Assembly: GCA_964622145.1 (NCBI GenBank)
Contig: CAZUOK010000001.1
Location: 1 to 42,348, forward strand
Reading direction: 5' to 3'
Source: Candidatus Woesearchaeota archaeon
GTDB lineage: Archaea; Nanobdellota; Nanobdellia; CAYMVK01; CAYYFB01
Length of the DNA stretch: 42,348 nt
Numbering within the stretch: the first letter of the stretch is position 1; each line of letters begins with the position of its first letter. Below are positions 1 to 42,348 of the stretch, one piece after another. The translations under genes were made by a program, and so were the position numbers. The notes beneath the pieces are model-generated. The model searched no databases. It was not told the origin of the DNA and worked only from the letters and a program-made list of their open reading frames with translations.

Positions 1-104
1 ACGAAGTTGAAGGAAGAGTAGGTTACAGTTGCTGGGCAATAAAAGAGATAGATAAGACCTGGATTAATGAAATAGATAGACTGCTAGAAAGACGGAAAAT
101 AACT

Positions 105-797
105 TTGATTTCTGTATACGATAACTACCAAGTAAATCCAGAGCTTATACCAGATTGGGGTTTTGCCACCATAATAAAAACACCAAAAGAAACGATATTA
201 TTTGATACCGGAAGGGATTCAAAAATCCTGCTTTCCAATATGAAAAAACTAGGTATTGATCCATCCTCAATCAAGAAGGTTGTTATTTCTCATATTCATG
301 GTGATCACTTGGGAGGATTGGAAGGTTTTTTGGAGGAAAACAGCAATGTTACTGTCTTCATTCCAAGCTCATTTCCCAGATCCATAAAAGATATGATAAT
401 TCAGAAAGGAGCCAAGTATGTAGAGGTTTCGGCTCCAAGAAAGATTTCTGACTTTGTTTATACAACTGGAGAACTATATGGGCCTCCAGAGGAACAATCT
501 TTAATTGTTGACTCAAAAGATGGATTGATAATTATTACGGGTTGTGCTCATCCAGGAATTGTGAATATTGTGAAAAGGGCCAAGGAGATCATGAAAAAGG
601 ATAAAGTGTATCTTGTTTTGGGAGGATTTCACCATCCCCCTTTGTCTTGTGTTAAAGAGTTTAGGGAATTAAAAGTCGAAAAGGTTGCGCCATCCCATTG
701 CACTGGTGATCTTGTAAGAGAAGCCTTCAGAAATGAATATGGAGAAAACTTCATTGAATATGGGGTAGGGAAGATAATTGAAGTTTATTATAAATAG
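105..797 (+). CDS. MBL-fold (metallo-beta-lactamase superfamily) metallo-hydrolase
   Basis: 230-codon ORF with the HxHxDH zinc motif (SHIHGDHLGG) and later GCAHPG and GGFH ligand-like motifs. Size and layout fit a single-domain MBL protein. The track start is TTG at 105. The same frame has no stop back to nt 3, so the true start may be upstream or off-window. Confidence 0.75.
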   Translation: MISVYDNYQVNPELIPDWGFATIIKTPKETILFDTGRDSKILLSNMKKLGIDPSSIKKVVISHIHGDHLGGLEGFLEENSNVTVFIPSSFPRSIKDMIIQKGAKYVEVSAPRKISDFVYTTGELYGPPEEQSLIVDSKDGLIIITGCAHPGIVNIVKRAKEIMKKDKVYLVLGGFHHPPLSCVKEFRELKVEKVAPSHCTGDLVREAFRNEYGENFIEYGVGKIIEVYYK

Positions 798-799
798 AA

Positions 800-872
800 A
801 GCCCCGGGCGGGATTTGAACCCGCGACCTCGGGCTTACGAGGCCCGCGCTCTACCAGCTAAGCTACCGGGGC
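800..872 (-). tRNA. tRNA-Thr (anticodon CGU)
   Basis: The reverse complement folds as a canonical cloverleaf: acceptor GCCCCGG/CCGGGGC, D-stem GCTT/GAGC, anticodon stem CGGGC/GCCCG, loop CTCGTAA (anticodon CGT), 5-nt variable loop, T-arm GCGGG-TTCAAAT-CCCGC, discriminator T. No encoded CCA and no intron. Stems are very GC-rich in an AT-rich context. Confidence 0.9.
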
Positions 873-875
873 AAG

Positions 876-1262
876 TTAAAGAACAACCTTCTTCTCAATA
901 TCCTCTATTGGTGCCTTCATTCCTGGAAATCTTAGGTGTTCATAATCATCCTGTAGCCTTACAATATCCTTCTCATCAAGCTTATCTCCTATCCAAACCT
1001 CAACTATCACTAATATATCATCCTTTGAAACATTTTCGACCCTGTGTATTTCTTTCCTATTCACCTTCACAAAATCTCCTTTTTTTATTTTGATCTTCTT
1101 TTCCCCAACCGTAGCTATTCCTTCCCCATGGACAACTATCCAGTATTCCTCCCTAAAATTGTGATATTGGAGGCTTGTTCTTTGTCCAGGATATATGTAA
1201 AGTTCCTTTACAACGTACTCCTCCGCCTTGTGTAACACCTTATACTTTCCCCACGGAAGCAT
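876..1262 (-). CDS. Cupin-domain protein, type II phosphomannose-isomerase-like (mannose-6-phosphate isomerase C-terminal cupin type)
   Basis: 128-aa ORF with the cupin metal motifs SLQYHNFREEYWIVVHG and IHRVEN, followed by IVEVWIGDKLDEKDIVRLQDDY. That block closely matches the conserved EVQ-G-x-YL-x-EDDIVR-x-D-x-Y block of PMI type II cupins. Confidence 0.8.
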   Translation of the reverse strand: MLPWGKYKVLHKAEEYVVKELYIYPGQRTSLQYHNFREEYWIVVHGEGIATVGEKKIKIKKGDFVKVNRKEIHRVENVSKDDILVIVEVWIGDKLDEKDIVRLQDDYEHLRFPGMKAPIEDIEKKVVL

Positions 1263-1300
1263 ATCTTTAGATTAGAATGTTACAAAAAATAAAGTTTTCG

Positions 1301-1315
1301 AAAAGAAAAAACAAA
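1301..1315 (-). terminator. Oligo-T tract (possible archaeal terminator of the 1324..2040 gene)
   Basis: The minus strand reads TTTGTTTTTTCTTTT within about 25 nt after the TGA at 1324-1326. Archaeal RNAP commonly terminates at oligo-T runs. Confidence 0.35.
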
Positions 1316-1323
1316 TGGCAAGA

Positions 1324-2040
1324 TCACACAAGTTCTATCCAGACATAGTATGTTGTCGTTGCTGTATCCCCTCCCTCTCCATTCTCTGGTAATATTACTT
1401 GATAATTCACCATTGTTGTCCCATCGTATGCTACGTTGTATTCGCTCGTCTTTCCGCTTGTTATCCACTCCGTCTCTGCTACAAACACTACTTCTCCATC
1501 AACATTCAATGCAAGCGTGTACCAGTATGGAGTATATGTTGCTCCATCAAACTTGTACGTCTGTGCAGCAATCGTTGTTATACCGGACCACGGCAGTGAA
1601 TAGGAATCATATGTTCTTGTTGTTGTAAACGTTGCACTACAATCATCACTCTTTCCTTGCAAGAACGTATATTCACCTTCCACATCAGAACAGGTTGCTG
1701 AGGTTGCTGTTGCAGACCAGTTTATGAAGTTGTCATTGTCAAAGTATACATACACTGCCTTTGCTACCCACTCATACAGCTTGTAACCAGATGCATCTCC
1801 AAGTATCAATTTACCCGTTGCATTACCAAACACACCAGCCCAGTGATACGTTGATTGGTTTGTTGTTATGTTTGCCAGTGTTACATTTCCTGCCTCCACC
1901 TTCACAGTACCTGGGGATGGTGGTGGATACTCCCCCTTGTTTTCTGTGTATTCTGGTGATGCTCCTCCTGGTACTGCTGCAAACACTCCTGCCACCAACA
2001 CTGGTGCTAATAAGAGTAGGGCTAAAACTCTTGGATTCAT
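1324..2040 (-). CDS. Small secreted protein S1 (S-module family; paralog of 35760..36449)
   Basis: 238 aa with a Sec-type signal peptide (MNPRVLALLLLAPVLVAGVFAAV). It carries several NxS/T sequons, is beta-rich, and has no TM anchor. Collinear similarity to the 35760..36449 product includes PGTV-x3-AGNVT, W-x-G-x-[FW]G-x-[AV][ST]G-x-[LI][IV]LGD[AS]SG, and the C-terminal YQV[IL]...T-x-Y-x-[WY][IL]EL. Confidence 0.85.
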   Translation of the reverse strand: MNPRVLALLLLAPVLVAGVFAAVPGGASPEYTENKGEYPPPSPGTVKVEAGNVTLANITTNQSTYHWAGVFGNATGKLILGDASGYKLYEWVAKAVYVYFDNDNFINWSATATSATCSDVEGEYTFLQGKSDDCSATFTTTRTYDSYSLPWSGITTIAAQTYKFDGATYTPYWYTLALNVDGEVVFVAETEWITSGKTSEYNVAYDGTTMVNYQVILPENGEGGDTATTTYYVWIELV

Positions 2041-2062
2041 GTTGAAAACCCCTCAAATAATC

Positions 2063-2070
2063 TATATAAA
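2063..2070 (-). promoter_or_regulatory. TATA box (TTTATATA) for the 1324..2040 gene
   Basis: The minus strand reads TTTATATA centred about 27 nt upstream of the ATG at 2040. This is the spacing expected for a leaderless or short-leader archaeal transcript. The same octamer at the same spacing precedes the paralog at 35760. Confidence 0.5.
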
Positions 2071-2154
2071 GCTTTGCTTTTTCTATTACCATTGAGAAAA
2101 GTACCTTCCTCACTATTCAGGAGATAAAAAAGTCAAAACCTTGTGTAGAAACAC

Positions 2155-2162
2155 TTAAATAT
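2155..2162 (+). promoter_or_regulatory. TATA-like box (TTAAATAT) for the 2186..3829 gene
   Basis: An A/T octamer centred about 27-28 nt upstream of the ATG at 2186. No Shine-Dalgarno-like purine run lies in between. Confidence 0.4.
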
Positions 2163-2185
2163 TTGTCATCTCATAGCATGCATCA

Positions 2186-3829
2186 ATGCTAAAGAAAACA
2201 CTACTAGCACTTTTTTTGGTTCTTGCACCAACTTTCTCGCAGATAGTTGTAATAAACTCAAAAGACTGGAAAGATGTATATTCGGGTATACTTTACGCCC
2301 ATTACATGGGATATCCTGTCTACTTTGCGACCTCTCCAAATCCCCAGGGGCTGTTTAACATCCTTCCAAAGAGGGATATCATCTTAATAGAATCCAACAA
2401 TCCCATGGTATCAAACCTTGAATCCCAGTTAAGGACAAGAGGCTATAATATTATAAGAACAATAAGAGTAAGAAATGCTAACATAGAGCTCATACCCTTA
2501 GTTGTGGACAAGTTTGTTGTAGTAGAGGAAGATTTTCCCTACCTTTCAATACCTGCAGCCCCCCTAGCAAGAGCGATGAATGGATGGGTAATAATTGTCA
2601 GTGATAATAACTTGAACGATGTTGTAAGGATTCTATCTAATGCATCAGAAGTTATCTTGGTTGGAGTGTTCAAAAGAAACATATACAACGCAATATCCCC
2701 GTATGCTACGAAGGTCATAGAAGGAACTTCAAAGTATAAACTTTCTCTTGACATTGCGGAGGAGTTTATGAAGATAAAGAAGGTCAAGACAGCTCTAATA
2801 AGCGAAGGAAAATATATAGAACCCCAACTCCTCTACGGAGCATCTCCAGTTCTCCTAACAGGTACAAACTATCTACCTGAGGGCCTTATAGAATTTCTTG
2901 AGAGGCACGGGATAAAGAGCGTTACCGTTATAGGACCACAACTAACATACATTGGAGAACAGATAAGAGAAAAGACGAACAAAGGGGTATCGGTATATGT
3001 AAAGTTCGGAATGTCAACACCTGGAATAAGTCCCAGGATATACGCCATTGCGATGTTCCCCCTACCAACCCCAAACCTAAATCTAACCGTCAACGACACA
3101 GTGTACAATCCGAAGGAAAAGAAGTTGTACATAAACTTCAGAAACTTGGGAAATGTGGGTCTTTTCTCATTTACAACATTCAGGGTAATAGATGAGAACG
3201 GAAACGAAATTGCAAGTGGAGGAGATGAGGAACCGTTGTTTATAGGAGCAGGAGAAAGCCTTTGGAAAGGATACGATGTGAACATTCCACCACCCTACGA
3301 AAACAAAACAATTGAGCTATACGTATCATATGGAGAGAGTCCTGAGAACATGATGTCATACCTAACGGAAAGGGGGAGGTTTGGACCACCTCTAAGCCTT
3401 CCCCTAAAGGTATCAGAAATTGAGGACAAATCCGAACTAGAAATTGTTGATGTAAGGTACAATACTTTGAGAGACAGGTTTGAAATATTTGTGAAAAACC
3501 TTGGAAATGTTAAGGCATATGGGATAGTAAAACTGAAGGATGTCAGTGTGGGGGGAATAAAGAAGTCATTTAGCTCAGAAGTCTTTGATGTTGCCCCTGG
3601 GGAGGAGAGAAGGATAATTGTAAAGGAAAGTCTTGATGAATACGACCTTGAGGAAAACAAGATTGTGAAATTGGAGCTTGATTATGGTGAAAATCCAGAC
3701 TCACTGATAAAATACAAAGTTTATGAGATGGAATTAAAGATACATAAAGGAATACCGATGATAATAATCCTGGCACCGGTACCCGTAATCGCAATAGTGA
3801 TCTTCTTGTTCTTAAAGAAAATCTTATAA
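2186..3829 (+). CDS. Membrane-anchored surface protein P1 (signal peptide, alpha/beta N-domain, two CARDB-like Ig modules, C-terminal TM); paralog of 10123..11769
   Basis: 547 aa with signal peptide MLKKTLLALFLVLAPTFSQ. The N-domain starts IVVINSKDWKDVYSG, which is reminiscent of cell-wall-binding-repeat-2-like folds (unverified). Ig/CARDB-like stretches are NLTVNDTVYNPKEKKLYINFRNLGNVG and LEIVDVRYNTLRDRFEIFVKNLGNVKA. The C-terminus has TM helix IPMIIILAPVPVIAIVIFLFL plus a KKIL tail. Confidence 0.85.
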   Translation: MLKKTLLALFLVLAPTFSQIVVINSKDWKDVYSGILYAHYMGYPVYFATSPNPQGLFNILPKRDIILIESNNPMVSNLESQLRTRGYNIIRTIRVRNANIELIPLVVDKFVVVEEDFPYLSIPAAPLARAMNGWVIIVSDNNLNDVVRILSNASEVILVGVFKRNIYNAISPYATKVIEGTSKYKLSLDIAEEFMKIKKVKTALISEGKYIEPQLLYGASPVLLTGTNYLPEGLIEFLERHGIKSVTVIGPQLTYIGEQIREKTNKGVSVYVKFGMSTPGISPRIYAIAMFPLPTPNLNLTVNDTVYNPKEKKLYINFRNLGNVGLFSFTTFRVIDENGNEIASGGDEEPLFIGAGESLWKGYDVNIPPPYENKTIELYVSYGESPENMMSYLTERGRFGPPLSLPLKVSEIEDKSELEIVDVRYNTLRDRFEIFVKNLGNVKAYGIVKLKDVSVGGIKKSFSSEVFDVAPGEERRIIVKESLDEYDLEENKIVKLELDYGENPDSLIKYKVYEMELKIHKGIPMIIILAPVPVIAIVIFLFLKKIL

Positions 3830-3853
3830 TTAAAATGAGGTGTTAGGTATCTC

Positions 3854-4285
3854 ATGCAGATGGTAGATGTGATAATGATAATCTCCTTTTCAATCATTCT
3901 CTTCCTTCTTTACAGAAAGTTGACTGATATTGAAAGGAAAATGAGGAGGTTTGAGAAAGCTATAAAGGAGATATCCGTAGAGGTCATTGCAAGCAAGATA
4001 TCGCAGTCTGATGAAGACTTTCAAAGCATAATATCCTCTCTAAGTGAGAGATTGCTTGAAATGATAAAGGAAAAGTATGGTTTGGAAGGCGTGATGACCT
4101 TAGAAGAGATGAAGAAGAGGGTTCTTTCAAAAGACATTCCCGAGGAGGAAAAGATGGATCTGGCACAGTTTTTGGATTACTTGATGTACATGGAGTATTC
4201 TCCAAAAGGTATGGATAGAGAACTTAGAGAAAAGATGAAGAATGTTGTTTCTAGAATACTTAGGAGGTTAGGTGAAGAGGGTTGA
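3854..4285 (+). CDS. Small membrane protein (N-terminal TM helix plus charged helical, coiled-coil-like domain)
   Basis: 143 aa with an N-terminal hydrophobic helix (VIMIISFSIILFLLY) followed by a K/E-rich helical sequence. GAGGTG lies about 12 nt upstream of the ATG. The gene is 24 nt downstream of 2186..3829, so it is probably co-transcribed. No family recognised. Confidence 0.6.
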   Translation: MQMVDVIMIISFSIILFLLYRKLTDIERKMRRFEKAIKEISVEVIASKISQSDEDFQSIISSLSERLLEMIKEKYGLEGVMTLEEMKKRVLSKDIPEEEKMDLAQFLDYLMYMEYSPKGMDRELREKMKNVVSRILRRLGEEG

Positions 4286-4470
4286 GAGGACAACTTATAG
4301 ACCTCCTTGAGATCCCTAAAGAAAAGAAAAAGAAGGAAAAGAGAAAGAAAGAGAAGAAAAAAGAGAAAGGAGTTTCAGTTCTCAATGTAATAAAGGAAAG
4401 TAGGAAGGTGCAATTCTTCATAGCCGTTGAGGTTCTTTTGACAATCATTCTATTCTACTTCTTCTTCTAA
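4282..4470 (+). CDS. Doubtful small ORF: Lys/Glu-rich segment plus C-terminal hydrophobic helix
   Basis: 62 codons with a TTG start overlapping the stop of 3854..4285. The KEKKKKEKRKKEKKKEK segment is just the translation of a 55-nt polypurine tract. The C-terminal FFIAVEVLLTIILFYFFF is TM-like. The 3' end overlaps the convergent gene 4445..5893 by 26 nt. Confidence 0.25.
   Translation: MRGQLIDLLEIPKEKKKKEKRKKEKKKEKGVSVLNVIKESRKVQFFIAVEVLLTIILFYFFF
4318..4372. repeat. 55-nt uninterrupted polypurine (A/G only) low-complexity tract
   Basis: Read directly: aaagaaaagaaaaagaaggaaaagagaaagaaagagaagaaaaaagagaaaggag. It lies between convergent genes. Confidence 0.9.
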
Positions 4471-5893
4471 CCTCCCTGTATATCATCCATATCGTTAATA
4501 TTGTCCAGAAGATGTAAGATATTAGAAAGATATAGAAGGGAGGTATTCCAACCTTTACGGGAGGCTTCTTCTCAACGATCTCTATGATTACAGGATATAC
4601 CCCAACAACCCCTTCGTCGGACTCAAACACGTATGCTCCAGCACACCTCCTCCCAGCTTCTAGAGTATAGGCGTTAAACACCATGCTCCTCTTCTCCCCA
4701 ACCTTTGAGTCATAACTTCCCAATATCTTTCCTATACAACCCTCTCCCCCAACAATCTTCAGTCTAATGTTGTGGAGGTCGTAATCTCCAGTGTTCATGA
4801 TTAGGAAAGAGAGAGGCACTATGGATTTCTCTGGAAGAATGAGGTACGGAACAGCTTCAAGTATCGTTATCTTGTACAACCTCTTCCTAGGTAAGACAGT
4901 GACCTTGAACACATCCACATCCAATGTTGCACCGGTTTCCTCAAGTATTGCCCTAACAGGGACCCAGTACTCTCCAGGTATCTCATTCTCATAAACCGTT
5001 ATGAATATTTCCCCAACAAATGACCTCCCAGCCGGAAGACTCTCTATTCTAAAGCTGTGGGCAATCCAACCTTTTCTTACTTCTGGAACAACGAGAATAC
5101 CTCTCACATCCGCATCCCCATAGTTTGTGACGTTGAAAACTATCTTAAAGACCTGACCCTGCTGGGCTTCAACAGTATCATTTAAAACGGTCAAATTTAC
5201 TTTTGGAGGGACGGCTGTGGTAACCGCTCCAGGTATTGCTGAGGGGGCTGGTGTTGGAACAGGCCTCGGTACAGGTTTTGGGACAGGCTTTGGTTTTGGA
5301 GGTATCTTTGTTCCAAAGGGTGCAAAAATTGAGAAGTTTGTAAGATTCGCTGGGAGGTATATCTCAAAGTTCACCATATCTATTCCTGTTTCCAATTTTA
5401 TCCAATTCCCAACCCAGCTCCCATTTACAAAGCTTCCATTATATTTTCCAATGAATTTTGGAAGCACGTATGTCTTGCTGGGATCTCTGAATTTGAAAGA
5501 TACCCTGTATGCCCAGGATTCAGAGGATGTGTTTGTTATAAATATCCACTGGGACATGTTTGTGTAGTTTGGTGGATCTGGAGGAGGGTTCTTAACATTC
5601 TCTATCTCCAGGTCCTTTCCCATCAAAGATAGGTTTGCGGTTGCAAAGTACACAAGATCAAGAATCATGTAACTATCGTTCTTTCCAACGATTTCAGAAT
5701 ATATATTATCCATCTTTATCCTTGATATCTTTGCAGAGGAGTTTGTTAGGTATATCCCCTTGTAGTTCACCTGCCCACTCGATCCAAATATCTTTACGTT
5801 CCTAGAATTTATGATACAAACACCACTGTTGAACTCCTGGACCCTAACATCCTTTAGGGTACATTCTCCACATTCCTTAAGATAACCCCACAA
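4445..5893 (-). CDS. Surface protein, probable C-terminal portion of a split beta-helix protein (PbH1-like repeats, Pro-rich linker, two CARDB/NEW3-like Ig modules, C-terminal TM anchor)
   Basis: 482 codons from a TTG start, with no signal peptide even though the protein is clearly extracytoplasmic. Starts mid-way in right-handed beta-helix-like repeats (TLKDVRVQEFNSGVCIINSRNVKIFGSSGQVNYKGIYLTNSSAKISRIKMDN). Other parts are the linker PPKPKPVPKPVPRPVPTPAPS, the Ig-like stretch NLTVLNDTVEAQQGQVFKIVFNVTNYGDADV, and the TM helix FYIFLISYIFWTILTIWMIY plus an RRRSR tail. Confidence 0.75.
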   Translation of the reverse strand: MWGYLKECGECTLKDVRVQEFNSGVCIINSRNVKIFGSSGQVNYKGIYLTNSSAKISRIKMDNIYSEIVGKNDSYMILDLVYFATANLSLMGKDLEIENVKNPPPDPPNYTNMSQWIFITNTSSESWAYRVSFKFRDPSKTYVLPKFIGKYNGSFVNGSWVGNWIKLETGIDMVNFEIYLPANLTNFSIFAPFGTKIPPKPKPVPKPVPRPVPTPAPSAIPGAVTTAVPPKVNLTVLNDTVEAQQGQVFKIVFNVTNYGDADVRGILVVPEVRKGWIAHSFRIESLPAGRSFVGEIFITVYENEIPGEYWVPVRAILEETGATLDVDVFKVTVLPRKRLYKITILEAVPYLILPEKSIVPLSFLIMNTGDYDLHNIRLKIVGGEGCIGKILGSYDSKVGEKRSMVFNAYTLEAGRRCAGAYVFESDEGVVGVYPVIIEIVEKKPPVKVGIPPFYIFLISYIFWTILTIWMIYREVRRRSRIE

Positions 5894-6702
5894 ACCCCCT
5901 CAGAGTAACTAAGATTTCCATCCCCATCTATTGTGTGGTTCCCAAAATCCACAACTATGTTCGAAACATTCTCCACAATTAGACAATCCGAACCCCTGTT
6001 CCAGGCACTTTGATTTATAATATAATAATATCCCGTCTCGTTTATTACGGTACAGGGAGGAACAACCTTTACCTTTAATGCTTGTATCCCATTTATTATC
6101 ACTTTGTCCCCCGTCTTAAACATGTAATCGAATGTTATATACTTCCTTGGTCTCCCAACCCCCTCCCTTACAGAAACATTATTCGAGACTATGGAAAATA
6201 TCAAATTCTCTTTTGTTGCATTTATTTCTCTTCCAAGATCATCGTAGACCTTCAGTACAATCAACCTTATCTTGTTCTCTATAAAATCGACATCAACACC
6301 AACAAGATAGCTCCCATTGAACGTTAATAAACCTTTCTCAAGAGAATTTCCTAAGAGAACTCCAACCTTCCCAGGATAAAGGGATTCAAAGACACTTAGA
6401 TCAACGTCCAAGATGGAACAGTTCCCTGATACATTGTATATCTGGGGTTTCAGGGAGGTTACAGGTATTGTTATATTCCCGGATTCTGAGTAGTACACCA
6501 CATCAATAAGCCTTCCAATATAACTTTGGTCTATTCCACATATCTTTAGAAGGATATTTGGGTTCCTTATCGTGTTATCAGCGTAAGATTGGCTTTTGTT
6601 GTCGTATAAAAGGTAACTCACAACAGTCCCATTCTTGAGTATAAAGGAGAAATTTAGGGAAAATGCAATTGGTAAAAACAAAAGCAATAATCCCTTCCTC
6701 AT
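5854..6702 (-). CDS. Secreted protein, probable N-terminal portion of the same split beta-helix protein
   Basis: 282 aa with signal peptide MRKGLLLLFLPIAFSL. The N-domain shares the block NP[DN]-x3-[EK]IC[DG]-x-[GD]Q-x-Y[VI]G with the 6704..8446 product. It ends inside beta-helix-like repeats (CLIVENVSNIVVDFGNHTIDGDGNLSYSEGVCGVILRNVENV). It overlaps the next ORF by 40 nt in another frame. Confidence 0.75.
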   Translation of the reverse strand: MRKGLLLLFLPIAFSLNFSFILKNGTVVSYLLYDNKSQSYADNTIRNPNILLKICGIDQSYIGRLIDVVYYSESGNITIPVTSLKPQIYNVSGNCSILDVDLSVFESLYPGKVGVLLGNSLEKGLLTFNGSYLVGVDVDFIENKIRLIVLKVYDDLGREINATKENLIFSIVSNNVSVREGVGRPRKYITFDYMFKTGDKVIINGIQALKVKVVPPCTVINETGYYYIINQSAWNRGSDCLIVENVSNIVVDFGNHTIDGDGNLSYSEGVCGVILRNVENVP

Positions 6703-6703
6703 C

Positions 6704-8446
6704 TCACCACCCCTGCATTGCTAACCAAAAGTTTGCAAACACCTTGTATATCATGTTCATTATGGCTTTAACAAAGGATTCCAAGTTTGGAAGGAGATTG
6801 TATGTTGATTCTTCTGAGTAGCTCCAGTAGTCCCTAACTTTGAAGTAATATCTGTCCGTTATGCTGCCGTTTATCAAGAAGACAAACTTCTCACCATTCT
6901 TGTCCTCCCCCTCAAAGTACATCGAATAGTTCCCAACATATCCAGAGAAGTTTATGTACTTGTATTCTGGGGCATAAAGGGGATTCCCTGTTGGTATGAC
7001 AGTTATCTTCAACCATCCAGTCCCATTTGATTTTAGCTCAACAATCTTCTTTACCTTTGTAGCAAAGCTCTCATTGGATGAAAGATTGTATATCTGGGTT
7101 GGGACGAAGACATCCAAGCCGTTTTCCTCCACTATCCTAACAGTTGCATGATCTAGAGATACATTGTCAGAATTCTTTAAATACATTGTGAGATTGTAAG
7201 GAATCCCAGCATATGGGAACTCATCAGTTTTGTTTCCATTTATGTAGATCTCAGGTATAACAATTGGCTTCAACTCAAATGTCCTTGAGTCTTTGTTATC
7301 AGCCTCATTACACTCCGCTATGATATCTCCATAATCCACGGTAAACTCTATGACATACCAGCCACTATGAGCTTTTGCGGTCCAATTGAAGGAATACGTC
7401 CTAGAATCCCCAGGGTTAAAGTCATCGGATATCTGAATATCCTTTTCAAAGACAACTTGGGAAGGATTTGACGAATTGTATATCTTTACATGGACAACGA
7501 AGTCTGTTGTTACCGCAACGTTTCCCCCATATATTTCATAAGGAGTATCCCTGTAGTTCTGGATTTTGAAGGATACCTCGAGAGTTTGACCGTAATAGAT
7601 TGGATTAGGGGAAAGGGAGGTTATCGAGATCTTTAGGTTTGCCCCTATACATATTGGATATCCAAAGCCGTTTACCACAACATACTTTGTATAAGTATAC
7701 TGATCGTTAACTGGAGAAACTCCAGCGTCAAGGGACAATGGGAAATTACCCTCAACCGGGACAATAACCCCACTGTTACAGGTCATTCCAAACTCATCAT
7801 CACAGATACCAACCACCATCCTCCTGTCATTACTAACACCAAAAGTTGAATCGGATGCAGACTTTGAGAATGATCCTGAAGATGTCTGAAATGTTATTGT
7901 TGGTGTTTCAACGGATATCGTGTTCGTGGATTGATCGTAGCTTCTTCTAACATCGTAACTCCCCCTTAGATACCCGGAAGCTAGTACAAAGTTTGAAAGG
8001 GTTGATGGAGTTGAAGAATCTTCATAAGCAACATAAACCCTTCCAGGAAATGCTGCGAAATATACTGGAGGTGTTGTGGTTAGGGTTATTGGGGAAAAAG
8101 TAAGATCTGCAGGACTCGTATAATAACAACCGGGGGAAGAGGTCAAACTTGTATAAGAGAGGGGCTCTGTATCAGACTTGTAAGTTATTAAGACGTATTT
8201 CCAAGTTCCTTGGACGTTTATCGCGTAAGCAGCACCAACGTACTTCTGTCCAACATCACATATCTCTATACCAACGTCCGGATTCTCATCAACCGCATCC
8301 AAATACCATGTACCTGGATCCGTGGAGGTACCAGTGAAGTATAGAGAAACCGTATTTAGGGAACCATCAACAATTCTTGCAGATACCGAGAATACGAGAG
8401 GTGTTAACATCCAGAGCACCACCCACCTCCAGTCCATGTCCACCAC
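6704..8446 (-). CDS. Secreted surface protein P580 with CARDB domain
   Basis: 580 codons with a GTG start at 8446 (alternative ATG at 8437). The hydrophobic N-terminus is WRWVVLWMLTPLVFSVSA. The CARDB-like module runs ISITSLSPNPIYYGQTLEVSFKIQNYRDTP ... ECNEADNKDSRTFEL. Next comes a module I-x-G-x-KT-x-EF..PYNLT...V-x-I-x-EENG-x-x-VFVP that is shared with 8447..10090. The start abuts the stop of the upstream gene, so they are operonic. Confidence 0.85.
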   Translation of the reverse strand: MVDMDWRWVVLWMLTPLVFSVSARIVDGSLNTVSLYFTGTSTDPGTWYLDAVDENPDVGIEICDVGQKYVGAAYAINVQGTWKYVLITYKSDTEPLSYTSLTSSPGCYYTSPADLTFSPITLTTTPPVYFAAFPGRVYVAYEDSSTPSTLSNFVLASGYLRGSYDVRRSYDQSTNTISVETPTITFQTSSGSFSKSASDSTFGVSNDRRMVVGICDDEFGMTCNSGVIVPVEGNFPLSLDAGVSPVNDQYTYTKYVVVNGFGYPICIGANLKISITSLSPNPIYYGQTLEVSFKIQNYRDTPYEIYGGNVAVTTDFVVHVKIYNSSNPSQVVFEKDIQISDDFNPGDSRTYSFNWTAKAHSGWYVIEFTVDYGDIIAECNEADNKDSRTFELKPIVIPEIYINGNKTDEFPYAGIPYNLTMYLKNSDNVSLDHATVRIVEENGLDVFVPTQIYNLSSNESFATKVKKIVELKSNGTGWLKITVIPTGNPLYAPEYKYINFSGYVGNYSMYFEGEDKNGEKFVFLINGSITDRYYFKVRDYWSYSEESTYNLLPNLESFVKAIMNMIYKVFANFWLAMQGW

Positions 8447-10090
8447 CTACACGAGGGAGTAATAGGATGAATACAGCACTTGATTTAAGGATGTTACGAA
8501 CACCTTTATGCTGTCTATCAGGGAGGTTGGGACGATCCCAAAGTAGGATCTCCCACCCTTGAAATCAAGATTTGGATTTATACTAAAGGGAATTTCCGTA
8601 ACCAAAGCACCATACTGGTCGTAGACCCTCATGTAGACCTTTGAGGAAACCCTTCCATAGCTCGTTGGTGTCACAACAGCAACATCCCCATCTTTGAAAT
8701 AGAAGGATGTAAAGCTCCTGTTTGAATTTGTTATTACGTCTGGATTTACCGTTGGGTTGAAGACAAGATATCCGTCTACCTCACTGAAAGTTACGGTCGC
8801 ATTTGGATAATATATATTTAAAAATATTATGTTCGGGGCCCCCGTCTTTAGGGTGGCATTTTGGTAATACTTTCCATCCGAGTAATTGTATATAGAGTAC
8901 GTTCCATCCTCATATACCTCAACCCTGTATATCCAAGCCCTCTCCTCATAGCTCAACCACTTGTACAAGGTATAGGCTATCTGCATCATGGCAACAACCG
9001 AAACCTTTACATTGTCCGCAAGTTTGCTAGGAGAGATATACTTCTTCTGTCTGACAAGCTCATCCGAATACAGGACGCTGAGGTTTAACCTCCTCGTTAT
9101 GTCAAGATCCGAGTAGTACACACCAACAGCTATGGAATATGGAGGGGTATCTGAATATCTGCTCTCCCCATACTTTGTTGGGACCACAACGAATTGTGCA
9201 TAACCATTTGAATCCGTAAGTGCGTAAGAAACCCCCCTTGATATTATCCCGGACAGCCTCACAGGGACGAAGATGTTGTGCCCATTCTCTTCAAATACAG
9301 TCACCGTTAGGTTTGGTAGTGGTTCCCCAGTGTATAAGTGTGTTGCCCTTATCGTTAAATTGTAGGGAAGGGCTGTTTGTTGGAATTCTGTTGTCTTTTG
9401 ACCGTCAATCCAAACATCCAACTTTACGGGCACTTCCTCCGAGAGTATGTAGAAGTAGTACGTCTTTTCCAAAGGCAAAAGTAACTGGGCATGGCAGATG
9501 GTGTTATTGTAGCAGGTATACCTTCCAAGCTTGACAAAGAATACTGGGACATATCCGTTGCTTCCGTTGTACTTCAGAACACAGTTTTCTATATTGAAGT
9601 TTGTCAAGGTGCACATCCCCTGGTAAAGCTTCCCAGCAATCTTCACAGTTCCGGGATATGTGTATGTCTTCTTTGGGCTGTCACTCCATACATTGTAGTT
9701 TGGGTGGAAAATTTGAAAGTTTTCTTGGTTGAATACCCCATTTTCTTCAAGATCTTGAGGATACAAATTTTCCAGTTTAGTTTGATTAAAGGTAACATTC
9801 TCAGGAATCACCGCAAGCCAGTGCTTCCCATCGTTTAGGTTTTCCCCGGGGAGTATCATAAAAACAATTTCTGAGGTTGATCCGAAGGTGTAATCTCCAA
9901 TAGAATTTGCAGTTTCATCAAGATAGCCAGAAAGATTTATTATTATCCCTCCCCACCTACTCGTCTGCACTTCAACCGTCTTGAATTTAGGCAAGATTAT
10001 GTTACCAGCCTCCACTTCGATTTGGGAAAGCACACTTGAGGATAATACGAGAAACAGAGTAATTGATAAGATCAACCTAACCCTTCTCAC
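8447..10090 (-). CDS. Secreted surface protein P547 (N-terminal S-module-like domain plus EENG module)
   Basis: 547 codons with a GTG start at 10090 and a GGGGG run about 10 nt upstream. Signal peptide is MRRVRLILSITLFLVLSSSVLS. The N-domain (VEAGNI...SRWGGIIINLSGYL...AQLLLPLEKTYYFYILSEE) resembles the S1/S2 module. Then comes WIDGQKTTEFQQTALPYNLT...VTVFEENGHNIFVP, as in P580. Confidence 0.85.
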   Translation of the reverse strand: MRRVRLILSITLFLVLSSSVLSQIEVEAGNIILPKFKTVEVQTSRWGGIIINLSGYLDETANSIGDYTFGSTSEIVFMILPGENLNDGKHWLAVIPENVTFNQTKLENLYPQDLEENGVFNQENFQIFHPNYNVWSDSPKKTYTYPGTVKIAGKLYQGMCTLTNFNIENCVLKYNGSNGYVPVFFVKLGRYTCYNNTICHAQLLLPLEKTYYFYILSEEVPVKLDVWIDGQKTTEFQQTALPYNLTIRATHLYTGEPLPNLTVTVFEENGHNIFVPVRLSGIISRGVSYALTDSNGYAQFVVVPTKYGESRYSDTPPYSIAVGVYYSDLDITRRLNLSVLYSDELVRQKKYISPSKLADNVKVSVVAMMQIAYTLYKWLSYEERAWIYRVEVYEDGTYSIYNYSDGKYYQNATLKTGAPNIIFLNIYYPNATVTFSEVDGYLVFNPTVNPDVITNSNRSFTSFYFKDGDVAVVTPTSYGRVSSKVYMRVYDQYGALVTEIPFSINPNLDFKGGRSYFGIVPTSLIDSIKVFVTSLNQVLYSSYYSLV

Positions 10091-10122
10091 ACTGTTCCTT
10101 AACCCCCTTATTTTTTAAAGGA

Positions 10123-11769
10123 TTACTCACTTCCGAGGCGTAGGAACCTTATCACAACGAAGAGTACCACAAGTAATATCACAACTATGGCAACCGTTCT
10201 TATATCAATACCTTCTATTCTCTTCACCTCTATTCCTTTGAATATCTTTTCAGAATATTTAGTCAATATCTCCTCCTCTGGACCATAGTATAACCTTATT
10301 TTTATGTTTGAATTCCTTCTAAAATCCTCTTCATCCAAATATATCTTAAATGTTATTATATTCTCCCCTTTCTTCAACCTCGTGGGCTTTTTCGTCAGAG
10401 TGTAGCTCTTCCCAGCAATCGTTATCCCATACAATTCCGGTTTCAGCCACACGTACTCATTCGGATTGTACACCTTTATCCAGAGAAGCTCCTTATCCTT
10501 GTCATAATAGAGACCTTCCAATTCAACACTCTTTGAAAATGTTAAGGATGCTTTTTCAGGATAAAAGGTAAACAGTCCTTCCTCATTTCTTATCTGTCTG
10601 TCCAAAGTATCATATCCATAATAAACCCAGACCTCTGTGTAGTTTATCCAGCTGAAGTTTGCATAAAATGGTATTGAAAAGACCTCTCCAGGGAGTATCT
10701 TATGGGTTTCAGGATCTGTAAACGTAAGCTCCTTATCCCCAACAACCCTAACACCAAATATCCTAAAGTTTTCTTCAACATTACCCTTATTTTCAAGGAT
10801 TAGAAGAACTGTATTATTTCCAAAAAGTATCTTTTTTACTCTAAGATCATGTATCATGTAGTCGGTTGGTCTTGATGGCAAGGTAAGTAATTTTCCCCTC
10901 AGATAAGGATCTCCTGTCACCATCCTACCAATCCTTGCAACAACCCCTATGGTATTTCCAGACATCTCCCTTATCCTCCTCCCCCTATCCACATTCTCAG
11001 GACCTATCACCTCAACAACCCTTACCCCCAAATCCGTCAGAAATTCTGCTATCCCCCTCAGATCGTCGCTCAGTAACAATATTGGAACACCGGCCTCAAA
11101 CATGCCCTTTGTTATATATTCTCCACTTACCAGGATTATCCAGTCCCCCTTTCTGTAAGCTCTCTTCACGATTTCCTTGTTGTTTTCATATATCCCCTTG
11201 TTTAAAACCTCATACCTATTCTTTATCTTCTTCCAGGGCTGAGTGAGGAAGTCCCCATAGAATATAACTGGCTTATCCTTATTCTTGTTCAAAAATTCTA
11301 TTAGTGCTTTTTCATCATCCTCATCATAAAACAGTACCCAGTATTTCTTCCTTACAGCATAGGGAAATACTGAGATAGCATCGTAAGCAAAATCTTTCCT
11401 TACAACTATAAATCCCTCAACCCTAGGACTTATCATTTCATATAGGGAATACTGAAGATCTTTGTAATCTTTAAATCTTACATAGTGTATCATTGAGAAT
11501 CCGTAATTCATCATGGAAGACTTCAGATCTTCTATCACAGGCTTATCCATGCTCTCAAATATTGTGTAAGATTTTGTTCTGTCCAAAGTTCTCAACATCA
11601 AATCAAGATCTCCAAGGCTTGTCACATAATTAAAGTCTTCTCCAGAAAACTTCGAGTAAAGTGTTAAGATGTAACAATCCCTCCAAGACTGGGAATTCAC
11701 GATTATGTACGACTCTGCAGTGGTTATCATGATTAAGGAGAGGAATAGAGATAGCAGCATTCTCCTCAT
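10123..11769 (-). CDS. Membrane-anchored surface protein P2; paralog of 2186..3829
   Basis: 548 aa with signal peptide MRRMLLSLFLSLIMITTAES. The N-domain starts YIIVNSQSWRDCYILTLYS (compare IVVINSKDWKDVYSGILYA in P1). Shared motifs include VEVIGPENV vs VTVIGPQLT. Two Ig-like modules follow, then a C-terminal TM (VAIVVILLVVLFVVIRFL). This is the first gene of the minus-strand operon. Confidence 0.85.
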   Translation of the reverse strand: MRRMLLSLFLSLIMITTAESYIIVNSQSWRDCYILTLYSKFSGEDFNYVTSLGDLDLMLRTLDRTKSYTIFESMDKPVIEDLKSSMMNYGFSMIHYVRFKDYKDLQYSLYEMISPRVEGFIVVRKDFAYDAISVFPYAVRKKYWVLFYDEDDEKALIEFLNKNKDKPVIFYGDFLTQPWKKIKNRYEVLNKGIYENNKEIVKRAYRKGDWIILVSGEYITKGMFEAGVPILLLSDDLRGIAEFLTDLGVRVVEVIGPENVDRGRRIREMSGNTIGVVARIGRMVTGDPYLRGKLLTLPSRPTDYMIHDLRVKKILFGNNTVLLILENKGNVEENFRIFGVRVVGDKELTFTDPETHKILPGEVFSIPFYANFSWINYTEVWVYYGYDTLDRQIRNEEGLFTFYPEKASLTFSKSVELEGLYYDKDKELLWIKVYNPNEYVWLKPELYGITIAGKSYTLTKKPTRLKKGENIITFKIYLDEEDFRRNSNIKIRLYYGPEEEILTKYSEKIFKGIEVKRIEGIDIRTVAIVVILLVVLFVVIRFLRLGSE

Positions 11770-11784
11770 AACTAAGGAGCTTCA

Positions 11785-14700
11785 ATGAAAAACGTATTTA
11801 AACATAACTGTGAAAGATATTTAAAGAAGGATGAAATTTGGGGGTGTTTGATGGAGATTTGGAAAATTATTCCTGTTGCTTTCATGATCTTTCTCCTCCT
11901 CCCTATCAACATAGCCGCACTTAATTTGACAAATTCCACAAATAAAACAGCTTCTTCGAGGAAATTCTACGAGATTTTCTTTGAAAATCCTGAGAGACAG
12001 TGTAAAGGAAGTGTGGCTATTTATGGAAGGGTCCTTGAGAATGGGAAGGGGTATACAGGACCCATAGAGATTTCTGTAAATGGGACACTGTACCAAGTTT
12101 ACTCGGAGAATGGGAGATTTAAGATGCCTATAGAACTTGAAACTGGGAGATATGAAATAATTGGAAGTATTGGGGGTTACTCGAGCAGGACCTTCATAGA
12201 AGTAGTAAATTGTGGAGAAGTTAGGTTGTACTACAATTCCTCTTGCGAGCAGGTTACTTTCTGGGGATACGCAAAGATAAACGGAGAGAATTATACGGGA
12301 TTTGGAAGACTAATTGTAAATGACTCCGAGATTCAAGTTGAATTCCTGAATGGGAACATGATACCTTACTCCACAACCCTTCTCCCCGGAAGGTACAAAG
12401 TTTCTTTGGAGGTCCTCGGCATAAGAGATACAAAAATTATTATTGTTCAATTGTGCAAACCAACACTTGTTGTTAACAATTATACTATTTGTGCGCAATT
12501 TGACAAACCATTTATTGTTGTAATAGGGAATAACACGTATGATGTTAAGGGAAAATTCTGCAGGGAACTGCCACCTGGAAGGTACAATGTAACGGTTAGA
12601 TGGGATGAAGGATCTATTTCAAGCGAGGTATTTCTACCAAGGATTGATATAAAGATGAGGAAAGTGTACTCACCAAGAGAGAGCATTTTATTTAAAGTGT
12701 TCTCAGACATCTACCCCGTTTGTTATCAGATACCAGAGATAGGAATATCCAAGTGTACAAACCACACAACGATAAGGATTGGGAAGCTAGAAGAAGGGAA
12801 CTACACATTAGTGATAAAGGTTGGGGATGTTACATTAAAGAGATACTTCAGGGTCTTCAGGAAGGTAATAAGAAAGATATTTGGAGAACATGAGTTCATC
12901 ATAGAAGGGAATGTTAGTGTTGAGAAGGTTGGGGAAAAATATGTATTGAAAGGCTCTGGCTTTGTTTCTCTGAACCTCACCTCAAACCCCTTCATTATAT
13001 CGTACGCTTGGGAAAGGGCTGGAAAAAAGTATAAGCCTCTAAACCTTTCCTTCGAAATAAATGGAACAAAGGAGATTATTCTTCCTAGGAGGTCTAGGTT
13101 TGATGTTGGGGTTGTAAAGAAGGGGAGCATTGCTGAAGTAATAGCGGAGCATAGAAAAATGTTTTTGAAGGTTATTGGGGGTACATTTGACAAGGTATTT
13201 GTTGTGGATCCCGAGAGTATACCTGAGAAACCAAGAGAATTCCCAAATAAATTATTAAAAGTTTATATAAGGACAAACGAATCGAAAGTAAGACTTTATT
13301 TGAGTAAGAAGTACAGGTACCCAGAAGTTTGGAAGTTCAACCCAAAGAGGTTTGAGTGGAGGAAGATAGGGTATTCTATAGAAGGGGATTATATTGTTGT
13401 TACTCTTGAGGATGGAGGTCCCTTCGACGAGGATGGAGAAAAAAATGGAGTAATTGTTGATGATATTGGAATAACAACAAGTTGGTGGAACGAGAGCTGG
13501 AAGTGGAGAAGGATATACAATATAACTTCATCAAAGAATCAGAATATAACAGGTTTCCCAGCCTACATTATAGTAAACACCAGCAAACTAATCTCTGAGG
13601 GAAAGATGAGGGGTGATTGTGGGGACGTAAGATTTACCTTCTGGAATAGGACGAGCAATTCTGAAGAGGAAATCCCCTATCTCTTTGTTGGACCCTGTAA
13701 TTCAAGTCATTCCCTAATCTGGTTTAGATTACCAGTTCTCTATGATAACTCCACAAGCACAACAGTTTTTATGTACTTTGGAAATCCAAATGCAACAGAT
13801 AACAGTGATCCCCAAGCAGTTTTCCCAGGATTAAGGGCATACTGGGCATTTGAGGAAGGTAGTGGGAACGTTACGAAAGATTACTCAGGAAACAACTTTG
13901 ATGGAGTATTGACGGATGTTGCGGGTGGAGATCCCCCACTTTGGAGGAATACATCTTCCTGTGTTGTAGGATATTGTATTGAGAGTGATGACATTGGGGA
14001 TGCTGTGAATCTCAGCTATTTGGCAGTCAATGGTCTTGATAATGTTACATTTGAGGCTTGGATAAAGACAACAGATAACAGGTGGGGTTTAATAAGCGGG
14101 GCAAATTCTGGACAAGACAACGAATATCTTATCTATCTTGAGACAACTCCAGAGCTTAGACTGTATATAAAGGGATCATATGATGGTGTACCTCCAGGAA
14201 GCCTCACTGATGGTAATTGGCATCACCTCGTTGTTGTTAGAAATTCTGATGGAACGGCGGAATTTTATCTCGATGGCTCCCTCCTGGGGACGGTCTCAGG
14301 ACTAAGAACAGGAACGCTTACTATAGATCCAAATGGGCTCTGGTTGCTCCAGGAACAAGATTCCGTTGGAGGGTCATGGGACACTACACAAGTATTTATA
14401 GGATTGGTAGATGAGGTTAGAATATACAACAGATCCCTCTCTCAAGACGATATCCAAAAAAGGGTAACAAACTATACAAAGACACTTGTTCTCGAAGAAT
14501 ATCTAGCAAAATTGAATGTAACTATAGATTATCCATCCGAAGGATTTGTTGCAATAAGATATGAACCCTTCTGGTTAAATGGGACTGTGCATTGTGTTAG
14601 AGGAAATTGTAGCAACGTATCCGTTTACGCTCAATACATAGAACCCACTGGAATATCTGGGGAAGTTATCGAGGATACACAGCAAGATTTCATAAATTAT

Positions 14701-17700
14701 TCAGAAAAAGTAAACGTATCAATATTTGACTACCTAAAACTCCAACCCGAGACTGGGAAAAGTTGGTGGAATGAGAGTTGGAGGTATAGGATGAAGATAA
14801 ACATATCTTATACGGGACAAGGAAATTTGACGGAGTACACTGTCAACGTAACAATTGACACACAATCACTAATAACACAAGGAAAGATGAGTCCAAATTG
14901 CTCCGATATTGTTTTTACATACTACAACCAAACGACGGAGAGCGAATACGAAATTCCTTACTGGATAGAATCGGGTTGTAACACAACAAACACAGTAATC
15001 TGGGTAAGAGTTCCTCTGATAAGAAACTCCACAAATGAAACCATTTACATGTACTATGGGAATCCAAATGCGAAAATATACTATGATCCCGACGATGTCT
15101 TCGAATATTTTGTAAATTTCACGAAGCTTGGCGTTCAATCTGCGTATGGTTCTGGCCAAGACATTACCCCAAACAACTGGGAGATTGTTAATGACACCAT
15201 TCTGCATCTCTGGGGAAACAACTGGAAAGGTGTTTATTACGGTCCAATAAAGATAGAGGGGGATGGTTCCCAGATACTGGAACTCTACATGAACGGTACA
15301 GATACCGCTGAGATATATGGAGTAGGATTCGATGTAGATCTTGACAATGTGAATGATGCCCGAGGATCCTTCTACAAGTTTGCTGGGTCACAAGCATGGG
15401 GACTAACTCCAGACCAAAGCTACACAAACTTTGGGAATTGGCAGAGAGTTTACGCAATTTTGGATGATTTTTCTGGTCAGTATTTATACTTTATCTTCTC
15501 AAACGATGACGATGCGGACTCAAACGGAAATGTCTGGTATAAGAACGTTAGGGTGAGGAAATACGCAACACCAGAACCAACAGCAACAGTGATTGGGGAG
15601 GAAGTATTGAGTATAAGGCCATCTGGATACTACATCTCAAAGGTAATTGACTTGGGTTCTCAAGATGTCAGGTTTGGGAACATATATTGGATTGCAAAGG
15701 TACCACAAAACACTTCCCTCAAGGTTTATACAAGGAGTTCAAGTGATGGGGTTGCTTGGTCCGTGTGGTACGAGGAGATCAACAACACGGATGTGAACGC
15801 TCCGGACGCAAGGTACATCCAATATAAAGTTGAGATGACAAGTCAGGATCCAAACAAGACCCCAATCTTTGACAAAATTGTTATAGAATACACGTACACC
15901 GCCCCGAAATTCAAAGATATGAAATCTTCCGGAACCCCATTCACAACCACAAATCCGTACGACTGTGGTGTACTTGATCAAACAAACAACGTTTGTTACC
16001 CATCCTTCCAGGTAACCCCAACGGAGAAAGGGAACTTCACATTAAGATTGCTCGCAAACTCCACGGACACGAACATAGAGCCGGCGGAATCCCAGTGGGT
16101 TAACATAACAGTTTATGAGAGGACATACATAACGGATTTCAAGATACAACCCTCCGTTCAATATAAGGGAGGTTCTGTAACAATTTCTGTAAGACTTCTT
16201 GATGCATCCTCAAATCCCATCCCAAATCAGAACATAACCTTTACGGATGAAACGGATGGAACAACGATTGGATCAGTCCTAACAGACTCTAACGGATACG
16301 CTGTTATCCAATACAACATCCCAAGAAACGCTTCCTTAGGCTATCACACAATAAGGGCAGACTATCCTGGGAATTCATCCCTATTCTATTACTCCTCCTG
16401 GTCAACGGAACAACTTAAAGTATCGAGCTCTCCACAGTTCTGGGAAATAGGAACAAACGATACCTACATAGGGACAGGGGAAAGAGTCAAGATCTTCGCA
16501 AACGTAACGGACGAAGTTGGACTGGACACAGTCCTTGTGTTTATAACATATCCTAATGGAACAGAAGTCAATAGGACAATGACTTACAACAAGGCTTCAG
16601 GATACTACGAATACGTTACGGAAAAGCTTTGGGAAAAGGGGAATTATTCATTCTATATATGGGCAAACAACACTGATGGAATAGAGAACAAGTCATGGAC
16701 GGAGAACTTCTATCTGAAGATTGTTGGTAGGCTGGATGTGTCAACAGAGAAAGAGAAGTACAAGAACTTTGAGATATTGCATCTCTCAAACATGAATAGG
16801 GAGTGGGACATGCCAGGATATGCTTATAGAAGATGGTTGAGCATATATTCAAATCAAACGGAATGGGGAACAGCTGTTCTAAGGGTTGACACAAAGTCTT
16901 TAATATCAGAAGGGAAGATGAACCCGGACTGCTCTGATATAAAGTTTGCAAAGATAACGACGATAGAAGAGATAAAGGTCCATATTGACAACCCCTATGG
17001 AGTTTACAGATCCGACTTCGTTTTCCCAATTGAGATAACAGATAAAAGATTCTTGGGGAAGGTTGATCCAGCAGGTAGGGATATAAGAATATTTACGTAT
17101 AAGACAGACCAGCCCTACTCCCAAGAGCCAGATGTTCCCTTCTGGGTAGAAAGCATAACGAGCTCAAGAGCTAGGATCTGGATAAGACATAACCTCCCAA
17201 TAAACGGTCTTGATCTTTACATATATTATGGAAAGCCTGGAGCGGAAAGCAAGAGTAACTACACCGCGGTGTTCAAGGAAGTTGTTGGGGAGGCTGGGAT
17301 AGTTTATACAAATGACTCTTGGGTCAACTTCTCTTACCTGAATTCAACAGGAGATACCGTGTTTGTGTTCTCAAGCATAAATACATACTATGGAAGTGAT
17401 GAGGCATTCACAAGGATAACAAAGGTAAATTCTTCGGGATTCCATGTCTTGATACAAGAATCTGTTGCTCTAGATCAAAGTCATGCTTATGAAAAGATAG
17501 GCTGGATAGGATTTAGAAAGGGGGCTTGGATTGTCTGTGGTAAAGTGATATACGTAGGGAACGATTCCATAGATTCGAATTACAAAACGGTTACCGTCCC
17601 ATACTCCTTCCAGGATCCTGTCTGGGTAAGCCAGATACAGACCTTCTATGAGACTGATCCTGCCCATACAAGGATGAACAACCCAGGATCAAATTCCATA

Positions 17701-20700
17701 AACATTAAGATAGAGGAAACAAACACAGCGGATACTCCTCACACCTATGAAAATGTTGCATACCTTGTAACAGAGCAATTCGTTTGTGAAAGTGGGAACT
17801 TTAAAATAGCAACGGGGAAGAAGTATCACAGACAGAGTTCTGATGTCTCAGCAACAGCGGGATGGACTTACTACGACCTCCCAAACTTCCCAACAACACC
17901 GGTTGTTGTTGCAAAGATAATGACGGAGAGGGGAGGAGACAACGTCCACGAGAGGATAAAGGATGTTACAACAGATGGATTTAACTACGCTATGGAAGAA
18001 GAATCTGGATACGATGGACCACACATAGAAGAGTGGAATGGGTACATTGCGGTGACTCCTGGACCAATATACGGAGCGAAATTAGAAGATACTTGGCCAA
18101 CAACCACAATAGTTGAGGGTCCAAATGTGATAGCAAAGACCATTGAGGAGATACCCCACTATCTCAAGTCAAATTGCAATCAAAATGATACAGAAATCCT
18201 TGTGAATTTGAAGCAAGTAAGTGAGGGGGAGAATAGGGTTTACATGTACTATGGGAATCCGTACGATAAAGAGATTGAAAACACTGGAGAGGATGCTATC
18301 AATGTGTTTACATATCCATCCCAGTACTGTAGCTATGTCGTCCTTGGAATAGGAGGATCTAGCATGGATATTGTTAGCTATTCTCATAACAACATTATTA
18401 GTATTGGTGGGACAACAATAACGCTGAACAAGGGAGAGTACACAACAGTTTCGGTGTCAAATGGGGATGAAATATGTTCAACAGGTCCTATATCAACCGG
18501 TACACAAAGCACTGGGGATGGTGCACCAGCAGTTCCAAAGACCTGGGCTGGAAAAACATTTGTGGTTGCTGTTACAAGGTACAATCCAGTTTACTTCGAC
18601 ATATACGCCCTTGAGAATGCAACGATAAGGGTCTACAACAGCACGGGAACGGGGTGGACTCTTGTAGAGGAGTTTAGTCTTTCAGAGGGGGAATACATAC
18701 AAAAAAGCTATCCTGGGGGAGACTCGAGAGTAACAACCATAGAAGTATCCTATCTTATAAATTCTACTGGAAATATCTTAGTATTCTACAGAGGGAAGAG
18801 CGATGACTACATGCCACTTACCCCAGCAAACACAGAGCTTTATTTGAATCCAACGCAGTACCTTGTAATAGCAGCAATCTACGACAACACAAATGTAAAT
18901 ATTTACTTCTCGGATGGATCCTCGACAACCGTAACACTAAATGCTGGACAAGGATGGGTTGGAGGTGCATATGGAAGTGATGGAAATGCAAACTCTGTTA
19001 GAATAGTTTCCGACAAGCCGATATTTGCATATCAACAGGCAGATTCTGATGGAACAGAAACCACGCCTGGAGTCTCACCCAAATATATGGACAGGATATT
19101 CTTCTTCCCACAGGATGCTGAATACTTTGTTGCAACAACAAAAACAAACAAAACAACCTACTGTGCCCTGTATGACACAAATGGAACACTTGTCAACGAA
19201 TGGACGGTAACAGCGAGCTATCCGTATCCGGGAAAGATAGGGTATGGAACAGGTCAAGATGGGACGATAAATATAAGGAAGGGCTACAAGTTGGTCTGTA
19301 ATGAAAGCGTAATCGTGATATATGAAGAATCTTCTAACGATGCCGAAACCATACTCTACGGTCCAAGCGCCCATGCAAAGATAATAAACGTTACATACAA
19401 TGACCTTGGGATCGAAGAAGATTACTACGTTAACATTGAAAACAACGGTAATGAGACAATAAGAGGTTATATTTATGCAATAATACAGAGATTTGAGGAT
19501 GGACAGTGGGTGAACGTCCCTCCAGCGATAATAAACGATAGGGCATCTGAAAATCTCAGAGTTATAGGGCCAGGAGAATCCCTAAATCTAACGTATCTTT
19601 GGGAATATTATGGAGCTTGGAACACAAGCTCAAATCCAAATGGAAGGTACAGAGTATACGTAAGGTTCGAAGATGAAAAGGGTAATGTAATAACTGACTG
19701 GTACGGAAACCCACTAGAAGACTACGGATACTTTGAGATAATCCCCGCAGACCTTTCGATAATAAACCTGACACACAAGGCAATGTATGAAAAGGATCTT
19801 GAGGAATACGAGACAAACGATACAATAGACTGGATAAACCTAACAGTAACCTCTCTTGAGAATACTGGTATAGATACAAGGGTTTACCTGACGTTTATAG
19901 ATGAGTCTGGGAAGTATGTTGGATTTGGACCAAATAGTGAGGAAAGGACTTGTGGAACTATTGAGGAGAATAATACCTGCTCTGTTTCGTATGGTCCGGT
20001 AACAATTCCAGAGAACACGGGTAACTTGGTTGTTAGGTTCAAGGTAAATCTAACCGCCCAAAACTCCGGAGGGGCGATCTTTGACACGAGAGGAATAAAC
20101 TTCAGGTATGCTGTTCCATTGGATGTTGAGGAGATATCTGGAAACAATCTTATAAACTATCCTGTAATGCTAATATTGAATGTCTCTGACCTGATAAATA
20201 AGGGGAAGGTTAGGAGTGATCTCGCAGACCTGAGGGTCTTGGATGATAAAAAGAAGGAGGTTCCAAGGCTAATACTGGATTACAACGAAACCCACAAGAT
20301 AATATTCTTCCCGACAAACCTTTCAGCAAACGAGAGAAAAACTTACTACCTTGTCTATGGAAATTCCTCCCTTTCCCAACCGAGCTATCCAGATGTGTAC
20401 ATGTTTGAGTACCTTTCAGGATACGACCAGTGGAAAACAATATCAGATAGCAGGCAGAATCTCATCATAATAGCCTACTTCAACAACACAAAGTTCAAGG
20501 TCGAGGGAGGTATAAATGTGAACGGAACACTAAACGCTGGGGAATTCTACAAGGTTGAGCTACCAACAAACAGCCAATACAGTCCATTGAAGTACATTAT
20601 TAAGACAACAAAGCCGGTAACTGTCATAATTGGAAGTACTGAACTCTCAAGACCAAATGGAGCAACCTATTCATTAGATTACCTCTCAAGACCTTATGGA

Positions 20701-23700
20701 AGGTACTTCCTGACTTGGGGTATGGATGGATCAACTTCAGGAAATCTCACCATATTTGTAACAGAGAATGATACCGTAATAAGTGTAAAGAACATGTCCT
20801 CAGGAAATTATTTGATTCAAAACCAGGTCTACAACTTTGGAGATGTTGTCCACCTCTCGACAAGCCCTCATGTCTTTGAGATAAACTCCTCGAAGCCAGT
20901 GCTTGTAGTAATATCCCAGGATGACGCGTTTACTTCTAGAGATATAGGATACAGAATTCCGAGCTTCAATGGGACCTGGGATGGTACGTACTTCAAGTTT
21001 TATCTAACTTATGCAGGAGGGTTCTACATTGTTAATCCCAACGATCATCCAATAAACTATACCGTTTCAGGTTGCATAACCGGATCTGGGACAGTTGGAC
21101 CGAAGAGTAGTGTCCTTATAACTGGAGGGACTGCTGGAAGCCTTTGTGAGGTCTGGACAACAGAAAGGGCCCTTCTATTCTCAGAGATCTATGCGGACGT
21201 ACAGTATTATATAACTTCTCTCGATGGGGCAACGACGGGGAAGGAGTTTGTGTACAGGGTGGAGGATCCATACCAGGGAGGTAATGTAGTAATTGGGATA
21301 CACGTACTCTTTGATGGGACGGATGTTCAGGATGGTTGTTCGGGGGTCTACTGGACAAATCTGAACAAAGGATGGCACTACTACAGAAATGCTAAGAGCT
21401 CCGGGGAATGTAGGATCATAGCATCAAAGCCCATTGTTGTGTTGCTGATGGTTTCTGAACAAGAACCCTCCTACACTGTCTCCGTACCAGAGTGGCATAT
21501 GGATTGGAAAGAAAAACCAATAATTAGGGTTTACAAGGAAATCTCAACGAGGATATTTGTCCATGACATCCCATCAACATTCTCTTCAACCCCACCAGAG
21601 AGACTCTATCAGAACGGTCCCCCCGTCTACTACAACTTCTCCATGAAGAACCTTTGGAGAGAGAATATAACGAATCTTGCAATAAGGATAAACTGCCCAA
21701 ATCTTCCTGGTCTTACTTGTGAGTGTGTGGACAACCCAGGGCATCCCTACTGTAATGTTGGGAATCTAACTCCAAATCAAGAAATAACGGTCTCTTTCAA
21801 GATAACCGCAACGGAGGACACACCAACAGGGAATTACATTGTAAATGCAACCGTAAGCTATCTCAATCCACTAGGGAACAACAAGACTTGGAGGGAGGTT
21901 GAGCCTCAAACACTTGAGATCAGGACGTATGGGATCATGGAGATAACGGTGTACAGCTACCCTGAGAATGTTACAAGAGGTTCAAATGCAACTTTCAAGG
22001 CTTATGCAAACAACACTGGTGATCAGACAGCTCCCGAGGCTTGGCTTGCTTATTCTGTGTATCCTTCAGGATGGAGTATTGTTGAAGGATCTCGGAATGT
22101 TACAGCAACAAATGTTAGTCCTGGACAAATATTCTGGAACAACGTAACATTTTATGTGTCCCAAAGCTCTTCCCTTGGAGCTCAACAGGTAAAACTAGAA
22201 TCCGGCTCATCCCTTGACCAGAAAGACTTCAAGGTTGTTACAATTTATGTCTACGCAAACACGACACTAAATATCTGGTTAAACGACACGGATGCTAGCA
22301 GAGGGGAGTACGTTGAGGTGTTTGCAAAGCTCATGTATGATAATGGAACACCAGTGAAAGGTCAAAAAATTGAATTCTACGATGAGACGGACAACAGGTT
22401 CTTGGGATCCTCTATAACAAATTCCCAAGGTATAGCAAGTGTTATCTATTATTTAAATGAGTCTGTCTCTCTAGGAACCCACACCATAAACGCGAGTTAT
22501 CCTGGTAACTCAACGCTCTACTTGAACCCATCAGAAAACAGGACAACCCTTGAGGTTGGTCTGAAGCCAACAATACACTGGATAGAAATAGTTCCAAGCA
22601 TAGTTGGGTATGGGAAGAACGTTACCATAAGGGCAAATGTCACGGATGACAAGGGGGTTTCAAATGTAACAGCAGAGATAATATCTCCTGATGGTGAGAA
22701 AGAGACTGTTGTCCTCCAAAACGTTTACAGCACAATTTATGAAAGAGAATACTCTCCGAAGTGGCTGAATGGGACGTACAATGTGACAGTAATTGCGGAG
22801 GATACGAGTGGAAGTATAACAAAGGCTTTCTCCCAATTCCAGGTTGAGATAGAGAGTGAAATACTTGTGGAAACTGAAAAGCAATCTTATTTACCAACCG
22901 AGAATGTAAGATTGAAGAAGAATACTATATTCCCACTGAAATACAAAGTAGAGATAAAAATAAGGAGCAATGAAAGCGTGAACATAACGGAATATCAGAT
23001 TATGATAACCTTCAACAGCTCAAAGTTGATATCTGAAGGAAAGATGAGGGATGATTGTGGGGATCTGAGATTTTCATGGTTAAACAAGTCCTCTGGAGAG
23101 GAGGTTGAAATTCCATATTTCCTCGATTACGGATGTGGGGAAGGTGAGACGGTTGTTTGGGTAAAGGTTCCTTTAGTGTATGCAAACAATGTGACAACGA
23201 TATACATGTATTATGGAAACCCTGCCGTTACAAGCGATAGCAGTGAATTCGATGTGTTTACATTTGAAAAAGAAAATGCAACAACATTCTGGACAGTAAG
23301 CTCAGAGAGTGTTGGTCAAAATCTTGACATACAAGCCTTCCTAAACAACACAAGTGTTATATGGGAAGGAAGCTCTCAAAAGATTCAAAATGGAACATCG
23401 TATCAATTGTCATCTCCTTCATCCCAGACAAGCACACTTTCCCATGACAAACCTATATTTGGAGCGTTTGAGGGAGATACAACAGAGGCTCTGCATCCAA
23501 TCTCCTGGGCTGGAAAGAAGTTTGCATATTATGTTTATAGAGGAACAAACGAATGGCACATCTGTGCTCCATTTGGTGATGCCAAAGTACAGATATACGA
23601 CGGAACCACTCTTCTAGCAACGTATAATATACAGAAAGGGAACTGTATCGTTGCAAACAACGATGTAACGGATGGTAGCGTTGTGATAATAGAATCAAAT

Positions 23701-26700
23701 GAAAGCATACTTGTCCAACATGTGGATACCACAAACAACTACGATTCCAGGATTCTTTATCCCGTTTCCACAAGACTTTACGGAGTCCCATCAGAAAGAT
23801 TTGAAATAGCTGCAATAGAAGATGGGACAACTGTCAACATATACTGTTCGGATGGATACACAAACACCCTGACATTGGATAGGGGACAGGGCTGGGACTA
23901 TGCAATAGGAGGGTCTGAAGGTACTGCCCCAGCATGTGTGATAATATCCAACAAGCCTGTTGGTGCAAACTCGCTTGCAGATTCGGATGGTACAGAAACA
24001 ACAACCTTCCTACCTCTGGAAGAATTGGACAGGTATTACGTCTTCCCACAACCAGTTCAATACGTTGCGGTGGCAGCACCATTTGATGAGACAACCTGTA
24101 CTTTGTACAATCCAGACGGGACGGTCTACGACTCCCAGACAGCGTATGTATCCGGAAACGCTCCCGGAAAGATATACTTCGGTTCCACAACAGATGGAAC
24201 AAATATACAAGCTGGCTCTTACATGATATGTAACAAGCCTGTCTTTGCATACTATGAGTACGCAACCACAAACGATGAAACCCAATTGTTTGGTCCAAAG
24301 GCAAACAGGAAGTACAGCCCAAGGATTTACGTTGAGAGCTTTGGAAATGAAACCCTTGCGGTTAGCCAGGTGATAAACTACAAGAGGATATTTGAGGGAT
24401 ATATAATAGCGGAGGTTGAGAAGAAGATTGGGGAGAGCTGGGTAAGAAAGAGTGTTCTTGTAAACGATACCACAACCGGAACGAGGAGAGAGTTTAATTT
24501 ATCTTTGTTTGATCTTTCAAAAGTCATTCCGGCCTGGAATCCTGAAGGGGAGACAGGAGAGTTTAGGATGAAGATATACGTCACAGATCCAGAAGGGAAC
24601 ATCCTGAACACAACGGATGGGAAATTGATAGGGTATGCTTACTTCAACGTCAGCCAGCCTCCATTGAAATTGAATGTGAGTGAGATCAGGGTTTACGAAA
24701 CTCCTTATGGAGAGCATGGGGGAGGGACGCTTGTTGACAAAGGAATTAACAAGACATTTATACTCGAGTCCGGAAAGGTCTACAGATTTGAGATCGATGT
24801 TGATGTCCTTTCTGATTCCCAGACCTGGAACATAACTGAAGCTAACGTTACTTTTGAAAATCTAAATCAATCCTGGATAATAGATGTCCAGAACGATGTC
24901 TGGTATCTGAACCAAACAGATACTGCGGAAAGGCTTGGAGGACTGTTTACAAACGGTATTTTGAAGTGGAATACAAGCGAGAATGATGGTACCGCGGATA
25001 ACGGGACAAAGGTAACTTTCTACTTCATACTAAATCTTACTGGGGCATCGGAGGAGGAAAGGGGTGTTCTCTTCAGGATTGAGACCCCAACCACAATTGT
25101 AAAGGATTTTGACACATTAAAGATAATAGTACCAGATACAACACCACCAAACCCTGTAATTTATGGGCTAAACACAACTGAGATATTCAGAGGGGAAAGT
25201 GTCTTGGCGTATGCTCAGTGGAATGAAGAGATAAAGAATGCAACAATAGAGTACAATTCTACAACAAAGTTCCTGAACAATTACACAATTCCAGGCCCAT
25301 ATACAAACAACTGGACGAACTATACAATAGAAACAACATCCCTGTGGTTACTTGGAAGACACTACGTAAGGATATACGCATCAGATCTCTCTGACAACTG
25401 GAACAAGACACCCGCAATGTACTTTAAGGTCTACGGGTTAGCTTACGTGAGTTCAATCTCAACAAACAATTCGAATCCCCTGGTAGGAGATACCGTAAAG
25501 ATAACCTGTCTCATCCTGGATGACACAAATGATCAGGGGATAGAGAATTACAATGTGAGCTTCTGGGTAAACAATTCTTATATAGGATCAAATCTGACAA
25601 ATTCGTCTGGATATGCAGAAATAACCTACCAATTCACAAGTCCTGGAAGTTACGAGATAAAGTGTAACATTACGGAAGATTTAGACAGATATTACAAGGT
25701 AGACAATAGGAATGAAAAATCCACAACGGTCTTTGTTAGGGAAACCGAGCCTCCAAAGTGGTGGGAGGTTGTTTACCCAAGTCTCGCACATAAGGGAGAC
25801 ACTGTGAACTTGAGTGTTAGGTGGAAGGACAACTTCGAACTGGATTACGCAATTCTCTCAACGAACGAGTCCGGAACTATGGAGAATGTTAGCTATATGA
25901 AACTGTCTGGGAAGGATGCTTGGGCAAACTTCTCGTATCAGATACCAACCACAATATCTCCTGGGTACATTATTTGGAAACAATACGCAAACGATACCTC
26001 GAACAACTGGAACGTTACAGACGAATACCTCATTGAGGTCTGGGGATGGGCGGAGGTTTCAAATGCGGTTGTGAACCCTTCCAGCATACAGCAGGGTGGA
26101 ACCACAACCATGTACTGTAAGATTGTGGATGCTAATCAAACAACGGTTGGGATTGAAGGGTACAACGTATCCTTCTACCTCGGAAACACACTACTTGGAT
26201 ACAATCTCACAAACTCTTCCGGGTGGGCGGAGTACACATTCACTGTAAACACAGCTGGAACTTACACCGTTAAATGTATCATTGGGGATTACCCAGAGAA
26301 GAAGTACAACGCCAGCAGTAAGAATGAAGGATCTGACACACTTACGGTATCGGCAACAGAAGACATATATCCTCCACAAATTGTAGACAACAACTACGGA
26401 TTGAATGCCACAAAGATCTACAGATACGACGCCATCCTTGTCTATGGACAGTGGAATGAGACAATAGACACCGCATGGGTGGAGTACAACAAAACAAGTT
26501 CTTTGATAACAGAGACCGTCCCCGGACCTTATACAAACAACTGGACAAACCACACGATCGTTACTGATGATGCATGGACACCTGGAGTCCACGTTGTAAA
26601 GCTATACGCAAACGATACCTCCGGTAACATAAACGACACATTACCCTACCTCTCCTTTGAAATGTGGGGAAGAAGCGCGGTTTACTGGGTATCACCAAAT

Positions 26701-29700
26701 GAAACTTACAGAGAGGTCGTTGACCTGGTATGTCAGGTGAAGGATTACGACACCGGAAGTCCGATAAGTGATTATGTTGTAGAATTCTACAACTCCACAA
26801 GCTATTTGGGATCAAACAAGACGGATTCAAATGGATATGCTAGGCTTAGAGTTGATCTCTCAAGCTACACGCCAGGATACAACACATTCTACTGCAAGAT
26901 TGTAAAAGATGATGAGAAATATTATGATCCCGCGGTATCTTCTGTTGGAAAGGATGTTCTTATAAAGGGAAAACTCAATGTGACAATAGTAAATCCTGAG
27001 AATGGAAGCTCTCTTGAAAGAGGGGAGACGTACTGGCTAAACTCAACAACATATGATGAATTTGGCAACAAGGTAACACCTGATTCATCATATTGGTTTG
27101 AGGGGCAAACGGAGATAGGATCCGGAGAGAACATCACATGGACTGTTCCATCGGATCATCCCCTCGGTCCAACAGTTATAAAAGTAAACGTTACAAAACA
27201 ATACTACGATCCCGCTGAGGACAACATAACAGTGTACATCTACGGTCATTCCTCAGTTGTGTGGGTATCACCAGAAGATGGGAGCTATCCATCAGGAAGC
27301 ATCCTGGAATTGATATGTTATGTAAACGACACAGATAGAAATTCTGGGATATCTGGATATCCCGTAAGCTTCTACTACAATGGAACCCTCATAGGGACAT
27401 CTAATACAAACTCAACAGGTTACGCTGTAATATCATGGGATACTTCAGGATTGGATGGAACGTACAATGTAAGTTGTGAAATTGGAAACTACAGTTATTA
27501 TATAGCAAAGAAAACATCAGATTCCACAATGATTGAGGTATACCTTGACACAACACCACCAAACGTCACGATAGTATCTCCAGAGAACAAGAGCTACAAC
27601 ATAAATACAATACCTCTGAATTACACCGTACAAGACGAACACTTGGATTCCTGTTGGTACGAACTTGATGGGACGAATTACTCACTTCCAAATTGTGAGA
27701 ACACAACGCTTACAAACTTACAGGAAGGAAGTCATTATGTAAGGGTCTATGCGAACGATACTGCTGGGAATGTTGGATATTCCGAAGTTTGGTTTACTGT
27801 TGACCTTACAAGTCCCGTAATAACCATAATATCTCCCGAAAACAGAACGTATGGTGAAACAGGAATTTGGATGAATATAACACTAAATGAGGCTGGAAGT
27901 GTGTGTATGTACTCTATAGATGGTGGACAAAACCAAACAATGAACAAGCTTAACGATACTTACTTCTACAGGTTCGCATCTGTTGGAGAGGGAACTCACA
28001 AGGTCAAATTCTTCTGTAACGATACCGCAGGGAACTGGGGGAGTGCCCAAGAATTCTTCACAGTAGATCTAACGGCCCCCACAGTAACACTCTACGAACC
28101 CGAAAACAATAGTGTTCTAGATCAAGGCAATGTAACCTTCAAATGCTATGCAGAAGACAATCTAAAACTCATTAACGTTACTCTATACACAAACAAGTCT
28201 GGATCTTTCTCTCCAGAGCTAACAAACTCGAGCGGGATAAATGGAAATTATACATTCAAACTAACAATGTCAGAAGGATATTATATCTGGAACTGCAAAG
28301 CTTGCGATGATATCAGATGCTCATTTTACTCAGAAAATTGGAGCTTCTATGTGGACTTGAATGCTCCCACTGTTACAGTAGTATCACCGGAAAACAAGAG
28401 TTACAATACGAATACAATACAACTAAATTATAGTGCAAGTGACTTAACCTTGGATTCCTGTTGGTACGAACTTGATGGGACGAATTACTCACTTCCAAAT
28501 TGTGAGAACACAACGCTTACAAACCTTGCGGAGGGATCCCATCATCTAATCGTTTATGCGAATGACAGTTTGGGTAGAGTAGGATATGATGAGGTTTGGT
28601 TTAGAGTTGATTTGACACCTCCAAGCCTTGTTGTTGTCTCTCCAGAGAACAACACAGAGTATGGGACTCCAAACGTCCCACTAGAGTATTCCGTCTCCGA
28701 TAACATAGAGGTGGATACTTGTTGGTACGTCCTTGATGGCGGTCAGCCAACAGTATTGCTAAACTGCCAGAACACAACGCTATCTCTTGACAACGGTCCA
28801 CACAATATAACTGTGTACGTAAACGACACTGCCGGAAACACGAACCAGAGCTTTGTACAATTCACAGTAAACTCAACAGCCCCATACGTAAAGATCCTAC
28901 ATCCTGTTGAGGGGAACTACTACAACAACCAAACCATATGGTTGAACTATACAGTACAGGATACGGATCTTGATTCCTGTTGGTACAGCATAGACGGTGG
29001 AGACAATGTTAGCATTCCAAACTGTCAAAACATAACCATAACGGTCTCCGATGGCTCACACAATGTGAAGGTATATGCAAACGATAGTCTTAATCAGATT
29101 GGATGGGATTCTGTGAACTTCTTCGTTGACACTGTCCCCCCAAGCCTTGTGTTGATATCTCCGGAAAACAAGAGTTATAGTGAGAATACGATATGGATAA
29201 ATTACACCGTGAACGATACAAATCTTGATTACTGTGTTTACGAGCTGGATGGCTCGAACACAACAGTATCTGATTGTAGTAATGTAAGTCTGGAGTTGTC
29301 AGAGGGAAGCCACTACGTAAGGGTGTTTGCATTCGATAAAGCAGGGAACTACAACGTAACCTCAAAGGTCTGGTTCACAGTTGACACAACACCACCAAAC
29401 GTCACGATAGTATCTCCAGAGAACAAGACGTACACTGTGAACGATATCCCACTAAACTACACGGTATCTGATAACTTCGAGATATCCATGTGCTGGTATG
29501 TCCTGGACTCCCAGGAGGAGGTCTATCTACAAGGCTGTCAGAACACAACATTAACGAATGTTCCTGATGGGAGTCATAGGATAAGGGTCTATGCGAATGA
29601 CTCTGCTGGGAATGTTGGATACTCTGAGGTTTGGTTTACTGTTGACACAAGGGGTCCGAACATATATTTCGTCCCACCAACCCCAGGAGATAACCAAGCT

Positions 29701-32700
29701 ATAGATTACAATTGGACTTACATAAACATAACAACGGATGAGGATGCTAGCATCGCAATACTGGAATTCGATTTCAACAACGGTACGGTTTTGAACTTTA
29801 CCATGAATCAGAACAATCCAAGGAATTGGTGGTACAATGTTACGGATCTCCAGGATGGGACGTACTATTATAGAGTCCATGCGAACGATACCTTCGGCAA
29901 CTGGAATACAACAGCATGGAGAACTGTCAGGATCTCTGTTGGGGCTCCAGCAATAAACATAATATCTCCAGAGAACAAGACATACAAGGATTCTAACTAC
30001 ATCCAGCTGAACGTTACTGTGAACAAAGAGGTTTCTGCTTGGTGGTATTCAATAAACAACGGTAGGAATATCACCTTCACTCCAAACATATCCATAGCCG
30101 CAAGGATTGGATCAAATGTTGTAAGGGTCTATGCGAACGACTCTGCTGGGAATGTTGGATACTCTGAGGTTTGGTTTACTGTTGACACAACCTTCTGGGA
30201 GGACAAGTTCGATCACTACAGTGGTCTTGAAATCTGGGAAAATATAACAATAGAAAATGGGAGTGCAAAGATAAGATTCTGTTATCCAGTATTTGAGCCT
30301 GATTGCTGGAAATATAGGGTAAGAATAAATGTATCAAATCCAGACACCCAAGACCACACAGATGTCCAGCTGAATCTTACTGTGGATACACAATCCCTTA
30401 TATCTGAAGGGAAGATGAATGGGAACTGTTCTGACATAAGGTTCACTTACTACAATCAGACCAGTGGGGAAGAGTACGAAATACCTTACTACATAGAATC
30501 GGGATGTAACACAACAAGCACGATAATCTGGGTAAAGGTTCCCTTCGTCCCCGCGGGAGGCAGTTCCATTATATACATGTACTACGGAAACCCTGGAGCT
30601 CAAGGAAGGTCAAATATCTCAGAGGTATTCAATTATTACAACAATATCGGACAGTGTAATGGCTCGGTGGCTGGGGGAAGCTGTTCAGTAATATTTGATG
30701 CCCCAGCTGGGGAAGTATTCTACGAGGCAAATCTCACTATGAGGATGGCTGGAGACTTCGGATATGGAGGATCATTCTCATCAGATGCTGTTTGTGATGA
30801 GAATTATGAGAGGGCAAATCTTATTGTTGACGGATCGGTAATAGGTTGTTATTCCACAGGCATTGATGGTTGTACACTGAACGAGCCTCCGGGGATGCCA
30901 GTAAGCATAGATGTCAGGAACAAGGGATCCGTAAATGTTACAGGAGATTCCACGGATGTTGTAAATCTTGATCCAAACAATTGTGGATTCTACTATAAGT
31001 TCGAGTTTGAAATAAGTGGATACACGAGGAAGAATGCTACCCTAGAGTACTCTGTTGGAACTGAAGAAGTTGCAATAAGGAATGCAAAGATTAGGAGCAT
31101 AGCAATAAAACCAAGGAAGGTTGCAAGATGGTTGAAGTTTTATGGTGTACACAGCATACCAACGGGGACAGGAATTGAGTACAGGATCCTTGACAGCAAC
31201 AACAACACCCTCCTTGTCTGCAATTCTGAGACAGCACAGACTGGTTGTGATCTCTCAGGTATTAATGCAAAAGAAATAAAATTAGAAGCAGTATTGACAA
31301 CAAACTCAGAGGCTACTCCAGAACTCATGTACTGGAATGTATCCTGGACACCAAACTCAAGTGTTGCGATAAACGTCATAAATGAGACCTCTGGAACCAT
31401 ATCGAACGCTCTTATAAGAATTCTAAGAAATGGAACAGTATTGGCTGAAGGTTATGGAAGTGTTGTTGTAGATGTTGAGATATACGAAAACTACACAGTA
31501 GAAACAATTACAGGAACATCTTATGGAGATCTCCTGCTAAGACTCTTTGAGCTCAATGTTACAAAGGATACAATAGAAATAAAGGAACAAATTGTTGAGA
31601 ACTACACAGGAAACCTCCCACAAAACATCTGGAAGGTCACTCCAGTTGTTGCTCTGAACGACACAGACTTGAATTACTCCAAGGCGACGCTTGTGATACC
31701 GAAGGGAGATGTCCAAAGCATTGATTATATATTACACTGTACGGACTGGAACTACACCTCAGCAACATGTAACAACTGGGTTACATCAGATCCAAACAGT
31801 TACGAGGGATTTGGTGAAAACTCAACACACTTCTGGTTCAACGTGACAGGATTCCAGGCATACGCTGGAGGGACTGTAGGATATGATGTACAAGTGAATG
31901 AAATAACATTTAACAAAACAAAGCCTGTTGAAAATGAAACCGTGCTTGTAACAGCAAATGTGAGTAATGAGGGAAGTTCTGATCTCACAAATGTTACCAT
32001 AAGGCTTGAGATATATCTATGGAATGAAACTTCAGGAAGCTGGATACTGGATGAGAGCTATGAGAAGAACGTCTCAATACCCGTAGGAAACTACACACTC
32101 GTAAACTTTACTTGGACGGCAAAGATAGGTACCTACAATTTCACAGTAATTGCAGATCCCTACGATCAGATTGATGAGGTAAACGAGAGCAACAATGCAA
32201 ACTGGAGCGAGCTAAATGTTTCCGCATGGACAATATACTATGGACACGTGAATGGTTGGATAGTTATAGGAGGAAACAACGGAGAAAACTTTACGGTTTG
32301 GATACCTTATATGATAGAGGGAAATCTTTACTTTGCAGATCAAGACTCAAGCTTTGAATTTGAGAATCTCATGCCATTAAATGGAACAAACGATCTTGAA
32401 GAGCTGGATGAAGCGCTTAACATGAGCATATACAAAGATTCTGTATCAAACGTTTATGATAAGGATGGGGATGGTGTACCAGACCACACGGATTGTTTCA
32501 GCATAGGTAACAGGCTCCTATGCGATGTGCCAGTAGTAAATTCAACCGAAGAAAACAACGGAAACTTTGTTACAGGGATACTTTGGGATTCAGGAGATGG
32601 AGGAACAGAGTACAATGGAACACAAGATGTTGTTTTTATAACGAAGGTAAACTATAACAAAACAGGAAGTTTTGGAAGATACGACTACGAGGTAAGAATA

Positions 32701-32766
32701 CCCGCATTGTTGAGGGATCTCAAGGGAACTGTAGACAAGATCGTAATATACGTGGAGATCAAGTAA
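11785..32766 (+). CDS. Giant (6,993-codon) multidomain cell-surface glycoprotein/adhesin-like protein with DUF2341, LamG, Ig-like and CARDB modules
   Basis: One uninterrupted ORF of 20,982 nt. AAGGAG lies 5 nt upstream of the ATG at 11785. An alternative ATG at 11851 gives a classical signal peptide. There is no C-terminal TM. NxS/T sequons are frequent throughout the ORF. Recognisable modules are listed as separate features below. Confidence 0.95.
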   Translation: MKNVFKHNCERYLKKDEIWGCLMEIWKIIPVAFMIFLLLPINIAALNLTNSTNKTASSRKFYEIFFENPERQCKGSVAIYGRVLENGKGYTGPIEISVNGTLYQVYSENGRFKMPIELETGRYEIIGSIGGYSSRTFIEVVNCGEVRLYYNSSCEQVTFWGYAKINGENYTGFGRLIVNDSEIQVEFLNGNMIPYSTTLLPGRYKVSLEVLGIRDTKIIIVQLCKPTLVVNNYTICAQFDKPFIVVIGNNTYDVKGKFCRELPPGRYNVTVRWDEGSISSEVFLPRIDIKMRKVYSPRESILFKVFSDIYPVCYQIPEIGISKCTNHTTIRIGKLEEGNYTLVIKVGDVTLKRYFRVFRKVIRKIFGEHEFIIEGNVSVEKVGEKYVLKGSGFVSLNLTSNPFIISYAWERAGKKYKPLNLSFEINGTKEIILPRRSRFDVGVVKKGSIAEVIAEHRKMFLKVIGGTFDKVFVVDPESIPEKPREFPNKLLKVYIRTNESKVRLYLSKKYRYPEVWKFNPKRFEWRKIGYSIEGDYIVVTLEDGGPFDEDGEKNGVIVDDIGITTSWWNESWKWRRIYNITSSKNQNITGFPAYIIVNTSKLISEGKMRGDCGDVRFTFWNRTSNSEEEIPYLFVGPCNSSHSLIWFRLPVLYDNSTSTTVFMYFGNPNATDNSDPQAVFPGLRAYWAFEEGSGNVTKDYSGNNFDGVLTDVAGGDPPLWRNTSSCVVGYCIESDDIGDAVNLSYLAVNGLDNVTFEAWIKTTDNRWGLISGANSGQDNEYLIYLETTPELRLYIKGSYDGVPPGSLTDGNWHHLVVVRNSDGTAEFYLDGSLLGTVSGLRTGTLTIDPNGLWLLQEQDSVGGSWDTTQVFIGLVDEVRIYNRSLSQDDIQKRVTNYTKTLVLEEYLAKLNVTIDYPSEGFVAIRYEPFWLNGTVHCVRGNCSNVSVYAQYIEPTGISGEVIEDTQQDFINYSEKVNVSIFDYLKLQPETGKSWWNESWRYRMKINISYTGQGNLTEYTVNVTIDTQSLITQGKMSPNCSDIVFTYYNQTTESEYEIPYWIESGCNTTNTVIWVRVPLIRNSTNETIYMYYGNPNAKIYYDPDDVFEYFVNFTKLGVQSAYGSGQDITPNNWEIVNDTILHLWGNNWKGVYYGPIKIEGDGSQILELYMNGTDTAEIYGVGFDVDLDNVNDARGSFYKFAGSQAWGLTPDQSYTNFGNWQRVYAILDDFSGQYLYFIFSNDDDADSNGNVWYKNVRVRKYATPEPTATVIGEEVLSIRPSGYYISKVIDLGSQDVRFGNIYWIAKVPQNTSLKVYTRSSSDGVAWSVWYEEINNTDVNAPDARYIQYKVEMTSQDPNKTPIFDKIVIEYTYTAPKFKDMKSSGTPFTTTNPYDCGVLDQTNNVCYPSFQVTPTEKGNFTLRLLANSTDTNIEPAESQWVNITVYERTYITDFKIQPSVQYKGGSVTISVRLLDASSNPIPNQNITFTDETDGTTIGSVLTDSNGYAVIQYNIPRNASLGYHTIRADYPGNSSLFYYSSWSTEQLKVSSSPQFWEIGTNDTYIGTGERVKIFANVTDEVGLDTVLVFITYPNGTEVNRTMTYNKASGYYEYVTEKLWEKGNYSFYIWANNTDGIENKSWTENFYLKIVGRLDVSTEKEKYKNFEILHLSNMNREWDMPGYAYRRWLSIYSNQTEWGTAVLRVDTKSLISEGKMNPDCSDIKFAKITTIEEIKVHIDNPYGVYRSDFVFPIEITDKRFLGKVDPAGRDIRIFTYKTDQPYSQEPDVPFWVESITSSRARIWIRHNLPINGLDLYIYYGKPGAESKSNYTAVFKEVVGEAGIVYTNDSWVNFSYLNSTGDTVFVFSSINTYYGSDEAFTRITKVNSSGFHVLIQESVALDQSHAYEKIGWIGFRKGAWIVCGKVIYVGNDSIDSNYKTVTVPYSFQDPVWVSQIQTFYETDPAHTRMNNPGSNSINIKIEETNTADTPHTYENVAYLVTEQFVCESGNFKIATGKKYHRQSSDVSATAGWTYYDLPNFPTTPVVVAKIMTERGGDNVHERIKDVTTDGFNYAMEEESGYDGPHIEEWNGYIAVTPGPIYGAKLEDTWPTTTIVEGPNVIAKTIEEIPHYLKSNCNQNDTEILVNLKQVSEGENRVYMYYGNPYDKEIENTGEDAINVFTYPSQYCSYVVLGIGGSSMDIVSYSHNNIISIGGTTITLNKGEYTTVSVSNGDEICSTGPISTGTQSTGDGAPAVPKTWAGKTFVVAVTRYNPVYFDIYALENATIRVYNSTGTGWTLVEEFSLSEGEYIQKSYPGGDSRVTTIEVSYLINSTGNILVFYRGKSDDYMPLTPANTELYLNPTQYLVIAAIYDNTNVNIYFSDGSSTTVTLNAGQGWVGGAYGSDGNANSVRIVSDKPIFAYQQADSDGTETTPGVSPKYMDRIFFFPQDAEYFVATTKTNKTTYCALYDTNGTLVNEWTVTASYPYPGKIGYGTGQDGTINIRKGYKLVCNESVIVIYEESSNDAETILYGPSAHAKIINVTYNDLGIEEDYYVNIENNGNETIRGYIYAIIQRFEDGQWVNVPPAIINDRASENLRVIGPGESLNLTYLWEYYGAWNTSSNPNGRYRVYVRFEDEKGNVITDWYGNPLEDYGYFEIIPADLSIINLTHKAMYEKDLEEYETNDTIDWINLTVTSLENTGIDTRVYLTFIDESGKYVGFGPNSEERTCGTIEENNTCSVSYGPVTIPENTGNLVVRFKVNLTAQNSGGAIFDTRGINFRYAVPLDVEEISGNNLINYPVMLILNVSDLINKGKVRSDLADLRVLDDKKKEVPRLILDYNETHKIIFFPTNLSANERKTYYLVYGNSSLSQPSYPDVYMFEYLSGYDQWKTISDSRQNLIIIAYFNNTKFKVEGGINVNGTLNAGEFYKVELPTNSQYSPLKYIIKTTKPVTVIIGSTELSRPNGATYSLDYLSRPYGRYFLTWGMDGSTSGNLTIFVTENDTVISVKNMSSGNYLIQNQVYNFGDVVHLSTSPHVFEINSSKPVLVVISQDDAFTSRDIGYRIPSFNGTWDGTYFKFYLTYAGGFYIVNPNDHPINYTVSGCITGSGTVGPKSSVLITGGTAGSLCEVWTTERALLFSEIYADVQYYITSLDGATTGKEFVYRVEDPYQGGNVVIGIHVLFDGTDVQDGCSGVYWTNLNKGWHYYRNAKSSGECRIIASKPIVVLLMVSEQEPSYTVSVPEWHMDWKEKPIIRVYKEISTRIFVHDIPSTFSSTPPERLYQNGPPVYYNFSMKNLWRENITNLAIRINCPNLPGLTCECVDNPGHPYCNVGNLTPNQEITVSFKITATEDTPTGNYIVNATVSYLNPLGNNKTWREVEPQTLEIRTYGIMEITVYSYPENVTRGSNATFKAYANNTGDQTAPEAWLAYSVYPSGWSIVEGSRNVTATNVSPGQIFWNNVTFYVSQSSSLGAQQVKLESGSSLDQKDFKVVTIYVYANTTLNIWLNDTDASRGEYVEVFAKLMYDNGTPVKGQKIEFYDETDNRFLGSSITNSQGIASVIYYLNESVSLGTHTINASYPGNSTLYLNPSENRTTLEVGLKPTIHWIEIVPSIVGYGKNVTIRANVTDDKGVSNVTAEIISPDGEKETVVLQNVYSTIYEREYSPKWLNGTYNVTVIAEDTSGSITKAFSQFQVEIESEILVETEKQSYLPTENVRLKKNTIFPLKYKVEIKIRSNESVNITEYQIMITFNSSKLISEGKMRDDCGDLRFSWLNKSSGEEVEIPYFLDYGCGEGETVVWVKVPLVYANNVTTIYMYYGNPAVTSDSSEFDVFTFEKENATTFWTVSSESVGQNLDIQAFLNNTSVIWEGSSQKIQNGTSYQLSSPSSQTSTLSHDKPIFGAFEGDTTEALHPISWAGKKFAYYVYRGTNEWHICAPFGDAKVQIYDGTTLLATYNIQKGNCIVANNDVTDGSVVIIESNESILVQHVDTTNNYDSRILYPVSTRLYGVPSERFEIAAIEDGTTVNIYCSDGYTNTLTLDRGQGWDYAIGGSEGTAPACVIISNKPVGANSLADSDGTETTTFLPLEELDRYYVFPQPVQYVAVAAPFDETTCTLYNPDGTVYDSQTAYVSGNAPGKIYFGSTTDGTNIQAGSYMICNKPVFAYYEYATTNDETQLFGPKANRKYSPRIYVESFGNETLAVSQVINYKRIFEGYIIAEVEKKIGESWVRKSVLVNDTTTGTRREFNLSLFDLSKVIPAWNPEGETGEFRMKIYVTDPEGNILNTTDGKLIGYAYFNVSQPPLKLNVSEIRVYETPYGEHGGGTLVDKGINKTFILESGKVYRFEIDVDVLSDSQTWNITEANVTFENLNQSWIIDVQNDVWYLNQTDTAERLGGLFTNGILKWNTSENDGTADNGTKVTFYFILNLTGASEEERGVLFRIETPTTIVKDFDTLKIIVPDTTPPNPVIYGLNTTEIFRGESVLAYAQWNEEIKNATIEYNSTTKFLNNYTIPGPYTNNWTNYTIETTSLWLLGRHYVRIYASDLSDNWNKTPAMYFKVYGLAYVSSISTNNSNPLVGDTVKITCLILDDTNDQGIENYNVSFWVNNSYIGSNLTNSSGYAEITYQFTSPGSYEIKCNITEDLDRYYKVDNRNEKSTTVFVRETEPPKWWEVVYPSLAHKGDTVNLSVRWKDNFELDYAILSTNESGTMENVSYMKLSGKDAWANFSYQIPTTISPGYIIWKQYANDTSNNWNVTDEYLIEVWGWAEVSNAVVNPSSIQQGGTTTMYCKIVDANQTTVGIEGYNVSFYLGNTLLGYNLTNSSGWAEYTFTVNTAGTYTVKCIIGDYPEKKYNASSKNEGSDTLTVSATEDIYPPQIVDNNYGLNATKIYRYDAILVYGQWNETIDTAWVEYNKTSSLITETVPGPYTNNWTNHTIVTDDAWTPGVHVVKLYANDTSGNINDTLPYLSFEMWGRSAVYWVSPNETYREVVDLVCQVKDYDTGSPISDYVVEFYNSTSYLGSNKTDSNGYARLRVDLSSYTPGYNTFYCKIVKDDEKYYDPAVSSVGKDVLIKGKLNVTIVNPENGSSLERGETYWLNSTTYDEFGNKVTPDSSYWFEGQTEIGSGENITWTVPSDHPLGPTVIKVNVTKQYYDPAEDNITVYIYGHSSVVWVSPEDGSYPSGSILELICYVNDTDRNSGISGYPVSFYYNGTLIGTSNTNSTGYAVISWDTSGLDGTYNVSCEIGNYSYYIAKKTSDSTMIEVYLDTTPPNVTIVSPENKSYNINTIPLNYTVQDEHLDSCWYELDGTNYSLPNCENTTLTNLQEGSHYVRVYANDTAGNVGYSEVWFTVDLTSPVITIISPENRTYGETGIWMNITLNEAGSVCMYSIDGGQNQTMNKLNDTYFYRFASVGEGTHKVKFFCNDTAGNWGSAQEFFTVDLTAPTVTLYEPENNSVLDQGNVTFKCYAEDNLKLINVTLYTNKSGSFSPELTNSSGINGNYTFKLTMSEGYYIWNCKACDDIRCSFYSENWSFYVDLNAPTVTVVSPENKSYNTNTIQLNYSASDLTLDSCWYELDGTNYSLPNCENTTLTNLAEGSHHLIVYANDSLGRVGYDEVWFRVDLTPPSLVVVSPENNTEYGTPNVPLEYSVSDNIEVDTCWYVLDGGQPTVLLNCQNTTLSLDNGPHNITVYVNDTAGNTNQSFVQFTVNSTAPYVKILHPVEGNYYNNQTIWLNYTVQDTDLDSCWYSIDGGDNVSIPNCQNITITVSDGSHNVKVYANDSLNQIGWDSVNFFVDTVPPSLVLISPENKSYSENTIWINYTVNDTNLDYCVYELDGSNTTVSDCSNVSLELSEGSHYVRVFAFDKAGNYNVTSKVWFTVDTTPPNVTIVSPENKTYTVNDIPLNYTVSDNFEISMCWYVLDSQEEVYLQGCQNTTLTNVPDGSHRIRVYANDSAGNVGYSEVWFTVDTRGPNIYFVPPTPGDNQAIDYNWTYINITTDEDASIAILEFDFNNGTVLNFTMNQNNPRNWWYNVTDLQDGTYYYRVHANDTFGNWNTTAWRTVRISVGAPAINIISPENKTYKDSNYIQLNVTVNKEVSAWWYSINNGRNITFTPNISIAARIGSNVVRVYANDSAGNVGYSEVWFTVDTTFWEDKFDHYSGLEIWENITIENGSAKIRFCYPVFEPDCWKYRVRINVSNPDTQDHTDVQLNLTVDTQSLISEGKMNGNCSDIRFTYYNQTSGEEYEIPYYIESGCNTTSTIIWVKVPFVPAGGSSIIYMYYGNPGAQGRSNISEVFNYYNNIGQCNGSVAGGSCSVIFDAPAGEVFYEANLTMRMAGDFGYGGSFSSDAVCDENYERANLIVDGSVIGCYSTGIDGCTLNEPPGMPVSIDVRNKGSVNVTGDSTDVVNLDPNNCGFYYKFEFEISGYTRKNATLEYSVGTEEVAIRNAKIRSIAIKPRKVARWLKFYGVHSIPTGTGIEYRILDSNNNTLLVCNSETAQTGCDLSGINAKEIKLEAVLTTNSEATPELMYWNVSWTPNSSVAINVINETSGTISNALIRILRNGTVLAEGYGSVVVDVEIYENYTVETITGTSYGDLLLRLFELNVTKDTIEIKEQIVENYTGNLPQNIWKVTPVVALNDTDLNYSKATLVIPKGDVQSIDYILHCTDWNYTSATCNNWVTSDPNSYEGFGENSTHFWFNVTGFQAYAGGTVGYDVQVNEITFNKTKPVENETVLVTANVSNEGSSDLTNVTIRLEIYLWNETSGSWILDESYEKNVSIPVGNYTLVNFTWTAKIGTYNFTVIADPYDQIDEVNESNNANWSELNVSAWTIYYGHVNGWIVIGGNNGENFTVWIPYMIEGNLYFADQDSSFEFENLMPLNGTNDLEELDEALNMSIYKDSVSNVYDKDGDGVPDHTDCFSIGNRLLCDVPVVNSTEENNGNFVTGILWDSGDGGTEYNGTQDVVFITKVNYNKTGSFGRYDYEVRIPALLRDLKGTVDKIVIYVEIK
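11795..11802 (-). promoter_or_regulatory. TATA-like box (minus strand TTTAAATA) for the 10123..11769 operon
   Basis: Centred about 29 nt upstream of the ATG at 11769 on the minus strand. Confidence 0.35.
11817..11825 (+). promoter_or_regulatory. TATA-like box (ATATTTAAA) that would serve an ATG at 11851 of the giant gene
   Basis: Centred about 30 nt upstream of the in-frame ATG at 11851. That ATG starts a textbook signal or anchor sequence (MEIWKIIPVAFMIFLLLPINIAA). Confidence 0.35.
12010..12858 (+). repeat. Four small beta-sandwich repeats with [PT]GRY signature (carboxypeptidase-regulatory-like, tentative)
   Basis: Recurring ends are ETGRYEIIGSIGG, LPGRYKVSLEVLG, PPGRYNVTVRWDEG and EEGNYTLVIKVGD, spaced about 60-75 aa apart. 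Confidence 0.5.
13483..13824 (+). repeat. DUF2341-like module 1
   Basis: WWNESWKWRRIYNI...LISEGKMRGDCGDVRFTF...EIPYLFVG...LIWFRLPVL...VFMYFGNPNA...AVF. Confidence 0.8.
13831..14460 (+). other. LamG / concanavalin-A-like jelly-roll domain (Laminin_G_3 type)
   Basis: LRAYWAFEEGSGNVTKDYSGNNFDGVL...VTFEAWIKT...GNWHHLVVVRNSDGTAEFYLDGSLLGT...FIGLVDEVRIYNRSLSQDDI. This is the full canonical motif series of LamG_3 domains. Confidence 0.85.
14764..15102 (+). repeat. DUF2341-like module 2
   Basis: WWNESWRYRMKINI...LITQGKMSPNCSDIVFTY...EIPYWIESGCN...VIWVRVPLI...IYMYYGNPNA...DVF. Confidence 0.8.
16825..17274 (+). repeat. DUF2341-like module 3 (atypical, with internal partial duplication)
   Basis: YRRWLSIYS...LISEGKMNPDCSDIKFA, then a second N-half (FPIEITDKRFLGKVDPAGRDIRIFTY), then VPFWVESI...RIWIRHNLP...LYIYYGKPGA...AVF. 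Confidence 0.65.
17275..18141 (+). repeat. Three-fold internal repeat domain with R..[GF]...E[ES]...H..E signature (family not identified)
   Basis: The three units are SDEAFTRITKVNSSGFHVLIQESVALDQSHAYEKIGWIGF, TDPAHTRMNNPGSNSINIKIEETNTADTPHTYENVAYLV and GGDNVHERIKDVTTDGFNYAMEEESGYDGPHIEEWNGYIAV. Confidence 0.55.
18142..18309 (+). repeat. DUF2341-like module 4 (C-terminal half only)
   Basis: EIPHYLKSNCN...EILVNLKQV...VYMYYGNPYD...NVF. The N-terminal W..W/ISEGKM half is missing. Confidence 0.6.
18310..19370 (+). other. ~350-aa beta-rich module, copy a (follows DUF2341-4)
   Basis: Internally repetitive strands of the type x-T-x-V-x-[IV]-Y...L-x-x-G-[EQ]...S-x-KP-[IV]-[FV]. Contains WAGKTFVVAV, NVNIYFSDGSSTTVTLNAGQGW, SDKPIFAYQQADSDGTETT and LVCNESVIVIYEE. 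Resembles IgGFc-binding-N-terminal-like beta-solenoid or sandwich modules (unverified). Confidence 0.5.
20116..20406 (+). repeat. DUF2341-like module 5 (divergent)
   Basis: NYPVMLILNVSDLINKGKVRSDLADLRVLDD...EVPRLILDY...KIIFFPTNL...YYLVYGNSS...VYMF. Confidence 0.6.
20407..21465 (+). other. ~350-aa beta-rich module, copy b (follows DUF2341-5)
   Basis: Same strand grammar as copy a: NTKFKVEGG...LNAGEFYKV...TTKPVTVIIG; NDTVISVKN...NFGDVVHL...SSKPVLVVISQ; ECRIIASKPIVVLLMV. Confidence 0.45.
22939..23259 (+). repeat. DUF2341-like module 6
   Basis: KYKVEIKIRS...LISEGKMRDDCGDLRFSW...EIPYFLDYGCG...VVWVKVPLV...IYMYYGNPAV...DVF. Confidence 0.8.
23260..24300 (+). other. ~350-aa beta-rich module, copy c (follows DUF2341-6)
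   Basis: Collinear with copy a: WAGKKFAYYV, TVNIYCSDGYTNTLTLDRGQGW, SNKPVGANSLADSDGTETT, MICNKPVFAYYEY, QLFGPKA (compare ILYGPSA in copy a). Confidence 0.55.
25132..27543 (+). repeat. Four tandem ~200-aa di-domain (A-B) Ig-like units
   Basis: A-type stretches: GPYTNNWTNYTIETTSLWLLGRHYVRIYASDLSDNWN and GPYTNNWTNHTIVTDDAWTPGVHVVKLYANDTSGNIN. B-type stretches: GIENYNVSFWVNNSYIGSNLTNSSGYAEITY, GIEGYNVSFYLGNTLLGYNLTNSSGWAEYTF, ISDYVVEFYNSTSYLGSNKTDSNGYARLRV and ISGYPVSFYYNGTLIGTSNTNSTGYAVISW. Confidence 0.75.
27544..30183 (+). repeat. Ten tandem ~85-95-aa Ig-like repeats (SbsA/Big/HYR-like G-S-H-x-[IV]-x-V-Y-A-N-D-x-A-G-N signature)
   Basis: Unit consensus: D-[TL]-T-P-P-x-V-x-[IV]-[IV]-SPENK-[ST]-Y...[IL]-x-LNYTV-x-D..LD-x-CWY-x-LDG.N....NC.NTTL..L.EGSH.[VI]RVYAND[ST]AGNVGYSEVWFTV. 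Units 3 and 9 are divergent. Perfect DNA repeats of 76, 48 and 52 nt link non-adjacent units. Confidence 0.85.
30307..30630 (+). repeat. DUF2341-like module 7
   Basis: CWKYRVRINVS...LISEGKMNGNCSDIRFTY...EIPYYIESGCN...IIWVKVPFV...IYMYYGNPGA...EVF. Confidence 0.8.
31882..32220 (+). other. CARDB domain
   Basis: YDVQVNEITFNKTKPVENETVLVTANVSNEGSSDLTNVTIRLEIY...GNYTLVNFTWTAKIGTYNFTVIADPYDQIDEVNESNNA. The canonical CARDB ending E-x-NE-x-NN is present. Confidence 0.8.
32221..32763 (+). other. C-terminal S-module of the giant protein (homologous to small secreted proteins S1/S2); contains a D-x-D-G-D-G-x-x-D Ca-binding-like motif
   Basis: AWTIYYGHVNGWIVIGGNNGENFTVW aligns with HWAGVFGNATGKLILGDASGYKLYEW (S1) and KWVGFWGEVSGQIVLGDSSGNIFYQW (S2). 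The end DYEVRIPALL...KIVIYVEIK aligns with NYQVILPEN...TYYVWIELV and DYQVLAGVN...TFYFYLELP. DKDGDGVPDHTD sits at 32458-32493. Confidence 0.6.
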
Positions 32767-32768
32767 TG

Positions 32769-32776
32769 TTTATAAA
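32769..32776 (+). promoter_or_regulatory. TATA box (TTTATAAA) for the MoxR-DUF58-vWA cassette
   Basis: Starts 3 nt after the giant-gene TAA (32764-32766) and is centred about 28-29 nt upstream of the ATG at 32801. A T6 run at 32781-32786 could also act as the giant-gene terminator. Confidence 0.45.
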
Positions 32777-32800
32777 TTGATTTTTTCAAAAAGAAGAGAT

Positions 32801-33811
32801 ATGAGTGAATTTGAGCCTGAAAAAGAGTTAGAGATTTCAAAGGAAAAGATTAGAGAATTTAGAGACAAGATACATACTCTTAAAGAAGAAATACACAAAA
32901 CAATAGTTGGTCAAGAAGAAGTTGTAAAACAGGTATTGGTCTGTCTTATATGTGACATGCACGCCCTACTCGAGGGAGTTCCAGGCCTTGCGAAGTCCCT
33001 TCTAGCAGAAACACTTTCGAGATGTATTGAGGGGGCAACATTCAAAAGGATACAGTTCGTCCCAGACATGCTACCATCAGACATTATAGGGGTTACAATC
33101 TTCGATCCATCAACAGGGACTTTTAAGACTGTTAAAGGACCAATATTTGCGAATTTTATAATCGCTGATGAGGTCAACAGAGCCCCTCCAAAGACACAAA
33201 GCGCTCTCTTGGAAGCAATGCAGGAGAGGAGGGTGTACATATATGGGGAGGAATATCCCCTTGAAAGACCATTCCTCGTCCTAGCAACCCAGAACCCGCT
33301 AGAACAACAGGGGGTCTATCCCCTATCAGAGGCCTTTGTGGATAGATTCTTCATGAAGATATTGGTCGATTACCCAAGTTGGGATGAGGAGATGGAAATA
33401 ATAGATAGAAACACAATGGTCCAATATGACGTTCTTGAGAAGGTCAAAAAGGTCATGACAAAAGAAGATATAGTAGAGATGCAGAGGGCTGTTAGGAAGA
33501 TCTATATAGCTAGACCGATAAAGGAATACATATTAAGGATTGTCCAGACAACGAGGGGGAAAGGTGAAAAAATAAGGTATCTGAAATATATAAGGTACGG
33601 TGCCTCACCTAGGGGTTCCATATCTTTAGCACTTGCGGCAAGGGCTATTGCAATGATGAAGGGAAGAAACTTCGTGATACCAGACGACATAAAAGAAATA
33701 ATATACCCTGTCCTCAGGCACAGGATCATACTGAACTTTGAAGGAAGGGCTGCTGGGATATCTACAGATGAAATAATAACGGAGATACTTGAAAATGTTG
33801 AGGTTCCTTGA
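32801..33811 (+). CDS. MoxR-family AAA+ ATPase
   Basis: Walker A GVPGLAKS and Walker B/sensor block FIIADEVNRAPPKTQSALLEAMQERRV. Also present are PFLVLATQNPLEQQGVYPLSEAFVDRF and the C-terminal GASPRGSISL lid motif. All are hallmarks of MoxR (AAA_3). The start is taken at ATG 32801 rather than the track TTG at 32777, which would overlap the TATA box. Confidence 0.92.
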   Translation: MSEFEPEKELEISKEKIREFRDKIHTLKEEIHKTIVGQEEVVKQVLVCLICDMHALLEGVPGLAKSLLAETLSRCIEGATFKRIQFVPDMLPSDIIGVTIFDPSTGTFKTVKGPIFANFIIADEVNRAPPKTQSALLEAMQERRVYIYGEEYPLERPFLVLATQNPLEQQGVYPLSEAFVDRFFMKILVDYPSWDEEMEIIDRNTMVQYDVLEKVKKVMTKEDIVEMQRAVRKIYIARPIKEYILRIVQTTRGKGEKIRYLKYIRYGASPRGSISLALAARAIAMMKGRNFVIPDDIKEIIYPVLRHRIILNFEGRAAGISTDEIITEILENVEVP

Positions 33812-34724
33812 GCTGTTTAGGGGGAAACCAGAGATCCCAGTAAGGGTCCTTGAATTCAAAGAGCTTTGGAACAAGAGCATAGTTAATGTTTGGAAGCTGC
33901 TAGAGATACTTAGATTTCAGTTCATATACTACAGGGTAATAACTGGGAGAGGTTTGGAATTCGACAGATTGAGGGAATACACTCCAGAGGATGATGCAAA
34001 GTTCATAGACTGGAGGGCTTTCGCGAGGTGTAGGAAGCCTTACGTGAAGGTCTTCAAGGAGGAGAGGAGATTGGATATTGTATTCCTTGTGGATGTCTCA
34101 ACAACCATGGTCCTTGGGACAACAAGGTACACAAAGAATGAGTACGCATCAATACTTGCAACAACTCTGGCACTTGTTTCCCAGTCCCTTGGAGATAGGG
34201 TTTGTCTTGTCGCATTTTCGGATGAGATAAAGAAGTTTGTTGAGCCCGGAATATCCATTGACAACGTCCTCCAAATAGCAAAGGCCCTCTGCGATAGAGA
34301 AATATACGGTGGAGGAAAGAATTGGAGGATTGTGTCCCCGACGATACTTGAGACCTTTGGGCCAAACACCTTTGTCTTCATACTCTCCGACTTTATTGGG
34401 GAAAAGAGGGATTTATACGATCTTCTAATGAAATTCTCGAACAAATTTAAAGGAGTTGCTGGAATAATGATAAGAGATCCACTAGACTCTTACATACCGG
34501 AGGGAATAGGAAAGATTTATATCCAGGATCCAATGACTGGAGAAGTAATGCTTGTTGATATGGACAAGATTAGGGAAGAGTACAACAGGACTGTTGAGGA
34601 GGAGGAAAGAAAACTGAAAGAAGTATTTTTGTCTTATGGGAGCTTGTTTGCAAAGACTTTGACAAACAATTTTGACTTTCCAGGATTGATACTCTCCCTG
34701 TTTGGGGGAAGATTATGGAAGTGA
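33789..34724 (+). CDS. DUF58-family protein (vWA-like fold, MoxR partner)
   Basis: GLEFDRLREYTPEDDAKFIDWRAFARCRKPYVKVFKEERRLDIVFLVDVSTTM is the signature DUF58 block (G-x-EF-x-x-R-x-Y-x-x-GD-D-x-R-x-IDW...). Overlaps the moxR 3' end by 23 nt, which suggests translational coupling. Confidence 0.88.
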   Translation: MKMLRFLELFRGKPEIPVRVLEFKELWNKSIVNVWKLLEILRFQFIYYRVITGRGLEFDRLREYTPEDDAKFIDWRAFARCRKPYVKVFKEERRLDIVFLVDVSTTMVLGTTRYTKNEYASILATTLALVSQSLGDRVCLVAFSDEIKKFVEPGISIDNVLQIAKALCDREIYGGGKNWRIVSPTILETFGPNTFVFILSDFIGEKRDLYDLLMKFSNKFKGVAGIMIRDPLDSYIPEGIGKIYIQDPMTGEVMLVDMDKIREEYNRTVEEEERKLKEVFLSYGSLFAKTLTNNFDFPGLILSLFGGRLWK

Positions 34725-35707
34725 ACCTTGGGAGGATAGCAATTGAAATTTCCCTTCCACTTAGAAGCCTCTCCACACTTCTCATACTAATAACATTTAC
34801 CATCCTTTCTTATCTTTTCATGACAAAGGTTAGGAGGAGGAGGGTCCTAAAGTTTGCGAACGTATACACCTTGAGAACCATCCACGGATTCAAATCCATA
34901 AGTCCAAGCCCTCTAATACTGATATCAAAAATCCTTGTTGTATCCCTCCTTTTCCTTGTAGCGACAGAGTCCATAAGGATAATGACAAGAAGTCCAATAT
35001 CCGATACGGATATCTGCTTCGCAATAGATACCTCCCCAACCATGCTCCTTCCAGATTACAAACCAAATAGAATAGAATTCGTCAAGAGCATTATATTAAA
35101 GTGGTTGGACGAAATCCCCCCAGGAGTTCAGATATGCATAGTAAAGTTCTCCAACAAACCTTACCCTGTAACCACTCTGACAAATGATAGGATAAAGATA
35201 GAGAGGAGTGTGAGTGAGATAACCGTTGACCTTAACTCCAGCGGTACCGCTATAGGAGATGCCATCTTTGAGGCAACATCAATACTTTCAACCTCAAAAA
35301 AGAAGAGGTATTTGATACTTATAACAGACGGTAAGAACAACATCGGGAGGAACCTCTCGGAGGCGGTTAGGGTTGCAAAGGAAGAAAACGTTAATGTTTA
35401 CGTCGTTGGGATAGGACCAACAAACGAGACAATAAGGATGTTCAATGAGCTAAAAGAGATTGCTGAAAGGATGAATATAAGCTTTACATTCCCTGAAGTT
35501 GATGAGGAAGGGCTTAGAAAGGTTTCGGAAGAGACGGGGGGAGAATTCTTTTATGTTGTTGATGAGAACAAGTTTAAGGAAGCTATGAACAAGATCATTG
35601 TCAGAGAAAGCATGGTCTCTTTAAACACAGACTATTACATCCTTTTGTTCATTTCCGCACTTCTAGGTCTGGAATTGATACTTTTCTCTGTGCTTGGGGC
35701 TGTATAA
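34715..35707 (+). CDS. vWA-domain membrane protein (BatA-like)
   Basis: N-terminal TM followed by RRRRVLKFANVYTL (BatA-like N-terminus). MIDAS-type D-x-S-x-T (FAIDTSPTM), SGTAIGDAI and LITDGKNN motifs are present, with a C-terminal TM (YYILLFISALLGLELILFSVLGAV). Overlaps the DUF58 gene by 10 nt. Confidence 0.88.
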   Translation: MEVNLGRIAIEISLPLRSLSTLLILITFTILSYLFMTKVRRRRVLKFANVYTLRTIHGFKSISPSPLILISKILVVSLLFLVATESIRIMTRSPISDTDICFAIDTSPTMLLPDYKPNRIEFVKSIILKWLDEIPPGVQICIVKFSNKPYPVTTLTNDRIKIERSVSEITVDLNSSGTAIGDAIFEATSILSTSKKKRYLILITDGKNNIGRNLSEAVRVAKEENVNVYVVGIGPTNETIRMFNELKEIAERMNISFTFPEVDEEGLRKVSEETGGEFFYVVDENKFKEAMNKIIVRESMVSLNTDYYILLFISALLGLELILFSVLGAV

Positions 35708-35728
35708 TCTTTGGATGGTAACAAAAGA

Positions 35729-35736
35729 TTTATATA
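35729..35736 (+). promoter_or_regulatory. TATA box (TTTATATA) for the S2 gene
   Basis: Centred about 27-28 nt upstream of the ATG at 35760. Identical octamer and spacing as upstream of S1. Confidence 0.5.
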
Positions 35737-35759
35737 AAGGTAGTTGCTTCTGGAATGAC

Positions 35760-36449
35760 ATGATTAAGAAACTGCTTGTACTCTTTGCAGTGTTGCTGTT
35801 ACCAATGGCATTCTCGGTACCAGCAAACGCAACAGTATCTGCAGGTACATCAGAGAGATACCCAGAAGCAACAACTCCAGGAACTGTCACAGCGCAAGCT
35901 GGAAATGTAACACAAGTAAACGTGTCCAGTGTACAAGTAACAGGAAAATGGGTAGGTTTCTGGGGAGAGGTAAGTGGACAAATAGTGCTCGGAGATTCTA
36001 GTGGGAACATATTCTATCAATGGACAATATCCGATCCTACAGGGGCTGTTGTGTATGTGTGTAATGACACAGTTTCGGACTGGTCAACCCTACAGCCCCT
36101 GTATGCAAACAGCAGTGTTCTTCCGGACTTCCTGATAACAGGAACAGATTCCTTCAACAACACATTCAAATATCAAGAAACATTCACAAGTCCTAGCATG
36201 ACGATAAACAACGTAAATTACACACTTACATGGCAGAATGGTGCTGAAGGTTCAGACTTCAAGACATATGCATTGTACGCAAATGAAAGCGCAACAACTG
36301 GTAAGATAATACTTGTCTGGGCAGGCCTTGTAAACGCAAACAAGCCATCATTCAAGGGAGGGACTATAACAGCTGATTACCAGGTATTGGCTGGAGTAAA
36401 CACAGAGGGAGGACAACAAACATTCTACTTCTACCTAGAGCTACCGTGA
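35760..36449 (+). CDS. Small secreted protein S2 (S-module family; paralog of 1324..2040)
   Basis: 229 aa from ATG 35760. The track ORF starts at 35694, but that extension covers the TATA box and lacks signal-peptide character. Signal peptide is MIKKLLVLFAVLLLPMAFSVPANA. Collinear with S1 (see that feature). Confidence 0.85.
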   Translation: MIKKLLVLFAVLLLPMAFSVPANATVSAGTSERYPEATTPGTVTAQAGNVTQVNVSSVQVTGKWVGFWGEVSGQIVLGDSSGNIFYQWTISDPTGAVVYVCNDTVSDWSTLQPLYANSSVLPDFLITGTDSFNNTFKYQETFTSPSMTINNVNYTLTWQNGAEGSDFKTYALYANESATTGKIILVWAGLVNANKPSFKGGTITADYQVLAGVNTEGGQQTFYFYLELP

Positions 36450-36797
36450 TTTCTTTTTGATTTCTTGTAATCTTTTTATTAATTGGGAATGGTTCAAAAG
36501 ACCTCCAGAAAAGCTCTTAGGTATATGTAGGAGTTCATGCAGTATTACCTTCTCCTTCTCATTATCAGAAAGTCTGTAAAACTTCTCAGATATCACTTCC
36601 ACAATATACCTTGGCTTCTCCTTCAAGCAGAATTGCCAGATTCTTGGAAGCCCATAACACCTGGCAATTGCCCTGCTCTTGCTTCCAAAACTCCTAATAA
36701 AGTGTACTCTGTTTAGATCTATCCAATTCAAACCGTATTTTCTTACAACCTTTTCCGCTATTTGCCTTACATCCTCCGCCTCCTCAAATCTGAGCAT
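36441..36797 (-). CDS. Putative zinc metallopeptidase (HExxH; archaeal predicted-metallopeptidase/SprT-like type)
   Basis: 118 aa with a VILHELLHIP HExxH motif near the C-terminus, preceded by a RAIARCYGLPRIWQ block typical of small archaeal predicted metallopeptidases. Overlaps the convergent S2 3' end by 9 nt. Confidence 0.7.
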   Translation of the reverse strand: MLRFEEAEDVRQIAEKVVRKYGLNWIDLNRVHFIRSFGSKSRAIARCYGLPRIWQFCLKEKPRYIVEVISEKFYRLSDNEKEKVILHELLHIPKSFSGGLLNHSQLIKRLQEIKKKSR

Positions 36798-36847
36798 GTA
36801 TTTTATTAGAAGAAACTTTTTTATTACGATTTTCCCTAGGTCTCACA

Positions 36848-37429
36848 GTGGAGTTTGAGGAGAGGAAGAGGAGGTTCTTGGAGAGGTTGAAGGAATGTAT
36901 TGAAAAAGGGGAGGTTGATGAGGATATTATTGAGGTCCTTGAGATGCTAAACTCCTTGGAGAACTACTTCACAACCTCCTCTTGCTCAGGTAGGATAATT
37001 CTGATAAGGCCCGGAAAGAAGAAAATAGATACCGAAATACTGTTTAAAAGTCATAGAAAGGTTTCTTTTGAAGAAATAAAAGGAATTCTTGAAAATCTTT
37101 CAGAGAAATATGATGAAATTTGGTTGAAGGTTGAGCCGGTAATCCTTCACGTTGATTGTAGAGACCTCGAGTCCGCGAGGAAGATGTTGGATGTTGCGAG
37201 GGAAAGCGGGTGGAAGAGGAGTGGGCTGATGGTAATAAGACCAAAAAGATATCTCCTTGAACTCGAGTCAACAGAGAGGCTTGAAACAATAGTCTCAAAG
37301 GATGGAAGGATATTACCAGACGAGGAATACCTTAGGATACTTATAGAAAAGGCAAATGAAAGGCTTGAGAGGACAAAGGAAAAACTTGAAAGGTTTAGAA
37401 GGAGAATTTCTCACAAATTTTATAAGTGA
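36848..37429 (+). CDS. taw3: tRNA wyosine-derivative methyltransferase Taw3 (TYW3 family)
   Basis: 193 codons with a GTG start. Characteristic TYW3 N-terminal block DEDIIEVLEMLNSLENYFTTSSCSGRI and later ILHVDCRDLESA...GWKRSG. Confidence 0.85.
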   Translation: MEFEERKRRFLERLKECIEKGEVDEDIIEVLEMLNSLENYFTTSSCSGRIILIRPGKKKIDTEILFKSHRKVSFEEIKGILENLSEKYDEIWLKVEPVILHVDCRDLESARKMLDVARESGWKRSGLMVIRPKRYLLELESTERLETIVSKDGRILPDEEYLRILIEKANERLERTKEKLERFRRRISHKFYK

Positions 37430-37448
37430 GTCTGATAAAGAGAAAATC

Positions 37449-37895
37449 ATGGCTGGGGACATACAAAAGAATATCCTTGAAATGTCAAAGTTGATAGATG
37501 TCCTTTACAAGGTTTGTTACACATCTTGTGTAAAGGGGGACTACGAGCTCTCAAAATTTGCAAGGATGATGTACAGAAAGCTTCAGGAGATGGAAGTAAA
37601 GACCCTAAAAATGGTGTTCAGAATAAAGGTGAACGATTCTGAGAGGATGGTACTTCTTGGGATAATAGATGGAATAATGGACATAGCAAACACCTCCCTG
37701 TCCCTGTTACAATTCTTGGACTACAAGAAGGAATTTCTAAAAGACTTCAAGGGGCTTGTTGATTTGAAGGAGGGAAAATCCTTTGTTGGAAAGAAGAGGA
37801 GTGAAGTTGGGGGGATAGCTATTATTAGGAAGGGAAAGATAATCTTTTCTGACACGGTGATAAAACCAGACGACAAGGTGTTGATCCAGACATGA
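37449..37895 (+). CDS. Regulatory protein with PhoU-like helical N-domain and TrkA-C (RCK C-terminal)-like domain
   Basis: 148 aa from ATG 37449. The longer track ORF would overlap taw3. The C-terminal VGKKRSEVGGIAIIRKGKIIFSDTVIKPDDKVLI resembles TrkA-C. It directly precedes and overlaps (ATGA) the transporter genes. Confidence 0.6.
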   Translation: MAGDIQKNILEMSKLIDVLYKVCYTSCVKGDYELSKFARMMYRKLQEMEVKTLKMVFRIKVNDSERMVLLGIIDGIMDIANTSLSLLQFLDYKKEFLKDFKGLVDLKEGKSFVGKKRSEVGGIAIIRKGKIIFSDTVIKPDDKVLIQT

Positions 37896-38380
37896 AGGAC
37901 ATCATCCTCTCGGAGTCTTTGTCAATAATAACAGGAGTCCTTGCGGGGGCTGTTTTGGTATCCGTTAGAAATGAAATACTCAGATATCCATCGATATTAA
38001 TAGCCCTTCCAGGTCTGCTCCAAATGAGGGGAAGTGTTGGTGGGATACTTGCATCCAAGATGGGGACAGAGCTTCACTTGGGGACAATGAACAAGAAAAA
38101 ACTCTTTAGAATGATAGCCTCAAACATACTATCAAGTTTCATTGCATCTCTAGTAGTTTCCAGTATAACAATCCCATTTAGCAATGATTTGAAGCCATTC
38201 TTTGTTGTTTTTCTTGCAGGCTTCTTATCTTCCATTGTAGAGATACCTTTGATTGTGATACCCGAGGAAAAGCTGTTCAAGAAGGGGATAGATCCTGACA
38301 GCGTTATGGGGCCCTACTTAACATCGATAGACGATCTTATAACAACAAGCTTGCTGGGTGTGTTGTTATGGGTGTTTTGA
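37892..38380 (+). CDS. MgtE-like divalent-cation transporter membrane domain protein (half 1)
   Basis: 162 aa and polytopic. LPGLLQMRGSVGGILASKMGT and GIDPDSVMGPYLTSIDDLITT match the MgtE membrane-domain motif G-x-DP-x-x-x-x-P-x-x-T-x-x-D. Confidence 0.75.
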   Translation: MKDIILSESLSIITGVLAGAVLVSVRNEILRYPSILIALPGLLQMRGSVGGILASKMGTELHLGTMNKKKLFRMIASNILSSFIASLVVSSITIPFSNDLKPFFVVFLAGFLSSIVEIPLIVIPEEKLFKKGIDPDSVMGPYLTSIDDLITTSLLGVLLWVF

Positions 38381-38880
38381 GGGATGTGAAGGAGGCGGTT
38401 CCGATAATACTCCTCTCCACCCTACTCAGTTCCTTTGGAGGATTGTTCTTGGAGCCAAGGATAGAGAAGCTTGTGAGGATTTACCCTCTCCTACTTATAA
38501 TACCTCCCCTAAACGACATGATGGGGGATTTTGGGATGATACTATCCTCAAAAATCACAACCTCCTTGTTCTTAGGGAGGAAGGATTTTAGGAAGATATT
38601 CTTCGATATTCTTGGAGCTTGTTTCTTTTCGGGTCTTTTGCTGATCATCCTCTCAGGGATATGGGAATTTGGGATTTCGTTAACAATAAAGCTTTGGATT
38701 TCAGTCCTCCTTTCATCCCTCATAGGAGTGGTTTCTGTTGGGGTATTTTGCCTAAAAGTTGGGATGGTATCGATGGAGAAAGGAATAAATCCGGACAACA
38801 TCCTTCCCCCCCTCGCAACCGGCTTGGCAGACCTCCTGAGTATGCTTTTATATTCCCTCTTCATTCTACTCCTTATATGA
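38368..38880 (+). CDS. MgtE-like divalent-cation transporter membrane domain protein (half 2)
   Basis: 170 aa and polytopic. IPPLNDMMGDFGMILSSKITT and GINPDNILPPLATGLADLLSM are paralogous to the preceding gene. Overlaps it by 13 nt. Confidence 0.75.
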   Translation: MGVLRDVKEAVPIILLSTLLSSFGGLFLEPRIEKLVRIYPLLLIIPPLNDMMGDFGMILSSKITTSLFLGRKDFRKIFFDILGACFFSGLLLIILSGIWEFGISLTIKLWISVLLSSLIGVVSVGVFCLKVGMVSMEKGINPDNILPPLATGLADLLSMLLYSLFILLLI

Positions 38881-39452
38881 AGGTGTTGGCAATAGTAGGA
38901 GAATTTAGAGAGGAGATCTTGAAGGGTGAAAAGACAATAACAATAAGGCTTCCTAGGAAGAAGTTTAGGGTTGGTGAGACGGTTAGGATAGACTGTGGTG
39001 ACAAGATACTGGGGAAGGCTGTGATAAGGAAGATTTATAGAAAAAAGATAAAGGAGCTTACTGAGGAAGAGATAAGGAAGGATGGGCTGAAAAGCAGGAA
39101 TGAACTTATAAAGAAATTGAGAAAACTTTATGGAAAGAAGATCGGTCCGGACACAGAGGTTGAGGTAATAGAGTTTGAGTTAAAGGAGATTCTTGAGGAG
39201 GATTTCTATTCATTTCACTACGGAGATCTCAACATCACTGAGATAGCAAGGAAGGGCCTTGAGATGGAGGGACTTAGTGAGGAGGAGAAGGAGATACTTA
39301 GGGATCTTATAAAAGAGAAGAGTATAAGGAAAGTTGCCCTAAAGAGGTTTGGAAGTCTTAATAAAAGGTGGATAATAAGGAAGATTTTGAGGAAGGTTGT
39401 GAAGAGGTTGGGTAGGGATGAAGGCGGTGATATTAGCGGGAGGGATAAGTAG
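38877..39452 (+). CDS. ASCH-domain protein with basic C-terminal extension
   Basis: 191 aa from ATG 38877, which overlaps the upstream TGA. ILKGEKTITIRLPRKKFRVGETVRI...GKAVIRKIYRKKIKELTEEEIRKDGL...VEVIEFEL fits the ASCH beta-barrel pattern. The longer track ORF (38619) lies inside the transporter gene. Confidence 0.75.
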   Translation: MKVLAIVGEFREEILKGEKTITIRLPRKKFRVGETVRIDCGDKILGKAVIRKIYRKKIKELTEEEIRKDGLKSRNELIKKLRKLYGKKIGPDTEVEVIEFELKEILEEDFYSFHYGDLNITEIARKGLEMEGLSEEEKEILRDLIKEKSIRKVALKRFGSLNKRWIIRKILRKVVKRLGRDEGGDISGRDK

Positions 39453-40491
39453 GAGATTTCTCATAGGGGACAAGCCCAGCACAAGATTCCTCGGGAAAAA
39501 TCTTGTTGAGTACCATGCGGAGATCCTTGAAAAATATGTAGATGAAATTGCTGTTGTCTGCAATCCAAGGAATTGCAAGTACTTCGAAAGATTTAAGAGG
39601 TATTTGCAAGAAGAACCTAGGGGGATCCTCGATGCAGTCCTTAGGGCAAAGGAATTCTTAGACTCCCCATTCATCCTTGTGAATTCAAACGACATTGTTT
39701 CTGAGGAAGCCTACAAGATCCTTTTCAAAAGGATAGAGGAAAACCCAGAAGTTGGGTATGTATTGGGATATAAAGTGAAGAAGTACTTCCCAGGGGGTTA
39801 CTTAGTGCTGGATGGAGATAGAATAAGAGAAATAATTGAAAAGCCTGGAGAAGGTAGGGAACCAAGCGATCTTGTAAACATCCTTATCCATTATCATCCA
39901 GATCCTAAGATATTTGAAAAGAATAAGCTTGAATACGAAGAATTTTTGACAAAGATTTTAAAAGAGCATGAGTACAGGGTTGTTATGTACGATGGTCCAT
40001 GGTATCCTATAAAGTACCCCTTCCACCTTCTAGACGCAATGGAATTCTTCCTTGGAAGAATGGAGGGGAGAAGTCTTAGAGTGAAGAAAAATCTCCTTGT
40101 TGAGAATTCCGTACTCAAGGAGGGGGTGGTGATCACTTGCGGGAGGATTGTGATAAGGAATAGTTACATTGGGGGGTGTGTAAAGATAGTTGGGGATTGT
40201 GTTATAGAGAATTCCCACATAAATCGGGATTGTAAGATAGTTTCCTCAAGGATTTCAAACTGCTACATCTATGAGGATTGTCGCATCGAACAATCTGAAA
40301 TCGAGTTCTCAGTTATTGGGAGGGGTAGTAAGGTTTCAAGATCAAGATTTCTTGGAAGATCTAGAAAGGAAGTTGTTTTGGAGATCCTTGGGGAGAGAGT
40401 AAAGACAGGAAGAAAAAATTTGGGGGTAATAGTTGGGGAGAATAAGGAAATAAAAGATGCTGAGCTGGGTCCCGGAGAGGTGATTCTGTGA
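39418..40491 (+). CDS. Sugar-phosphate nucleotidyltransferase with C-terminal left-handed beta-helix (hexapeptide) domain
   Basis: MKAVILAGGISRRF is the N-terminal NTP-transferase motif. The C-terminal third has hexapeptide-like repeats (VENSVLKEGVVITCGRIVIRNSYIGGCVKIVGDCVIENSHINRDCKIV...). Confidence 0.8.
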   Translation: MKAVILAGGISRRFLIGDKPSTRFLGKNLVEYHAEILEKYVDEIAVVCNPRNCKYFERFKRYLQEEPRGILDAVLRAKEFLDSPFILVNSNDIVSEEAYKILFKRIEENPEVGYVLGYKVKKYFPGGYLVLDGDRIREIIEKPGEGREPSDLVNILIHYHPDPKIFEKNKLEYEEFLTKILKEHEYRVVMYDGPWYPIKYPFHLLDAMEFFLGRMEGRSLRVKKNLLVENSVLKEGVVITCGRIVIRNSYIGGCVKIVGDCVIENSHINRDCKIVSSRISNCYIYEDCRIEQSEIEFSVIGRGSKVSRSRFLGRSRKEVVLEILGERVKTGRKNLGVIVGENKEIKDAELGPGEVIL

Positions 40492-41072
40492 TAGTTATCT
40501 TTGACCTAGATGGGACAATAGCTGATAGCTTTGAAGCCCACTACCTCAGTTTCAAAGAAGCTTTTGAAGAGATTCTTGGAATATCCCCAAAATGGGAAGA
40601 AATATTTAAACTGTTTGGTTTGGAAGGGAGGGAGATAATAGAGAAGGTCTTGGAGAAGTATGGAATGGGAAGAAATGGAGAGATTGTTGAAAGGATCCTT
40701 AAGAGGAAGAATGAATTAACTAGAAAGTACTTTGGGAAGATAAGATTGAGGGAAGGTGTCCTTGAAATGTTGAAGTACTTAAAGGAAAAAGGCCTGAAGA
40801 TTGCCCTCCTATCAAATTCTTCGAGGGAAGATGTGATGAACATCGTCGACTACCTTGGAATTGGAGAATTCTTTGATGTGATAATCTCGGTTGATGATAT
40901 TAGAAAGGGGAAGCCAGACCCAGAGGGGATAATGAAGATTATGGAGATATTGAAAGATAAAGATGTGGTGTATGTTGGGGATAGGGATGTTGACAGGGAA
41001 ACCGCAGAGAGGGCTGGAGTTCGCTACTTTGGGATAGAGGAATTTTTGAAGAAATATAAGGAAATCATATGA
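40488..41072 (+). CDS. HAD-superfamily hydrolase, subfamily IA (phosphatase/phosphoglycolate-phosphatase-like)
   Basis: Motif I is FDLDGTIADS, motif II LLSNSS, motif III GKPDPEG, and motif IV YVGDRDVD. ATGA overlap with the upstream gene. Confidence 0.85.
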   Translation: MIVIFDLDGTIADSFEAHYLSFKEAFEEILGISPKWEEIFKLFGLEGREIIEKVLEKYGMGRNGEIVERILKRKNELTRKYFGKIRLREGVLEMLKYLKEKGLKIALLSNSSREDVMNIVDYLGIGEFFDVIISVDDIRKGKPDPEGIMKIMEILKDKDVVYVGDRDVDRETAERAGVRYFGIEEFLKKYKEII

Positions 41073-42348
41073 GATTATATCTCTTTAGTTCTTCGTGAAG
41101 CTCCCTCAGGATCTCTTGATAGTAAACCTCTCCCCTCTCTATCTTATCCATTTTTTCTTCCAGTTCCCTCGTCCTTTCCTCAGATATGAGCTCCTTATAA
41201 TTTTTAAACAGGAAGTTACAAACCTTCCTACCCCTTCTGGTTGGAATCAAGAAGTACTTCTGCCTTACATACCTCCTCTTCTTTATCTTTGATATTATGG
41301 TGGCATAGGTTGAAGGTCTCCCTATCTTCTTCTCCCTCATCTCCTGGACCAAAGTACCCTCTGTGTACAAGACTATCTTGGAATCCTTTCTGTATGTCTT
41401 CTCCAAGACATTGTACTCCCCTTCTTTTATCTCCTTCTCCTCTATTACAGGATTAACAAGTAGCCATCCCTTCTCAATTATCCTCTCTGGCACCTCCATC
41501 TCCTTTTTTATCCCAATCTCAGGAATCTCCACAAGGATCTTTGAATACAGTATCTTCGCGGGGGCCATTTGGGATGCTATGAACCTCCTGAATATTAATT
41601 CATAAAGGGCTATGTGATCCCTCCCAACGTTTTGATAGACTTCCTCTGATATCAATTCCAGCAACCTCCTAACATCTATAGGTCTTGTTGGTCTTATGCA
41701 CTCATGTGCACCACCCTTTCCCCAAGGTCTTCCCTTGTAGTACTCTTCCCCAAAGTTCTCCGAGATGTACCTCTTCGCTATCCCCATTCCCTCAGGAGAT
41801 ACCCTTATGGAATCCGTCCTGTGGTAGGTTATCAAACCCATTTCGAAGAGGTCTTGGGCAACCTGCATAGTCTTTGAGGCCCCCCATCTGAGAATTCTTG
41901 ATGCCTCTGATATCATGGACTGCGTCTCGAAGGGGGGGAGTGGATTCTGCTCCTTTTCATACCTTTCCAGGATTTTCACCCTAACCTTCCTTATCTTTTC
42001 CAATACTTTCTGTGCTTCCTCCTCATCTTTGACCTCTGGGAGAGCAAACTCTAGCTCCAGATCTCCAAACTTTACAGTGAAGAAGTAGTGGAGATCCTTT
42101 ATCCTGTTGTCATACCTATCTATTATCCATTTTAAAACTGGTGTTTGGACCCTTCCAGCCGAGAGATTCCTGTTCTTGAACTCCTCCCAAAGCCTTTGAG
42201 AAAGGGTAAATCCAATCCACCTATCCTCAATCCTTCTGACGATTTGGGCTTCGACAAGGTTTAAATCAATATCCCTTGGATTCTCAAGAGCTTTTAATAT
42301 AGCTCTCTCTGTTACCTCATGAAATTCAGCCCTTTTTATGTTTTTGAC
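41065..42348 (-). CDS. rgy: Reverse gyrase, C-terminal (type IA topoisomerase) part; 5' end off-window
   Basis: The frame is open from 42348 down to the stop at 41065 (the track ORF from 42003 is an internal Met). Topo IA motifs: RVQTPVLKWIIDR, GLITYHRTDS (catalytic Tyr region), HECIRPTRP and GRPSTYATII. Reverse gyrase is the usual form of this domain in a hyperthermophile, but the helicase part is not in the window. A stand-alone topo IA cannot be strictly excluded. Confidence 0.8.
   Translation of the reverse strand, partial: VKNIKRAEFHEVTERAILKALENPRDIDLNLVEAQIVRRIEDRWIGFTLSQRLWEEFKNRNLSAGRVQTPVLKWIIDRYDNRIKDLHYFFTVKFGDLELEFALPEVKDEEEAQKVLEKIRKVRVKILERYEKEQNPLPPFETQSMISEASRILRWGASKTMQVAQDLFEMGLITYHRTDSIRVSPEGMGIAKRYISENFGEEYYKGRPWGKGGAHECIRPTRPIDVRRLLELISEEVYQNVGRDHIALYELIFRRFIASQMAPAKILYSKILVEIPEIGIKKEMEVPERIIEKGWLLVNPVIEEKEIKEGEYNVLEKTYRKDSKIVLYTEGTLVQEMREKKIGRPSTYATIISKIKKRRYVRQKYFLIPTRRGRKVCNFLFKNYKELISEERTRELEEKMDKIERGEVYYQEILRELHEELKRYNLI

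Follow-up and report, generated by a model that had tools for sequence, protein, structure and literature searches.

The 42,348-nucleotide stretch of DNA analysed here (the window) encodes a giant surface protein that we read, with a probability of about 0.6, as a host-contact fibre of a thermophilic DPANN archaeon, docked by its C-terminal domain (CTD) in a step that we infer. The CTD is an undescribed domain, and its discovery, together with its stand-alone copies and its linkage to a CWB2-like membrane-anchored protein, is new. Profile matches place it at the end of proteins in well over 1,000 clusters, whose lengths run from about 300 to 7,158 aa. The giant itself adds no new kind of object, since giant surface proteins of DPANN archaea are already known and are a recognised trait of that group (PMC10266531). 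For this reason, and because uncharacterised collinear homologues of 6.7–6.8 thousand aa exist, the original prediction overstated the rarity of such proteins in archaea. A hydrothermal-vent survey paper mentions giant proteins for Patescibacteria only.

The organism is probably a thermophilic DPANN archaeon, a placement taken from the submitter labels of related metagenome-assembled genomes (MAGs). Reverse gyrase (TIGR01054, 528 bits) and Taw3 are encoded, coding density is 96%, and the IVYWREL fraction is 0.505; the features suit the compact, thermophile-type archaeal genome that had been proposed. The closest relatives are MAGs from vents that carry the label Woesearchaeota or Nanoarchaeota, and one Woesearchaeota-labelled MAG (L017) carries homologues of the upstream operon, of MoxR and of DUF58. 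Candidatus Woesearchaeota is the named source of one homologue of the partner protein, and full-length CTD matches in species-representative genomes fall nearly all in MAGs labelled DPANN. The only RNA gene found in the window is one tRNA (Rfam, ARAGORN).

Positions 11785..32766 of the forward strand form a single open reading frame, 6,993 codons long, with an ATG start (ORF listing), its translation holds zero internal stops, and the window holds zero N. This is a real gene, because a stop-free 21 kb at 41% G+C cannot arise by chance. The single uninterrupted frame of the original prediction thus stands, and its implied start at Met1 probably does not: a public gene call on the same contig gives 6,971 aa beginning at Met23 (nt 11851), so that the coding sequence is probably 11851..32766. 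A leader counted from Met1 would have an n-region of 27 aa, atypically long for a cleaved signal peptide.

A search with aa 1–5000 of the giant as query returned collinear full-length homologues of 6,711, 6,835 and 6,803 aa, aligned in single HSPs of 3,000–3,600 aa at ~35% identity; another relative of 6,806 aa is 51.6% identical across its last 1,681 aa. None of the homologues found with this architecture is characterised, as had been anticipated. Among the collinear giants the N-terminus is variable and the C-terminus conserved, a gradient consistent with a shared base and a specific tip. Could the frame be an assembly artefact, built by repeat collapse or expansion or by fusion of several genes, or else a decaying pseudogene? 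The protein is partly repetitive, two of its segments (~aa 1820–2520 and ~2720–3220) are missing from all three full-length homologues, and a neighbouring gene carries a frameshift. We nevertheless hold this to be highly improbable, because the internal repeats (at most 83% nucleotide identity over at most 251 nt; 25–58% amino acid identity) are too diverged to mis-assemble and because collinear proteins of near-equal length come from independent assemblies. The 21 kb without a stop also speaks against it, and sequon enrichment and the conserved C-terminus point to selection. No tandem DNA array was found within the ORF by TRF.

A Kyte-Doolittle scan of the whole protein found its sole hydrophobic segment at aa ~20–49 and none at the C-terminus, and two homologues, P0002 and P0003, likewise begin with a short leader of Sec type. 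The giant lacks a C-terminal tripartite sorting signal (motif, TM helix, basic tail) and ends in a hydrophilic, folded domain of ~190 aa (...VIYVEIK); a PGF-CTERM/archaeosortase substrate was dismissed, there being no hydrophobic stretch at this end. NxS/T sequons number 292 against 98.3 +/- 8.6 expected (z = 22; 1,000 shuffles), a roughly threefold enrichment distributed over the full length. Archaeal homologues are likewise enriched, and a Planctomycetota LamG match is not. From these features we infer a surface protein exported through Sec and heavily N-glycosylated, its location, leader cleavage and glycosylation all being predicted. The predicted N-terminal signal or anchor helix, the missing C-terminal TM helix and PGF-CTERM signal, and the frequent sequons are thus all borne out.

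Pfam and NCBIfam scans of the whole protein found no catalytic, ATPase or TM domain in it. What was found is an assembly of beta-sandwich modules (Table 1) that agrees with the earlier domain list of seven DUF2341-like modules, LamG, CARDB and Ig-like arrays. Pfam places DUF2341 above threshold at five positions, and an HMM built from self-similar segments recognises exactly seven modules, one of them a half module and one with an insertion. Ig-like matches (Big_x, PKD, Glucodextran_B) are numerous. Ten repeats of ~86 aa were recognised between aa 5252 and 6131, almost all head to tail, with DNA copies at most 83% identical. The DUF2341 modules and the LamG/pentraxin module are likely to be interspersed glycan- or protein-binding sites, a predicted role. 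An enzyme-bearing glycoside hydrolase was ruled out, the matches being to accessory beta-sandwich domains and zero to catalytic ones. Residues 48–460 gave no significant Pfam match and no PDB sequence match, and a PDB sequence search with the N-terminal 450 aa returned nothing informative.

Table 1. Features of the window, in positions of the whole stretch; residues of the giant are given in brackets.
Feature	Position	Strand	Evidence and remarks
Second small stand-alone CTD protein	1324..2040	-	Paralogue of 35760-36449, 29% identity
CWB2-like membrane-anchored protein	2186..3829	+	Signal peptide, three alpha/beta repeats, three beta-sandwiches, C-terminal TM helix; AF2 pLDDT 90.2
Beta-helix/NPCBM_assoc protein, C-terminal TM helix	4445..6702	-	Frameshift-split here; single 758-775 aa gene in relatives
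Secreted 580-aa CARDB protein, divergent operon	6704..8446	-	Pfam, relatives
Secreted 547-aa protein, divergent operon	8447..10090	-	Conserved in relatives
CWB2-like anchored protein paralogue	10123..11769	-	First gene of operon diverging from the giant
Signal-peptide-like N-terminus (MEIWKIIPVAFMIFLLLPINIAA)	11851..11925	+	Hydropathy scan; cleavage predicted
Variable N-terminal region (aa 48-460)	11926..13164	+	Lowest conservation among four collinear giants, 17-21% identity (MAFFT, P0001-P0004)
DUF2341-like module 1 (aa 569-701)	13489..13887	+	Own HMM/self-similarity
LamG/pentraxin-like (concanavalin A-like lectin) module (aa 738-893)	13996..14463	+	Pfam Laminin_G_3 E 3.7e-21, Pentaxin E 3.5e-16
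DUF2341-like module 2 (aa 996-1127)	14770..15165	+	Pfam scans, own HMM
DUF2341-like module 3, carries insertion (aa 1679-1848)	16819..17328	+	Own HMM
DUF2341-like half module 4 (aa 2114-2200)	18124..18384	+	Within window-specific duplicated segment
DUF2341-like module 5 (aa 2773-2898)	20101..20478	+	Within window-specific inserted segment
NPCBM_assoc (NEW3) beta-sandwich (aa 3397-3471)	21973..22197	+	Pfam E 1.1e-07 and 5.1e-10 in two scans
DUF2341-like module 6 (aa 3716-3849)	22930..23331	+	Own HMM
Alternating A/B Ig-like array, ~100 aa per module (aa 4443-5194)	25111..27366	+	Self-BLAST, own HMMs; Big_1, Big_3_5, Invasin_D3 matches
~86-aa Ig-like repeat array (aa 5195-6165)	27367..30279	+	Own HMM; Big_13, Big_7, Glucodextran_B, PKD matches
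DUF2341-like module 7 (aa 6169-6305)	30289..30699	+	Pfam, own HMM
CARDB domain (aa 6703-6805)	31891..32199	+	Pfam E 5e-09; conserved tandem with CTD
C-terminal domain (CTD), ~190 aa	32194..32763	+	Conserved motifs, AF2 model
MoxR-type AAA+ ATPase	32801..33811 (ORF from 32777)	+	Pfam AAA_3 E 1.5e-55; 69.5% identity to L064 neighbour
DUF58 protein	33789..34724	+	Pfam; relatives
BatA-like VWA protein, N- and C-terminal TM helices	34715..35707	+	Domain scans
Small secreted protein: signal peptide, linker, stand-alone CTD homologue	35760..36449 (ORF from 35694)	+	hmmsearch E 7e-09; hhalign 98.8%, E 6e-17

The giant belongs to a family defined here, the CARDB+CTD family of mostly DPANN, uncharacterised surface proteins, in which CARDB is followed by a terminal CTD with the motifs NST...TGILWD and YDYEIRIP, in full VPIxNSTNNxNFxTGILWD and GxYGxYDYEIRIPxxLR. 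In the fetched loci the CTD stands at the extreme C-terminus in every case, on proteins of ~500 to >2,500 aa. A CARDB+CTD profile matches 1,228 representative clusters at E<=1e-30, aligned end-to-end in most top matches; the largest protein has 7,158 aa, and about 15 among the best 150 of the 1,228 clusters are of at least 5,000 aa. The CTD has no match in Pfam at E<=10 or NCBIfam at E<=1, and the combined profile against PDB sequences matches only small CARDB-like structures, via its CARDB part. Its AF2 model (pLDDT 89.6) gave no significant Foldseek match in PDB (best E 0.22, TM<=0.21) or BFVD (best E 0.016, TM 0.19), pilins, CanA and tail-tube folds included.

The same domain is found alone. 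The related small proteins previously noticed at both ends of the island are indeed homologues of the giant's CTD (hhalign 98.8%), and the window holds two such genes together with two genes for CWB2-like proteins. Neither the small CTD proteins, nor the CWB2-like proteins, nor the 547-aa secreted protein matches anything at Pfam E<=10 or NCBIfam E<=1. A family profile of the CWB2-like proteins matches residues 154–328 of Cwp6 (5J72) in PDB at E 3.6e-12, within the central CWB2 triad (PMC5842191), and the AF2 secondary structure has three beta-alpha repeats at aa 19–273. The Pfam CWB2 model finds no match in the single sequences at E<10, and since Pfam's own model misses them, we regard these proteins as distant CWB2 members. 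Foldseek with the whole model returned tandem Ig-like matches only, such as transglutaminase barrels.

For the linkage of these genes, 35 metagenomic loci of at least 8 kb were fetched with the CWB2-like profile. A CTD gene is present in 29 of them (83%) and a small CTD gene in 28, as raw counts without a background rate, and CTD genes may just be numerous in these genomes, which counts against a specific linkage. Several loci share the order large CTD protein, small CTD protein(s), CWB2-like protein; the small CTD genes stand in tandem in one to seven copies, often directly upstream of the CWB2-like gene and beside large CTD proteins. The adjacency of the two is also seen in a Nanohalarchaeota MAG (L009). 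Judged from this gene neighbourhood, the small stand-alone CTD proteins and the CWB2-like anchored protein are the widely conserved putative partners of the giant.

In the mechanism that we propose, the beta-sandwich modules of the giant would form a long string and its leader would direct Sec export. The signal peptide would first be cleaved, and the C-terminal CARDB+CTD would then dock the giant to the cell envelope. Its docking partners could be the co-encoded small stand-alone CTD proteins, the membrane-anchored CWB2-like protein, in which a C-terminal TM helix would carry three Ig-like domains topped by a CWB2-like triad, or both. Finally, the variable N-terminal ~500 aa and the lectin-like modules would project outward as a fibre touching the host cell or substrate. 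Two observations count against docking: the operon of the giant in the window does not include the small CTD and CWB2-like genes, and CWB2 triads bind a bacterial wall polymer that archaea do not have.

The orientation might also be the reverse, with an uncleaved N-terminal signal anchor in the membrane and CARDB+CTD as a distal head for a common ligand, such as a host glycan or the CTD of another cell. The only hydrophobic helix is N-terminal, a Met1 start gives the long 27-aa n-region, and the CTD has no known anchoring fold. We think this arrangement unlikely, as the N-terminus is the least conserved part, homologues have ordinary short Sec leaders, and the gene of a membrane-anchored partner shows tight linkage to the CTD. 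Terminal modules common to hundreds of unlike surface proteins are, moreover, usually anchoring or sorting modules and not ligand heads.

Small CTD genes in tandem beside CWB2-like and large CTD genes, and one domain found both by itself and as the terminus of large proteins, would also suit a filament, in which small CTD proteins polymerise into a fibre or lattice on a CWB2-like base and large CTD proteins join via their CTD as tip or decorating adhesins, like the tip adhesins of bacterial pili; DUF2341 proteins elsewhere have been inferred to be pilus-tip adhesins (PMC4858521). The leaders are however Sec-type and not class III pilin-type, pilus ATPase and TadC genes were not found in the window, and known pilins, CanA and tail-tube folds do not resemble the CTD model significantly, so that a filament of this kind seems quite unlikely. 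More broadly, and only tentatively, the CTD, the small CTD proteins and the CWB2-like protein may form an undescribed surface-display or filament system, widespread among DPANN archaea, as the general means of hanging diverse proteins of up to 7,000 aa on these wall-less episymbionts, the giant being one of its largest cargoes and a long-range host-contact fibre.

The surroundings of the giant are as originally described, with a divergent surface-protein operon upstream and a MoxR/vWA cassette downstream. The minus strand upstream has five ORFs, equal to four genes in relatives, for secreted or anchored proteins (CARDB, NPCBM_assoc); PDB sequence searches with two upstream proteins were uninformative. 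About 30 nt 5' of the ATG at 11851 lies a TATA-like ATATTTAAA (11817-11825), a possible promoter element. A target diversified by a DGR was dismissed, no reverse transcriptase being found among the scanned window ORFs.

Downstream, MoxR (AAA_3), DUF58 and VWA with TM helices stand in tandem, as in Bat-like operons, which have the same three typical domain genes and a BatA-like VWA with TM helices. The giant might be a client of this machine or one of its components, to be matured or attached by it, and the island's functional core would then be this link. The giant, MoxR, DUF58, VWA and small CTD genes lie on one strand with short gaps or overlaps (11–35 nt from the giant to MoxR, 53 nt ahead of the small CTD gene), and the adjacency is repeated in L064/L065 and, past four operon genes, in L017. 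The suggested check for synteny, traced in relatives via the partner protein, succeeded in related MAGs and failed for a general partner: synteny with a giant ORF is confined to close relatives, MoxR is present in just two of the 35 CWB2-like loci, none lies near the CTD genes of L001–L016, and it is missing from the otherwise syntenic L062 block. As the conserved cases are close relatives (50–70% identity), common descent accounts for the synteny. Operons of the MoxR-DUF58-VWA type are widely found in prokaryotes that have no giant proteins, and we know of no role for them in giant-protein display. A client relationship is thus very unlikely, and we take the cassette as lineage-specific neighbours, possibly with an assembly-helper role, and not as core parts.

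To return to the reading of a fibre docked by its CTD, a DPANN archaeon has to touch its host cell physically in order to live. The conserved CTD on >1,000 protein clusters, its stand-alone copies and the co-encoded CWB2-like membrane protein offer a concrete, testable handle. If the three interact, they would constitute the system by which a whole class of proteins for host interaction is anchored, in a group where neither an S-layer protein nor a surface anchor has been determined (bioRxiv 10.1101/2023.10.27.564410), and the trio could serve as tags in localisation, pull-down and host-range work, thermophilic members included.

Among known systems, the giant resembles the SPEARE proteins of Nanohaloarchaeota, such as SVXNc_0300 with 9,409 aa (PMC10266531, citing Hamm et al. 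2019). Both occur in DPANN, reach thousands of residues, have a Sec-type N-terminus, long Ig-like arrays and presumed host contact, and each gene takes a noticeable share of a tiny genome. By the description in PMC10266531, SPEARE proteins span the membrane, carry a VirB4/TraG-like ATPase domain in the cytoplasm and are encoded beside a VirB4-like gene, whereas the giant has no C-terminal TM helix, VirB4/TraG-like ATPase or VirB4-like neighbour, ends in CARDB+CTD and abounds in DUF2341 and LamG modules; in this comparison SPEARE is known by description only. The common size, N-terminal signal peptide, Ig-like arrays and DPANN setting (PMC10266531) would allow a SPEARE-type secretion or invasion conduit into the host, but the defining domains are absent and the neighbouring ATPase is MoxR AAA_3, not VirB4. 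The only other giants among the returned matches (P0005, P0007) align on Ig-like or LamG modules alone, and neither is identified as SPEARE. With no second hydrophobic segment and no ATPase domain we rejected such a device, which is barely credible here.

DUF2341 (MJ1470-type) proteins are predicted archaeal type IV pilus-associated adhesins (arCOG03508; PMC4858521), and DUF2341 proteins of >4,000 aa occur in Patescibacteria (PMC11809585). Like these, the giant carries the DUF2341 module, is large, extracellular and putatively adhesive, and they recur in ultra-small host-dependent prokaryotes; it differs in repeat number, with seven modules, and in its C-terminal module. A type IV pilus locus was rejected: Pfam and NCBIfam found no pilus ATPase, TadC or class III signal-peptide pilins among the window ORFs, and the leaders of the neighbours are Sec-type.

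Archaeal S-layer lattice proteins are self-assembling, among the most highly expressed proteins and typically of 40–200 kDa. The giant, at ~5–7 times the size of known S-layer proteins, is unlikely to be a lattice subunit because of its ~770 kDa. The locus still recalls the SlaA/SlaB S-layer of Sulfolobales and the SlaA/SlaB-like candidates proposed for Nanobdella aerobiophila (bioRxiv 10.1101/2023.10.27.564410): a TM-anchored beta-sandwich stalk stands beside secreted, heavily N-glycosylated, Ig-rich proteins without TM helices, with beta-helix (pectin-lyase-like) and lectin-like surface proteins nearby, a likeness without demonstrated sequence similarity.

The CWB2-like triad is common to the co-encoded 547/548-aa proteins and the Cwp family of Clostridioides difficile, whose surface proteins are anchored by CWB2 triads (PMC4973711, PMC5842191). 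In C. difficile every displayed protein contains its own triad, which binds PSII, a wall polymer, whereas in the archaeal locus it is carried by a separate TM-anchored protein and the displayed proteins bear the CTD instead. The logic would be similar in both, with one conserved module tying many unlike surface proteins to the envelope.

The giant gene at 11785-32766 (+) is a single open reading frame of 6,993 codons, which occupies half of the 42,348-bp window and is far larger than any other ORF in it. Its translation contains no internal stop, and no N occurs anywhere in the window sequence. The public gene call on the same contig (P0001) begins at Met23 (nt 11851), for a product of 6,971 aa. 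The neighbouring minus-strand gene starts at 11769, and the 81-nt spacer up to ATG 11851 (11770-11850) carries two TATA-like boxes; because of the spacing between each box and its ATG, 11851 is the likely start of the giant gene, and the spacer suggests that the divergent transcripts would be short-leader or leaderless. Repeat copies within the giant share 25-58% amino acid identity and at most 83% nucleotide identity over no more than 251 nt, and since they have diverged in this way and Tandem Repeats Finder detected no repeat within the ORF, assembly collapse or expansion appears unlikely from the sequence. The gene is intact, its length and order are conserved in other lineages, and the idea that it is an assembly artefact is highly improbable.

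With aa 1-5000 as query, the search brought up three collinear homologues of 6,711, 6,835 and 6,803 aa. For each, a single HSP covers 3,000-3,600 aa at about 35% identity, and the last ~290 aa are better conserved. A fourth relative, of 6,806 aa, reaches 51.6% identity across its last 1,681 aa; none of the four proteins bears a name. In the four-way alignment, conservation is lowest over the N-terminal ~500 aa (17-21% identity). Two segments found in the window giant alone, aa ~1820-2520 and ~2720-3220, are diverged internal duplications. From aa 3250 to 6993, identity in 100-aa stretches is about 20-50%, for the most part 30-50%, with its peak in the last 70 aa. This gradient from conserved base to variable tip fits an orientation in which the C-terminal domain (CTD, the last ~190 aa) would lie at the envelope, and so does the usual role of terminal modules shared among surface proteins. 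A giant turned the other way round is the most serious of the alternatives, and an unlikely one.

In a hydropathy scan of the giant, aa ~20-49 are the one hydrophobic segment, and the C-terminus has no such stretch. NxS/T sequons are enriched and spread over the whole length of the protein, with 292 observed and 98.3 +/- 8.6 expected from 1,000 shuffles (z = 22). Scanned against Pfam and NCBIfam, both whole and as ten overlapping pieces, the protein shows the domains tabulated below and no catalytic, ATPase or membrane domain, so that the leader is the sole membrane-related element. Counting by self-comparison and by a repeat-derived HMM brings the number of DUF2341-like modules to seven. Membership in SPEARE was ruled out, as the defining transmembrane and ATPase parts were looked for and are absent, and a SPEARE-type conduit is scarcely credible. 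The giant was also rejected as a DUF2341 protein of a type IV pilus locus and as a PGF-CTERM substrate.

Features of the giant protein, of its start region and of the borders of the island formed by the giant and the flanking surface-protein genes
Feature	Position	Strand	Basis or remark
TATA-like box TTTAAATA	11802-11795	minus	~30 nt from ATG 11769
TATA-like box ATATTTAAA	11817-11825	plus	~30 nt from ATG 11851
DUF2341	giant		five copies above threshold; Pfam/NCBIfam scan
DUF2341-like modules	giant aa 569-701, 996-1127, 1679-1848, 2114-2200 (half module), 2773-2898, 3716-3849, 6169-6305		self-comparison/HMM
Choice-of-anchor-U-like segment	giant aa 501-564		Pfam/NCBIfam scan
Laminin_G_3/Pentaxin	giant aa 738-893		Pfam/NCBIfam scan
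NPCBM_assoc	giant aa 3397-3471		Pfam/NCBIfam scan
Two Ig types in alternating pairs	giant aa 4451-5250		
Ten ~86-aa Ig-like repeats	giant aa 5252-6131		almost all head to tail
CARDB	giant aa 6703-6805		Pfam/NCBIfam scan
Many Ig-like families	giant		Big_1, Big_3_5, Big_7, Big_13, PKD, Glucodextran_B, Invasin_D3; Pfam/NCBIfam scan
Cupin mannose-6-phosphate-isomerase-like gene	876-1262	minus	borders island
GlmU-like sugar-1-phosphate nucleotidyltransferase/acetyltransferase	39418-40491	plus	borders island
HAD/beta-phosphoglucomutase-like hydrolase	40488-41072	plus	borders island

The giant is a member of a large uncharacterised family defined by its end, a tandem of CARDB and CTD. An exhaustive profile search of 1.84 billion representatives with this tandem gave 6,809 matches at E<=1e-3, 3,090 at E<=1e-10 and 1,228 at E<=1e-30, and the terminal module is common to very many proteins; CARDB repeat proteins among the top matches were not counted as members. 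Most of the top 150 match end-to-end at the C-terminus, with lengths from about 300 (fragments) to 7,158 aa, about 15 of them being at least 5,000 aa long. The CTD forms the extreme C-terminus of every homologue found (~500 to >2,500 aa in the fetched loci) and has no Pfam or NCBIfam model. Its AlphaFold2 model, built from 38 sequences, is confident (pLDDT 89.6, pTM 0.84). Foldseek compared this model with the PDB (best E 0.22, TM<=0.21) and with BFVD (best E 0.016), and no match was significant. Two motifs are conserved, VPIxNSTNNxNFxTGILWD, which contains a near-invariant NST sequon, and GxYGxYDYEIRIPxxLR.

The original prediction that related small proteins flank the giant was borne out, and the kinship lies in the giant's CTD. 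The products of ORFs 1324-2040 (-) and 35694-36449 (+) are 29% identical to each other, and in both a Sec-type leader and a short linker precede a diverged CTD copy. A CTD profile made solely from large proteins matches the two with E 7e-09 and 5e-05, profile-profile comparison gives a probability of 98.8% (E 6e-17, 164 columns), and their tails are of the ...YYFYVEL type seen in large CTD proteins.

Besides these stand-alone copies, a membrane-anchored protein is co-encoded with the giant. Its paralogous ORFs, 2186-3829 (+) and 10123-11769 (-), the second of which heads the operon divergent from the giant gene, belong to a family of about 565-590-aa proteins without annotation, and single sequences obtain no Pfam or NCBIfam assignment. 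In the AlphaFold2 model (pLDDT 90.2), the leader is followed by three beta-alpha repeats (aa 19-273), three Ig-like beta-sandwiches (aa 282-520) and, at the C-terminus, a TM helix. The profile of the family finds residues 154-328 of C. difficile Cwp6 (5J72) at E 3.6e-12, a stretch within the central CWB2 triad of that protein (PMC5842191); in C. difficile, such triads attach surface proteins to a polymer of the wall (PMC4973711). The family, here called CWB2-like, seems to be a distant archaeal relative of this clostridial cell-wall-binding module. Its profile retrieved 80 metagenomic loci, and among the 35 of at least 8 kb a CTD gene occurs in 29 (83%, a raw share of loci and not a statistic of association), a small stand-alone CTD gene in 28 (80%) and a large CTD protein in 12. 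Five loci (L067, L110, L115, L133 and L136) share the order of large CTD protein, one or two small CTD genes and CWB2-like gene, and a small CTD gene adjoins the CWB2-like gene in a Nanohalarchaeota MAG (L009) as well. Neither family was found in 44 control loci from other lineages that match the CARDB part only.

In L081 (small CTD ORFs between 1 and 8776), L112, L073 and L092, runs of three to seven small CTD genes sit upstream of one CWB2-like gene. Such runs are like the sets of major and minor subunits in filament systems, and a filament built of small CTD proteins and tipped by the giant as its adhesin is quite unlikely.

The prediction had also called for a check of related genomes for a giant ORF beside MoxR-DUF58-vWA, and such synteny holds for the closest relatives and fails as a general rule. 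A vent-deposit assembly and GCA_015521535.1 (L064/L065), which encode the 6,806-aa giant, carry in order the giant, a 119-aa gene, MoxR, DUF58, VWA, a small CTD gene, a CWB2-like gene and a 151-aa protein, followed by four minus-strand genes homologous to the window operon 4445-11769; identity to the window is 69.5% for MoxR, 65.7% for DUF58 and 50% for VWA. In L017, a vent MAG labelled Woesearchaeota, the end of the giant is followed on a single strand by the four operon genes and MoxR plus DUF58, and homologues of island proteins are 32-53% identical. The conserved block is present in L062, with neither giant nor MoxR within 10 kb. The gene set is kept but rearranged among relatives at 40-70% identity. 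As MoxR occurs in 2 of the 35 CWB2-like loci, the cassette is a lineage-specific neighbour, and a MoxR-dependent complex is improbable.

Several further features were observed in the window. ORFs 4445-5893 and 5854-6702 (-) overlap and correspond to one gene of 758-775 aa in relatives, a beta-helix/NPCBM_assoc protein with a C-terminal TM helix; the L064 protein aligns with its aa 2-304 in frame -1 and with its aa 298-774 in frame -3, which places a frameshift near 5860-5881 that may reflect a real pseudogene, programmed frameshifting or a sequencing error. Directly after CWB2-like gene 2186-3829 lies 3854-4285 (+), for a 143-aa, otherwise helical protein with an N-terminal TM helix; a 151-aa gene takes its position in L062, and the 151-aa gene of L064/L065 is a homologue (32% identity). 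An A/G-rich imperfect repeat of about three copies, AAAGAAAAGAAAAAG, lies at 4318-4368 between the convergent genes 3854-4285 and 4445-5893. Two tandem short MgtE-type transmembrane-domain genes (37892-38380 and 38368-38880, +; 31% identical to each other), preceded by a 179-aa ORF without Pfam match (37356-37895), look like a split divalent-cation transporter. The following 537 nt (38881-39417) hold no confident gene, only the TTG-started ORF 38619-39452 overlapping there. The sole RNA gene found by ARAGORN and Rfam is tRNA-Thr (anticodon CGU) at 800-872 (-). The nucleotide-sugar genes bordering the island may supply glycan precursors for the sequon-laden proteins.

The source is most probably a thermophilic DPANN archaeon, judging from reverse gyrase, Taw3, composition, coding density and the labels of related MAGs. 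The C-terminal 427 aa of reverse gyrase, a hallmark of (hyper)thermophiles, run off the window end at 41065-42348 (-) (TIGR01054, 528 bits; cut-off 472), the cytoplasmic proteins show an extreme thermophile-type IVYWREL fraction of 0.505, a Taw3 gene is present and coding density is 96%. All 17 full-length matches to the C-terminal module in species-representative genomes are archaeal; 13 come from MAGs labelled Nanoarchaeota/Nanoarchaeia (including L012 and the best match, L001, at 58% identity), Pacearchaeota, Woesearchaeota or Nanohalarchaeota, the other four bear the labels Methanosarcinales (two) and plain 'archaeon' (two). One CWB2-like homologue is named Candidatus Woesearchaeota by NCBI. 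CTD proteins in bins with non-DPANN labels (L003 and L008, Methanosarcinales; P0009, Bacteroidota) could be mis-binned DPANN contigs or a true occurrence beyond DPANN.

Under the CTD-docked reading, the giant would be exported via Sec and N-glycosylated, and its CTD would dock it at the envelope on the small CTD proteins and/or the CWB2-like triad, which would be raised above the membrane by three Ig-like domains. The DUF2341 and LamG modules, together with the variable N-terminal region, would then make up the distal portion of a long fibre and bind its ligands, possibly serving host or substrate contact. The giant itself is a moderate surprise, and the cassette of CTD, small CTD and CWB2-like genes is the more useful result, through which surface anchoring in DPANN becomes testable. 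Among DPANN, giant surface proteins are already a known trait, with nanohaloarchaeal ones of up to 9,409 aa (PMC10266531). The literature connects DUF2341 with inferred pilus-tip adhesins of archaea (PMC4858521) and with proteins of >4,000 aa in Patescibacteria (PMC11809585). By analogy, the giant may resemble in its working mode other giant adhesin-type proteins of episymbiotic ultra-small prokaryotes.

Follow-up and report, generated by a model that had tools for sequence, protein, structure and literature searches.

The window analysed here, a 42,348-nucleotide stretch from a Candidatus Woesearchaeota archaeon, carries a giant ORF together with an island of smaller genes (Table 1). The ORF encodes 6993 aa from its first ATG, although translation probably starts at M23 (position 11851), which gives a protein of 6971 aa; P0053 is identical to the giant protein begun at this residue. 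The N-terminus (MEIWKIIPVAFMIFLLLPINIAALN) is a hydrophobic signal or anchor of the ordinary type, and hydropathy analysis placed the sole hydrophobic segment of the chain at aa ~21-50, with no anchor found at the C-terminus. N-x-S/T sequons are three-fold enriched (292 versus 98.6 +/- 8.7 in shuffles, z=22). No tandem DNA repeats were found in the ORF, and no relatives of the protein at >90% identity are on record. A MoxR-DUF58-VWA (Bat-like) module begins 10 bp past the stop codon, a spacing that makes co-transcription with the giant gene probable. The other side of the ORF is occupied by genes for secreted or anchored proteins, and in L061 another giant ORF with multiple DUF2341 copies is immediately preceded by homologues of two of these families (~547 aa and ~240 aa).

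Table 1. Features of the giant ORF and its neighbourhood; positions are counted from the first nucleotide of the window.
Feature	Position	Strand	Evidence
Flanking secreted or anchored proteins	1324-11769	mixed	paralogy
~240-aa secreted protein	1324-2040	-	paralogue at 35694-36449 (+)
Paralogue pair, ~547-aa proteins	2186-3829; 10123-11769	+; -	
Giant ORF	11785-32766	+	6993 aa from first ATG
DUF2341, copy 1	13477-13824 (aa 565-680)	+	PF10102 1.9e-10, 41.5 bits; foreign-only profile 108 bits
LamG / ConA-like head after copy 1	13996-14457 (aa 738-891)	+	Laminin_G_3 (PF13385) 3.6e-21; Pentaxin 3.4e-16
DUF2341, copy 2	14758-15102 (aa 992-1106)	+	PF10102 9.6e-18, 64.9 bits; foreign-only profile 138 bits
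~190-aa beta domain after copy 2, '..F..F ... VRVRKY.TPEP' type	15103-15669	+	iterated profile
Outer (split) DUF2341, N-terminal half	16795-16974 (aa 1671-1730)	+	foreign-only profile; joined-halves alignment
Inner DUF2341, complete, divergent, without both Cys	16975-17274 (aa 1731-1830)	+	PF10102 3.9e-8, 34.1 bits; foreign-only profile 48 bits
Three H-type-lectin-like repeats, ~85 aa	17275-18123 (aa 1839-1900, 1921-1986, 2002-2093)	+	internal repeats
Outer DUF2341, C-terminal half ('half module')	18124-18309 (aa 2114-2175)	+	PF10102 2.5e-5, 25.1 bits, profile positions 10-61 only
Beta-rich head module after split DUF2341	18310-19410 (aa 2176-2542)	+	paralogous to aa 3826-4187
DUF2341, copy 5, divergent, without both Cys	20107-20406 (aa 2775-2874)	+	PF10102 9.4e-4, 20.0 bits
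IgGFc_binding-like beta module after copy 5	20407-21540 (aa 2875-3252)	+	PF17517 3.3e-8, 33.6 bits (cut-off 25.6)
DUF2341, copy 6	22924-23259 (aa 3714-3825)	+	PF10102 1.7e-13, 51.3 bits; foreign-only profile 125 bits
Beta-rich head module after copy 6	23260-24345 (aa 3826-4187)	+	motifs P-[IV]-S-W-A-G-K and L-A-D-S-D-G-x-E-T-T conserved
DUF2341, copy 7	30292-30630 (aa 6170-6282)	+	PF10102 3.6e-19, 69.4 bits
Cys-rich domain after copy 7	30631-31224 (aa 6283-6480)	+	iterated profile
MoxR AAA+ ATPase	32777-33811	+	Pfam AAA_3 1.5e-55
DUF58 gene	33789-34724	+	Pfam DUF58 3.8e-37
Membrane VWA gene	34715-35707	+	Pfam VWA 1.8e-19

A first-pass annotation of the sequence had described seven DUF2341-like segments along one polypeptide, and all seven positions (aa 567, 994, 1681, 2120, 2778, 3719 and 6175) indeed fall in frame 1 of this single ORF. 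A profile built from 37 foreign sequences scored the units at 48-138 bits, whereas the best of 300 shuffles per unit reached at most 11 bits. The Pfam model PF10102 (gathering score 23.4 bits) matched every unit except the N-terminal half of a split copy; copy 5 alone fell below the gathering score, and this copy gave 59.6 bits with the full-length foreign-only profile and a BLAST match to copy 6 (7e-13). The Pfam model begins only at C-x-D-[IVL]-R-F and leaves the upstream signature W..W.YR ... LISEGKM outside. This upstream region is also conserved in foreign homologues, and in the AlphaFold model it forms strands 1-2 and the short helix of the domain. The longer signature proposed in the annotation is real.

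There are indeed seven domains, but their layout has to be redrawn. The units at 16825 and 18142, listed as separate modules 3 and 4, together make up a single DUF2341 whose halves are parted by a 383-aa insert that holds a DUF2341 of its own (the piece scored by Pfam spanned aa 1728-1842) and three H-lectin-like repeats. When joined, the halves align end to end with copy 7 at 42% identity and score 81.6 bits with the foreign-only profile, as against 36.0 and 39.9 bits separately. The same domain is present without interruption in a paralogous super-module (aa 3413-4318). The nested layout recurs, colinear, in the Thorarchaeota MAG protein P0026 (31% identity, E=5e-72), whose region equivalent to the repeats matched PF09458 H_lectin three times (2.9e-12). 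The window's own three repeats (aa 1839-2093) gave no match to this family at E<=1; we call them H-lectin-like on the transitive support of P0026 and do not file them as PF09458 members. Insertion of one cassette in the beta3-beta4 region of another DUF2341 implies a branched double head.

A head domain comes at once behind every copy, which bears out the proposal that each DUF2341 opens a larger super-module. The LamG domain predicted behind copy 1 is well above the gathering score of PF13385 (76.3 versus 27.6 bits). The beta-rich modules proposed behind the split domain, copy 5 and copy 6 are upheld by paralogy, profile comparison and standalone homologues. The module following the split copy aligns with standalone proteins (alignment A3), and the one following copy 6 has standalone homologues in P0006, P0007, P0008, P0014, P0016, P0017 and P0028. 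The copy 5 and copy 6-type super-modules were related by hhalign at 97% probability in an alignment that includes the DUF2341 part; Pfam gave no direct match to PF17517 (IgGFc_binding) in the modules behind the split copy or behind copy 6. The Cys-rich domain expected behind copy 7 was confirmed, and neither it nor the domain behind copy 2 has a Pfam match. An iterated profile seeded from the copy 2 follower matched 261 of the 697 post-DUF2341 segments in other proteins, one member of the class matching PF06439 (ConA-like fold) at 1.6e-6. The profile seeded from the copy 7 follower converged on this set (226 shared hits), and the two domains appear to belong to the same family.

This arrangement of a DUF2341 followed by a head holds well beyond the window. 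For 613 of 697 copies (88%) in 198 other proteins, the next domain belongs to a head class seeded from this protein, a proportion to be read with the possible drift of the iterated head profiles in mind (18 hits fall in both the LamG and the jelly-roll class). The gap between DUF2341 and head is 3-10 residues where measurable (LamG, beta-rich and H-lectin heads). An exhaustive DUF2341 profile search returned 18,510 cluster representatives. Of the proteins examined, about 60 carry 5-21 copies, and many are 4,000-7,900 aa long, so that the occurrence of DUF2341 'once or twice per protein' cannot serve as a mark of rarity for this protein. Related giant ORFs are present in archaeal and bacterial MAGs, and the pair of a DUF2341 and a beta module also occurs as a standalone protein, in some cases encoded in a type IV pilus locus of an archaeon. 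Since many similar giant proteins exist, this one is an informative example and no new kind of system. A single head class is found in 35 of 62 comparable proteins, as against four to five classes in the giant protein.

Copy 7 (~113 aa) was modelled by AlphaFold as a seven-stranded beta-sandwich (residues 8-16, 22-31, 50-55, 60-64, 66-70, 77-86 and 90-98) with a short helix (33-38), at pLDDT 96.9 and pTM 0.88. The model of copy 6 with its following beta module (pLDDT 85.3) has a pTM of 0.86, which points to a fixed geometry between the two domains. The copy 6-type beta module had no meaningful match in the PDB, SiiE being among its weak fold matches. Across 699 DUF2341 domains, the conserved positions are D48 (95%), R50 (76%) with F51, W80 and the YYGN motif. 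The two Cys are both present in 257 domains, both missing in 414 (59%) and found singly in 28; such co-variation fits a subfamily disulfide, which in five of the seven copies here probably links the D-C-x-D loop behind the helix with the S-G-C-N loop between beta5 and beta6.

These patterns bear on whether DUF2341 is itself the binding unit, its GK..DC.D.RF loop forming a ligand or metal pocket that seven copies would render multivalent. The strong conservation of D48 and R50, which the model and the family alignment place at a loop-strand junction, favours such a pocket, as does the nature of the weak structural neighbours, carbohydrate-associated accessory beta-sandwiches of glycoside hydrolases (GH38, GH66 N-domain, TVAI N-domain). 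However, the best of these PDB matches reached only E=9e-3 and TM 0.51, with none at E<1e-3, and a lectin-like partner almost always lies immediately downstream of DUF2341. The segment EGKM..C.D.RF, regarded in the first-pass annotation as an invariant binding or metal site, does not keep that status: E-G-K-M is conserved in less than 60% of the family, the Cys pair is missing from 59% of the domains and co-varies in the manner of a disulfide, and two Cys alone would be insufficient for a metal site. We therefore consider direct binding by DUF2341 unlikely.

We instead favour, with a probability of about 0.6, the reading of the giant protein as an N-glycosylated, multi-headed surface fibre in which DUF2341 pedestals present lectin-like heads for putative attachment to glycans. 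The ~7,000-aa protein of an uncultured hyperthermophilic archaeon, which would be secreted or N-terminally anchored and heavily N-glycosylated, is built of two kinds of elements, long arrays of Ig-like spacers and seven 'head cassettes'. In each cassette a ~113-aa DUF2341 beta-sandwich passes almost without a linker into a lectin-like head, which varies from cassette to cassette. The heads are a LamG domain, a jelly-roll-like domain used twice (once in a Cys-rich version), a ~365-aa IgGFc-binding-like module used three times, and an H-type-lectin-like triple. DUF2341 would most likely act as a rigid pedestal or adaptor packed against the head that it presents, probably having no ligand site itself, and the whole protein would most likely attach multivalently to glycans or to glycosylated surfaces, such as those of other cells, a host or the biofilm matrix. 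The single N-terminal hydrophobic segment and the sequon enrichment favour an extracellular, glycosylated protein, and the LamG domain and the H_lectin matches of P0026 favour lectin-type heads; the standalone cassettes, the adhesive function proposed for pilus-linked relatives and the viral proteins of the same fold are also in line with this reading. Against it weigh the lack of a direct Pfam match for the H-lectin-like repeats and the two jelly-roll-like domains and the remoteness of all PDB matches.

Vibrio has MshQ-type DUF2341-LamG proteins, which are linked to type IV pili. For the DUF2341 proteins of Methanococcus Epd pilus loci, a role as pilus-tip adhesins has been suggested (PMC4858521), and a screen for transformation defects yielded transposon hits in one such M. 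maripaludis gene, MMJJ_08210 (PMC10133366). The Epd-locus proteins (arCOG03508; MMJJ_08210) resemble the giant protein in having the same DUF2341, usually followed directly by a LamG or other lectin-like domain, and in being extracellular and of proposed adhesive function. A role of the giant protein as a pilus tip or accessory adhesin like Epd-locus proteins or MshQ would agree with that published proposal and with the location of its closest standalone cassette homologues in a pilus locus. P0007 adjoins a T2SSE ATPase gene and two T2SSF genes, and P0006 starts with MKGQASLEY, which resembles a class III signal peptide (Pfam 0.0069). In L013, L034 and L044, pilus ATPase homologues lie less than 10 kb from DUF2341 modules; the ATPase match in L038 is weaker and partial, and in L042 only T2SSF was matched. 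However, pilus-linked proteins have one or two cassettes, are encoded in pilus operons and in some cases carry class III signal peptides, whereas the giant protein has seven cassettes and, at 7,000 aa, is far above the size of known pilus subunits. No T2SSE or T2SSF homologues were detected in the 42-kb window (tblastn at E<=0.01; Pfam analysis of neighbours), and the prepilin-type motif K/R-G-Q/A-x-S-x-E is absent from the N-terminus of the giant protein. The pilus link thus applies to the relatives and not demonstrably to the giant protein, for which we judge this role distinctly improbable.

Alternatively, the protein could be a component of the envelope or matrix (a sheath, S-layer-associated protein or biofilm scaffold) whose lectin-like domains bind glycans of its own cell. 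Its 35-kb neighbourhood, in which secreted and anchored proteins, among them two paralogue pairs, form an island partly conserved beside another DUF2341 giant, is consistent with this proposal, and so is the extreme sequon density; the MoxR-DUF58-VWA genes directly downstream could assist assembly. On the other hand, four to five head classes per chain are more in keeping with a protein that recognises varied targets than with a uniform scaffold, and no S-layer family was matched by Pfam in the giant protein or its neighbours. A structural role of this kind appears rather unlikely.

The surface fibre that we favour has its nearest counterparts in other giants of metagenomic origin (P0054; P0055-P0073; ORFs in L004, L039, L057 and L060), which are 4,000-7,900 aa long and carry 5-21 DUF2341 copies (21 in the 7264-aa P0054). 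Their hosts include DPANN and other archaea as well as Planctomycetota, Leptospirales and Bacteroidota MAGs, and the protein studied here has one of the most varied sets of head classes. We found no characterisation or literature description of these other giants. Nanohaloarchaeal SPEARE proteins, such as the 9,409-aa SVXNc_0300, have been proposed to attach to host cells (PMC10266531). Together with multi-LamG surface proteins of DPANN archaea, they resemble the giant protein in being very large, membrane-anchored and extracellular, with Ig-like arrays and LamG-type domains. However, SPEARE proteins are reported to contain a VirB4/TraG-like ATPase domain, with a second such ATPase adjacent, and are described with no mention of DUF2341 (PMC10266531). 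In contrast, Pfam revealed no ATPase domain, VirB4/TraG-like or other, across the 6993 aa of the giant protein, and the ATPase downstream is of the MoxR/AAA_3 type. Giant fibrillar adhesins of bacteria, SiiE and RTX adhesins (LapA/MpIBP type), likewise carry ligand-binding modules on long Ig-like extender arrays. The giant protein is archaeal, is composed of other domain families and lacks a signal for RTX or type I secretion; the likeness is one of analogy only.

Foldseek also matched the DUF2341 fold in viral proteins at TM 0.60-0.75. The carriers are Sulfolobales Beppu rod-shaped virus 1, Sulfolobus ellipsoid virus 1, an uncultured archaeal virus, Cafeteria roenbergensis virus and caudoviruses; their proteins have a single DUF2341 copy, unlike the giant protein, and one may conjecture a receptor-binding role for them. 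A broader proposal, possible though in our estimate doubtful, is that DUF2341 is the dedicated 'pedestal' of a portable cassette with exchangeable lectin-like heads, shuffled across archaea, bacteria and viruses among adhesins associated with pili, attachment proteins of viruses and giant fibres of the cell surface. Nesting would then generate branched multi-head structures, and the fibre encoded here might be the main organ of attachment to a partner cell, possibly matured by the MoxR-DUF58-VWA proteins. This archaeon and the Thorarchaeota MAG share the nested cassette arrangement.

A single open reading frame (ORF) of 6993 codons dominates the window. The giant protein that it encodes probably starts at M23 (nt 11851), and the form with this start is the entry on record in the protein collection. 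The seven segments that the first-pass annotation had assigned to DUF2341 all lie in the frame of this ORF, the motifs quoted for them were found in the protein, and Pfam returned PF10102 (DUF2341) for its two halves with E-values of 3e-39 and 3.7e-28. A piecewise scan matched the profile to each piece, with E-values from 3.6e-19 to 9.4e-4, only unit m5 falling below the cut-off (see table). When scored with a control profile made solely from 37 foreign sequences, the seven units reached 48-138 bits, and none of the 300 shuffles made per unit exceeded 11 bits. The DUF2341 repeats are genuine and lie far beyond chance. Repeat-driven misassembly of the gene is an unlikely source of the chain, given that Tandem Repeats Finder gave no match anywhere within it.

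Features of the window, with PF10102 E-values from the piecewise scan and the head, or lectin-like domain, directly C-terminal to each DUF2341 copy
Feature	Window position (strand)	Residues in giant protein	Profile match	Head
tRNA-Thr (CGU)	800-872 (-)		Rfam, ARAGORN	
Paralogue pair, ~240 aa	1324-2040 (-), 35694-36449 (+)			
Paralogue pair, ~547 aa	2186-3829 (+), 10123-11769 (-)			
Giant ORF	11785-32766 (+)			
DUF2341 m1		signature at 567	1.9e-10	LamG, aa 738-891, 3.6e-21
DUF2341 m2		signature at 994	9.6e-18	unannotated, ~190 aa
Split DUF2341, N-half	16825	1671-1730, signature at 1681		
Inner DUF2341		1731-1830	3.9e-8 (aa 1728-1842)	H-lectin-like triple
Split DUF2341, C-half	18142	2114-2175, signature at 2120	2.5e-5 (profile positions 10-61 only)	~365-aa beta module
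DUF2341 m5		signature at 2778	9.4e-4 (20.0 bits, slightly below the 23.4-bit cut-off)	Pfam IgGFc_binding match, 3.3e-8
DUF2341 m6		signature at 3719	1.7e-13	second ~365-aa beta module
DUF2341 m7	30292-30630	signature at 6175	3.6e-19	Cys-rich domain
MoxR (AAA_3), DUF58, membrane VWA genes	32777-35707 (+)			
118-aa ORF	36441-36797 (-)		PF18894, 5.5e-26	
162- and 170-aa genes	37892-38880 (+)		one MgtE transmembrane domain each	
312-aa ORF	41065-42003 (-)		Topoisom_bac, 7e-69 (profile positions 102-410 only)	

The AlphaFold2 model of module 7 (113 aa, alignment of 43 sequences) is a seven-strand beta-sandwich with one short helix, predicted with a mean pLDDT of 96.9 and a pTM of 0.88. Pfam's profile does not start until C-x-D-[IVL]-R-F and so misses about 44 N-terminal residues. 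This omitted portion contains the conserved W..W.YR motif, forms strands 1 and 2 together with the helix, and is part of the same fold and conserved in foreign homologues; the extended N-terminal signature that had been proposed is thus borne out. Neither the DUF2341 profile nor the beta module matched a PDB chain by sequence. Foldseek against the PDB returned only weak beta-sandwich matches for DUF2341 (top E=9e-3, TM 0.51), to accessory beta-sandwiches of GH38 alpha-mannosidase, GH66 dextranase/CITase, and TVAI. In a library of viral models the fold matched DUF2341 proteins of archaeal viruses, caudoviruses and Cafeteria roenbergensis virus. On these models, DUF2341 is predicted to be a beta-sandwich without a close solved relative.

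The domain grammar of the chain is that a head follows directly after all seven copies, in agreement with the proposal that each module opens a larger super-module. The same arrangement extends across the family: 613 of 697 post-DUF2341 segments, in 198 other proteins, fell in head classes seeded from the giant protein (LamG 295, jelly-roll-like 261, beta module 40, H-lectin-like 15), with a gap of 3-10 residues before LamG, beta-module and H-lectin heads. These classes come from home-made iterated profiles and some drift is possible; the qualitative picture is clear, and the sequences indicate a two-part cassette in which DUF2341 lies N-terminally and is fused, almost always directly, to an exchangeable lectin-like head. 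The combination of DUF2341 and beta module also occurs in standalone proteins of 650-810 aa (P0006, P0007, P0014, P0016, P0017 and P0028). The AlphaFold model of m6 with its beta module (pLDDT 85.3, pTM 0.86) points to a fixed inter-domain arrangement, and Foldseek against the PDB gave this two-domain model only meaningless matches (TM ~0.1). Of the 62 proteins in which four or more cassettes could be classified, 35 rely on a single head class and only one on four; it is mainly the variety of heads that makes the giant protein unusual.

Pfam gave no direct identification for the domains after m2 and m7, and iterated profiles appear to place the Cys-rich domain after m7 in one family with that after m2. 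This family of ~190-aa domains ('..FDDF ... VR[IV]RKY..PEP'), at window positions 15103-15669 and 30631-31224 and in 261 segments of other proteins, follows DUF2341 in ~37% of the cases examined. It is mostly not covered by Pfam, one member matches PF06439 (ConA-like fold) weakly, and it constitutes a candidate new Pfam family.

The count of seven repeats stands, but two of the units that had been listed as separate modules, at 16825 and 18142, are two halves of one domain. The segment at 16825 is only the N-terminal half of a DUF2341, ending ...CSDIKFAKITTIEEI, and is followed directly by a separate copy that is complete but divergent; the 'half module' at 18142, starting ...AKTIEEIPHYLKSNC, is the missing C-terminal half. 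The N-half has no Pfam match because PF10102 omits two strands and the helix. Put together, the two halves align with module 7 over the full length (42% identity) and reach 81.6 bits, whereas the separate halves give 36.0 and 39.9 bits. Furthermore, aa 3413-4318 form a paralogous super-module that aligns with aa 1398-2682 to either side of the break and has an uninterrupted DUF2341 of its own (m6). The insert of 383 aa consists of the inner DUF2341 and three ~85-aa repeats, which Pfam did not identify directly as H-lectin-like; the AlphaFold secondary structure would place the break around strands 3-4 of the sandwich.

This 505-aa composite is colinear with a partial protein of 830 aa from a Thorarchaeota MAG (P0026; 31% identity, E=5e-72), in which two Ig-like domains precede a DUF2341 N-half, a DUF2341, three H_lectin domains (Pfam, 2.9e-12) and a DUF2341 C-half. 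The profile pattern of P0026 is likewise split into N-half, full copy and C-half, and its Ig-like pair is colinear with the two Ig-like domains upstream of the split copy (42% identity). The nested layout is therefore a conserved architecture rather than an accident of the giant gene, and a domain-in-domain cassette is common to distant archaeal MAGs.

The EGKM..C.D.RF segment had been read as an invariant binding or metal site, a proposal that conservation and cysteine co-variation led us to reject. In 699 domains from 199 proteins (m7 numbering), the most conserved positions were D48 (95%), Y98 (92%), G99 (89%) and W80 (88%), followed by N100 (87%), Y97 (86%), R50 (76%) and F51 (74%), while E-G-K-M stayed below 60%. 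The two cysteines (in D-C-x-D and S-G-C-N) occurred together in 257 domains, were both absent from 414, and occurred singly in only 28; in the giant protein five units carry both, and the inner copy and m5 carry neither. Since the cysteines come and go as a pair, we infer an optional disulfide stapling two loops and not an invariant metal site.

The best-supported reading of the giant protein is a multivalent adhesin-like fibre. The Ig-like arrays would serve as spacers and the seven cassettes, each a putative DUF2341 pedestal bearing a lectin head, as binding units, with the nesting of one cassette in another giving a branched head. Several observations count as support for this adhesive role. 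The standalone relative P0007 adjoins a pilus ATPase and two platform genes, and another, P0006, has a prepilin-like start. A pilus-tip adhesin role has been proposed for DUF2341 proteins of Methanococcus Epd loci (PMC4858521), a screen for M. maripaludis mutants defective in transformation yielded transposon insertions in the DUF2341 gene (PMC10133366), and attachment to the host has been proposed as the function of giant Ig/LamG surface proteins in DPANN archaea (PMC10266531). The giant protein of the window has one hydrophobic segment, at its N-terminus, and lacks a C-terminal anchor; it is predicted to be extracellular. Its 292 N-x-S/T sequons represent a three-fold excess over shuffles (98.6 +/- 8.7, z=22), and N-glycosylation is probably heavy and very dense along the fibre.

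The giant protein is a giant modular surface protein with a known, uncharacterised domain, and not a new class of system. The DUF2341 family is large and has no assigned function, and one chain displays its rules: about 44 aa beyond the Pfam model, a direct lectin-like head, and a loop that tolerates a whole cassette. In practical terms, the domain boundaries for constructs, the cassette rule and the conserved nested variant make DUF2341 easier to study experimentally; the results suggest a way to extend the Pfam model and provide testable hypotheses.

Multi-copy proteins are not the rarity that had been supposed when DUF2341 was said to occur normally once or twice per protein. When 1.84 billion cluster representatives were searched exhaustively with the profile, 18,510 matched at E<=1e-3, of which 583 reached E<=1e-30. 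Many of the highest-ranking matches are proteins of 4,000-7,900 aa with 5-21 copies, and ~60 of the proteins examined had at least five. Genome loci also contain giant ORFs, truncated and with 4-7 copies, from DPANN and other archaea as well as from Phycisphaerales, Leptospirales and other bacteria; most of the proteins at these loci still have a single copy. The domain was found in pilus loci, MotA/ExbB-type fusions and viruses. The closest modules (57-58% identical) come from MAGs of Woesearchaeota, Nanoarchaeota, Aenigmatarchaeota and Desulfurococcaceae, and the proteins of the window, which is an entire NCBI contig of 42,348 bp, are near-singletons in the protein collection.

The MoxR-DUF58-VWA trio begins 10 bp after the stop of the giant gene and its gene ends overlap, so the trio is probably in the same operon and might serve to mature or assemble the fibre. 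MoxR was found near other DUF2341 giants at 0 of 82 loci, where the flanks are mostly taken up by the giant genes themselves, and the 42-kb window contains no type IV pilus genes. Beside the giant gene lie genes for other proteins that are secreted or anchored, among them two paralogue pairs: one pair of ~240 aa is secreted (29% identity), and the members of the other, of ~547 aa (25% identity), show a signal at the N-terminus and a hydrophobic stretch at the C-terminus. Immediately upstream of another giant ORF with several DUF2341 copies, in a MAG labelled Methanosarcinales (locus L061, 531-3124), are homologues of both families (43% and 36% identity). This neighbourhood of three families is conserved and has no Pfam annotation.

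Between this surface-protein island and TYW3 lies the 118-aa ORF, a 'putative phage metallopeptidase' by its Pfam match. The 162- and 170-aa genes, adjacent to each other, resemble an MgtE-type transporter of divalent cations in split or minimal form, without a cytosolic domain. The tRNA-Thr gene is the sole RNA gene that Rfam and ARAGORN gave for the window. The 312-aa ORF, with a stop upstream inside the window, has reverse gyrases as relatives (best identity only 50%), several of them complete topoisomerase-only genes of ~360 aa on long contigs, including a Methanopyrus entry. The comparison suggests part of a reverse gyrase split as in Methanopyrus (RgyA/RgyB), and this fragment marks the source as a hyperthermophile.

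Follow-up and report, generated by a model that had tools for sequence, protein, structure and literature searches.

The genome of an uncultivated thermophilic DPANN-like archaeon from hot-vent metagenomes encodes a giant protein with ten Ig-like units in tandem, and short patches of DNA appear to have been copied recently between non-adjacent units by intragenic gene conversion. We read the array as a ten-domain Ig-like (BIg/PKD-like β-sandwich) stalk in the C-terminal quarter of the protein, and we give this stalk and the short-patch conversion within it, taken together, a probability of about 0.8. Recent intragenic recombination or gene conversion had been proposed in the original prediction, which was made from sequence alone. 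It is now well supported by run statistics, synonymous identity inside the shared tracts, the sharp edges of these tracts, the mosaic make-up of unit 1 and comparison with homologues. In what follows, the window is the whole 42-kb stretch of DNA that was analyzed, and h1 to h10 are the units at the corresponding positions of three homologues (P0001, P0002, and P0003).

11785..32766, + strand: giant ORF of 6,993 aa that carries the ten-unit Ig-like array
27547..30183, + strand: ten-unit Ig-like array, spanning aa 5255-6133 of the giant protein (unit HMM, alignment, predicted structure)
27547..27801, + strand: unit 1 (U1), 85 aa, mosaic; the homologues carry another subtype (h1) here
27802..28065, + strand: unit 2 (U2), 88 aa, h2/h8 subtype; closest to h2 in P0002 and P0003 and to h8 in P0001
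28066..28353, + strand: unit 3 (U3), 96 aa, positional orthologue of h3 and the most diverged unit
28354..28608, + strand: unit 4 (U4), 85 aa, positional orthologue of h4; probably the unit from which the 76-nt tract was copied
28609..28869, + strand: unit 5 (U5), 87 aa, positional orthologue of h5
28870..29127, + strand: unit 6 (U6), 86 aa, with an h6-like start (NST..) and an h4/h5-type body
29128..29382, + strand: unit 7 (U7), 85 aa, h4-type
29383..29643, + strand: unit 8 (U8), 87 aa, h4/h5-type; the homologues are h2-like here; head as in U1, tail as in U10
29644..29940, + strand: unit 9 (U9), 99 aa, positional orthologue of h9
29941..30183, + strand: unit 10 (U10), 81 aa, positional orthologue of h10

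The presence of a reverse gyrase marks the source archaeon as a thermophile. Its giant protein is predicted to be a surface protein that is heavily N-glycosylated and either anchored at the N-terminus or secreted. The sole hydrophobic segment is N-terminal (aa ~20-50), no C-terminal transmembrane segment was detected, and the protein contains 292 N-X-S/T sequons. Pfam places DUF2341 stretches in all three scanned thirds of the protein, along with LamG/pentraxin, several Big-type Ig domains, and a C-terminal CARDB domain; no VirB4/TraG-like ATPase domain was matched in any third. The gene neighborhood is of the MoxR/DUF58/VWA kind. The protein may serve in attachment to a host cell.

Both the number of units and their Ig-like identity had been predicted correctly. 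Each of the ten units, which are 81-99 aa long, scored 79-131 bits with the unit profile HMM, versus at most 15 bits for the nearest other domains of the protein. When aa 5001-6993 were scored against Pfam with curated gathering scores as cut-offs, the matches included Big_13 (PF19077; 90.5 bits, cut-off 27), Big_7 (PF17957; 86.8 bits, cut-off 24.1), Big_3_3 (59.2 bits, cut-off 27) and Glucodextran_B (55.8 bits, cut-off 27). The AlphaFold2 model of unit 1 is a seven-strand β sandwich (pLDDT 97.3) for which Foldseek found SiiE BIg, PKD, FN3-like, and glucodextranase domain B structures in the PDB at TM 0.65-0.79. Pairwise nucleotide identity among the units is 33-75%, with U1, U4, and U8 the most alike overall (58-75%), and Tandem Repeats Finder reported no array at the DNA level in 27544-30190. 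The array thus lacks the whole-unit near-identity at the DNA level that characterizes the copy-number-variable adhesins of the Bap, alpha-C, and Rib type.

Within these units lie the following tracts, identical or nearly so between units:

27545..27592, + strand: 48-nt tract, U1 copy, covering the linker, strand A, and the SPENK turn; identical to 29381-29428
29381..29428, + strand: 48-nt tract, U8 copy; identical to 27545-27592
27642..27717, + strand: 76-nt tract, U1 copy, unit aa 33-57, LDSCWYELDGTNYSLPNCENTTLTN, including both cysteines; identical to 28449-28524
28449..28524, + strand: 76-nt tract, U4 copy; identical to 27642-27717
29582..29650, + strand: 69-nt tail tract, U8 copy, reaching from strands F-G into the opening codons of the following unit
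30122..30190, + strand: 69-nt tail tract, U10 copy, with 1 mismatch to 29582-29650
27738..27804, + strand: older 67-nt tract in the U1 tail, with 5 mismatches to 30120-30186 (U10) and 8 to 29580-29646 (U8)

The three recent pairs (76 nt, 48 nt, and 69 nt) had been predicted and were confirmed to the base. The 76-nt and 48-nt pairs contain no mismatch and neither can be extended by a single base. The tail pair differs at one position (29598 T vs 30138 C), which leaves a perfect run of 52 nt (29599-29650 and 30139-30190). No further exact direct repeat in the 42-kb window reaches 25 nt, the next longest being 22 nt, and all long identical tracts of the 21-kb gene fall within the array. It is in this limited sense, and not otherwise, that the array can be called the recombination hotspot it was suggested to be. 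Both copies of each pair lie in frame inside one ORF. The strong divergence described outside the tracts was also seen: in the 30-60 nt that flank them identity is 22-67%, versus 100% inside, and the step occurs within a few bases.

We compared the array with those of the three homologues, which are 37-43% identical to the giant protein and contain ten units each. Subtype order is conserved among them, and when P0001 was compared with P0003, 8 of the 10 positions gave their best match at the same position. The ten-unit module, whose order is shared by such distant proteins, is probably old, and from these three homologues we take the common order as the likely ancestral one at this level of identity. 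In the window, U3, U5, U9, and U10 retain positional orthology, and U1, U6, U7, and U8 match h4/h5 rather than their positional type. Paralogues within the window are more alike than positional orthologues for U1, U4, U6, U7, and U8 (for example, scores of 354 for U1-U4 and 320 for U1-U8 exceed the 250 for U4-h4). The h4/h5 subtype at positions 1, 6, 7, and 8 suggests that conversion has been long-running and has kept array length. Exactly ten units occur in all four of the deeply diverged lineages (the window and the three homologues), which points to length-preserving conversion rather than to expansion and contraction. The original prediction had also expected copy number or surface sequence to vary between strains. 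We found no evidence for this, and there was no close relative in the collections that we searched. A scan of genome contigs with a C-terminal anchor gave one match only, from a nanohaloarchaeon (34% over 168 residues); metagenome contigs gave none with the same anchor or with a degenerate 42-nt tail-tract pattern, and no protein matched above 43% identity.

The tracts and the order of the units could be products of assembly or polishing, in which case the units would be chimeric, and no single genome would contain the identical tracts or have the units in this order. The sequence is present in seven public runs as k=31 contigs at about 5x depth, and the 76-nt repeat cannot be bridged at k=31. 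Word depth is low (about 2-6x) and the contigs break at every tract. Two junctions that adjoin the tail tract, U8-to-U9 (29651-29718) and U10 body-to-tail (30094-30138), are in no indexed public contig, and targeted run searches with a U1-specific stretch and the U8-U9 junction found no additional run. Moreover, in a 1,213-nt contig of run X1, position 29598 is followed directly by 30139, so that 540 nt are skipped and the path passes from the U8 copy of the tail tract to the U10 copy. We rejected a natural deletion variant as the source of this skip, because the contig covering the skipped U9/U10 bodies has the same depth as its neighbors (5.14 vs 5.76/5.41). The skip is therefore best read as a traversal of the 52-nt repeat and is probably a k=31 graph artefact. 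The lower depth of the X1 contigs over U2-U3 (3.4-3.6 vs 5.8), considered as a sign of an 807-nt deletion subpopulation, was within sampling noise.

Several observations argue against an artefact. A mis-join in the graph requires a pre-existing shared word and cannot make one. Each copy of the 48-nt tract is spanned, flanks included, by one contig, and the two contigs come from different studies: the U1 copy in run X3 (27457-27658) and the U8 copy in the 1,213-nt contig of run X1 (28495-29650). For the 76-nt tract, the public contigs contain both right-hand exits (run X1) and one left entry, and the U10 tail tract is bridged by a run X2 contig (30020-30215). The repeats are nested or sequential and not interleaved (H1 R1 R4 H8 T8 T10), so, judging from the coordinates, no path other than the order in the window passes through each segment once. 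U2-U5, and U9-U10 with the C-terminal region after them, stand in the same order as in the three homologues, which supports the assembly, and at 22-67% identity the flanks differ too much for reads to have been mis-mapped in polishing. We therefore regard an artefact as improbable. The warning that short-read assemblies can go wrong here was nonetheless justified by the broken contigs and the jump from U8 to the U10 tail. Between 27.5 and 30.2 kb, k-mer assemblies break up or leave out units, and thus array length in related MAGs is not to be trusted without long reads.

Given real tracts, the question is whether they were copied or are what remains of recent duplications. We simulated the longest identical run for all 45 unit pairs with a column-aware procedure conditioned on column conservation. 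The observed runs were exceptional for U1-U4, U1-U8, and U8-U10 (P<5e-5), versus P>0.002 for the remaining 42 pairs. These tracts thus exceed what the overall similarity of the paralogous units yields, and their borders are diverged. Degenerate codons were identical at 24/24, 15/15, and 14/14 positions inside the three tracts, compared with a background of 0.40 (P ~3e-10, 1e-6, and 3e-6). Such synonymous identity is absent outside the tracts: U1 and U4 have 19 synonymous differences outside their shared tract and 0/24 inside. Unit 1 is a three-part mosaic with a head as in U8, a middle as in U4, and a tail near U8/U10. At sites informative among U1, U4, and U8, its head is U8-like at 16/16, its middle U4-like at 37/37, and its tail U8-like at 19/25 (runs test, P=5e-5).

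Recent duplications of whole units that then diverged very rapidly and in patches, for instance through diversifying selection on loops, would leave the tracts as an unchanged remnant. The overall similarity of U1, U4, and U8 fits this, and whole-unit events might in principle account for the replacements at positions 1, 6, and 8. However, the adjacent head and middle segments of unit 1 would require two different parents, and the drop in identity from 100% inside the tracts to 22-67% outside takes only a few bases. Synonymous codons outside the tracts differ at about the background rate; thus the flanks are old and not selectively diverged. This profile is the opposite of the uniformly low dS with high dN outside the tracts that duplication would give. 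We consider duplication very unlikely.

The identity covers every synonymous site, and for this reason we considered selection at the nucleotide level, which might act on an RNA structure, a binding site, or an internal promoter; nothing supports it directly. Against it, the tracts are three unrelated sequences at three different unit positions, each is found in just two of the ten units (three for the tail), no exact repeat of more than 24 nt occurs within any of the four closest homologous genes, and distant homologues do not conserve the tract sequences at the DNA level. It is thus highly improbable, and the absence of such repeats from these genes also means that the long tracts are not a by-product of protein-level constraint. 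Diversity-generating retroelements are widespread in DPANN archaea, where they act on Ig-like or lectin folds, but the action on the array of such an element, or of other targeted hypermutation with template and variable repeat pairs, can be set aside almost completely: no reverse-transcriptase domain occurs among the scanned ORFs of at least 230 aa, the pairs are identical rather than adenine-differing (changes between the tail of U1 and those of U8/U10 include C/T, T/C, A/T, and A/G), and both copies lie in frame in one ORF.

Short-patch conversion probably proceeded as follows. Misaligned units recombined homologously, and patches of ~50-80 nt were copied from unit to unit with no change in unit number. 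This is non-reciprocal short-patch gene conversion, repeated in this lineage. Three events, with 0-1 differences, are very recent (U4/U1 middle, U8/U1 head, and U10/U8 tail) and at least one is older (U1 tail, 5-8 differences in 67 nt). Still older events put the h4/h5 subtype at positions 1, 6, 7, and 8. The donor in each case is suggested by positional orthology only. The enzymology may involve RadA-type strand invasion or template switching, with short-patch processing of heteroduplex as described for Sulfolobus. In the hyperthermophilic archaeon Sulfolobus acidocaldarius, homologous recombination is documented to proceed by short-patch, discontinuous, unidirectional conversion, and unidirectional short, sometimes discontinuous transfers separate markers only 20-30 nt apart (PMC3367456). 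Transfers this short match the 48-76 nt tracts and the mosaic of unit 1, and both organisms are thermophiles. The Sulfolobus data, however, come from experimental allelic exchange with introduced DNA, whereas we infer ectopic exchange between paralogous units of one gene from a single sequence. Intragenic conversion in the array is a real yet ordinary case of its kind.

A further-reaching reading, which we think unlikely as a whole, is that the array acts as a self-contained cassette system. Frequent conversion among ten expressed Ig units would yield mosaic surface domains, a host-dependent DPANN archaeon would thereby alter host recognition or escape recognition by host or virus, with selection keeping the number of stalk domains at exactly ten. 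A similar case is Mycoplasma genitalium, which has a minimal genome, lives attached to its host, and copies segments non-reciprocally into a surface adhesin; its MgPa/MgPar system reportedly gives cassette-based antigenic variation by gene conversion. Unlike that system, we saw no silent donor cassettes outside the gene and no sign of switching within a population, and donors and recipients here are all expressed units of one ORF. If true, the cassette reading would make the array an archaeal counterpart of bacterial antigenic-variation systems that does without silent donor loci.

The protein also resembles the giant bacterial adhesins (BAP/BLP of A. baumannii, SiiE of Salmonella, and the Mobiluncus adhesin) in being secreted, very large, and built for the most part from Ig-like modules of 80-110 aa, and the predicted unit fold matches the BIg domains of SiiE at a TM of about 0.7. 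It differs in that the host is an archaeon and in that the units, at 33-75% nucleotide identity, are positionally differentiated rather than near-identical copies. The signal of recombination here is made up of short patches, with unit number kept at ten. Among archaea, two related nanohaloarchaeal species differ in their SPEARE proteins (SVXNc_0300 and BNXNv_0298) by a 529-aa tandem Ig-like block (PMC10266531). Both SPEARE and the giant protein are encoded by the largest gene in the small genome of an archaeon that probably depends on a host, and both have an N-terminal signal, long Ig-like runs, and a proposed role in host attachment. The giant protein differs from SPEARE in having no detected VirB4/TraG ATPase domain or C-terminal membrane segment, and in its architecture of DUF2341, LamG, Big_13, and CARDB and its MoxR/DUF58/VWA neighborhood; the sole nanohaloarchaeal match to it is the distant one given above.

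In DPANN symbionts, most of which are uncultivated, giant surface proteins are the foremost candidates for attachment to the host. The array provides a clean sequence-level example in which ectopic short-patch conversion probably shapes such proteins. It is a ten-domain module whose number and subtype order are conserved across distant lineages while its content is overwritten, and this constancy of domain number despite overwriting hints at selection on stalk length.

The Ig-like array at 27544-30190 lies entirely within a single unbroken ORF (11785-32766, + strand) that encodes a giant protein of 6,993 aa. The ten units of the original prediction were recovered when we set their boundaries from the sequence together with a profile HMM:

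U1: 27547-27801, + strand, Ig-like unit
U2: ends at 28065, + strand, Ig-like unit
U3: ends at 28353, + strand, Ig-like unit
U4: ends at 28608, + strand, Ig-like unit
U5: ends at 28869, + strand, Ig-like unit
U6: ends at 29127, + strand, Ig-like unit
U7: ends at 29382, + strand, Ig-like unit
U8: ends at 29643, + strand, Ig-like unit
U9: ends at 29940, + strand, Ig-like unit
U10: ends at 30183, + strand, Ig-like unit

The units are 81-99 aa long and share 33-75% nucleotide identity in pairwise comparisons. Each scored 79-131 bits with the unit profile HMM, and the protein's other Ig domains scored 15 bits or less. Tandem Repeats Finder did not report an array at 27544-30190. Pfam matches to the array exceeded gathering scores for Big_13 (90.5 bits), Big_7, Big_3_3 and Glucodextran_B. 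Unit 1 was modelled with AlphaFold2 on an alignment combining 26 units drawn from the window and from three homologues; the model contains seven beta strands with a mean pLDDT of 97.3. Its best PDB neighbours (TM 0.65-0.79) were glucodextranase domain B, FN3-like modules, PKD domains and the BIg domains of SiiE, a giant adhesin.

The giant protein has a single hydrophobic segment, close to the N-terminus (aa ~20-50). The ORF is listed with an ATG at 11785, only 15 nt from the start (11769) of a divergent upstream gene; a Met at codon 23 (~11851), directly before this signal-like segment, may be the true start. Each of the three thirds into which the protein was divided for scanning gave significant DUF2341 stretches; the protein also contains LamG/pentraxin, several other Big-type and C-terminal CARDB domains. 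There are 292 N-X-S/T sequons (4.2 per 100 aa versus 1.4 expected from composition), reaching 6.5 per 100 aa in the array. Archaeal extracellular glycoproteins typically show such a high sequon density. DPANN archaea are known to have giant surface proteins rich in Ig domains, for which a role in host attachment has been proposed, and a 529-aa block of tandem Ig-like domains distinguishes two nanohaloarchaea (PMC10266531). Ig-fold, N-glycosylated proteins predominate on the surface predicted for Nanobdella (10.1101/2023.10.27.564410), and the Ig-like modules of Acinetobacter BAP vary in type and number (PMC4647330). The window protein lacks a VirB4/TraG ATPase and a C-terminal membrane segment and so falls outside the SPEARE type, and its array does not belong to the near-identical-repeat type.

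Directly downstream of the giant gene are MoxR AAA+ ATPase, DUF58 and VWA genes. Upstream are five minus-strand ORFs (548, 547, 580 [CARDB], 282 and 482 aa). These are collinear with ORFs found downstream of the homologous giant gene in two MAGs, one Woesearchaeota and one Nanobdellota, with aa identities of 26-48%. The conserved cluster occupies 4445-11769 (-) and 32777-35707 (+) in the window, and 8858-17666 and 10047-18825 in the homologous loci L004 and L006; in L006, DUF58 and VWA genes adjoin it too. The cluster could encode a multi-protein surface apparatus. It is flanked by two pairs of distant paralogues on opposite strands, one at 1324-2040 (-) and 35694-36449 (+) with 29% aa identity, and the other at 2186-3829 (+) and 10123-11769 (-) with 25%; both families also adjoin the homologous giant gene in locus L003. 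Two adjacent, slightly overlapping ORFs (37892-38380 and 38368-38880), each with one MgtE-type divalent cation transporter domain, may form a split or two-subunit transporter.

Also in the window are TYW3, a tRNA-modification gene of archaea and eukaryotes, and the topoisomerase half of a reverse gyrase (41065-42348, - strand; TIGR01054, 367 bits) that runs off the window end. The best matches to the latter have 44-51% identity. Many of them measure 630-670 aa, and those with names include Nanoarchaeota, Nanobdella and Diapherotrites, which suggests a gene split as in Nanoarchaeota. For the C-terminal 1,993 aa of the giant protein, the best-matching homologues show 37-43% identity and come from MAGs that carry the labels Woesearchaeota, Nanobdellota and Aenigmarchaeota; one further homologue is on a probably mis-binned 'Makaraimicrobium' contig. 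The window sequence is present in hydrothermal-vent and sediment metagenomes. Together, the reverse gyrase and its matches, the vent metagenomes and the distant homologues indicate that the organism is a DPANN-like archaeon, thermophilic and without close relatives among those sequenced. In other vent samples, contigs of metagenome runs X2 and X3 (719 and 1,200 nt) have only words of 18-21 nt in common with the array, at 27694-27714, 28504-28521 and 28645-28665, before passing into unrelated unit sequence (e.g. ...DNGANVTLPNC...). This indicates that related Ig-unit genes, either of other organisms or paralogues, exist in the same vent communities.

Direct comparison bore out all three repeats that had been claimed within the array. 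The 76-nt segment 27642-27717 (U1) equals 28449-28524 (U4) and the 48-nt segment 27545-27592 (U1) equals 29381-29428 (U8), both with no mismatches; the 69-nt tails at 29582-29650 (U8) and 30122-30190 (U10) differ at one base and include a 52-nt perfect run. Lengthening any of these pairs by even one base brought in a mismatch. All exact direct repeats of at least 25 nt in the 42,348-nt window lie within these tract pairs, and the next longest is 22 nt. A 22-nt repeat (15044-15065 and 18239-18260) connecting two DUF2341-containing stretches is the giant gene's longest identical stretch outside the array. Mapped onto the model, the 48-nt tract takes in the linker between domains together with strand A and the SPENK turn. 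The 76-nt tract corresponds to residues 33-57, where both conserved cysteines fall, along with two strands, a short helical turn and a further, third short strand. The tail tract runs through the final two strands into the opening codons of the following unit.

We checked the assembly against Logan k=31 contigs (~2-6x depth) from public metagenome runs, which end at the tracts as expected. Both copies of the 48-nt tract are spanned, that in U1 with both flanks by an X3 contig (27457-27658) and that in U8 by an X1 contig (28495-29650). X1 contigs continue beyond the right-hand end of the 76-nt tract in both contexts (27688-28101 and from 28495), one enters it from the U4 side (28407-28524), and an X2 contig (30020-30215) spans the U10 tail. 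The junctions 29651-29718 and 30094-30138 were reproduced in no indexed run. The X1 contig with the U8 copy runs from the U8 tail directly into post-U10 sequence, skipping 540 nt. We rejected a deletion allele here; the skipped U9/U10 body occurs in X1 at equal depth (5.14 versus 5.76/5.41), and we read the skip as k=31 graph traversal of the 52-nt repeat. Since no repeat copies are interleaved, all of them being nested or sequential, we infer that the window order is the only path using each segment once. This order also agrees with the subtype order in homologues. The array structure is real and well supported. Runs X3 and X5 carry a C>T change at 30129 in the U10 copy of the tail tract (C in the window and X2), the sole strain-level difference noticed inside any tract, in runs lacking coverage of the U8 copy.

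Neither chance nor domain constraint accounts well for the tracts. We simulated the longest identical run for each unit pair using column match probabilities from the other pairs, rescaled so as to match the overall identity of that pair. U1-U4 (76 nt), U1-U8 (46 nt within the unit) and U8-U10 (45 nt within the unit) each gave P<5e-5 against null 99th percentiles of 19-31 nt; none of the 42 remaining pairs fell below P=0.002. At aligned codons for the same degenerate amino acid, the same codon was used 40% of the time in unflagged unit pairs and without exception inside the tracts (24/24, 15/15 and 14/14; P ~3e-10, 1e-6 and 3e-6). Outside their tract, U1 and U4 retain 19 synonymous differences. 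The tract edges are sharp because the 30-60 nt on each side are only 22-67% identical. In the homologous genes of loci L003-L006, exact internal repeats do not exceed 24 nt, so long identical tracts are not a general outcome of domain constraint.

At sites where U4 and U8 differ, U1 is a three-part mosaic (runs test, P=5e-5), being U8-like at 16/16 sites in its head, U4-like at 37/37 in its middle and U8-like at 19/25 in its tail. The U1 tail (27738-27804) differs at 5/67 positions from the U10 tail and at 8/67 from the U8 tail; this similarity reflects an older event of the same kind as the three tracts.

Three homologous proteins (P0001-P0003, 37-43% identical) also have ten units each. Between P0001 and P0003 the best match is at the same position for eight of ten units, and thus the array is an old module of differentiated positional subtypes, h1-h10. 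The window retains these in U3, U4, U5, U9 and U10, and U2 is of subtype h2/h8. By contrast, U1, U6, U7 and U8 all match h4/h5 best, although U6 has an h6-like start before its h4-type body and U1 sits where homologues have a very different h1. U1 scores higher against U4 (354) and U8 (320) than U4 does against its own orthologue (250). These comparisons, with the run lengths, synonymous identity, sharp edges and U1 mosaic, uphold the intragenic recombination originally predicted.

The repeat spacings of 807, 1,836 and 540 nt are all multiples of three, so reciprocal exchange would keep the reading frame and leave seven, three or eight units. All four lineages have ten units, a constancy easier to reconcile with non-reciprocal, length-preserving conversion than with unequal crossing-over. 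In experiments with the hyperthermophilic archaeon Sulfolobus acidocaldarius, recombination produced short, unidirectional, sometimes discontinuous tracts separating markers 20-30 nt apart (PMC3367456), a mode that the 48-76-nt tracts and three-part U1 mosaic fit. We infer the enzymology of conversion in the window organism; sister-copy repair, SDSA and template switching at a stalled fork are possible routes to such patches. Ectopic short-patch gene conversion among units of the same gene is the best explanation, in which misaligned units would undergo ectopic homologous recombination resolved as short conversion patches.

Follow-up and report, generated by a model that had tools for sequence, protein, structure and literature searches.

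DPANN archaea are tiny, mostly episymbiotic organisms, and much of their small genomes is given over to giant surface proteins. Sulfolobus threads and Pyrobaculum bundling pili/TasA-like proteins show that small archaeal subunits, which are Sec-secreted, beta-rich and glycosylated, can polymerise extracellularly without a type IV pilus machine. In the chaperone-usher tip adhesins (FimH, PapG), a large binding protein carries a C-terminal domain homologous to small secreted subunits of the same cluster, and in the T9SS CTD, SLH, CWB2 and PGF-CTERM systems many secreted proteins, often huge and without other relationship to one another, have one conserved module at their extreme C-terminus. The SPEARE-type giants of Nanohaloarchaea are DPANN surface proteins rich in Ig-like domains that are thought to mediate host contact; in the published description they have a membrane anchor and an ATPase domain of VirB4/TraG-like type (PMC10266531).

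The stretch of DNA analysed here, which we call the window (42,348 nucleotides of a Candidatus Woesearchaeota archaeon), encodes a giant that is likewise a DPANN surface protein with many Ig-like domains. We rejected its assignment to the SPEARE type, because it has no membrane anchor or VirB4/TraG-like ATPase domain and ends in a CARDB domain followed by a domain resembling small secreted proteins, S1 and S2, encoded in the same window. We refer to this terminal domain as CT and to the family as the S-domain. The features involved are:

11785..32766, + strand: giant secreted protein, 6993 aa in the list of open reading frames
~31891..32199, + strand: CARDB domain directly before CT (Pfam PF07705, E = 4e-10)
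32206..32763, + strand: CT, the C-terminal S-like domain of the giant (CT HMM, hhalign, AlphaFold2)
35760..36449, + strand: S2, stand-alone secreted S-family protein of 229 aa (signal peptide, conserved N-terminal arm, S-domain)
1324..2040, - strand: S1, stand-alone secreted S-family paralog of 238 aa (found by BLASTP against S2)
9446..10024, - strand: S-type N-domain of P547, including an 'EAGN' arm (whole gene 8447-10090; hhalign, jackhmmer)

The giant probably starts at M23 (position 11851), which gives 6971 aa, and a representative of exactly this length in the CT family has CT at its end. Its content by Pfam and profile searches is five DUF2341 stretches, Laminin_G_3, the Ig-like domains, PKD, CARDB and CT. 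The sole hydrophobic segment of the protein is its N-terminal signal, which closes with a signal-peptidase-like ...PINIAA/LN motif. At the other end, the hit of the CT HMM covers residues 6811-6996 in the frame that is open from 11776 (giant residues 6808-6993), so that a domain of ~185 residues closes a protein of ~7,000. The interval 32221-32766 singled out in a preliminary description of this DNA lies within CT, with the stop codon at 32764-32766; the translation of 32221-32763, SAWTIYYGHVNGWIVIGGNNG...DKIVIYVEIK, begins immediately 3' of the CARDB domain. CARDB itself scores 40.2 bits against a Pfam gathering cut-off of 22.7, and CT is not a CARDB domain. In the last 521 aa of the giant, Pfam and NCBIfam at E ≤ 0.1 return nothing but CARDB, and in particular no T9SS Por_Secre_tail-type match. 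The C-terminus (...DKIVIYVEIK) has no hydrophobic helix and no archaeosortase/PGF-CTERM- or LPXTG-type signal.

The preliminary description had proposed that the end of the giant aligns with S1 and S2, that a weaker copy forms the N-domain of P547, and that shuffled controls should bear this out. Pairwise comparison of the sequences does so in part. By BLASTP, S1 and S2 match each other with E = 5e-19, and CT matches S2 with E = 5e-5 over 51 aa and S1 with E = 0.14. In Smith-Waterman comparisons with 1000 shuffles, CT stands out against S2 (z = 6.7, 0/1000) but not against S1 (z = 1.9, 51/1000) or the P547 N-domain (z = 0), and the latter gives z = 4.8 with S1 and z = 3.5 with S2. Since BLASTP and shuffling were insufficient for the CT-S1 and CT-P547 pairs, profiles were needed. 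An hhalign comparison of the CT family (A2, 11 sequences) with the S family (A1, 42 sequences) gave a probability of 98.1%, E = 1.1e-13 and a score of 91.6 over 155 columns, which span the whole of CT and of S, starting at the W-motif and ending at the last residue. A deeper alignment of CARDB+CT (A4) gave a probability of 98.3% and E = 1.4e-14 over 168 columns. By comparison, the maximum score among 30 column-shuffled profiles was 21 (best E = 0.027), and a reversed profile scored 24. The P547 N-domain, represented by five orthologs, matches the S family with a probability of 97.2% and E = 3.4e-11 over 163 columns (P547 residues 23-215), and a jackhmmer search started from it picks up the S family in the second iteration. 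As controls we used the N-regions of two unrelated neighbours, P580 and P282, which are not further copies of the domain (hhalign E = 0.35-0.88).

Searches with single profiles agree with this picture. The S-family HMM finds CT domains of other proteins (for example P0084, E = 2.5e-8) and matches 20 of 138 CT representatives, always colinearly and at best with E = 3e-9; conversely, the CT HMM matches S2 (E = 7e-7) as well as an S-like protein (E = 8e-10). S1 matches the S-family HMM with E = 3.7e-32. Our first S-family HMM had scored just 6 bits against the whole giant, a result superseded by the profile-profile comparison and the homolog hits. The similarity runs through the entire domain, beginning with the W-x4-G-x3-G hairpin and ending with the Y-x-E-[LI] strand at its terminus. 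On the decisive evidence of the profiles, CT, S1, S2 and the P547 N-domain are one homologous family, as had been suggested.

Predicted structures point the same way. AlphaFold2 gave confident models of S2 (pLDDT 89.6) and of CARDB+CT (pLDDT 93.9, with no donor strand supplied), and under the hhalign alignment their strands and helices are in register, with a three-state secondary-structure agreement of 79.7% over 158 positions (shifted controls: mean 40.7%, maximum 55.7%). The S-domain is a previously undescribed all-beta extracellular domain family of ~170-185 aa. We found no family or fold for it in Pfam, NCBIfam, PDB sequence and profile searches, or Foldseek searches of PDB and BFVD. None of S1, S2 and 42 S-family members has a Pfam hit, and none of 66 S2 homologs has a Pfam domain. 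The best Foldseek match of the S2 model in PDB has E = 0.35 and TM ≤ 0.2, with no solved pilin, thread, TasA/ABP or other fibre subunit among the matches, and the CARDB+CT model yields CARDB-type matches only (for example PDB 3idu, the CARDB domain of PF1109, E = 1.8e-7). Judging from these models, the fold is apparently new, and literature searches found no description of the domain or of its gene cluster.

CT-type domains are present in 808 cluster representatives, 664 of them at E ≤ 1e-30, so that one conserved terminal domain is common to hundreds of giant proteins. Among the best 150 of the 808, CT lies within 5 aa of the C-terminus in 149, and 75 of these proteins exceed 1000 aa, 35 exceed 3000 aa and 12 exceed 5000 aa; the longest CT-bearing protein has 7,158 aa. 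CT is conserved and the N-terminal bodies are variable across Woese-, Micr-, Aenigmat- and Nanohalo-archaeal MAGs. A signal-like segment is found at the N-terminus of 56 of 70 long CT members, and none of 70 long CT-bearing representatives has a strong hydrophobic 19-mer after residue 100, which extends to the family the earlier remark that the giant has no membrane anchor at its C-terminal end. The T9SS CTD, SLH, CWB2 and PGF-CTERM modules resemble CT in their terminal position. Unlike them, the S-domain is also abundant in stand-alone form and on transmembrane-anchored proteins, and the CT end has neither a transmembrane segment nor a sortase-type signal, nor a Pfam match to those families. 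It is a new domain family within a familiar anchoring logic.

The domain occurs in three architectures: stand-alone with an N-terminal arm, as an N-terminal domain, and arm-less at the extreme C-terminus after CARDB. Proteins of the second kind end in a transmembrane helix in many lineages; P547 of this window has no such helix, and transmembrane-anchored partners adjoin it. At 11 loci we found proteins made of a signal peptide, an S-domain, a C-terminal transmembrane helix and a basic tail, and at one Nanohaloarchaeal locus a P482-like transmembrane protein carries a fused S-type N-domain. The arrangement noted for this window, in which a large protein has a single copy of a domain that is also produced as free secreted subunits, recurs across DPANN lineages. 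The neighbours of the S-domain genes in the window are:

10123..11769, - strand: P548, with a signal peptide, a CWB2-like triple repeat, Ig-like domains and a C-terminal transmembrane anchor
2186..3829, + strand: P547b, a second P548-family paralog with a C-terminal transmembrane anchor (jackhmmer/BLAST)
32777-33811, + strand: MoxR AAA+ (Pfam AAA_3, 1.5e-55)
33789-34724, + strand: DUF58 (Pfam, 3.8e-37)
34715-35707, + strand: membrane vWA protein (Pfam VWA, 1.8e-19)
6704-8446, - strand: P580, with CARDB and a C-terminal module in common with P547 (BLAST/jackhmmer, Pfam)
5854-6702 and 4445-5893, - strand: P282 and P482, beta-helix/Ig-like, C-terminal transmembrane segment (BLAST/jackhmmer, Pfam)
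3854..4285, + strand: P143, a small and conserved member of the cluster, hydrophobic segment at the N-terminus (homologs in loci)

An S-type gene cluster is conserved across DPANN phyla, comprising 1-7 S paralogs, a membrane-anchored CWB2-like protein, MoxR-DUF58-vWA and large CT-ending proteins. Its most constant element beside the S genes is the P548 family (39 of 51 sequences, from 50 loci and the window). The C-terminal hydrophobic helix of P548 is visible in the translation, and the profile of the family matches the CWB2 triple repeat of Clostridioides difficile Cwp6 (PDB 5j72, E = 3.7e-12), which likens this neighbour, though not the S-domain, to the Cwp/SlpA proteins; unlike these, P548 is archaeal and has an additional C-terminal transmembrane anchor. 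PF04122 (CWB2) is detected in 4 of 30 family members, and P548 of the window on its own gives no hit. In Woesearchaeal loci, a four-gene unit consisting of a large protein, a signal peptide-CARDB-CT protein, P548 and an S-domain-transmembrane protein is conserved. The MoxR-DUF58-vWA triad lies beside S genes in 11-13 loci. As in Bat-type operons, the three gene families stand in tandem and in identical order beside membrane or surface proteins, whereas here they are embedded among S-domain and giant-protein genes. Five genes of the window share one strand here: the giant gene is followed after 10 nt by MoxR, which overlaps DUF58, which in turn overlaps vWA, and S2 comes 52 nt later. P282 and P482 form one fused gene in relatives, and P143 homologs lie beside MoxR/vWA or P482 in 9 loci. 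S-domain genes are found within 10 kb in 6 of 7 CT-anchored loci, and a CT-ending large protein lies within the available flank in 8 of 45 S-anchored loci, many of whose contigs are truncated.

Any explanation has to account for the homology of the domains, their architectures, the placement of CT strictly at the C-terminus, the missing anchor and the conserved synteny. The explanation that we favour, and hold to be marginally probable, is that the shared S-domain is a homotypic co-assembly or docking module tying giant proteins to a surface assembly of S proteins. CT would plug an anchor-less secreted giant into this assembly, which may be a fibre, an oligomer or a patch and would be held on the membrane by anchored S-domain members and P548-type proteins, and the variable lectin- and Ig-rich body of the giant would project outward. 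A conserved CT on variable bodies across phyla is more in keeping with a cell-autonomous docking module than with a domain that binds host-specific ligands. Among 104 stand-alone S proteins, the arm, first hairpin and last strands are best conserved and the middle varies, a pattern typical of subunits that form polymers. The separate TATA boxes of S1 and S2, the T-rich terminator of S2 and the raised sequon density of the giant, S1 and S2 (below) also speak for this explanation. Context gives good support to a coupling between the giant and the S proteins; physical contact between S and CT, the geometry of the assembly and any role of MoxR, DUF58 and vWA are inferred. Several observations count against co-assembly. 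No S gene or P548 gene lies near one of the CT loci (L053), 37 of the 45 S-anchored loci have no CT protein in the available flank, and P547 lacks a transmembrane helix. Both AlphaFold2 monomers are confident and apparently complete, so a partner is not demanded, and the modelled fold matches no known polymer subunit. More generally, the S-domain system is probably how giant adhesin-like proteins are held on the cell.

The constancy of P548, with its CWB2-like module and transmembrane helix, and the conserved Woesearchaeal four-gene unit would also be expected if all S-type domains bound the same envelope receptor independently of one another. CT would then tether the giant without touching S, and S1 and S2 would be separate clients or occupancy regulators; candidate receptors are the CWB2-like module of P548, the extracellular vWA/MIDAS protein, the S-layer, a glycan or a lipid. 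The distribution of glycosylation sequons, which reach 2-3 times expectation in the giant (4.2 per 100 aa), S1 and S2 but are not enriched in P548 proteins, would fit glycan-mediated binding. We nevertheless consider independent binding unlikely, because it offers no role for proteins consisting of the anchor domain only, which are the most numerous members (1-7 per locus), and because membrane-anchored S-domain proteins would need no receptor.

A special case of co-assembly, anticipated in the preliminary description, is donor-strand exchange: S proteins would form a fibre through their N-terminal arms, the arm-less CT would be the tip acceptor as in FimH and PapG, and arm-bearing anchored S-domain proteins would be the base. 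The stand-alone S proteins carry a conserved arm of ~40 residues (APTGASVT...GGNVTxVNVS) that CT lacks, the CT-S alignment starting at the W-motif, just as chaperone-usher tip adhesins have a terminal copy without the N-terminal extension of the subunits. The GGNVT/EAGN part of the arm is kept in anchored and P547-type members, and AlphaFold2 puts the arm of S2 outside any sheet, though with confidence (pLDDT 83-90). Tandem S paralogs recall sets of major and minor pilins, the class with a signal peptide, S-domain and C-terminal anchor fits a tip/shaft/base logic, and donor-strand fibres do exist in archaea, as in Sulfolobus threads and Pyrobaculum bundling pili, whose subunits are also small, secreted and beta-rich, though polymerisation of S is a proposal. 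Against this, the S proteins have no Pfam Peptidase_M73-type hit and no Foldseek match to a solved PDB fibre subunit, and neither the S2 nor the CARDB+CT model shows Foldseek similarity to the incomplete Ig-like or TasA-like fold of a donor-strand subunit; CT in particular is modelled with high confidence without a donor strand. The S-domain has no sequence or fold likeness to Ig-like pilins, chaperone and usher are absent, the cell has a single archaeal membrane, and the 'adhesin' part reaches ~7,000 aa. The arm has no clean alternating hydrophobic pattern, and in one relative (L049) an arm-bearing S-domain is internal, following ~340 aa of other domains, and so has no free N-terminus. In the deeper profile alignment, the arm aligns weakly with the end of CARDB, so that it could be a remnant and not a donor strand. 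Donor-strand exchange is speculation, and slightly less probable to us than an independent receptor.

It is quite improbable that the giant is instead held by its N-terminal hydrophobic segment, as an uncleaved signal anchor, with CT as a far tip that binds a target such as a host surface and S1 and S2 as soluble or short versions with the same activity. That segment is the only hydrophobic one, and the fibres of phages and adenoviruses often have a knob-like C-terminal domain for binding (among the Foldseek hits such proteins are non-significant), but it ends in the signal-peptidase-like motif, and membrane-proximal S-domain proteins exist. Recognition heads usually vary while anchors stay conserved, whereas here CT is conserved and the remainder variable across phyla that presumably have different hosts. 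Descent by domain shuffling among adjoining surface-protein genes with no functional interplay, although surface-protein islands often swap Ig-like and lectin modules, is very improbable given the strictly terminal CT (149 of the best 150 representatives) and the complementary architectures and synteny conserved across phyla.

Returning to co-assembly, we tentatively suggest, as something possible rather than likely, a dedicated DPANN surface-assembly system, hitherto unrecognised and based on a new fold, in which S subunits polymerise through their conserved arms and termini on membrane-anchored S-domain and P548 bases and carry interchangeable giant adhesins, whose arm-less CT caps or joins the polymer; MoxR-DUF58-vWA may control assembly or release. 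If so, it would be a general attachment organelle holding the giant host-contact proteins of DPANN symbionts. These results bear on how giant surface proteins of DPANN are retained on the cell, by naming the most likely receivers of CT, namely the paralogs that are small and secreted or membrane-anchored, together with the conserved partner genes. Anchoring and display of host-contact proteins is thereby reduced to testable pairs (CT with S1/S2, with P547 and with P548), and the S-domain can serve as a genomic marker for adhesin loci in DPANN metagenomes.

S2 has its own TATA box in addition to a T-rich terminator. The box is:

35729..35738, + strand: TATA box TTTATATAAA, consensus archaeal, ~25 nt before the S2 start codon (read from the sequence)

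Going by archaeal BRE/TATA promoters in general, TTTATATAAA is presumably the S2 promoter. S1 has a TATA-like TTTATATAG ~25 nt upstream on the minus strand. We disfavour the reading that the S proteins form an S-layer. S1, S2 and the 42 family members have no Pfam hit to S-layer domains, and Micrarchaeota, although S-family loci exist in their MAGs, have as their sole characterised S-layer protein a different one, of 101 kDa and PF05123 type (bioRxiv 10.1101/2021.04.28.441871).

The preliminary description likened the segment at 32221-32763, directly after the CARDB domain of the giant surface protein, to the small stand-alone secreted proteins S1 and S2. This C-terminal (CT) domain is encoded where it was described. 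The genes concerned are:

11785-32766, plus strand: giant protein ORF, 6993 codons, with genes for secreted and membrane proteins on its flanks
1324-2040, minus strand: S1, 238 aa
35760 onward, plus strand: S2, 229 aa, with its start set at this ATG and not at 35694, from which the ORF is listed, because homologs and the signal peptide show that start

Pairwise comparisons gave a mixed picture. CT matched S2 (BLASTP E = 5e-5; Smith-Waterman z = 6.7, 0 of 1000 shuffles) but not S1 (E = 0.14; z = 1.9, not significant), and S1 and S2 are clearly related to each other (5e-19; z = 21.9). We therefore collected both families for profile comparison, sampling 66 S2 homologs, none of which contains a Pfam domain, and 11 (later 111) CT homologs. 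By hhalign, CT aligned with the S family over 155 columns, from the W-x4-G-x3-G hairpin through the last residues (probability 98.1%, E = 1.1e-13, score 91.6), and a deeper CARDB+CT alignment did so over 168 columns (98.3%, E = 1.4e-14). Column-shuffled controls (n = 30) scored at most 21 (E = 0.027), and adjoining unrelated domains gave E-values of 0.35-0.88. HMMER profiles matched in both directions: the S profile hit CT domains at 2.5e-8 (20 of 138 CT representatives matched, best 3e-9), and the CT profile hit S2 at 7e-7 and a further S-like protein at 8e-10. Nor do the predicted folds differ, since strands and helices in AlphaFold2 models of S2 (pLDDT 89.6) and CARDB+CT (pLDDT 93.9) are in register, with 79.7% agreement compared to 40.7% in shifted controls. 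The suggested homology of CT to S1 and S2 thus holds by profile, with pairwise significance for S2 only. It extends, as had also been proposed, to the N-domain of the neighbouring protein P547 (gene 8447-10090, minus strand), of which residues 23-215 (9446-10024) match the S family at 97.2% probability (E = 3.4e-11, five orthologs).

The S/CT domain has no Pfam or NCBIfam model; we found no sequence relative in PDB, and no paper describing the domain or its gene cluster. Foldseek searches with the S2 model found no match in PDB (best E = 0.35, TM at most 0.2) or BFVD (best E = 0.056), and the CARDB+CT model matched PDB entries through its CARDB part only. Judged against these two databases, the modelled S-domain is provisionally a new fold. 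It is a new domain family in a familiar logic, that of a terminal docking domain common to large proteins and subunits. Conservation across 104 S proteins is highest in the ~40-residue N-terminal arm (eGGNvT..NL), which CT lacks, the first hairpin (T.kWAGfyGNVSG.IvL.D) and the closing segment (DFQllVpE...TTYYFYvEL), and the middle is variable.

Searching exhaustively by HMMER with a profile of CT alone, we found 808 CT representatives (clusters), 780 of them at E ≤ 1e-10 and 664 at E ≤ 1e-30. Of the 150 best matches, all but one (149) have CT ending no more than 5 residues from the C-terminus; half of the 150 are longer than 1000 aa, 35 are longer than 3000 aa and 12 longer than 5000 aa (maximum 7158 aa). 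An N-terminal hydrophobic signal is present in 56 of 70 long, Met-started members, and a later strong hydrophobic helix in none. Small complete proteins comprising signal peptide, CARDB and CT (~320 aa) are also known. SPEARE-type giants, considered as members of the same class, belong to a different one (PMC10266531).

We labelled the ORFs of 54 related loci with family HMMs. S2 homologs occur, with 1-7 S paralogs per locus, in MAGs labelled Aenigmatarchaeota, Woesearchaeota, Micrarchaeota, Nanohaloarchaea and Nanobdellota, which identifies the window as DNA of a DPANN-type archaeon; cluster contigs labelled 'uncultured Methanosarcinales' or 'Acidobacteriota' (loci L016, L019-L021, L025, L047, L022) are probably mis-binned or mislabelled. 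An S-layer identity of the S proteins is unlikely, because Micrarchaeota carry S loci yet use a different, 101-kDa S-layer protein (bioRxiv 10.1101/2021.04.28.441871).

A recurrent neighbour of S genes (39 of 51 sequences) is a P548-family gene, whose product carries Ig-like domains and a CWB2-like triple repeat (family profile against C. difficile Cwp6, E = 3.7e-12), besides its signal peptide and a TM helix at the C-terminus. CWB2 triple repeats are known from Clostridioides cell-wall proteins, and the combination of this module with a C-terminal TM anchor in P548 and its paralog P547b (10123-11769, minus strand; 2186-3829, plus strand) is unexpected in wall-less DPANN archaea. The MoxR-DUF58-vWA set, identified by Pfam in its window copies, adjoins S genes in 11-13 loci; P143, P580, the P282-P482 protein and P547 also recur. 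Stop-to-stop MoxR ORFs, which may extend upstream of the gene, reach 520-640 aa at five loci (L011, 6733-8655; L014, L018, L020, L021), with an unassigned N-terminal extension of ~190-300 aa, against the usual ~340 aa.

Large CT-ending proteins are present in 8 of 45 S-anchored loci, whose flanks are often truncated (examples of at least 3067 aa and at least 2664 aa), and S-domain genes lie within 10 kb in 6 of 7 CT-anchored loci. A recurrent Woesearchaeal unit comprises a large protein, a signal peptide-CARDB-CT protein, P548 and an S-domain protein. L053 is the sole CT locus where neither S nor P548 genes lie nearby; there an Exosortase_EpsH-family (archaeosortase-like) gene (11326-12285) adjoins a signal peptide-CARDB-CT protein. 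A third architecture, in 11 loci, joins signal peptide, S-domain with GGNVT arm, variable region, C-terminal TM helix and basic tail, and one Nanohaloarchaeal locus fuses an S-type N-domain to a P482-like TM protein. A 551-aa protein at L049 (9005-10657), with an S-type domain and GGNVS arm at its C-terminus behind ~340 aa of other domains, is an intermediate of the stand-alone S and CT architectures.

The earlier adhesin-plus-subunit reading is supported in part: docking or co-assembly is the best explanation of the shared domain, one in which we place about even confidence. We favour it because otherwise variable giants, themselves without an anchor, share a conserved CT that is strictly terminal, because the domain is also made alone in several copies and displayed on membrane-anchored proteins, and because loci across phyla encode all of these together. 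In an attractive version, assembly would proceed by beta-strand exchange via the arm. The absence of the arm from CT would fit such an exchange, but several results weaken this version: the domain does not resemble known fibre subunits, the S2 and CARDB+CT models both look like complete folds, the L049 protein has its arm in an internal position, and the arm aligns weakly with the CARDB end. As rivals to docking, all S-domains might independently bind one common receptor, such as the CWB2-like module of P548, or the distribution might reflect mere domain shuffling. We disfavour a giant anchored N-terminally with CT as distal binding head, because CT is conserved while the body varies among lineages with presumably different hosts. 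The domain family bears on an open problem in this group of organisms, the anchoring of giant host-contact proteins.

The giant protein itself contains five DUF2341 stretches, a Laminin_G_3/pentaxin-like domain, many Ig-like domains and PKD, with CARDB near its end. At the start of its ORF (11785-11851, plus strand), a mere 15 nt separate the first ATG from the start of P548, which runs divergently; beginning instead at the second Met (M23, 11851), the product is 6971 aa long, as is one library representative, and opens with a typical signal peptide. N-glycosylation sequons number 292 in the giant (2.8x expectation) and reach 2-2.5x in S1 and S2 and 4-4.5x in P282/P482, with about the expected number in P548 and P547b. 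S1 and S2 each have a consensus TATA box ~25 nt upstream, and T-rich runs follow S2. P282 (5854-6702) and P482 (4445-5893), both on the minus strand, share 40 nt, read in different frames, and form a single fused gene of 771-894 aa in relatives, which suggests a frameshift (pseudogene, assembly error or recoding). A 312-aa ORF at 41065-42003 (minus strand) covers just positions 102-410 of PF01131, the model for type IA topoisomerases; lacking the N-terminal part, it may be split, frameshifted or a piece of a larger gene. The ORF directly after S2 (36441-36797, minus strand) matches PF18894, 'Putative phage metallopeptidase' (E = 5.5e-26).

Follow-up and report, generated by a model that had tools for sequence, protein, structure and literature searches.

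A MoxR–DUF58–vWA gene triad as part of a DPANN surface-protein module in a Candidatus Woesearchaeota archaeon

The core of the Bat locus, including Borrelia BB0173–BB0176 and Leptospira BatA/B, encodes a MoxR ATPase, a DUF58 protein and a membrane vWA protein in this order. Envelope and stress roles have been proposed for Bat in Bacteroides, Leptospira, Borrelia and Francisella, and the literature has not yet settled what Bat does (PMC3557215). The same triad is found in Mycobacterium tuberculosis, where it consists of MoxR1 (Rv1479), Rv1480 (DUF58) and Rv1481 (membrane vWA). MoxR1 is reported to be needed for exporting RipA, a cell-wall hydrolase (PMC4810496), which links this MoxR type to an exported client. 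In the pairs CbbQ–CbbO, NorQ–NorD and RavA–ViaA, a MoxR ring is combined with a vWA/MIDAS partner, and a study on NorQ/NorD describes this partner as gripping an acidic residue of the client for remodelling by the ring (PMC9976466). In archaea, MoxR, vWA and membrane-anchored or Ig-like surface proteins have been predicted to constitute a secretion-type complex (PMC5898192), and MoxR/GvpN and vWA pairs are located beside some type IV pilus loci (PMC4858521). In Bifidobacterium, MoxR and DUF58 genes are part of the PFNA cluster, which has the order pkb2–fn3–aaa-atp(MoxR)–duf58–tgm (PMC8430577).

Here we describe such a triad in a Candidatus Woesearchaeota archaeon. The window, that is, the whole stretch of DNA that was analysed, comprises 42,348 nucleotides (GCA_964622145.1 CAZUOK010000001.1:1-42348). 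In a clade of DPANN archaea, which are tiny symbionts, the triad is a standing part of a lineage-specific surface module of about 12 genes, which occupies the window from approximately 1324 to 36449.

The MoxR, DUF58 and vWA genes

The original prediction placed MoxR, DUF58 and vWA genes directly behind a giant surface-protein gene, and all three Pfam domains are found there above their cut-offs. The triad extends from 32801 to 35707, and each gene overlaps the next.

32769–32776, plus strand: TATA box TTTATAAA of the MoxR operon, 32 nt 5′ of ATG 32801
32801–33811, plus strand: MoxR-type AAA+ ATPase, 336 aa from the ATG; the ORF opens at TTG 32777
33789–34724, plus strand: soluble vWA-like DUF58 protein, probable start ATG 33795
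34715–35707, plus strand: BatA-like membrane vWA protein with three transmembrane helices and a vWA/MIDAS domain at residues ~99–270

The stop codon TAA of the giant gene is located at 32764–32766, and the TATA box of the MoxR operon begins 3 nt later, as had been predicted. The start of the MoxR gene, previously assigned to TTG 32777, has to be revised: it is most likely ATG 32801, which lies 32 nt from the start of the TATA box. This geometry is repeated in the orthologous loci L004, L032, L046 and L050, where TTTTATTAA is found ~32 nt 5′ of the MoxR ATG. In L004 the spacing between TTTTATTAA and the ATG is kept though no giant gene lies upstream. The triad thus has its own conserved promoter and is a partner of the giant gene, not a passenger in its operon. 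The predicted overlap of 10 nt between the DUF58 and vWA genes (34715–34724) was recovered and is identical in the gene calls of L023, L046, L048 and L050, whereas the predicted 23 nt between MoxR and DUF58 holds only if DUF58 begins at TTG 33789; with ATG 33795 the overlap is 17 nt.

The product of the MoxR gene matches the Pfam models AAA_3 (187.1 bits, cut-off 27, 1.5e-55) and AAA_lid_2 (80.8 bits, cut-off 22.7, 6e-23) and the structure PDB 2r44 (E 1e-91). The Walker A motif GVPGLAKS, the Walker B motif ADEVNRA and the sensor motifs ATQNP/GASPRG are kept in 17 MoxR orthologues; as read from the sequence, the ATPase motifs are intact. A secondary Pfam match to bpMoxR (52.8 bits) and a weak PADLOC match to DolB (E 1.8e-5) would fit a MoxR–vWA conflict or defence system of the bpMoxR ternary type. 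Such a function is extremely improbable: 53 bits for bpMoxR stand against 187 bits for AAA_3, no beta-propeller or effector partner is present in the window, the DUF58 and vWA proteins and the proteins S and W5 (see below) have no PADLOC match, and the neighbours are glycosylated surface proteins.

The DUF58 protein (PF01882, 128 bits, cut-off 23.4, 3.8e-37; VWA_2, 2.9e-06; Pfam) contains the conserved MIDAS-like residues D102-x-S104-x-T106-M and S200-D201. No transmembrane helix was detected in it by hydropathy. It is predicted to be cytoplasmic and is likely to be the adaptor of MoxR, and the order MoxR–DUF58 is kept in all DPANN loci compared.

The third gene encodes a protein with a VWA domain (71.1 bits, cut-off 23.8, 1.8e-19; Pfam), and its hydropathy profile indicates transmembrane helices at residues ~16–37 and 64–87 in the N-terminal part and at 306–328 near the C-terminus. 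The MIDAS is complete: D105, S107, T178 and D205 are invariant in 19 vWA orthologues, with S or T at the fifth position. The nearest solved structures to the vWA domain are of the BatB type (3ibs, 4jdu, 4rck); the mussel thread matrix protein, collagen VI and integrin I domains are also near by profile. The Pfam model of the BatA N-terminus, PF07584, has no match in the protein, and the scores stay under the NCBIfam cut-offs for VWA_BatA_Lepto (70 bits vs 380) and PRK13685 (72.7 bits vs 432; 2.7e-20), which we take to be the mycobacterial membrane vWA family. Since the curated models are not reached, and the NCBIfam cut-offs are lineage-specific, the protein is named BatA-like and not BatA.

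The vWA/MIDAS domain (residues ~99–270) is predicted to lie outside the cell, and the basic loop of residues 38–63 between the first two helices in the cytoplasm. This prediction is based on the composition of the loop, with a mean of 8.6 K+R vs 0.9–1.1 in the N-terminal tail and just after the second helix (19 orthologues), on the enrichment of sequons, with 0.23 per Asn vs 0.05 in MoxR and 0.07 in DUF58 (0.21–0.48 in most secreted neighbours), and on the Borrelia homologue BB0173, which has the same layout of three helices and a vWA domain that is periplasmic by experiment (PMC5700661). The loop as a whole is almost unchanged among the orthologues, and its residues R40, R43, F47, N49, T52, L53 and G58 are invariant. 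The predicted outward, not cytoplasmic, position of the MIDAS agrees with the earlier suggestion that it might engage the giant protein.

A further model considered makes MoxR and DUF58 a holdase or unfoldase that would handle the giant protein, and S, in the cytoplasm before Sec translocation, the vWA protein only docking the chaperone at the membrane. A protein of ~7,000 aa plausibly needs aid to remain export-competent, the cytoplasmic DUF58 protein retains a MIDAS-like motif, and MoxR1–RipA provides a precedent (PMC4810496). This explanation is nevertheless quite improbable, for it leaves unaccounted for both the complete invariant MIDAS outside and the finding that the partners most tightly linked to the triad are small proteins such as S.

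The giant protein, S and the other module genes

The ORF upstream of the triad, 11785–32766, encodes 6,993 aa with a signal peptide and 292 N-x-S/T sequons, in agreement with the exported protein of ~7,000 aa predicted earlier. Its likely start, ATG 11851, is preceded by the TATA-like ATATTTAAAG at 11817–11826. Five DUF2341 domains, one LamG/pentaxin domain and many Big/PKD/CARDB domains are present in the protein. Gene S is the fourth co-oriented gene, located 3′ of the triad and equipped with its own TATA box. The features outside the triad are as follows.

1324–2040, minus strand: W3, secreted protein paralogous to S (29% identity, E 4.5e-17)
2186–3829, plus strand: W4, paralogue of C1 (E 3e-24 to C1)
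3854–4285, plus strand: W5, N-terminal transmembrane helix and charged helical region, probably cytoplasmic
4445–6702, minus strand: C4/C5, a single gene elsewhere (771–892 aa)
6704–8446, minus strand: C3, secreted CARDB-containing glycoprotein
8447–10090, minus strand: C2, secreted protein
10123–11769, minus strand: C1, paralogue of W4 with a C-terminal transmembrane anchor, divergent from the giant gene
11851–32766, plus strand: giant secreted adhesin-like protein, ORF from 11785
~31891–32199, plus strand: CARDB domain of the giant protein, just before its S-like domain
32161–32763, plus strand: C-terminal S-like domain of the giant protein (residues ~6793–6993), by hhalign against the S family
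35729–35738, plus strand: TATA box TTTATATAAA of gene S, 31 nt 5′ of ATG 35760
35760–36449, plus strand: S, secreted protein of 229 aa, directly after the vWA gene in related loci

The product of gene S appears, from its sequence and its model (pLDDT 86), to represent a previously undescribed all-beta domain, which we call the S domain. It is without a Pfam match and without a PDB fold match; 36 homologues were recorded (1,226 clusters). The S family aligns with the C-terminal domain of the giant protein over 171 columns (hhalign probability 96.6%, E 6.5e-10). AF2 models this domain with a pLDDT of 91.8, and the PDB matches of the C-terminal region are confined to its CARDB half. Through this S-like tail of ~200 aa the link between the giant protein and the triad goes beyond mere position.

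The N-termini of S, W3 and the C proteins resemble Sec signal peptides. W4 has a signal peptide, an extracellular region with alpha/beta and Ig-like parts and a C-terminal transmembrane anchor, and it is sequon-poor despite its predicted surface location. The gene C4/C5 is split in the window by a 1-nt frameshift near 5860–5890, and its orthologues align with C4 and then with C5 in one ORF. Its architecture comprises a signal peptide, beta-helix-like repeats, a Pro-rich linker, an NPCBM_assoc/CARDB-like domain and a C-terminal transmembrane anchor, with a weak match to NosD. No known domain was found in C2.

Gene neighbourhood of the triad in DPANN lineages

Gene order was compared in 14 distinct DPANN lineages, labelled in their records as Aenigmatarchaeota, Nanoarchaeota and related, and giant genes were counted up to a distance of 10 kb from the triad. 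Eight of the 14 lineages have either a collinear orthologue of the giant protein or a shorter one that shares its tail, a count that overstates the number of independent events because the lineages are related; there are perhaps two to three independent arrangements. The giant orthologues are 49–57% identical and collinear through residue 6993. The giant gene is located directly upstream of the triad, upstream with a P-type ATPase gene inserted (L023), or downstream after a ParA-like gene (L025, L038). The conserved synteny on which the original prediction depended is therefore found in these eight lineages and three arrangements. It is not found in L004, or in L028 and L052, which have no giant gene within 10 kb of the triad, and reciprocal look-ups from the C-terminal domain of the giant protein (L053, L054, L055) reached no triad in any of the three cases. 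L055 belongs to the MAG that also contains L001, the source of one of the closest MoxR sequences found.

Genes for S, W4, W5, the C proteins or a giant-type protein lie beside the triad in 13 of the 14 lineages, and the most constant partners of the triad are S, W4/C1, W5, C2, C3 and C4/5, not the giant. The S gene follows the vWA gene directly in L023, L028 and L005/7, in the last of these as two or three copies in tandem; it is nearby in L006 and L052 and also present in the fragments L031 and L033. Its paralogue W3 is kept in L003, L046, L047 and L052. W4 adjoins S or the triad in L003, L005, L006, L028, L046 and L052, and a homologue of W5 lies on the minus strand immediately before MoxR, and divergent from it, in L006, L038 and L048, with positional analogues in L025, L028 and L052. 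Orthologues of C3, 39–54% identical, adjoin the triad in seven lineages. S and W4 do not strictly need a nearby triad, since the two are paired in the Woesearchaeota locus L056, from which the triad is absent.

These data raise the possibility that the triad serves the S, W4, W5, C2, C3 and C4/5 module only, and that the giant gene is a co-resident whose abutment on MoxR is an inherited accident. The constancy of the module genes next to a giant that is near in only eight of the 14 lineages is in favour of this, as are the MoxR promoter, which is unchanged with or without a giant gene upstream, and the look-ups that led to no triad. However, the homology between S and the C-terminal domain of the giant protein means that a recogniser of S could also recognise the giant, and their proximity has outlasted three arrangements, including the insertion of the P-type ATPase gene and the move to a place after ParA. 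We regard a module without the giant as a possible explanation, though on the doubtful side.

Another possibility is a generic Bat-like operon for envelope or stress homeostasis with no dedicated client, its neighbourhood reflecting the shared ancestry of related small genomes. The triad is indeed widespread in bacteria with other partners: the bacterial loci L008–L022 contain the same triad without the partners named above, and with BatB and second or very large vWA genes. In L004 it stands alone among housekeeping genes, between EF-2 and the Lhr helicase, with no module gene nearby, and the unsettled function of Bat leaves room for such a role. Against this, the module genes are kept between loci and the housekeeping flanks are not: the housekeeping neighbours of the window recur in none of the compared loci. 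When the window, L046, L025 and L052 are compared, blocks of the module have changed places or orientation, yet remain adjacent, and the linkage persists where vWA identity has fallen to 37% (L006, L028). A clientless operon is therefore unlikely.

Proposed role and comparison with known systems

We propose that the triad is a MoxR system of the Bat type that has been adapted to the assembly or anchoring of surface proteins with an S domain, the giant among them. The gene neighbourhood, the predicted topology and the homology of the proteins point to this reading, for and against which we see the balance as about even. A role in folding, assembly or anchoring, as suggested in the original prediction, is what we infer for the triad. 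In the proposed mechanism, a cytoplasmic MoxR ring with DUF58 as its adaptor, as in CbbQ/CbbO, NorQ/NorD and RavA/ViaA, would act on the membrane vWA protein at its conserved cytoplasmic loop. The outward MIDAS of this protein would bind surface proteins, the best candidates being free S and the S-like tail of the giant. Hydrolysis of ATP inside the cell could then control whether an N-glycosylated surface complex, which may serve contact with a host or substrate, is assembled, anchored or released. A more specific version, in which the S domain would be a sorting or anchoring module, the outward MIDAS its receptor and MoxR–DUF58 the switch from inside, is tentative and rather doubtful. The locus offers a concrete candidate client for this type of triad, the giant adhesin with its S-like tail. 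If the more specific version is correct, it would provide the first defined client of the MoxR–DUF58–BatA triad, which has lacked an agreed function ever since the first description of the Bat operon.

The vWA protein shares with its Bat counterpart the two N-terminal transmembrane helices, the vWA domain with MIDAS, the C-terminal helix and the position of the vWA domain outside the cytoplasmic membrane, which is predicted here. Genes for BatB, BatC, BatD and BatE (TPR, SH3) were not found in the window, which thus falls short of a full Bat operon. Unlike Bat, the triad belongs to a single-membraned archaeon, and its partners are a giant adhesin and glycoproteins specific to DPANN. The client in M. 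tuberculosis, RipA, is a TAT substrate handled in the cytoplasm; the host there is a bacterium, and neither a giant adhesin nor an S domain is part of that system.

The arCOG01314/DUF4350 system (Makarova, Galperin, Koonin 2015, PMC5898192) has in common with the window MoxR/COG0714, a vWA protein and Ig-like, S-layer-like proteins. In arCOG01314 a signal peptide is followed by a large alpha/beta domain outside the cell and by one transmembrane helix at the C-terminus (PMC5898192). W4 and C1 have this architecture, but W4, C1 and six orthologues have no DUF4350 (PF14258) match at E<=5. The vWA protein of that system is a secreted Ig–vWA fusion and not a BatA-like protein with three transmembrane helices, DUF58 is not listed, and no giant or S domain is described (PMC5898192). 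DUF1616-type proteins, which belong to the arCOG01314 system, are absent from the window locus.

The Bifidobacterium PFNA cluster resembles the window in that the gene for a large secreted adhesive glycoprotein (FN3) lies directly 5′ of MoxR and DUF58 and contact with the host is suspected; it differs in having a membrane transglutaminase in place of the vWA protein, a Ser/Thr kinase and unrelated surface proteins (PMC8430577). In archaeal type IV pilus loci, DUF2341 proteins are predicted PilY1-like tip adhesins, and this domain occurs five times in the giant; the vWA protein of those loci is ArnB-like, whereas that of the window is BatA-like (PMC4858521). The window was also considered as a type IV pilus locus, and this was rejected: it contains no pilins, class III signal peptides, PilB/TadC-type ATPases or prepilin peptidase.

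The principle of a MoxR ring with a vWA/MIDAS partner, known from CbbQ–CbbO, NorQ–NorD and RavA–ViaA, is assumed to apply to the window. In those systems the ring, the adaptor and the client share one compartment, whereas the complete MIDAS of the window is predicted to lie across the membrane from the ATPase, so that a putative transmembrane coupling would be required. The MIDAS domain of the window, predicted to be extracellular, is similar by profile to the integrin I domains of MIDAS-based adhesion. On the more specific and rather doubtful version given above, the triad would be an integrin-like "inside-out" device, driven by ATP, by which a symbiont attaches, loads or releases the adhesins of its surface.

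The triad and its promoters

The presence of a MoxR–DUF58–vWA triad directly behind the gene of a giant surface protein was confirmed by Pfam analysis of the open reading frames in the window. The upstream exported protein of about 7,000 aa was also found, as an ORF of 6,993 aa with a signal peptide. The genes considered are listed below.

Genes of the window discussed in the text
1324-2040, minus strand: W3, a paralogue of S
2186-3829, plus strand: W4, a predicted surface protein
3854-4285, plus strand: W5, whose N-terminal TM helix precedes a charged helical tail
4445-6702, minus strand: C4/C5, a predicted surface protein split into two frames
6704-8446, minus strand: C3, a CARDB protein
8447-10090, minus strand: C2, a module protein
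10123-11769, minus strand: C1, a paralogue of W4
11785-32766, plus strand: the giant, an adhesin-like DUF2341/LamG protein
32777-33811, plus strand: MoxR-type AAA+ ATPase ORF (Pfam AAA_3, 187 bits; AAA_lid_2, 81 bits)
33789-34724, plus strand: DUF58 protein (Pfam, 128 bits)
34715-35707, plus strand: vWA protein (Pfam VWA, 71 bits; VWA_2, 56 bits)
35760-36449, plus strand: S, a secreted protein of 229 aa
36441-36797, minus strand: small HExxH protein
37892-38880: two MgtE-like genes
41065-42003, minus strand: predicted topoisomerase-like gene

The overlaps of 23 and 10 nt originally assigned to the three genes stood in part. The 10-nt overlap of the DUF58 and vWA genes is correct and is also present in the gene calls of the loci L023, L046, L048 and L050. 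The 23-nt overlap applies only if the DUF58 gene starts at TTG 33789, and it shrinks to 17 nt from the likelier ATG 33795. The TATA box expected 3 nt after the stop codon of the giant gene (TAA, 32764-32766) was found as TTTATAAA at 32769-32776. The most likely start of the MoxR gene is ATG 32801, located 32 nt from where this box begins. In orthologous loci, TTTTATTAA is located at an equal distance from the MoxR ATG. Since this spacing recurs even in L004, which has no upstream giant, the triad operon has its own conserved promoter, and its mRNA is probably leaderless or near-leaderless.

The same geometry is seen for S (TTTATATAAA at 35729-35738, ATG at 35760) and for the giant (ATATTTAAAG at 11817-11826, ATG at 11851). 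In all three cases an A/T-rich TATA-like octamer or decamer begins about 31-34 nt before the ATG (11817-11853, 32769-32803 and 35729-35762), and there is no space for a Shine-Dalgarno leader before the start codon. The TATA–ATG spacing of the three genes suggests that leaderless transcripts are the rule in this organism, in which case the start of the giant would shift to ATG 11851. A TTTTTT run at 32782-32787, just past the giant gene and between the MoxR TATA box and ATG, could be an archaeal terminator of the giant transcript.

The MoxR protein retains the Walker A, Walker B and sensor motifs. Its exact sequence was not on record in an exact-sequence look-up. Compared with its 336 aa, the orthologues in L052 (6978-8693; 571 aa) and L028 (7849-9108; 419 aa) carry long N-terminal extensions. 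The DUF58 protein has no TM helix and almost no sequons; it keeps D-x-S-x-T-M and S-D motifs, which as sequence features are typical of a vWA/MIDAS-like fold.

Further genes are located downstream of the triad. The product of the HExxH gene was assigned to the ‘putative phage metallopeptidase’ family (PF18894, 5.5e-26). The gene runs towards S from the opposite strand, shares 9 nt with the 3′ end of S and is not conserved in related loci. The two adjoining, overlapping genes at 37892-38880 (products of 162 and 170 aa; 31% mutual identity) contain a single MgtE-type transmembrane domain each and look like a split or heterodimeric MgtE-like channel; the 179-aa ORF before them has no Pfam match. 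The product of 41065-42003 matches a 577-aa Toprim/Topoisom_bac protein of L055 in BLASTP. This putative type IA topoisomerase-like gene runs towards the end of the window and may encode either a topoisomerase that stands alone or one half of a split reverse gyrase.

Conservation of the gene neighbourhood

Every ORF of 40 DPANN loci around triad orthologues was compared with the window proteins by BLAST, and redundant contigs were merged into 14 lineages, one of which is the window. The vWA protein has close relatives (37-56% identity) only in DPANN-type archaeal MAGs and metagenome contigs, with record labels of Aenigmatarchaeota, Nanoarchaeota, Undinarchaeota and Micrarchaeota. The next matches are bacterial BatA-type proteins with at most 34% identity, and the bacterial loci L008-L022 contain the same triad with different partners. 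Two short JGI contigs, L033 and L031, match the vWA–S region with 100% and 88% identity.

The proposed conservation of the giant beside the triad holds for part of the lineages: a giant-type gene is located within 10 kb in 8 of the 14. In the window, L002, L003/L046, L032 and L050 it immediately precedes MoxR, and its final residue aligns with residue 6993 of the window giant. In L023/L024 it is also upstream, with a P-type ATPase gene inserted on the other strand. In L025/L026 it is downstream of the triad, past a convergent ParA-like gene, and L038 has at the corresponding place past ParA a DUF2341/CARDB protein of 1,373 aa with the giant-type C-terminal domain. The giants are collinear orthologues with 49-57% identity over 850-2,600 aligned residues. 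Their divergence is similar to that of the vWA proteins (50-54% identity), and the MoxR proteins are more alike (about 68%).

Six lineages have no giant nearby. The contigs of three (L005/7, L006 and L048) end within a few kb, and L004, L028 and L052 are the informative negatives. In L004 the triad is located between EF-2 and an Lhr helicase, and the module genes are absent nearby; no giant is present within 10 kb in L028 and L052. The reciprocal look-up from the C-terminal domain of the giant found the triad within reach in none of three loci (L053, L054 and L055), two of which are cut at a contig end inside the gene, so that their upstream side is unseen. In L053 the C-terminal-domain gene is followed by ParA, L054 encodes a stand-alone 457-aa protein with this domain, and L055 comes from the same MAG as L001.

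According to the 14-lineage table, the neighbourhood of the triad is richer and more constant than the giant alone. In L005/L007 (two or three tandem copies), L023 and L028 the S gene is the next gene after vWA; it is found near the triad in L006 and L052 (three copies), and the fragments L031 and L033 also contain it. The paralogous W4 and C1 proteins (E 3e-24) carry a signal peptide and a large extracellular region and are anchored by a TM helix at the C-terminus. W5 is usually divergent from MoxR. C2, C3 and C4/5 are further partners; C4/5 combines beta-helix-like repeats with a Pro-rich linker, Ig-like domains and a TM anchor at the C-terminus. In 13 of the 14 lineages the triad adjoins one or more of S, W4/C1, W5, C2, C3, C4/5 or a giant-type gene, in different block orders.

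Order of gene blocks around the triad (blocks in parentheses)
Window: (W3 W4 W5 C5/4 C3 C2 C1) (giant triad S)
L003/L046: (giant triad) (W3 W4 W5 C5 C3 C2)
L025, L038, L048: (C1 C2 C3 C5 x W5) (triad) (ParA) (giant)
L052: triad inverted, between the C block and three S copies + W4

In none of the loci is any other gene of the window (MBL, cupin, TYW3, MgtE-like, HAD, topoisomerase and others) found again, and thus the conservation is not one of general gene order. The linkage has been retained although blocks were swapped and inverted, even where vWA identity falls to 37%, which argues for selection on the proximity of triad and module rather than inertia. The lineages are related, so that the independent linkage events are few, perhaps two or three.

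Several features of these loci were observed in addition. A ParA/MinD-like (CbiA family) ATPase gene, absent from the window, adjoins the triad directly after vWA and in convergent orientation in L006, L025-27, L035-38 and L048/49. It is also present in L023, L028, L038 and L053, following the giant-C-terminal-domain genes directly in L038 and L053, and its product may position the surface module. In one lineage a HepT/MNT (Polbeta) toxin–antitoxin pair is located between vWA and W3 (L046, 6379-7202; L047). C4 (282 aa) and C5 (482 aa) form one ORF of 771-892 aa in five related loci; the window gene is split by a 1-nt frameshift near GAGAATGTACC (5854-5893, minus strand), which may stem from an error of sequencing or assembly, from pseudogene formation or from phase variation.

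The S domain and the orientation of the vWA protein

The giant contains five DUF2341 domains, a LamG/pentaxin domain, many Big, PKD, CARDB and macroglobulin-like domains (Pfam) and 292 N-x-S/T sequons. Apart from the N-terminal signal peptide, it has neither a C-terminal TM helix nor a known sorting signal, and a conserved docking domain at the C-terminus would therefore make sense. Its last 294 residues retrieved about 40 proteins of 300-515 aa and giant fragments, all sharing a CARDB domain and the terminal domain. The profile of the S family aligns with this terminal domain over 171 columns (hhalign probability 96.6%, E 6.5e-10). The alignment spans essentially the whole mature S protein and giant residues ~6793-6993; both share the W-x-G-(F/Y)-x-G...G-x-I-x-L core and the C-terminal Y-x-E-L/I motif, in which the Glu is nearly invariant. 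In the window, S-domain coding segments therefore flank the triad on both sides, with the tail of the giant upstream and free S downstream. W3 is a further S paralogue. C2 and C3 were rejected as S-domain proteins (hhalign probability 6% and 0.2%); a 35-residue motif at the N-terminus of C2 resembles the S domain, yet the probability for C2 is only 6%.

The S domain represents a large unannotated family defined by this analysis, with 1,226 clusters at 50% identity (E<=0.001); the members examined have no annotation and no Pfam match. The family reaches into Woesearchaeota, where one locus contains an S and W4 pair with no triad within 10 kb. This implies that S/W4 is the older pair, to which the triad was attached in the clade of the window. 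The AF2 model of S (pLDDT 86) gave TM-scores of at most 0.21 in Foldseek against the PDB. A donor-strand pilin of the TasA/AbpA or Sulfolobus thread type is not supported, as no match was obtained at E<=0.001. PDB matches of the model of the giant terminal domain (pLDDT 91.8) cover the CARDB half only and leave the last ~180 aa unmatched. Many Asp and Asn residues of the S-like terminal domain of the giant are invariant or nearly so across aligned homologues, and the window copy carries a DxDGDG-type motif at ~32400-32470 (DKDGDGVPDHTD); the sequence hints at Ca2+ binding.

The original prediction had asked whether the MIDAS of the vWA domain faces inside or outside. Three independent lines predict an outward orientation, on the same side as the giant and S and not in the cytoplasm. 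The hydrophobic segments of the vWA protein are at ~16-37, 64-87 and 306-328. In 19 orthologues the TM1–TM2 loop contains on average 8.6 K+R and 0.5 D+E, compared to 0.9 K+R in the N-tail and 1.1 K+R in the stretch after TM2. By the positive-inside rule, these K+R counts place the loop in the cytoplasm and the vWA domain outside. Few parts of the protein are as conserved as this loop, in which R40, R43, F47, N49, T52, L53 and G58 are invariant. Among DPANN orthologues the number of sequons per Asn is 0.05 for MoxR, 0.07 for DUF58, 0.23 for vWA and 0.21-0.48 for C1, C2, C3, W3, C5, S and the giant. Two of the vWA sequons, N174-x-S/T and N237-x-T239, are positionally conserved. The W4 orthologues combine a signal peptide with a C-terminal anchor, yet have only 0.05 sequons per Asn; this rate is as low as in the cytoplasmic proteins and sets W4 apart from every other predicted surface protein in the module. 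The MIDAS residues D105, S107, T178 and D205 are invariant, and the nearest solved vWA domains are those of BatB-type proteins, extracellular matrix proteins and integrin I domains. The Borrelia homologue BB0173 has TM helices at 7-25, 57-77 and 310-328 around its vWA domain, which faces the periplasm according to in vitro insertion and localisation experiments (PMC5700661).

Proposed function and comparison with known systems

The Bat-type MoxR cassette is part of a conserved DPANN surface module and is tied to the giant via the common S domain. For the observed gene identities, motifs, conserved linkage and common S domain we propose the following mechanism. On the cytoplasmic side, the conserved basic loop of the vWA membrane protein would be the target of MoxR and DUF58. 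Outside the cell, the MIDAS of this protein would engage the S-domain proteins, i.e. free S and the tail of the giant; candidates for a conserved acidic residue that would complete the MIDAS are the near-invariant Glu of the Y-x-E-L/I motif and D79, D130 or D206 of S. Through ATP hydrolysis, the system would control whether a glycoprotein surface complex is assembled, anchored or released, and this complex would also include the membrane-anchored W4/C1 and C4/5 proteins. A dedicated role of the triad in folding, assembly or anchoring of the giant, as put forward originally, is partly supported by the linkage and the common S domain; the adjacency is not found in all lineages, and the role is advanced here as a proposal.

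Cassettes of the MoxR–DUF58–vWA (Bat) type are widespread in bacteria and archaea, have hardly any known clients and give vague stress phenotypes when knocked out. In the DPANN clade of the window the cassette is tied to a small, defined set of surface proteins that share a domain with an adhesin of ~7,000 aa, from which a specific pair for testing follows, the vWA ectodomain and the S domain. The long-standing question of the targets thus becomes a specific binding experiment; the organisms are uncultured and the evidence is all genomic. DPANN archaea live attached to host cells, and a conserved, energy-coupled surface module would be a candidate part of the machinery that builds and controls their attachment surface.

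In characterised MoxR systems the vWA partner is an adaptor between the AAA+ ring and the client, and the triad is the core of the mycobacterial MoxR1 operon. NorQ/NorD is an example of a MoxR protein with a vWA adaptor (PMC9976466). The triad is also the core of Bat loci and is in itself ordinary (PMC3557215, PMC5700661). A defence system was rejected, as the PADLOC scan was negative, and so was a type IV pilus locus, as neither pilins nor an assembly ATPase were found. NCBIfam gave nothing above noise for all unknown neighbour genes. MoxR and vWA pairs beside archaeal surface machinery were reported twice by the Koonin group (PMC5898192, PMC4858521), once in a predicted secretion-type complex around arCOG01314/DUF4350 with Ig-like and S-layer-like proteins (PMC5898192) and once beside some type IV pilus loci, where DUF2341 proteins were read as PilY1-like adhesins (PMC4858521). 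W4/C1 are alike to arCOG01314 in architecture, but the DUF4350 match is absent and membership is not established. Their assignment to arCOG01314/DUF4350 or GldG was rejected, as eight family members gave no Pfam match at E<=5 and no PDB sequence match was obtained; the likeness is architectural only. In the PFNA cluster of Bifidobacterium, the gene of a secreted FN3 glycoprotein directly precedes MoxR and DUF58 (PMC8430577). No paper on this DPANN MoxR/surface-protein locus was found in the open-access literature and bioRxiv. The DPANN-specific module, with a BatA-type three-TM vWA protein and DUF58 in such a context, appears to be new, and so does the S domain with its twofold occurrence, in the gene that follows vWA and in the tail of the giant adhesin.
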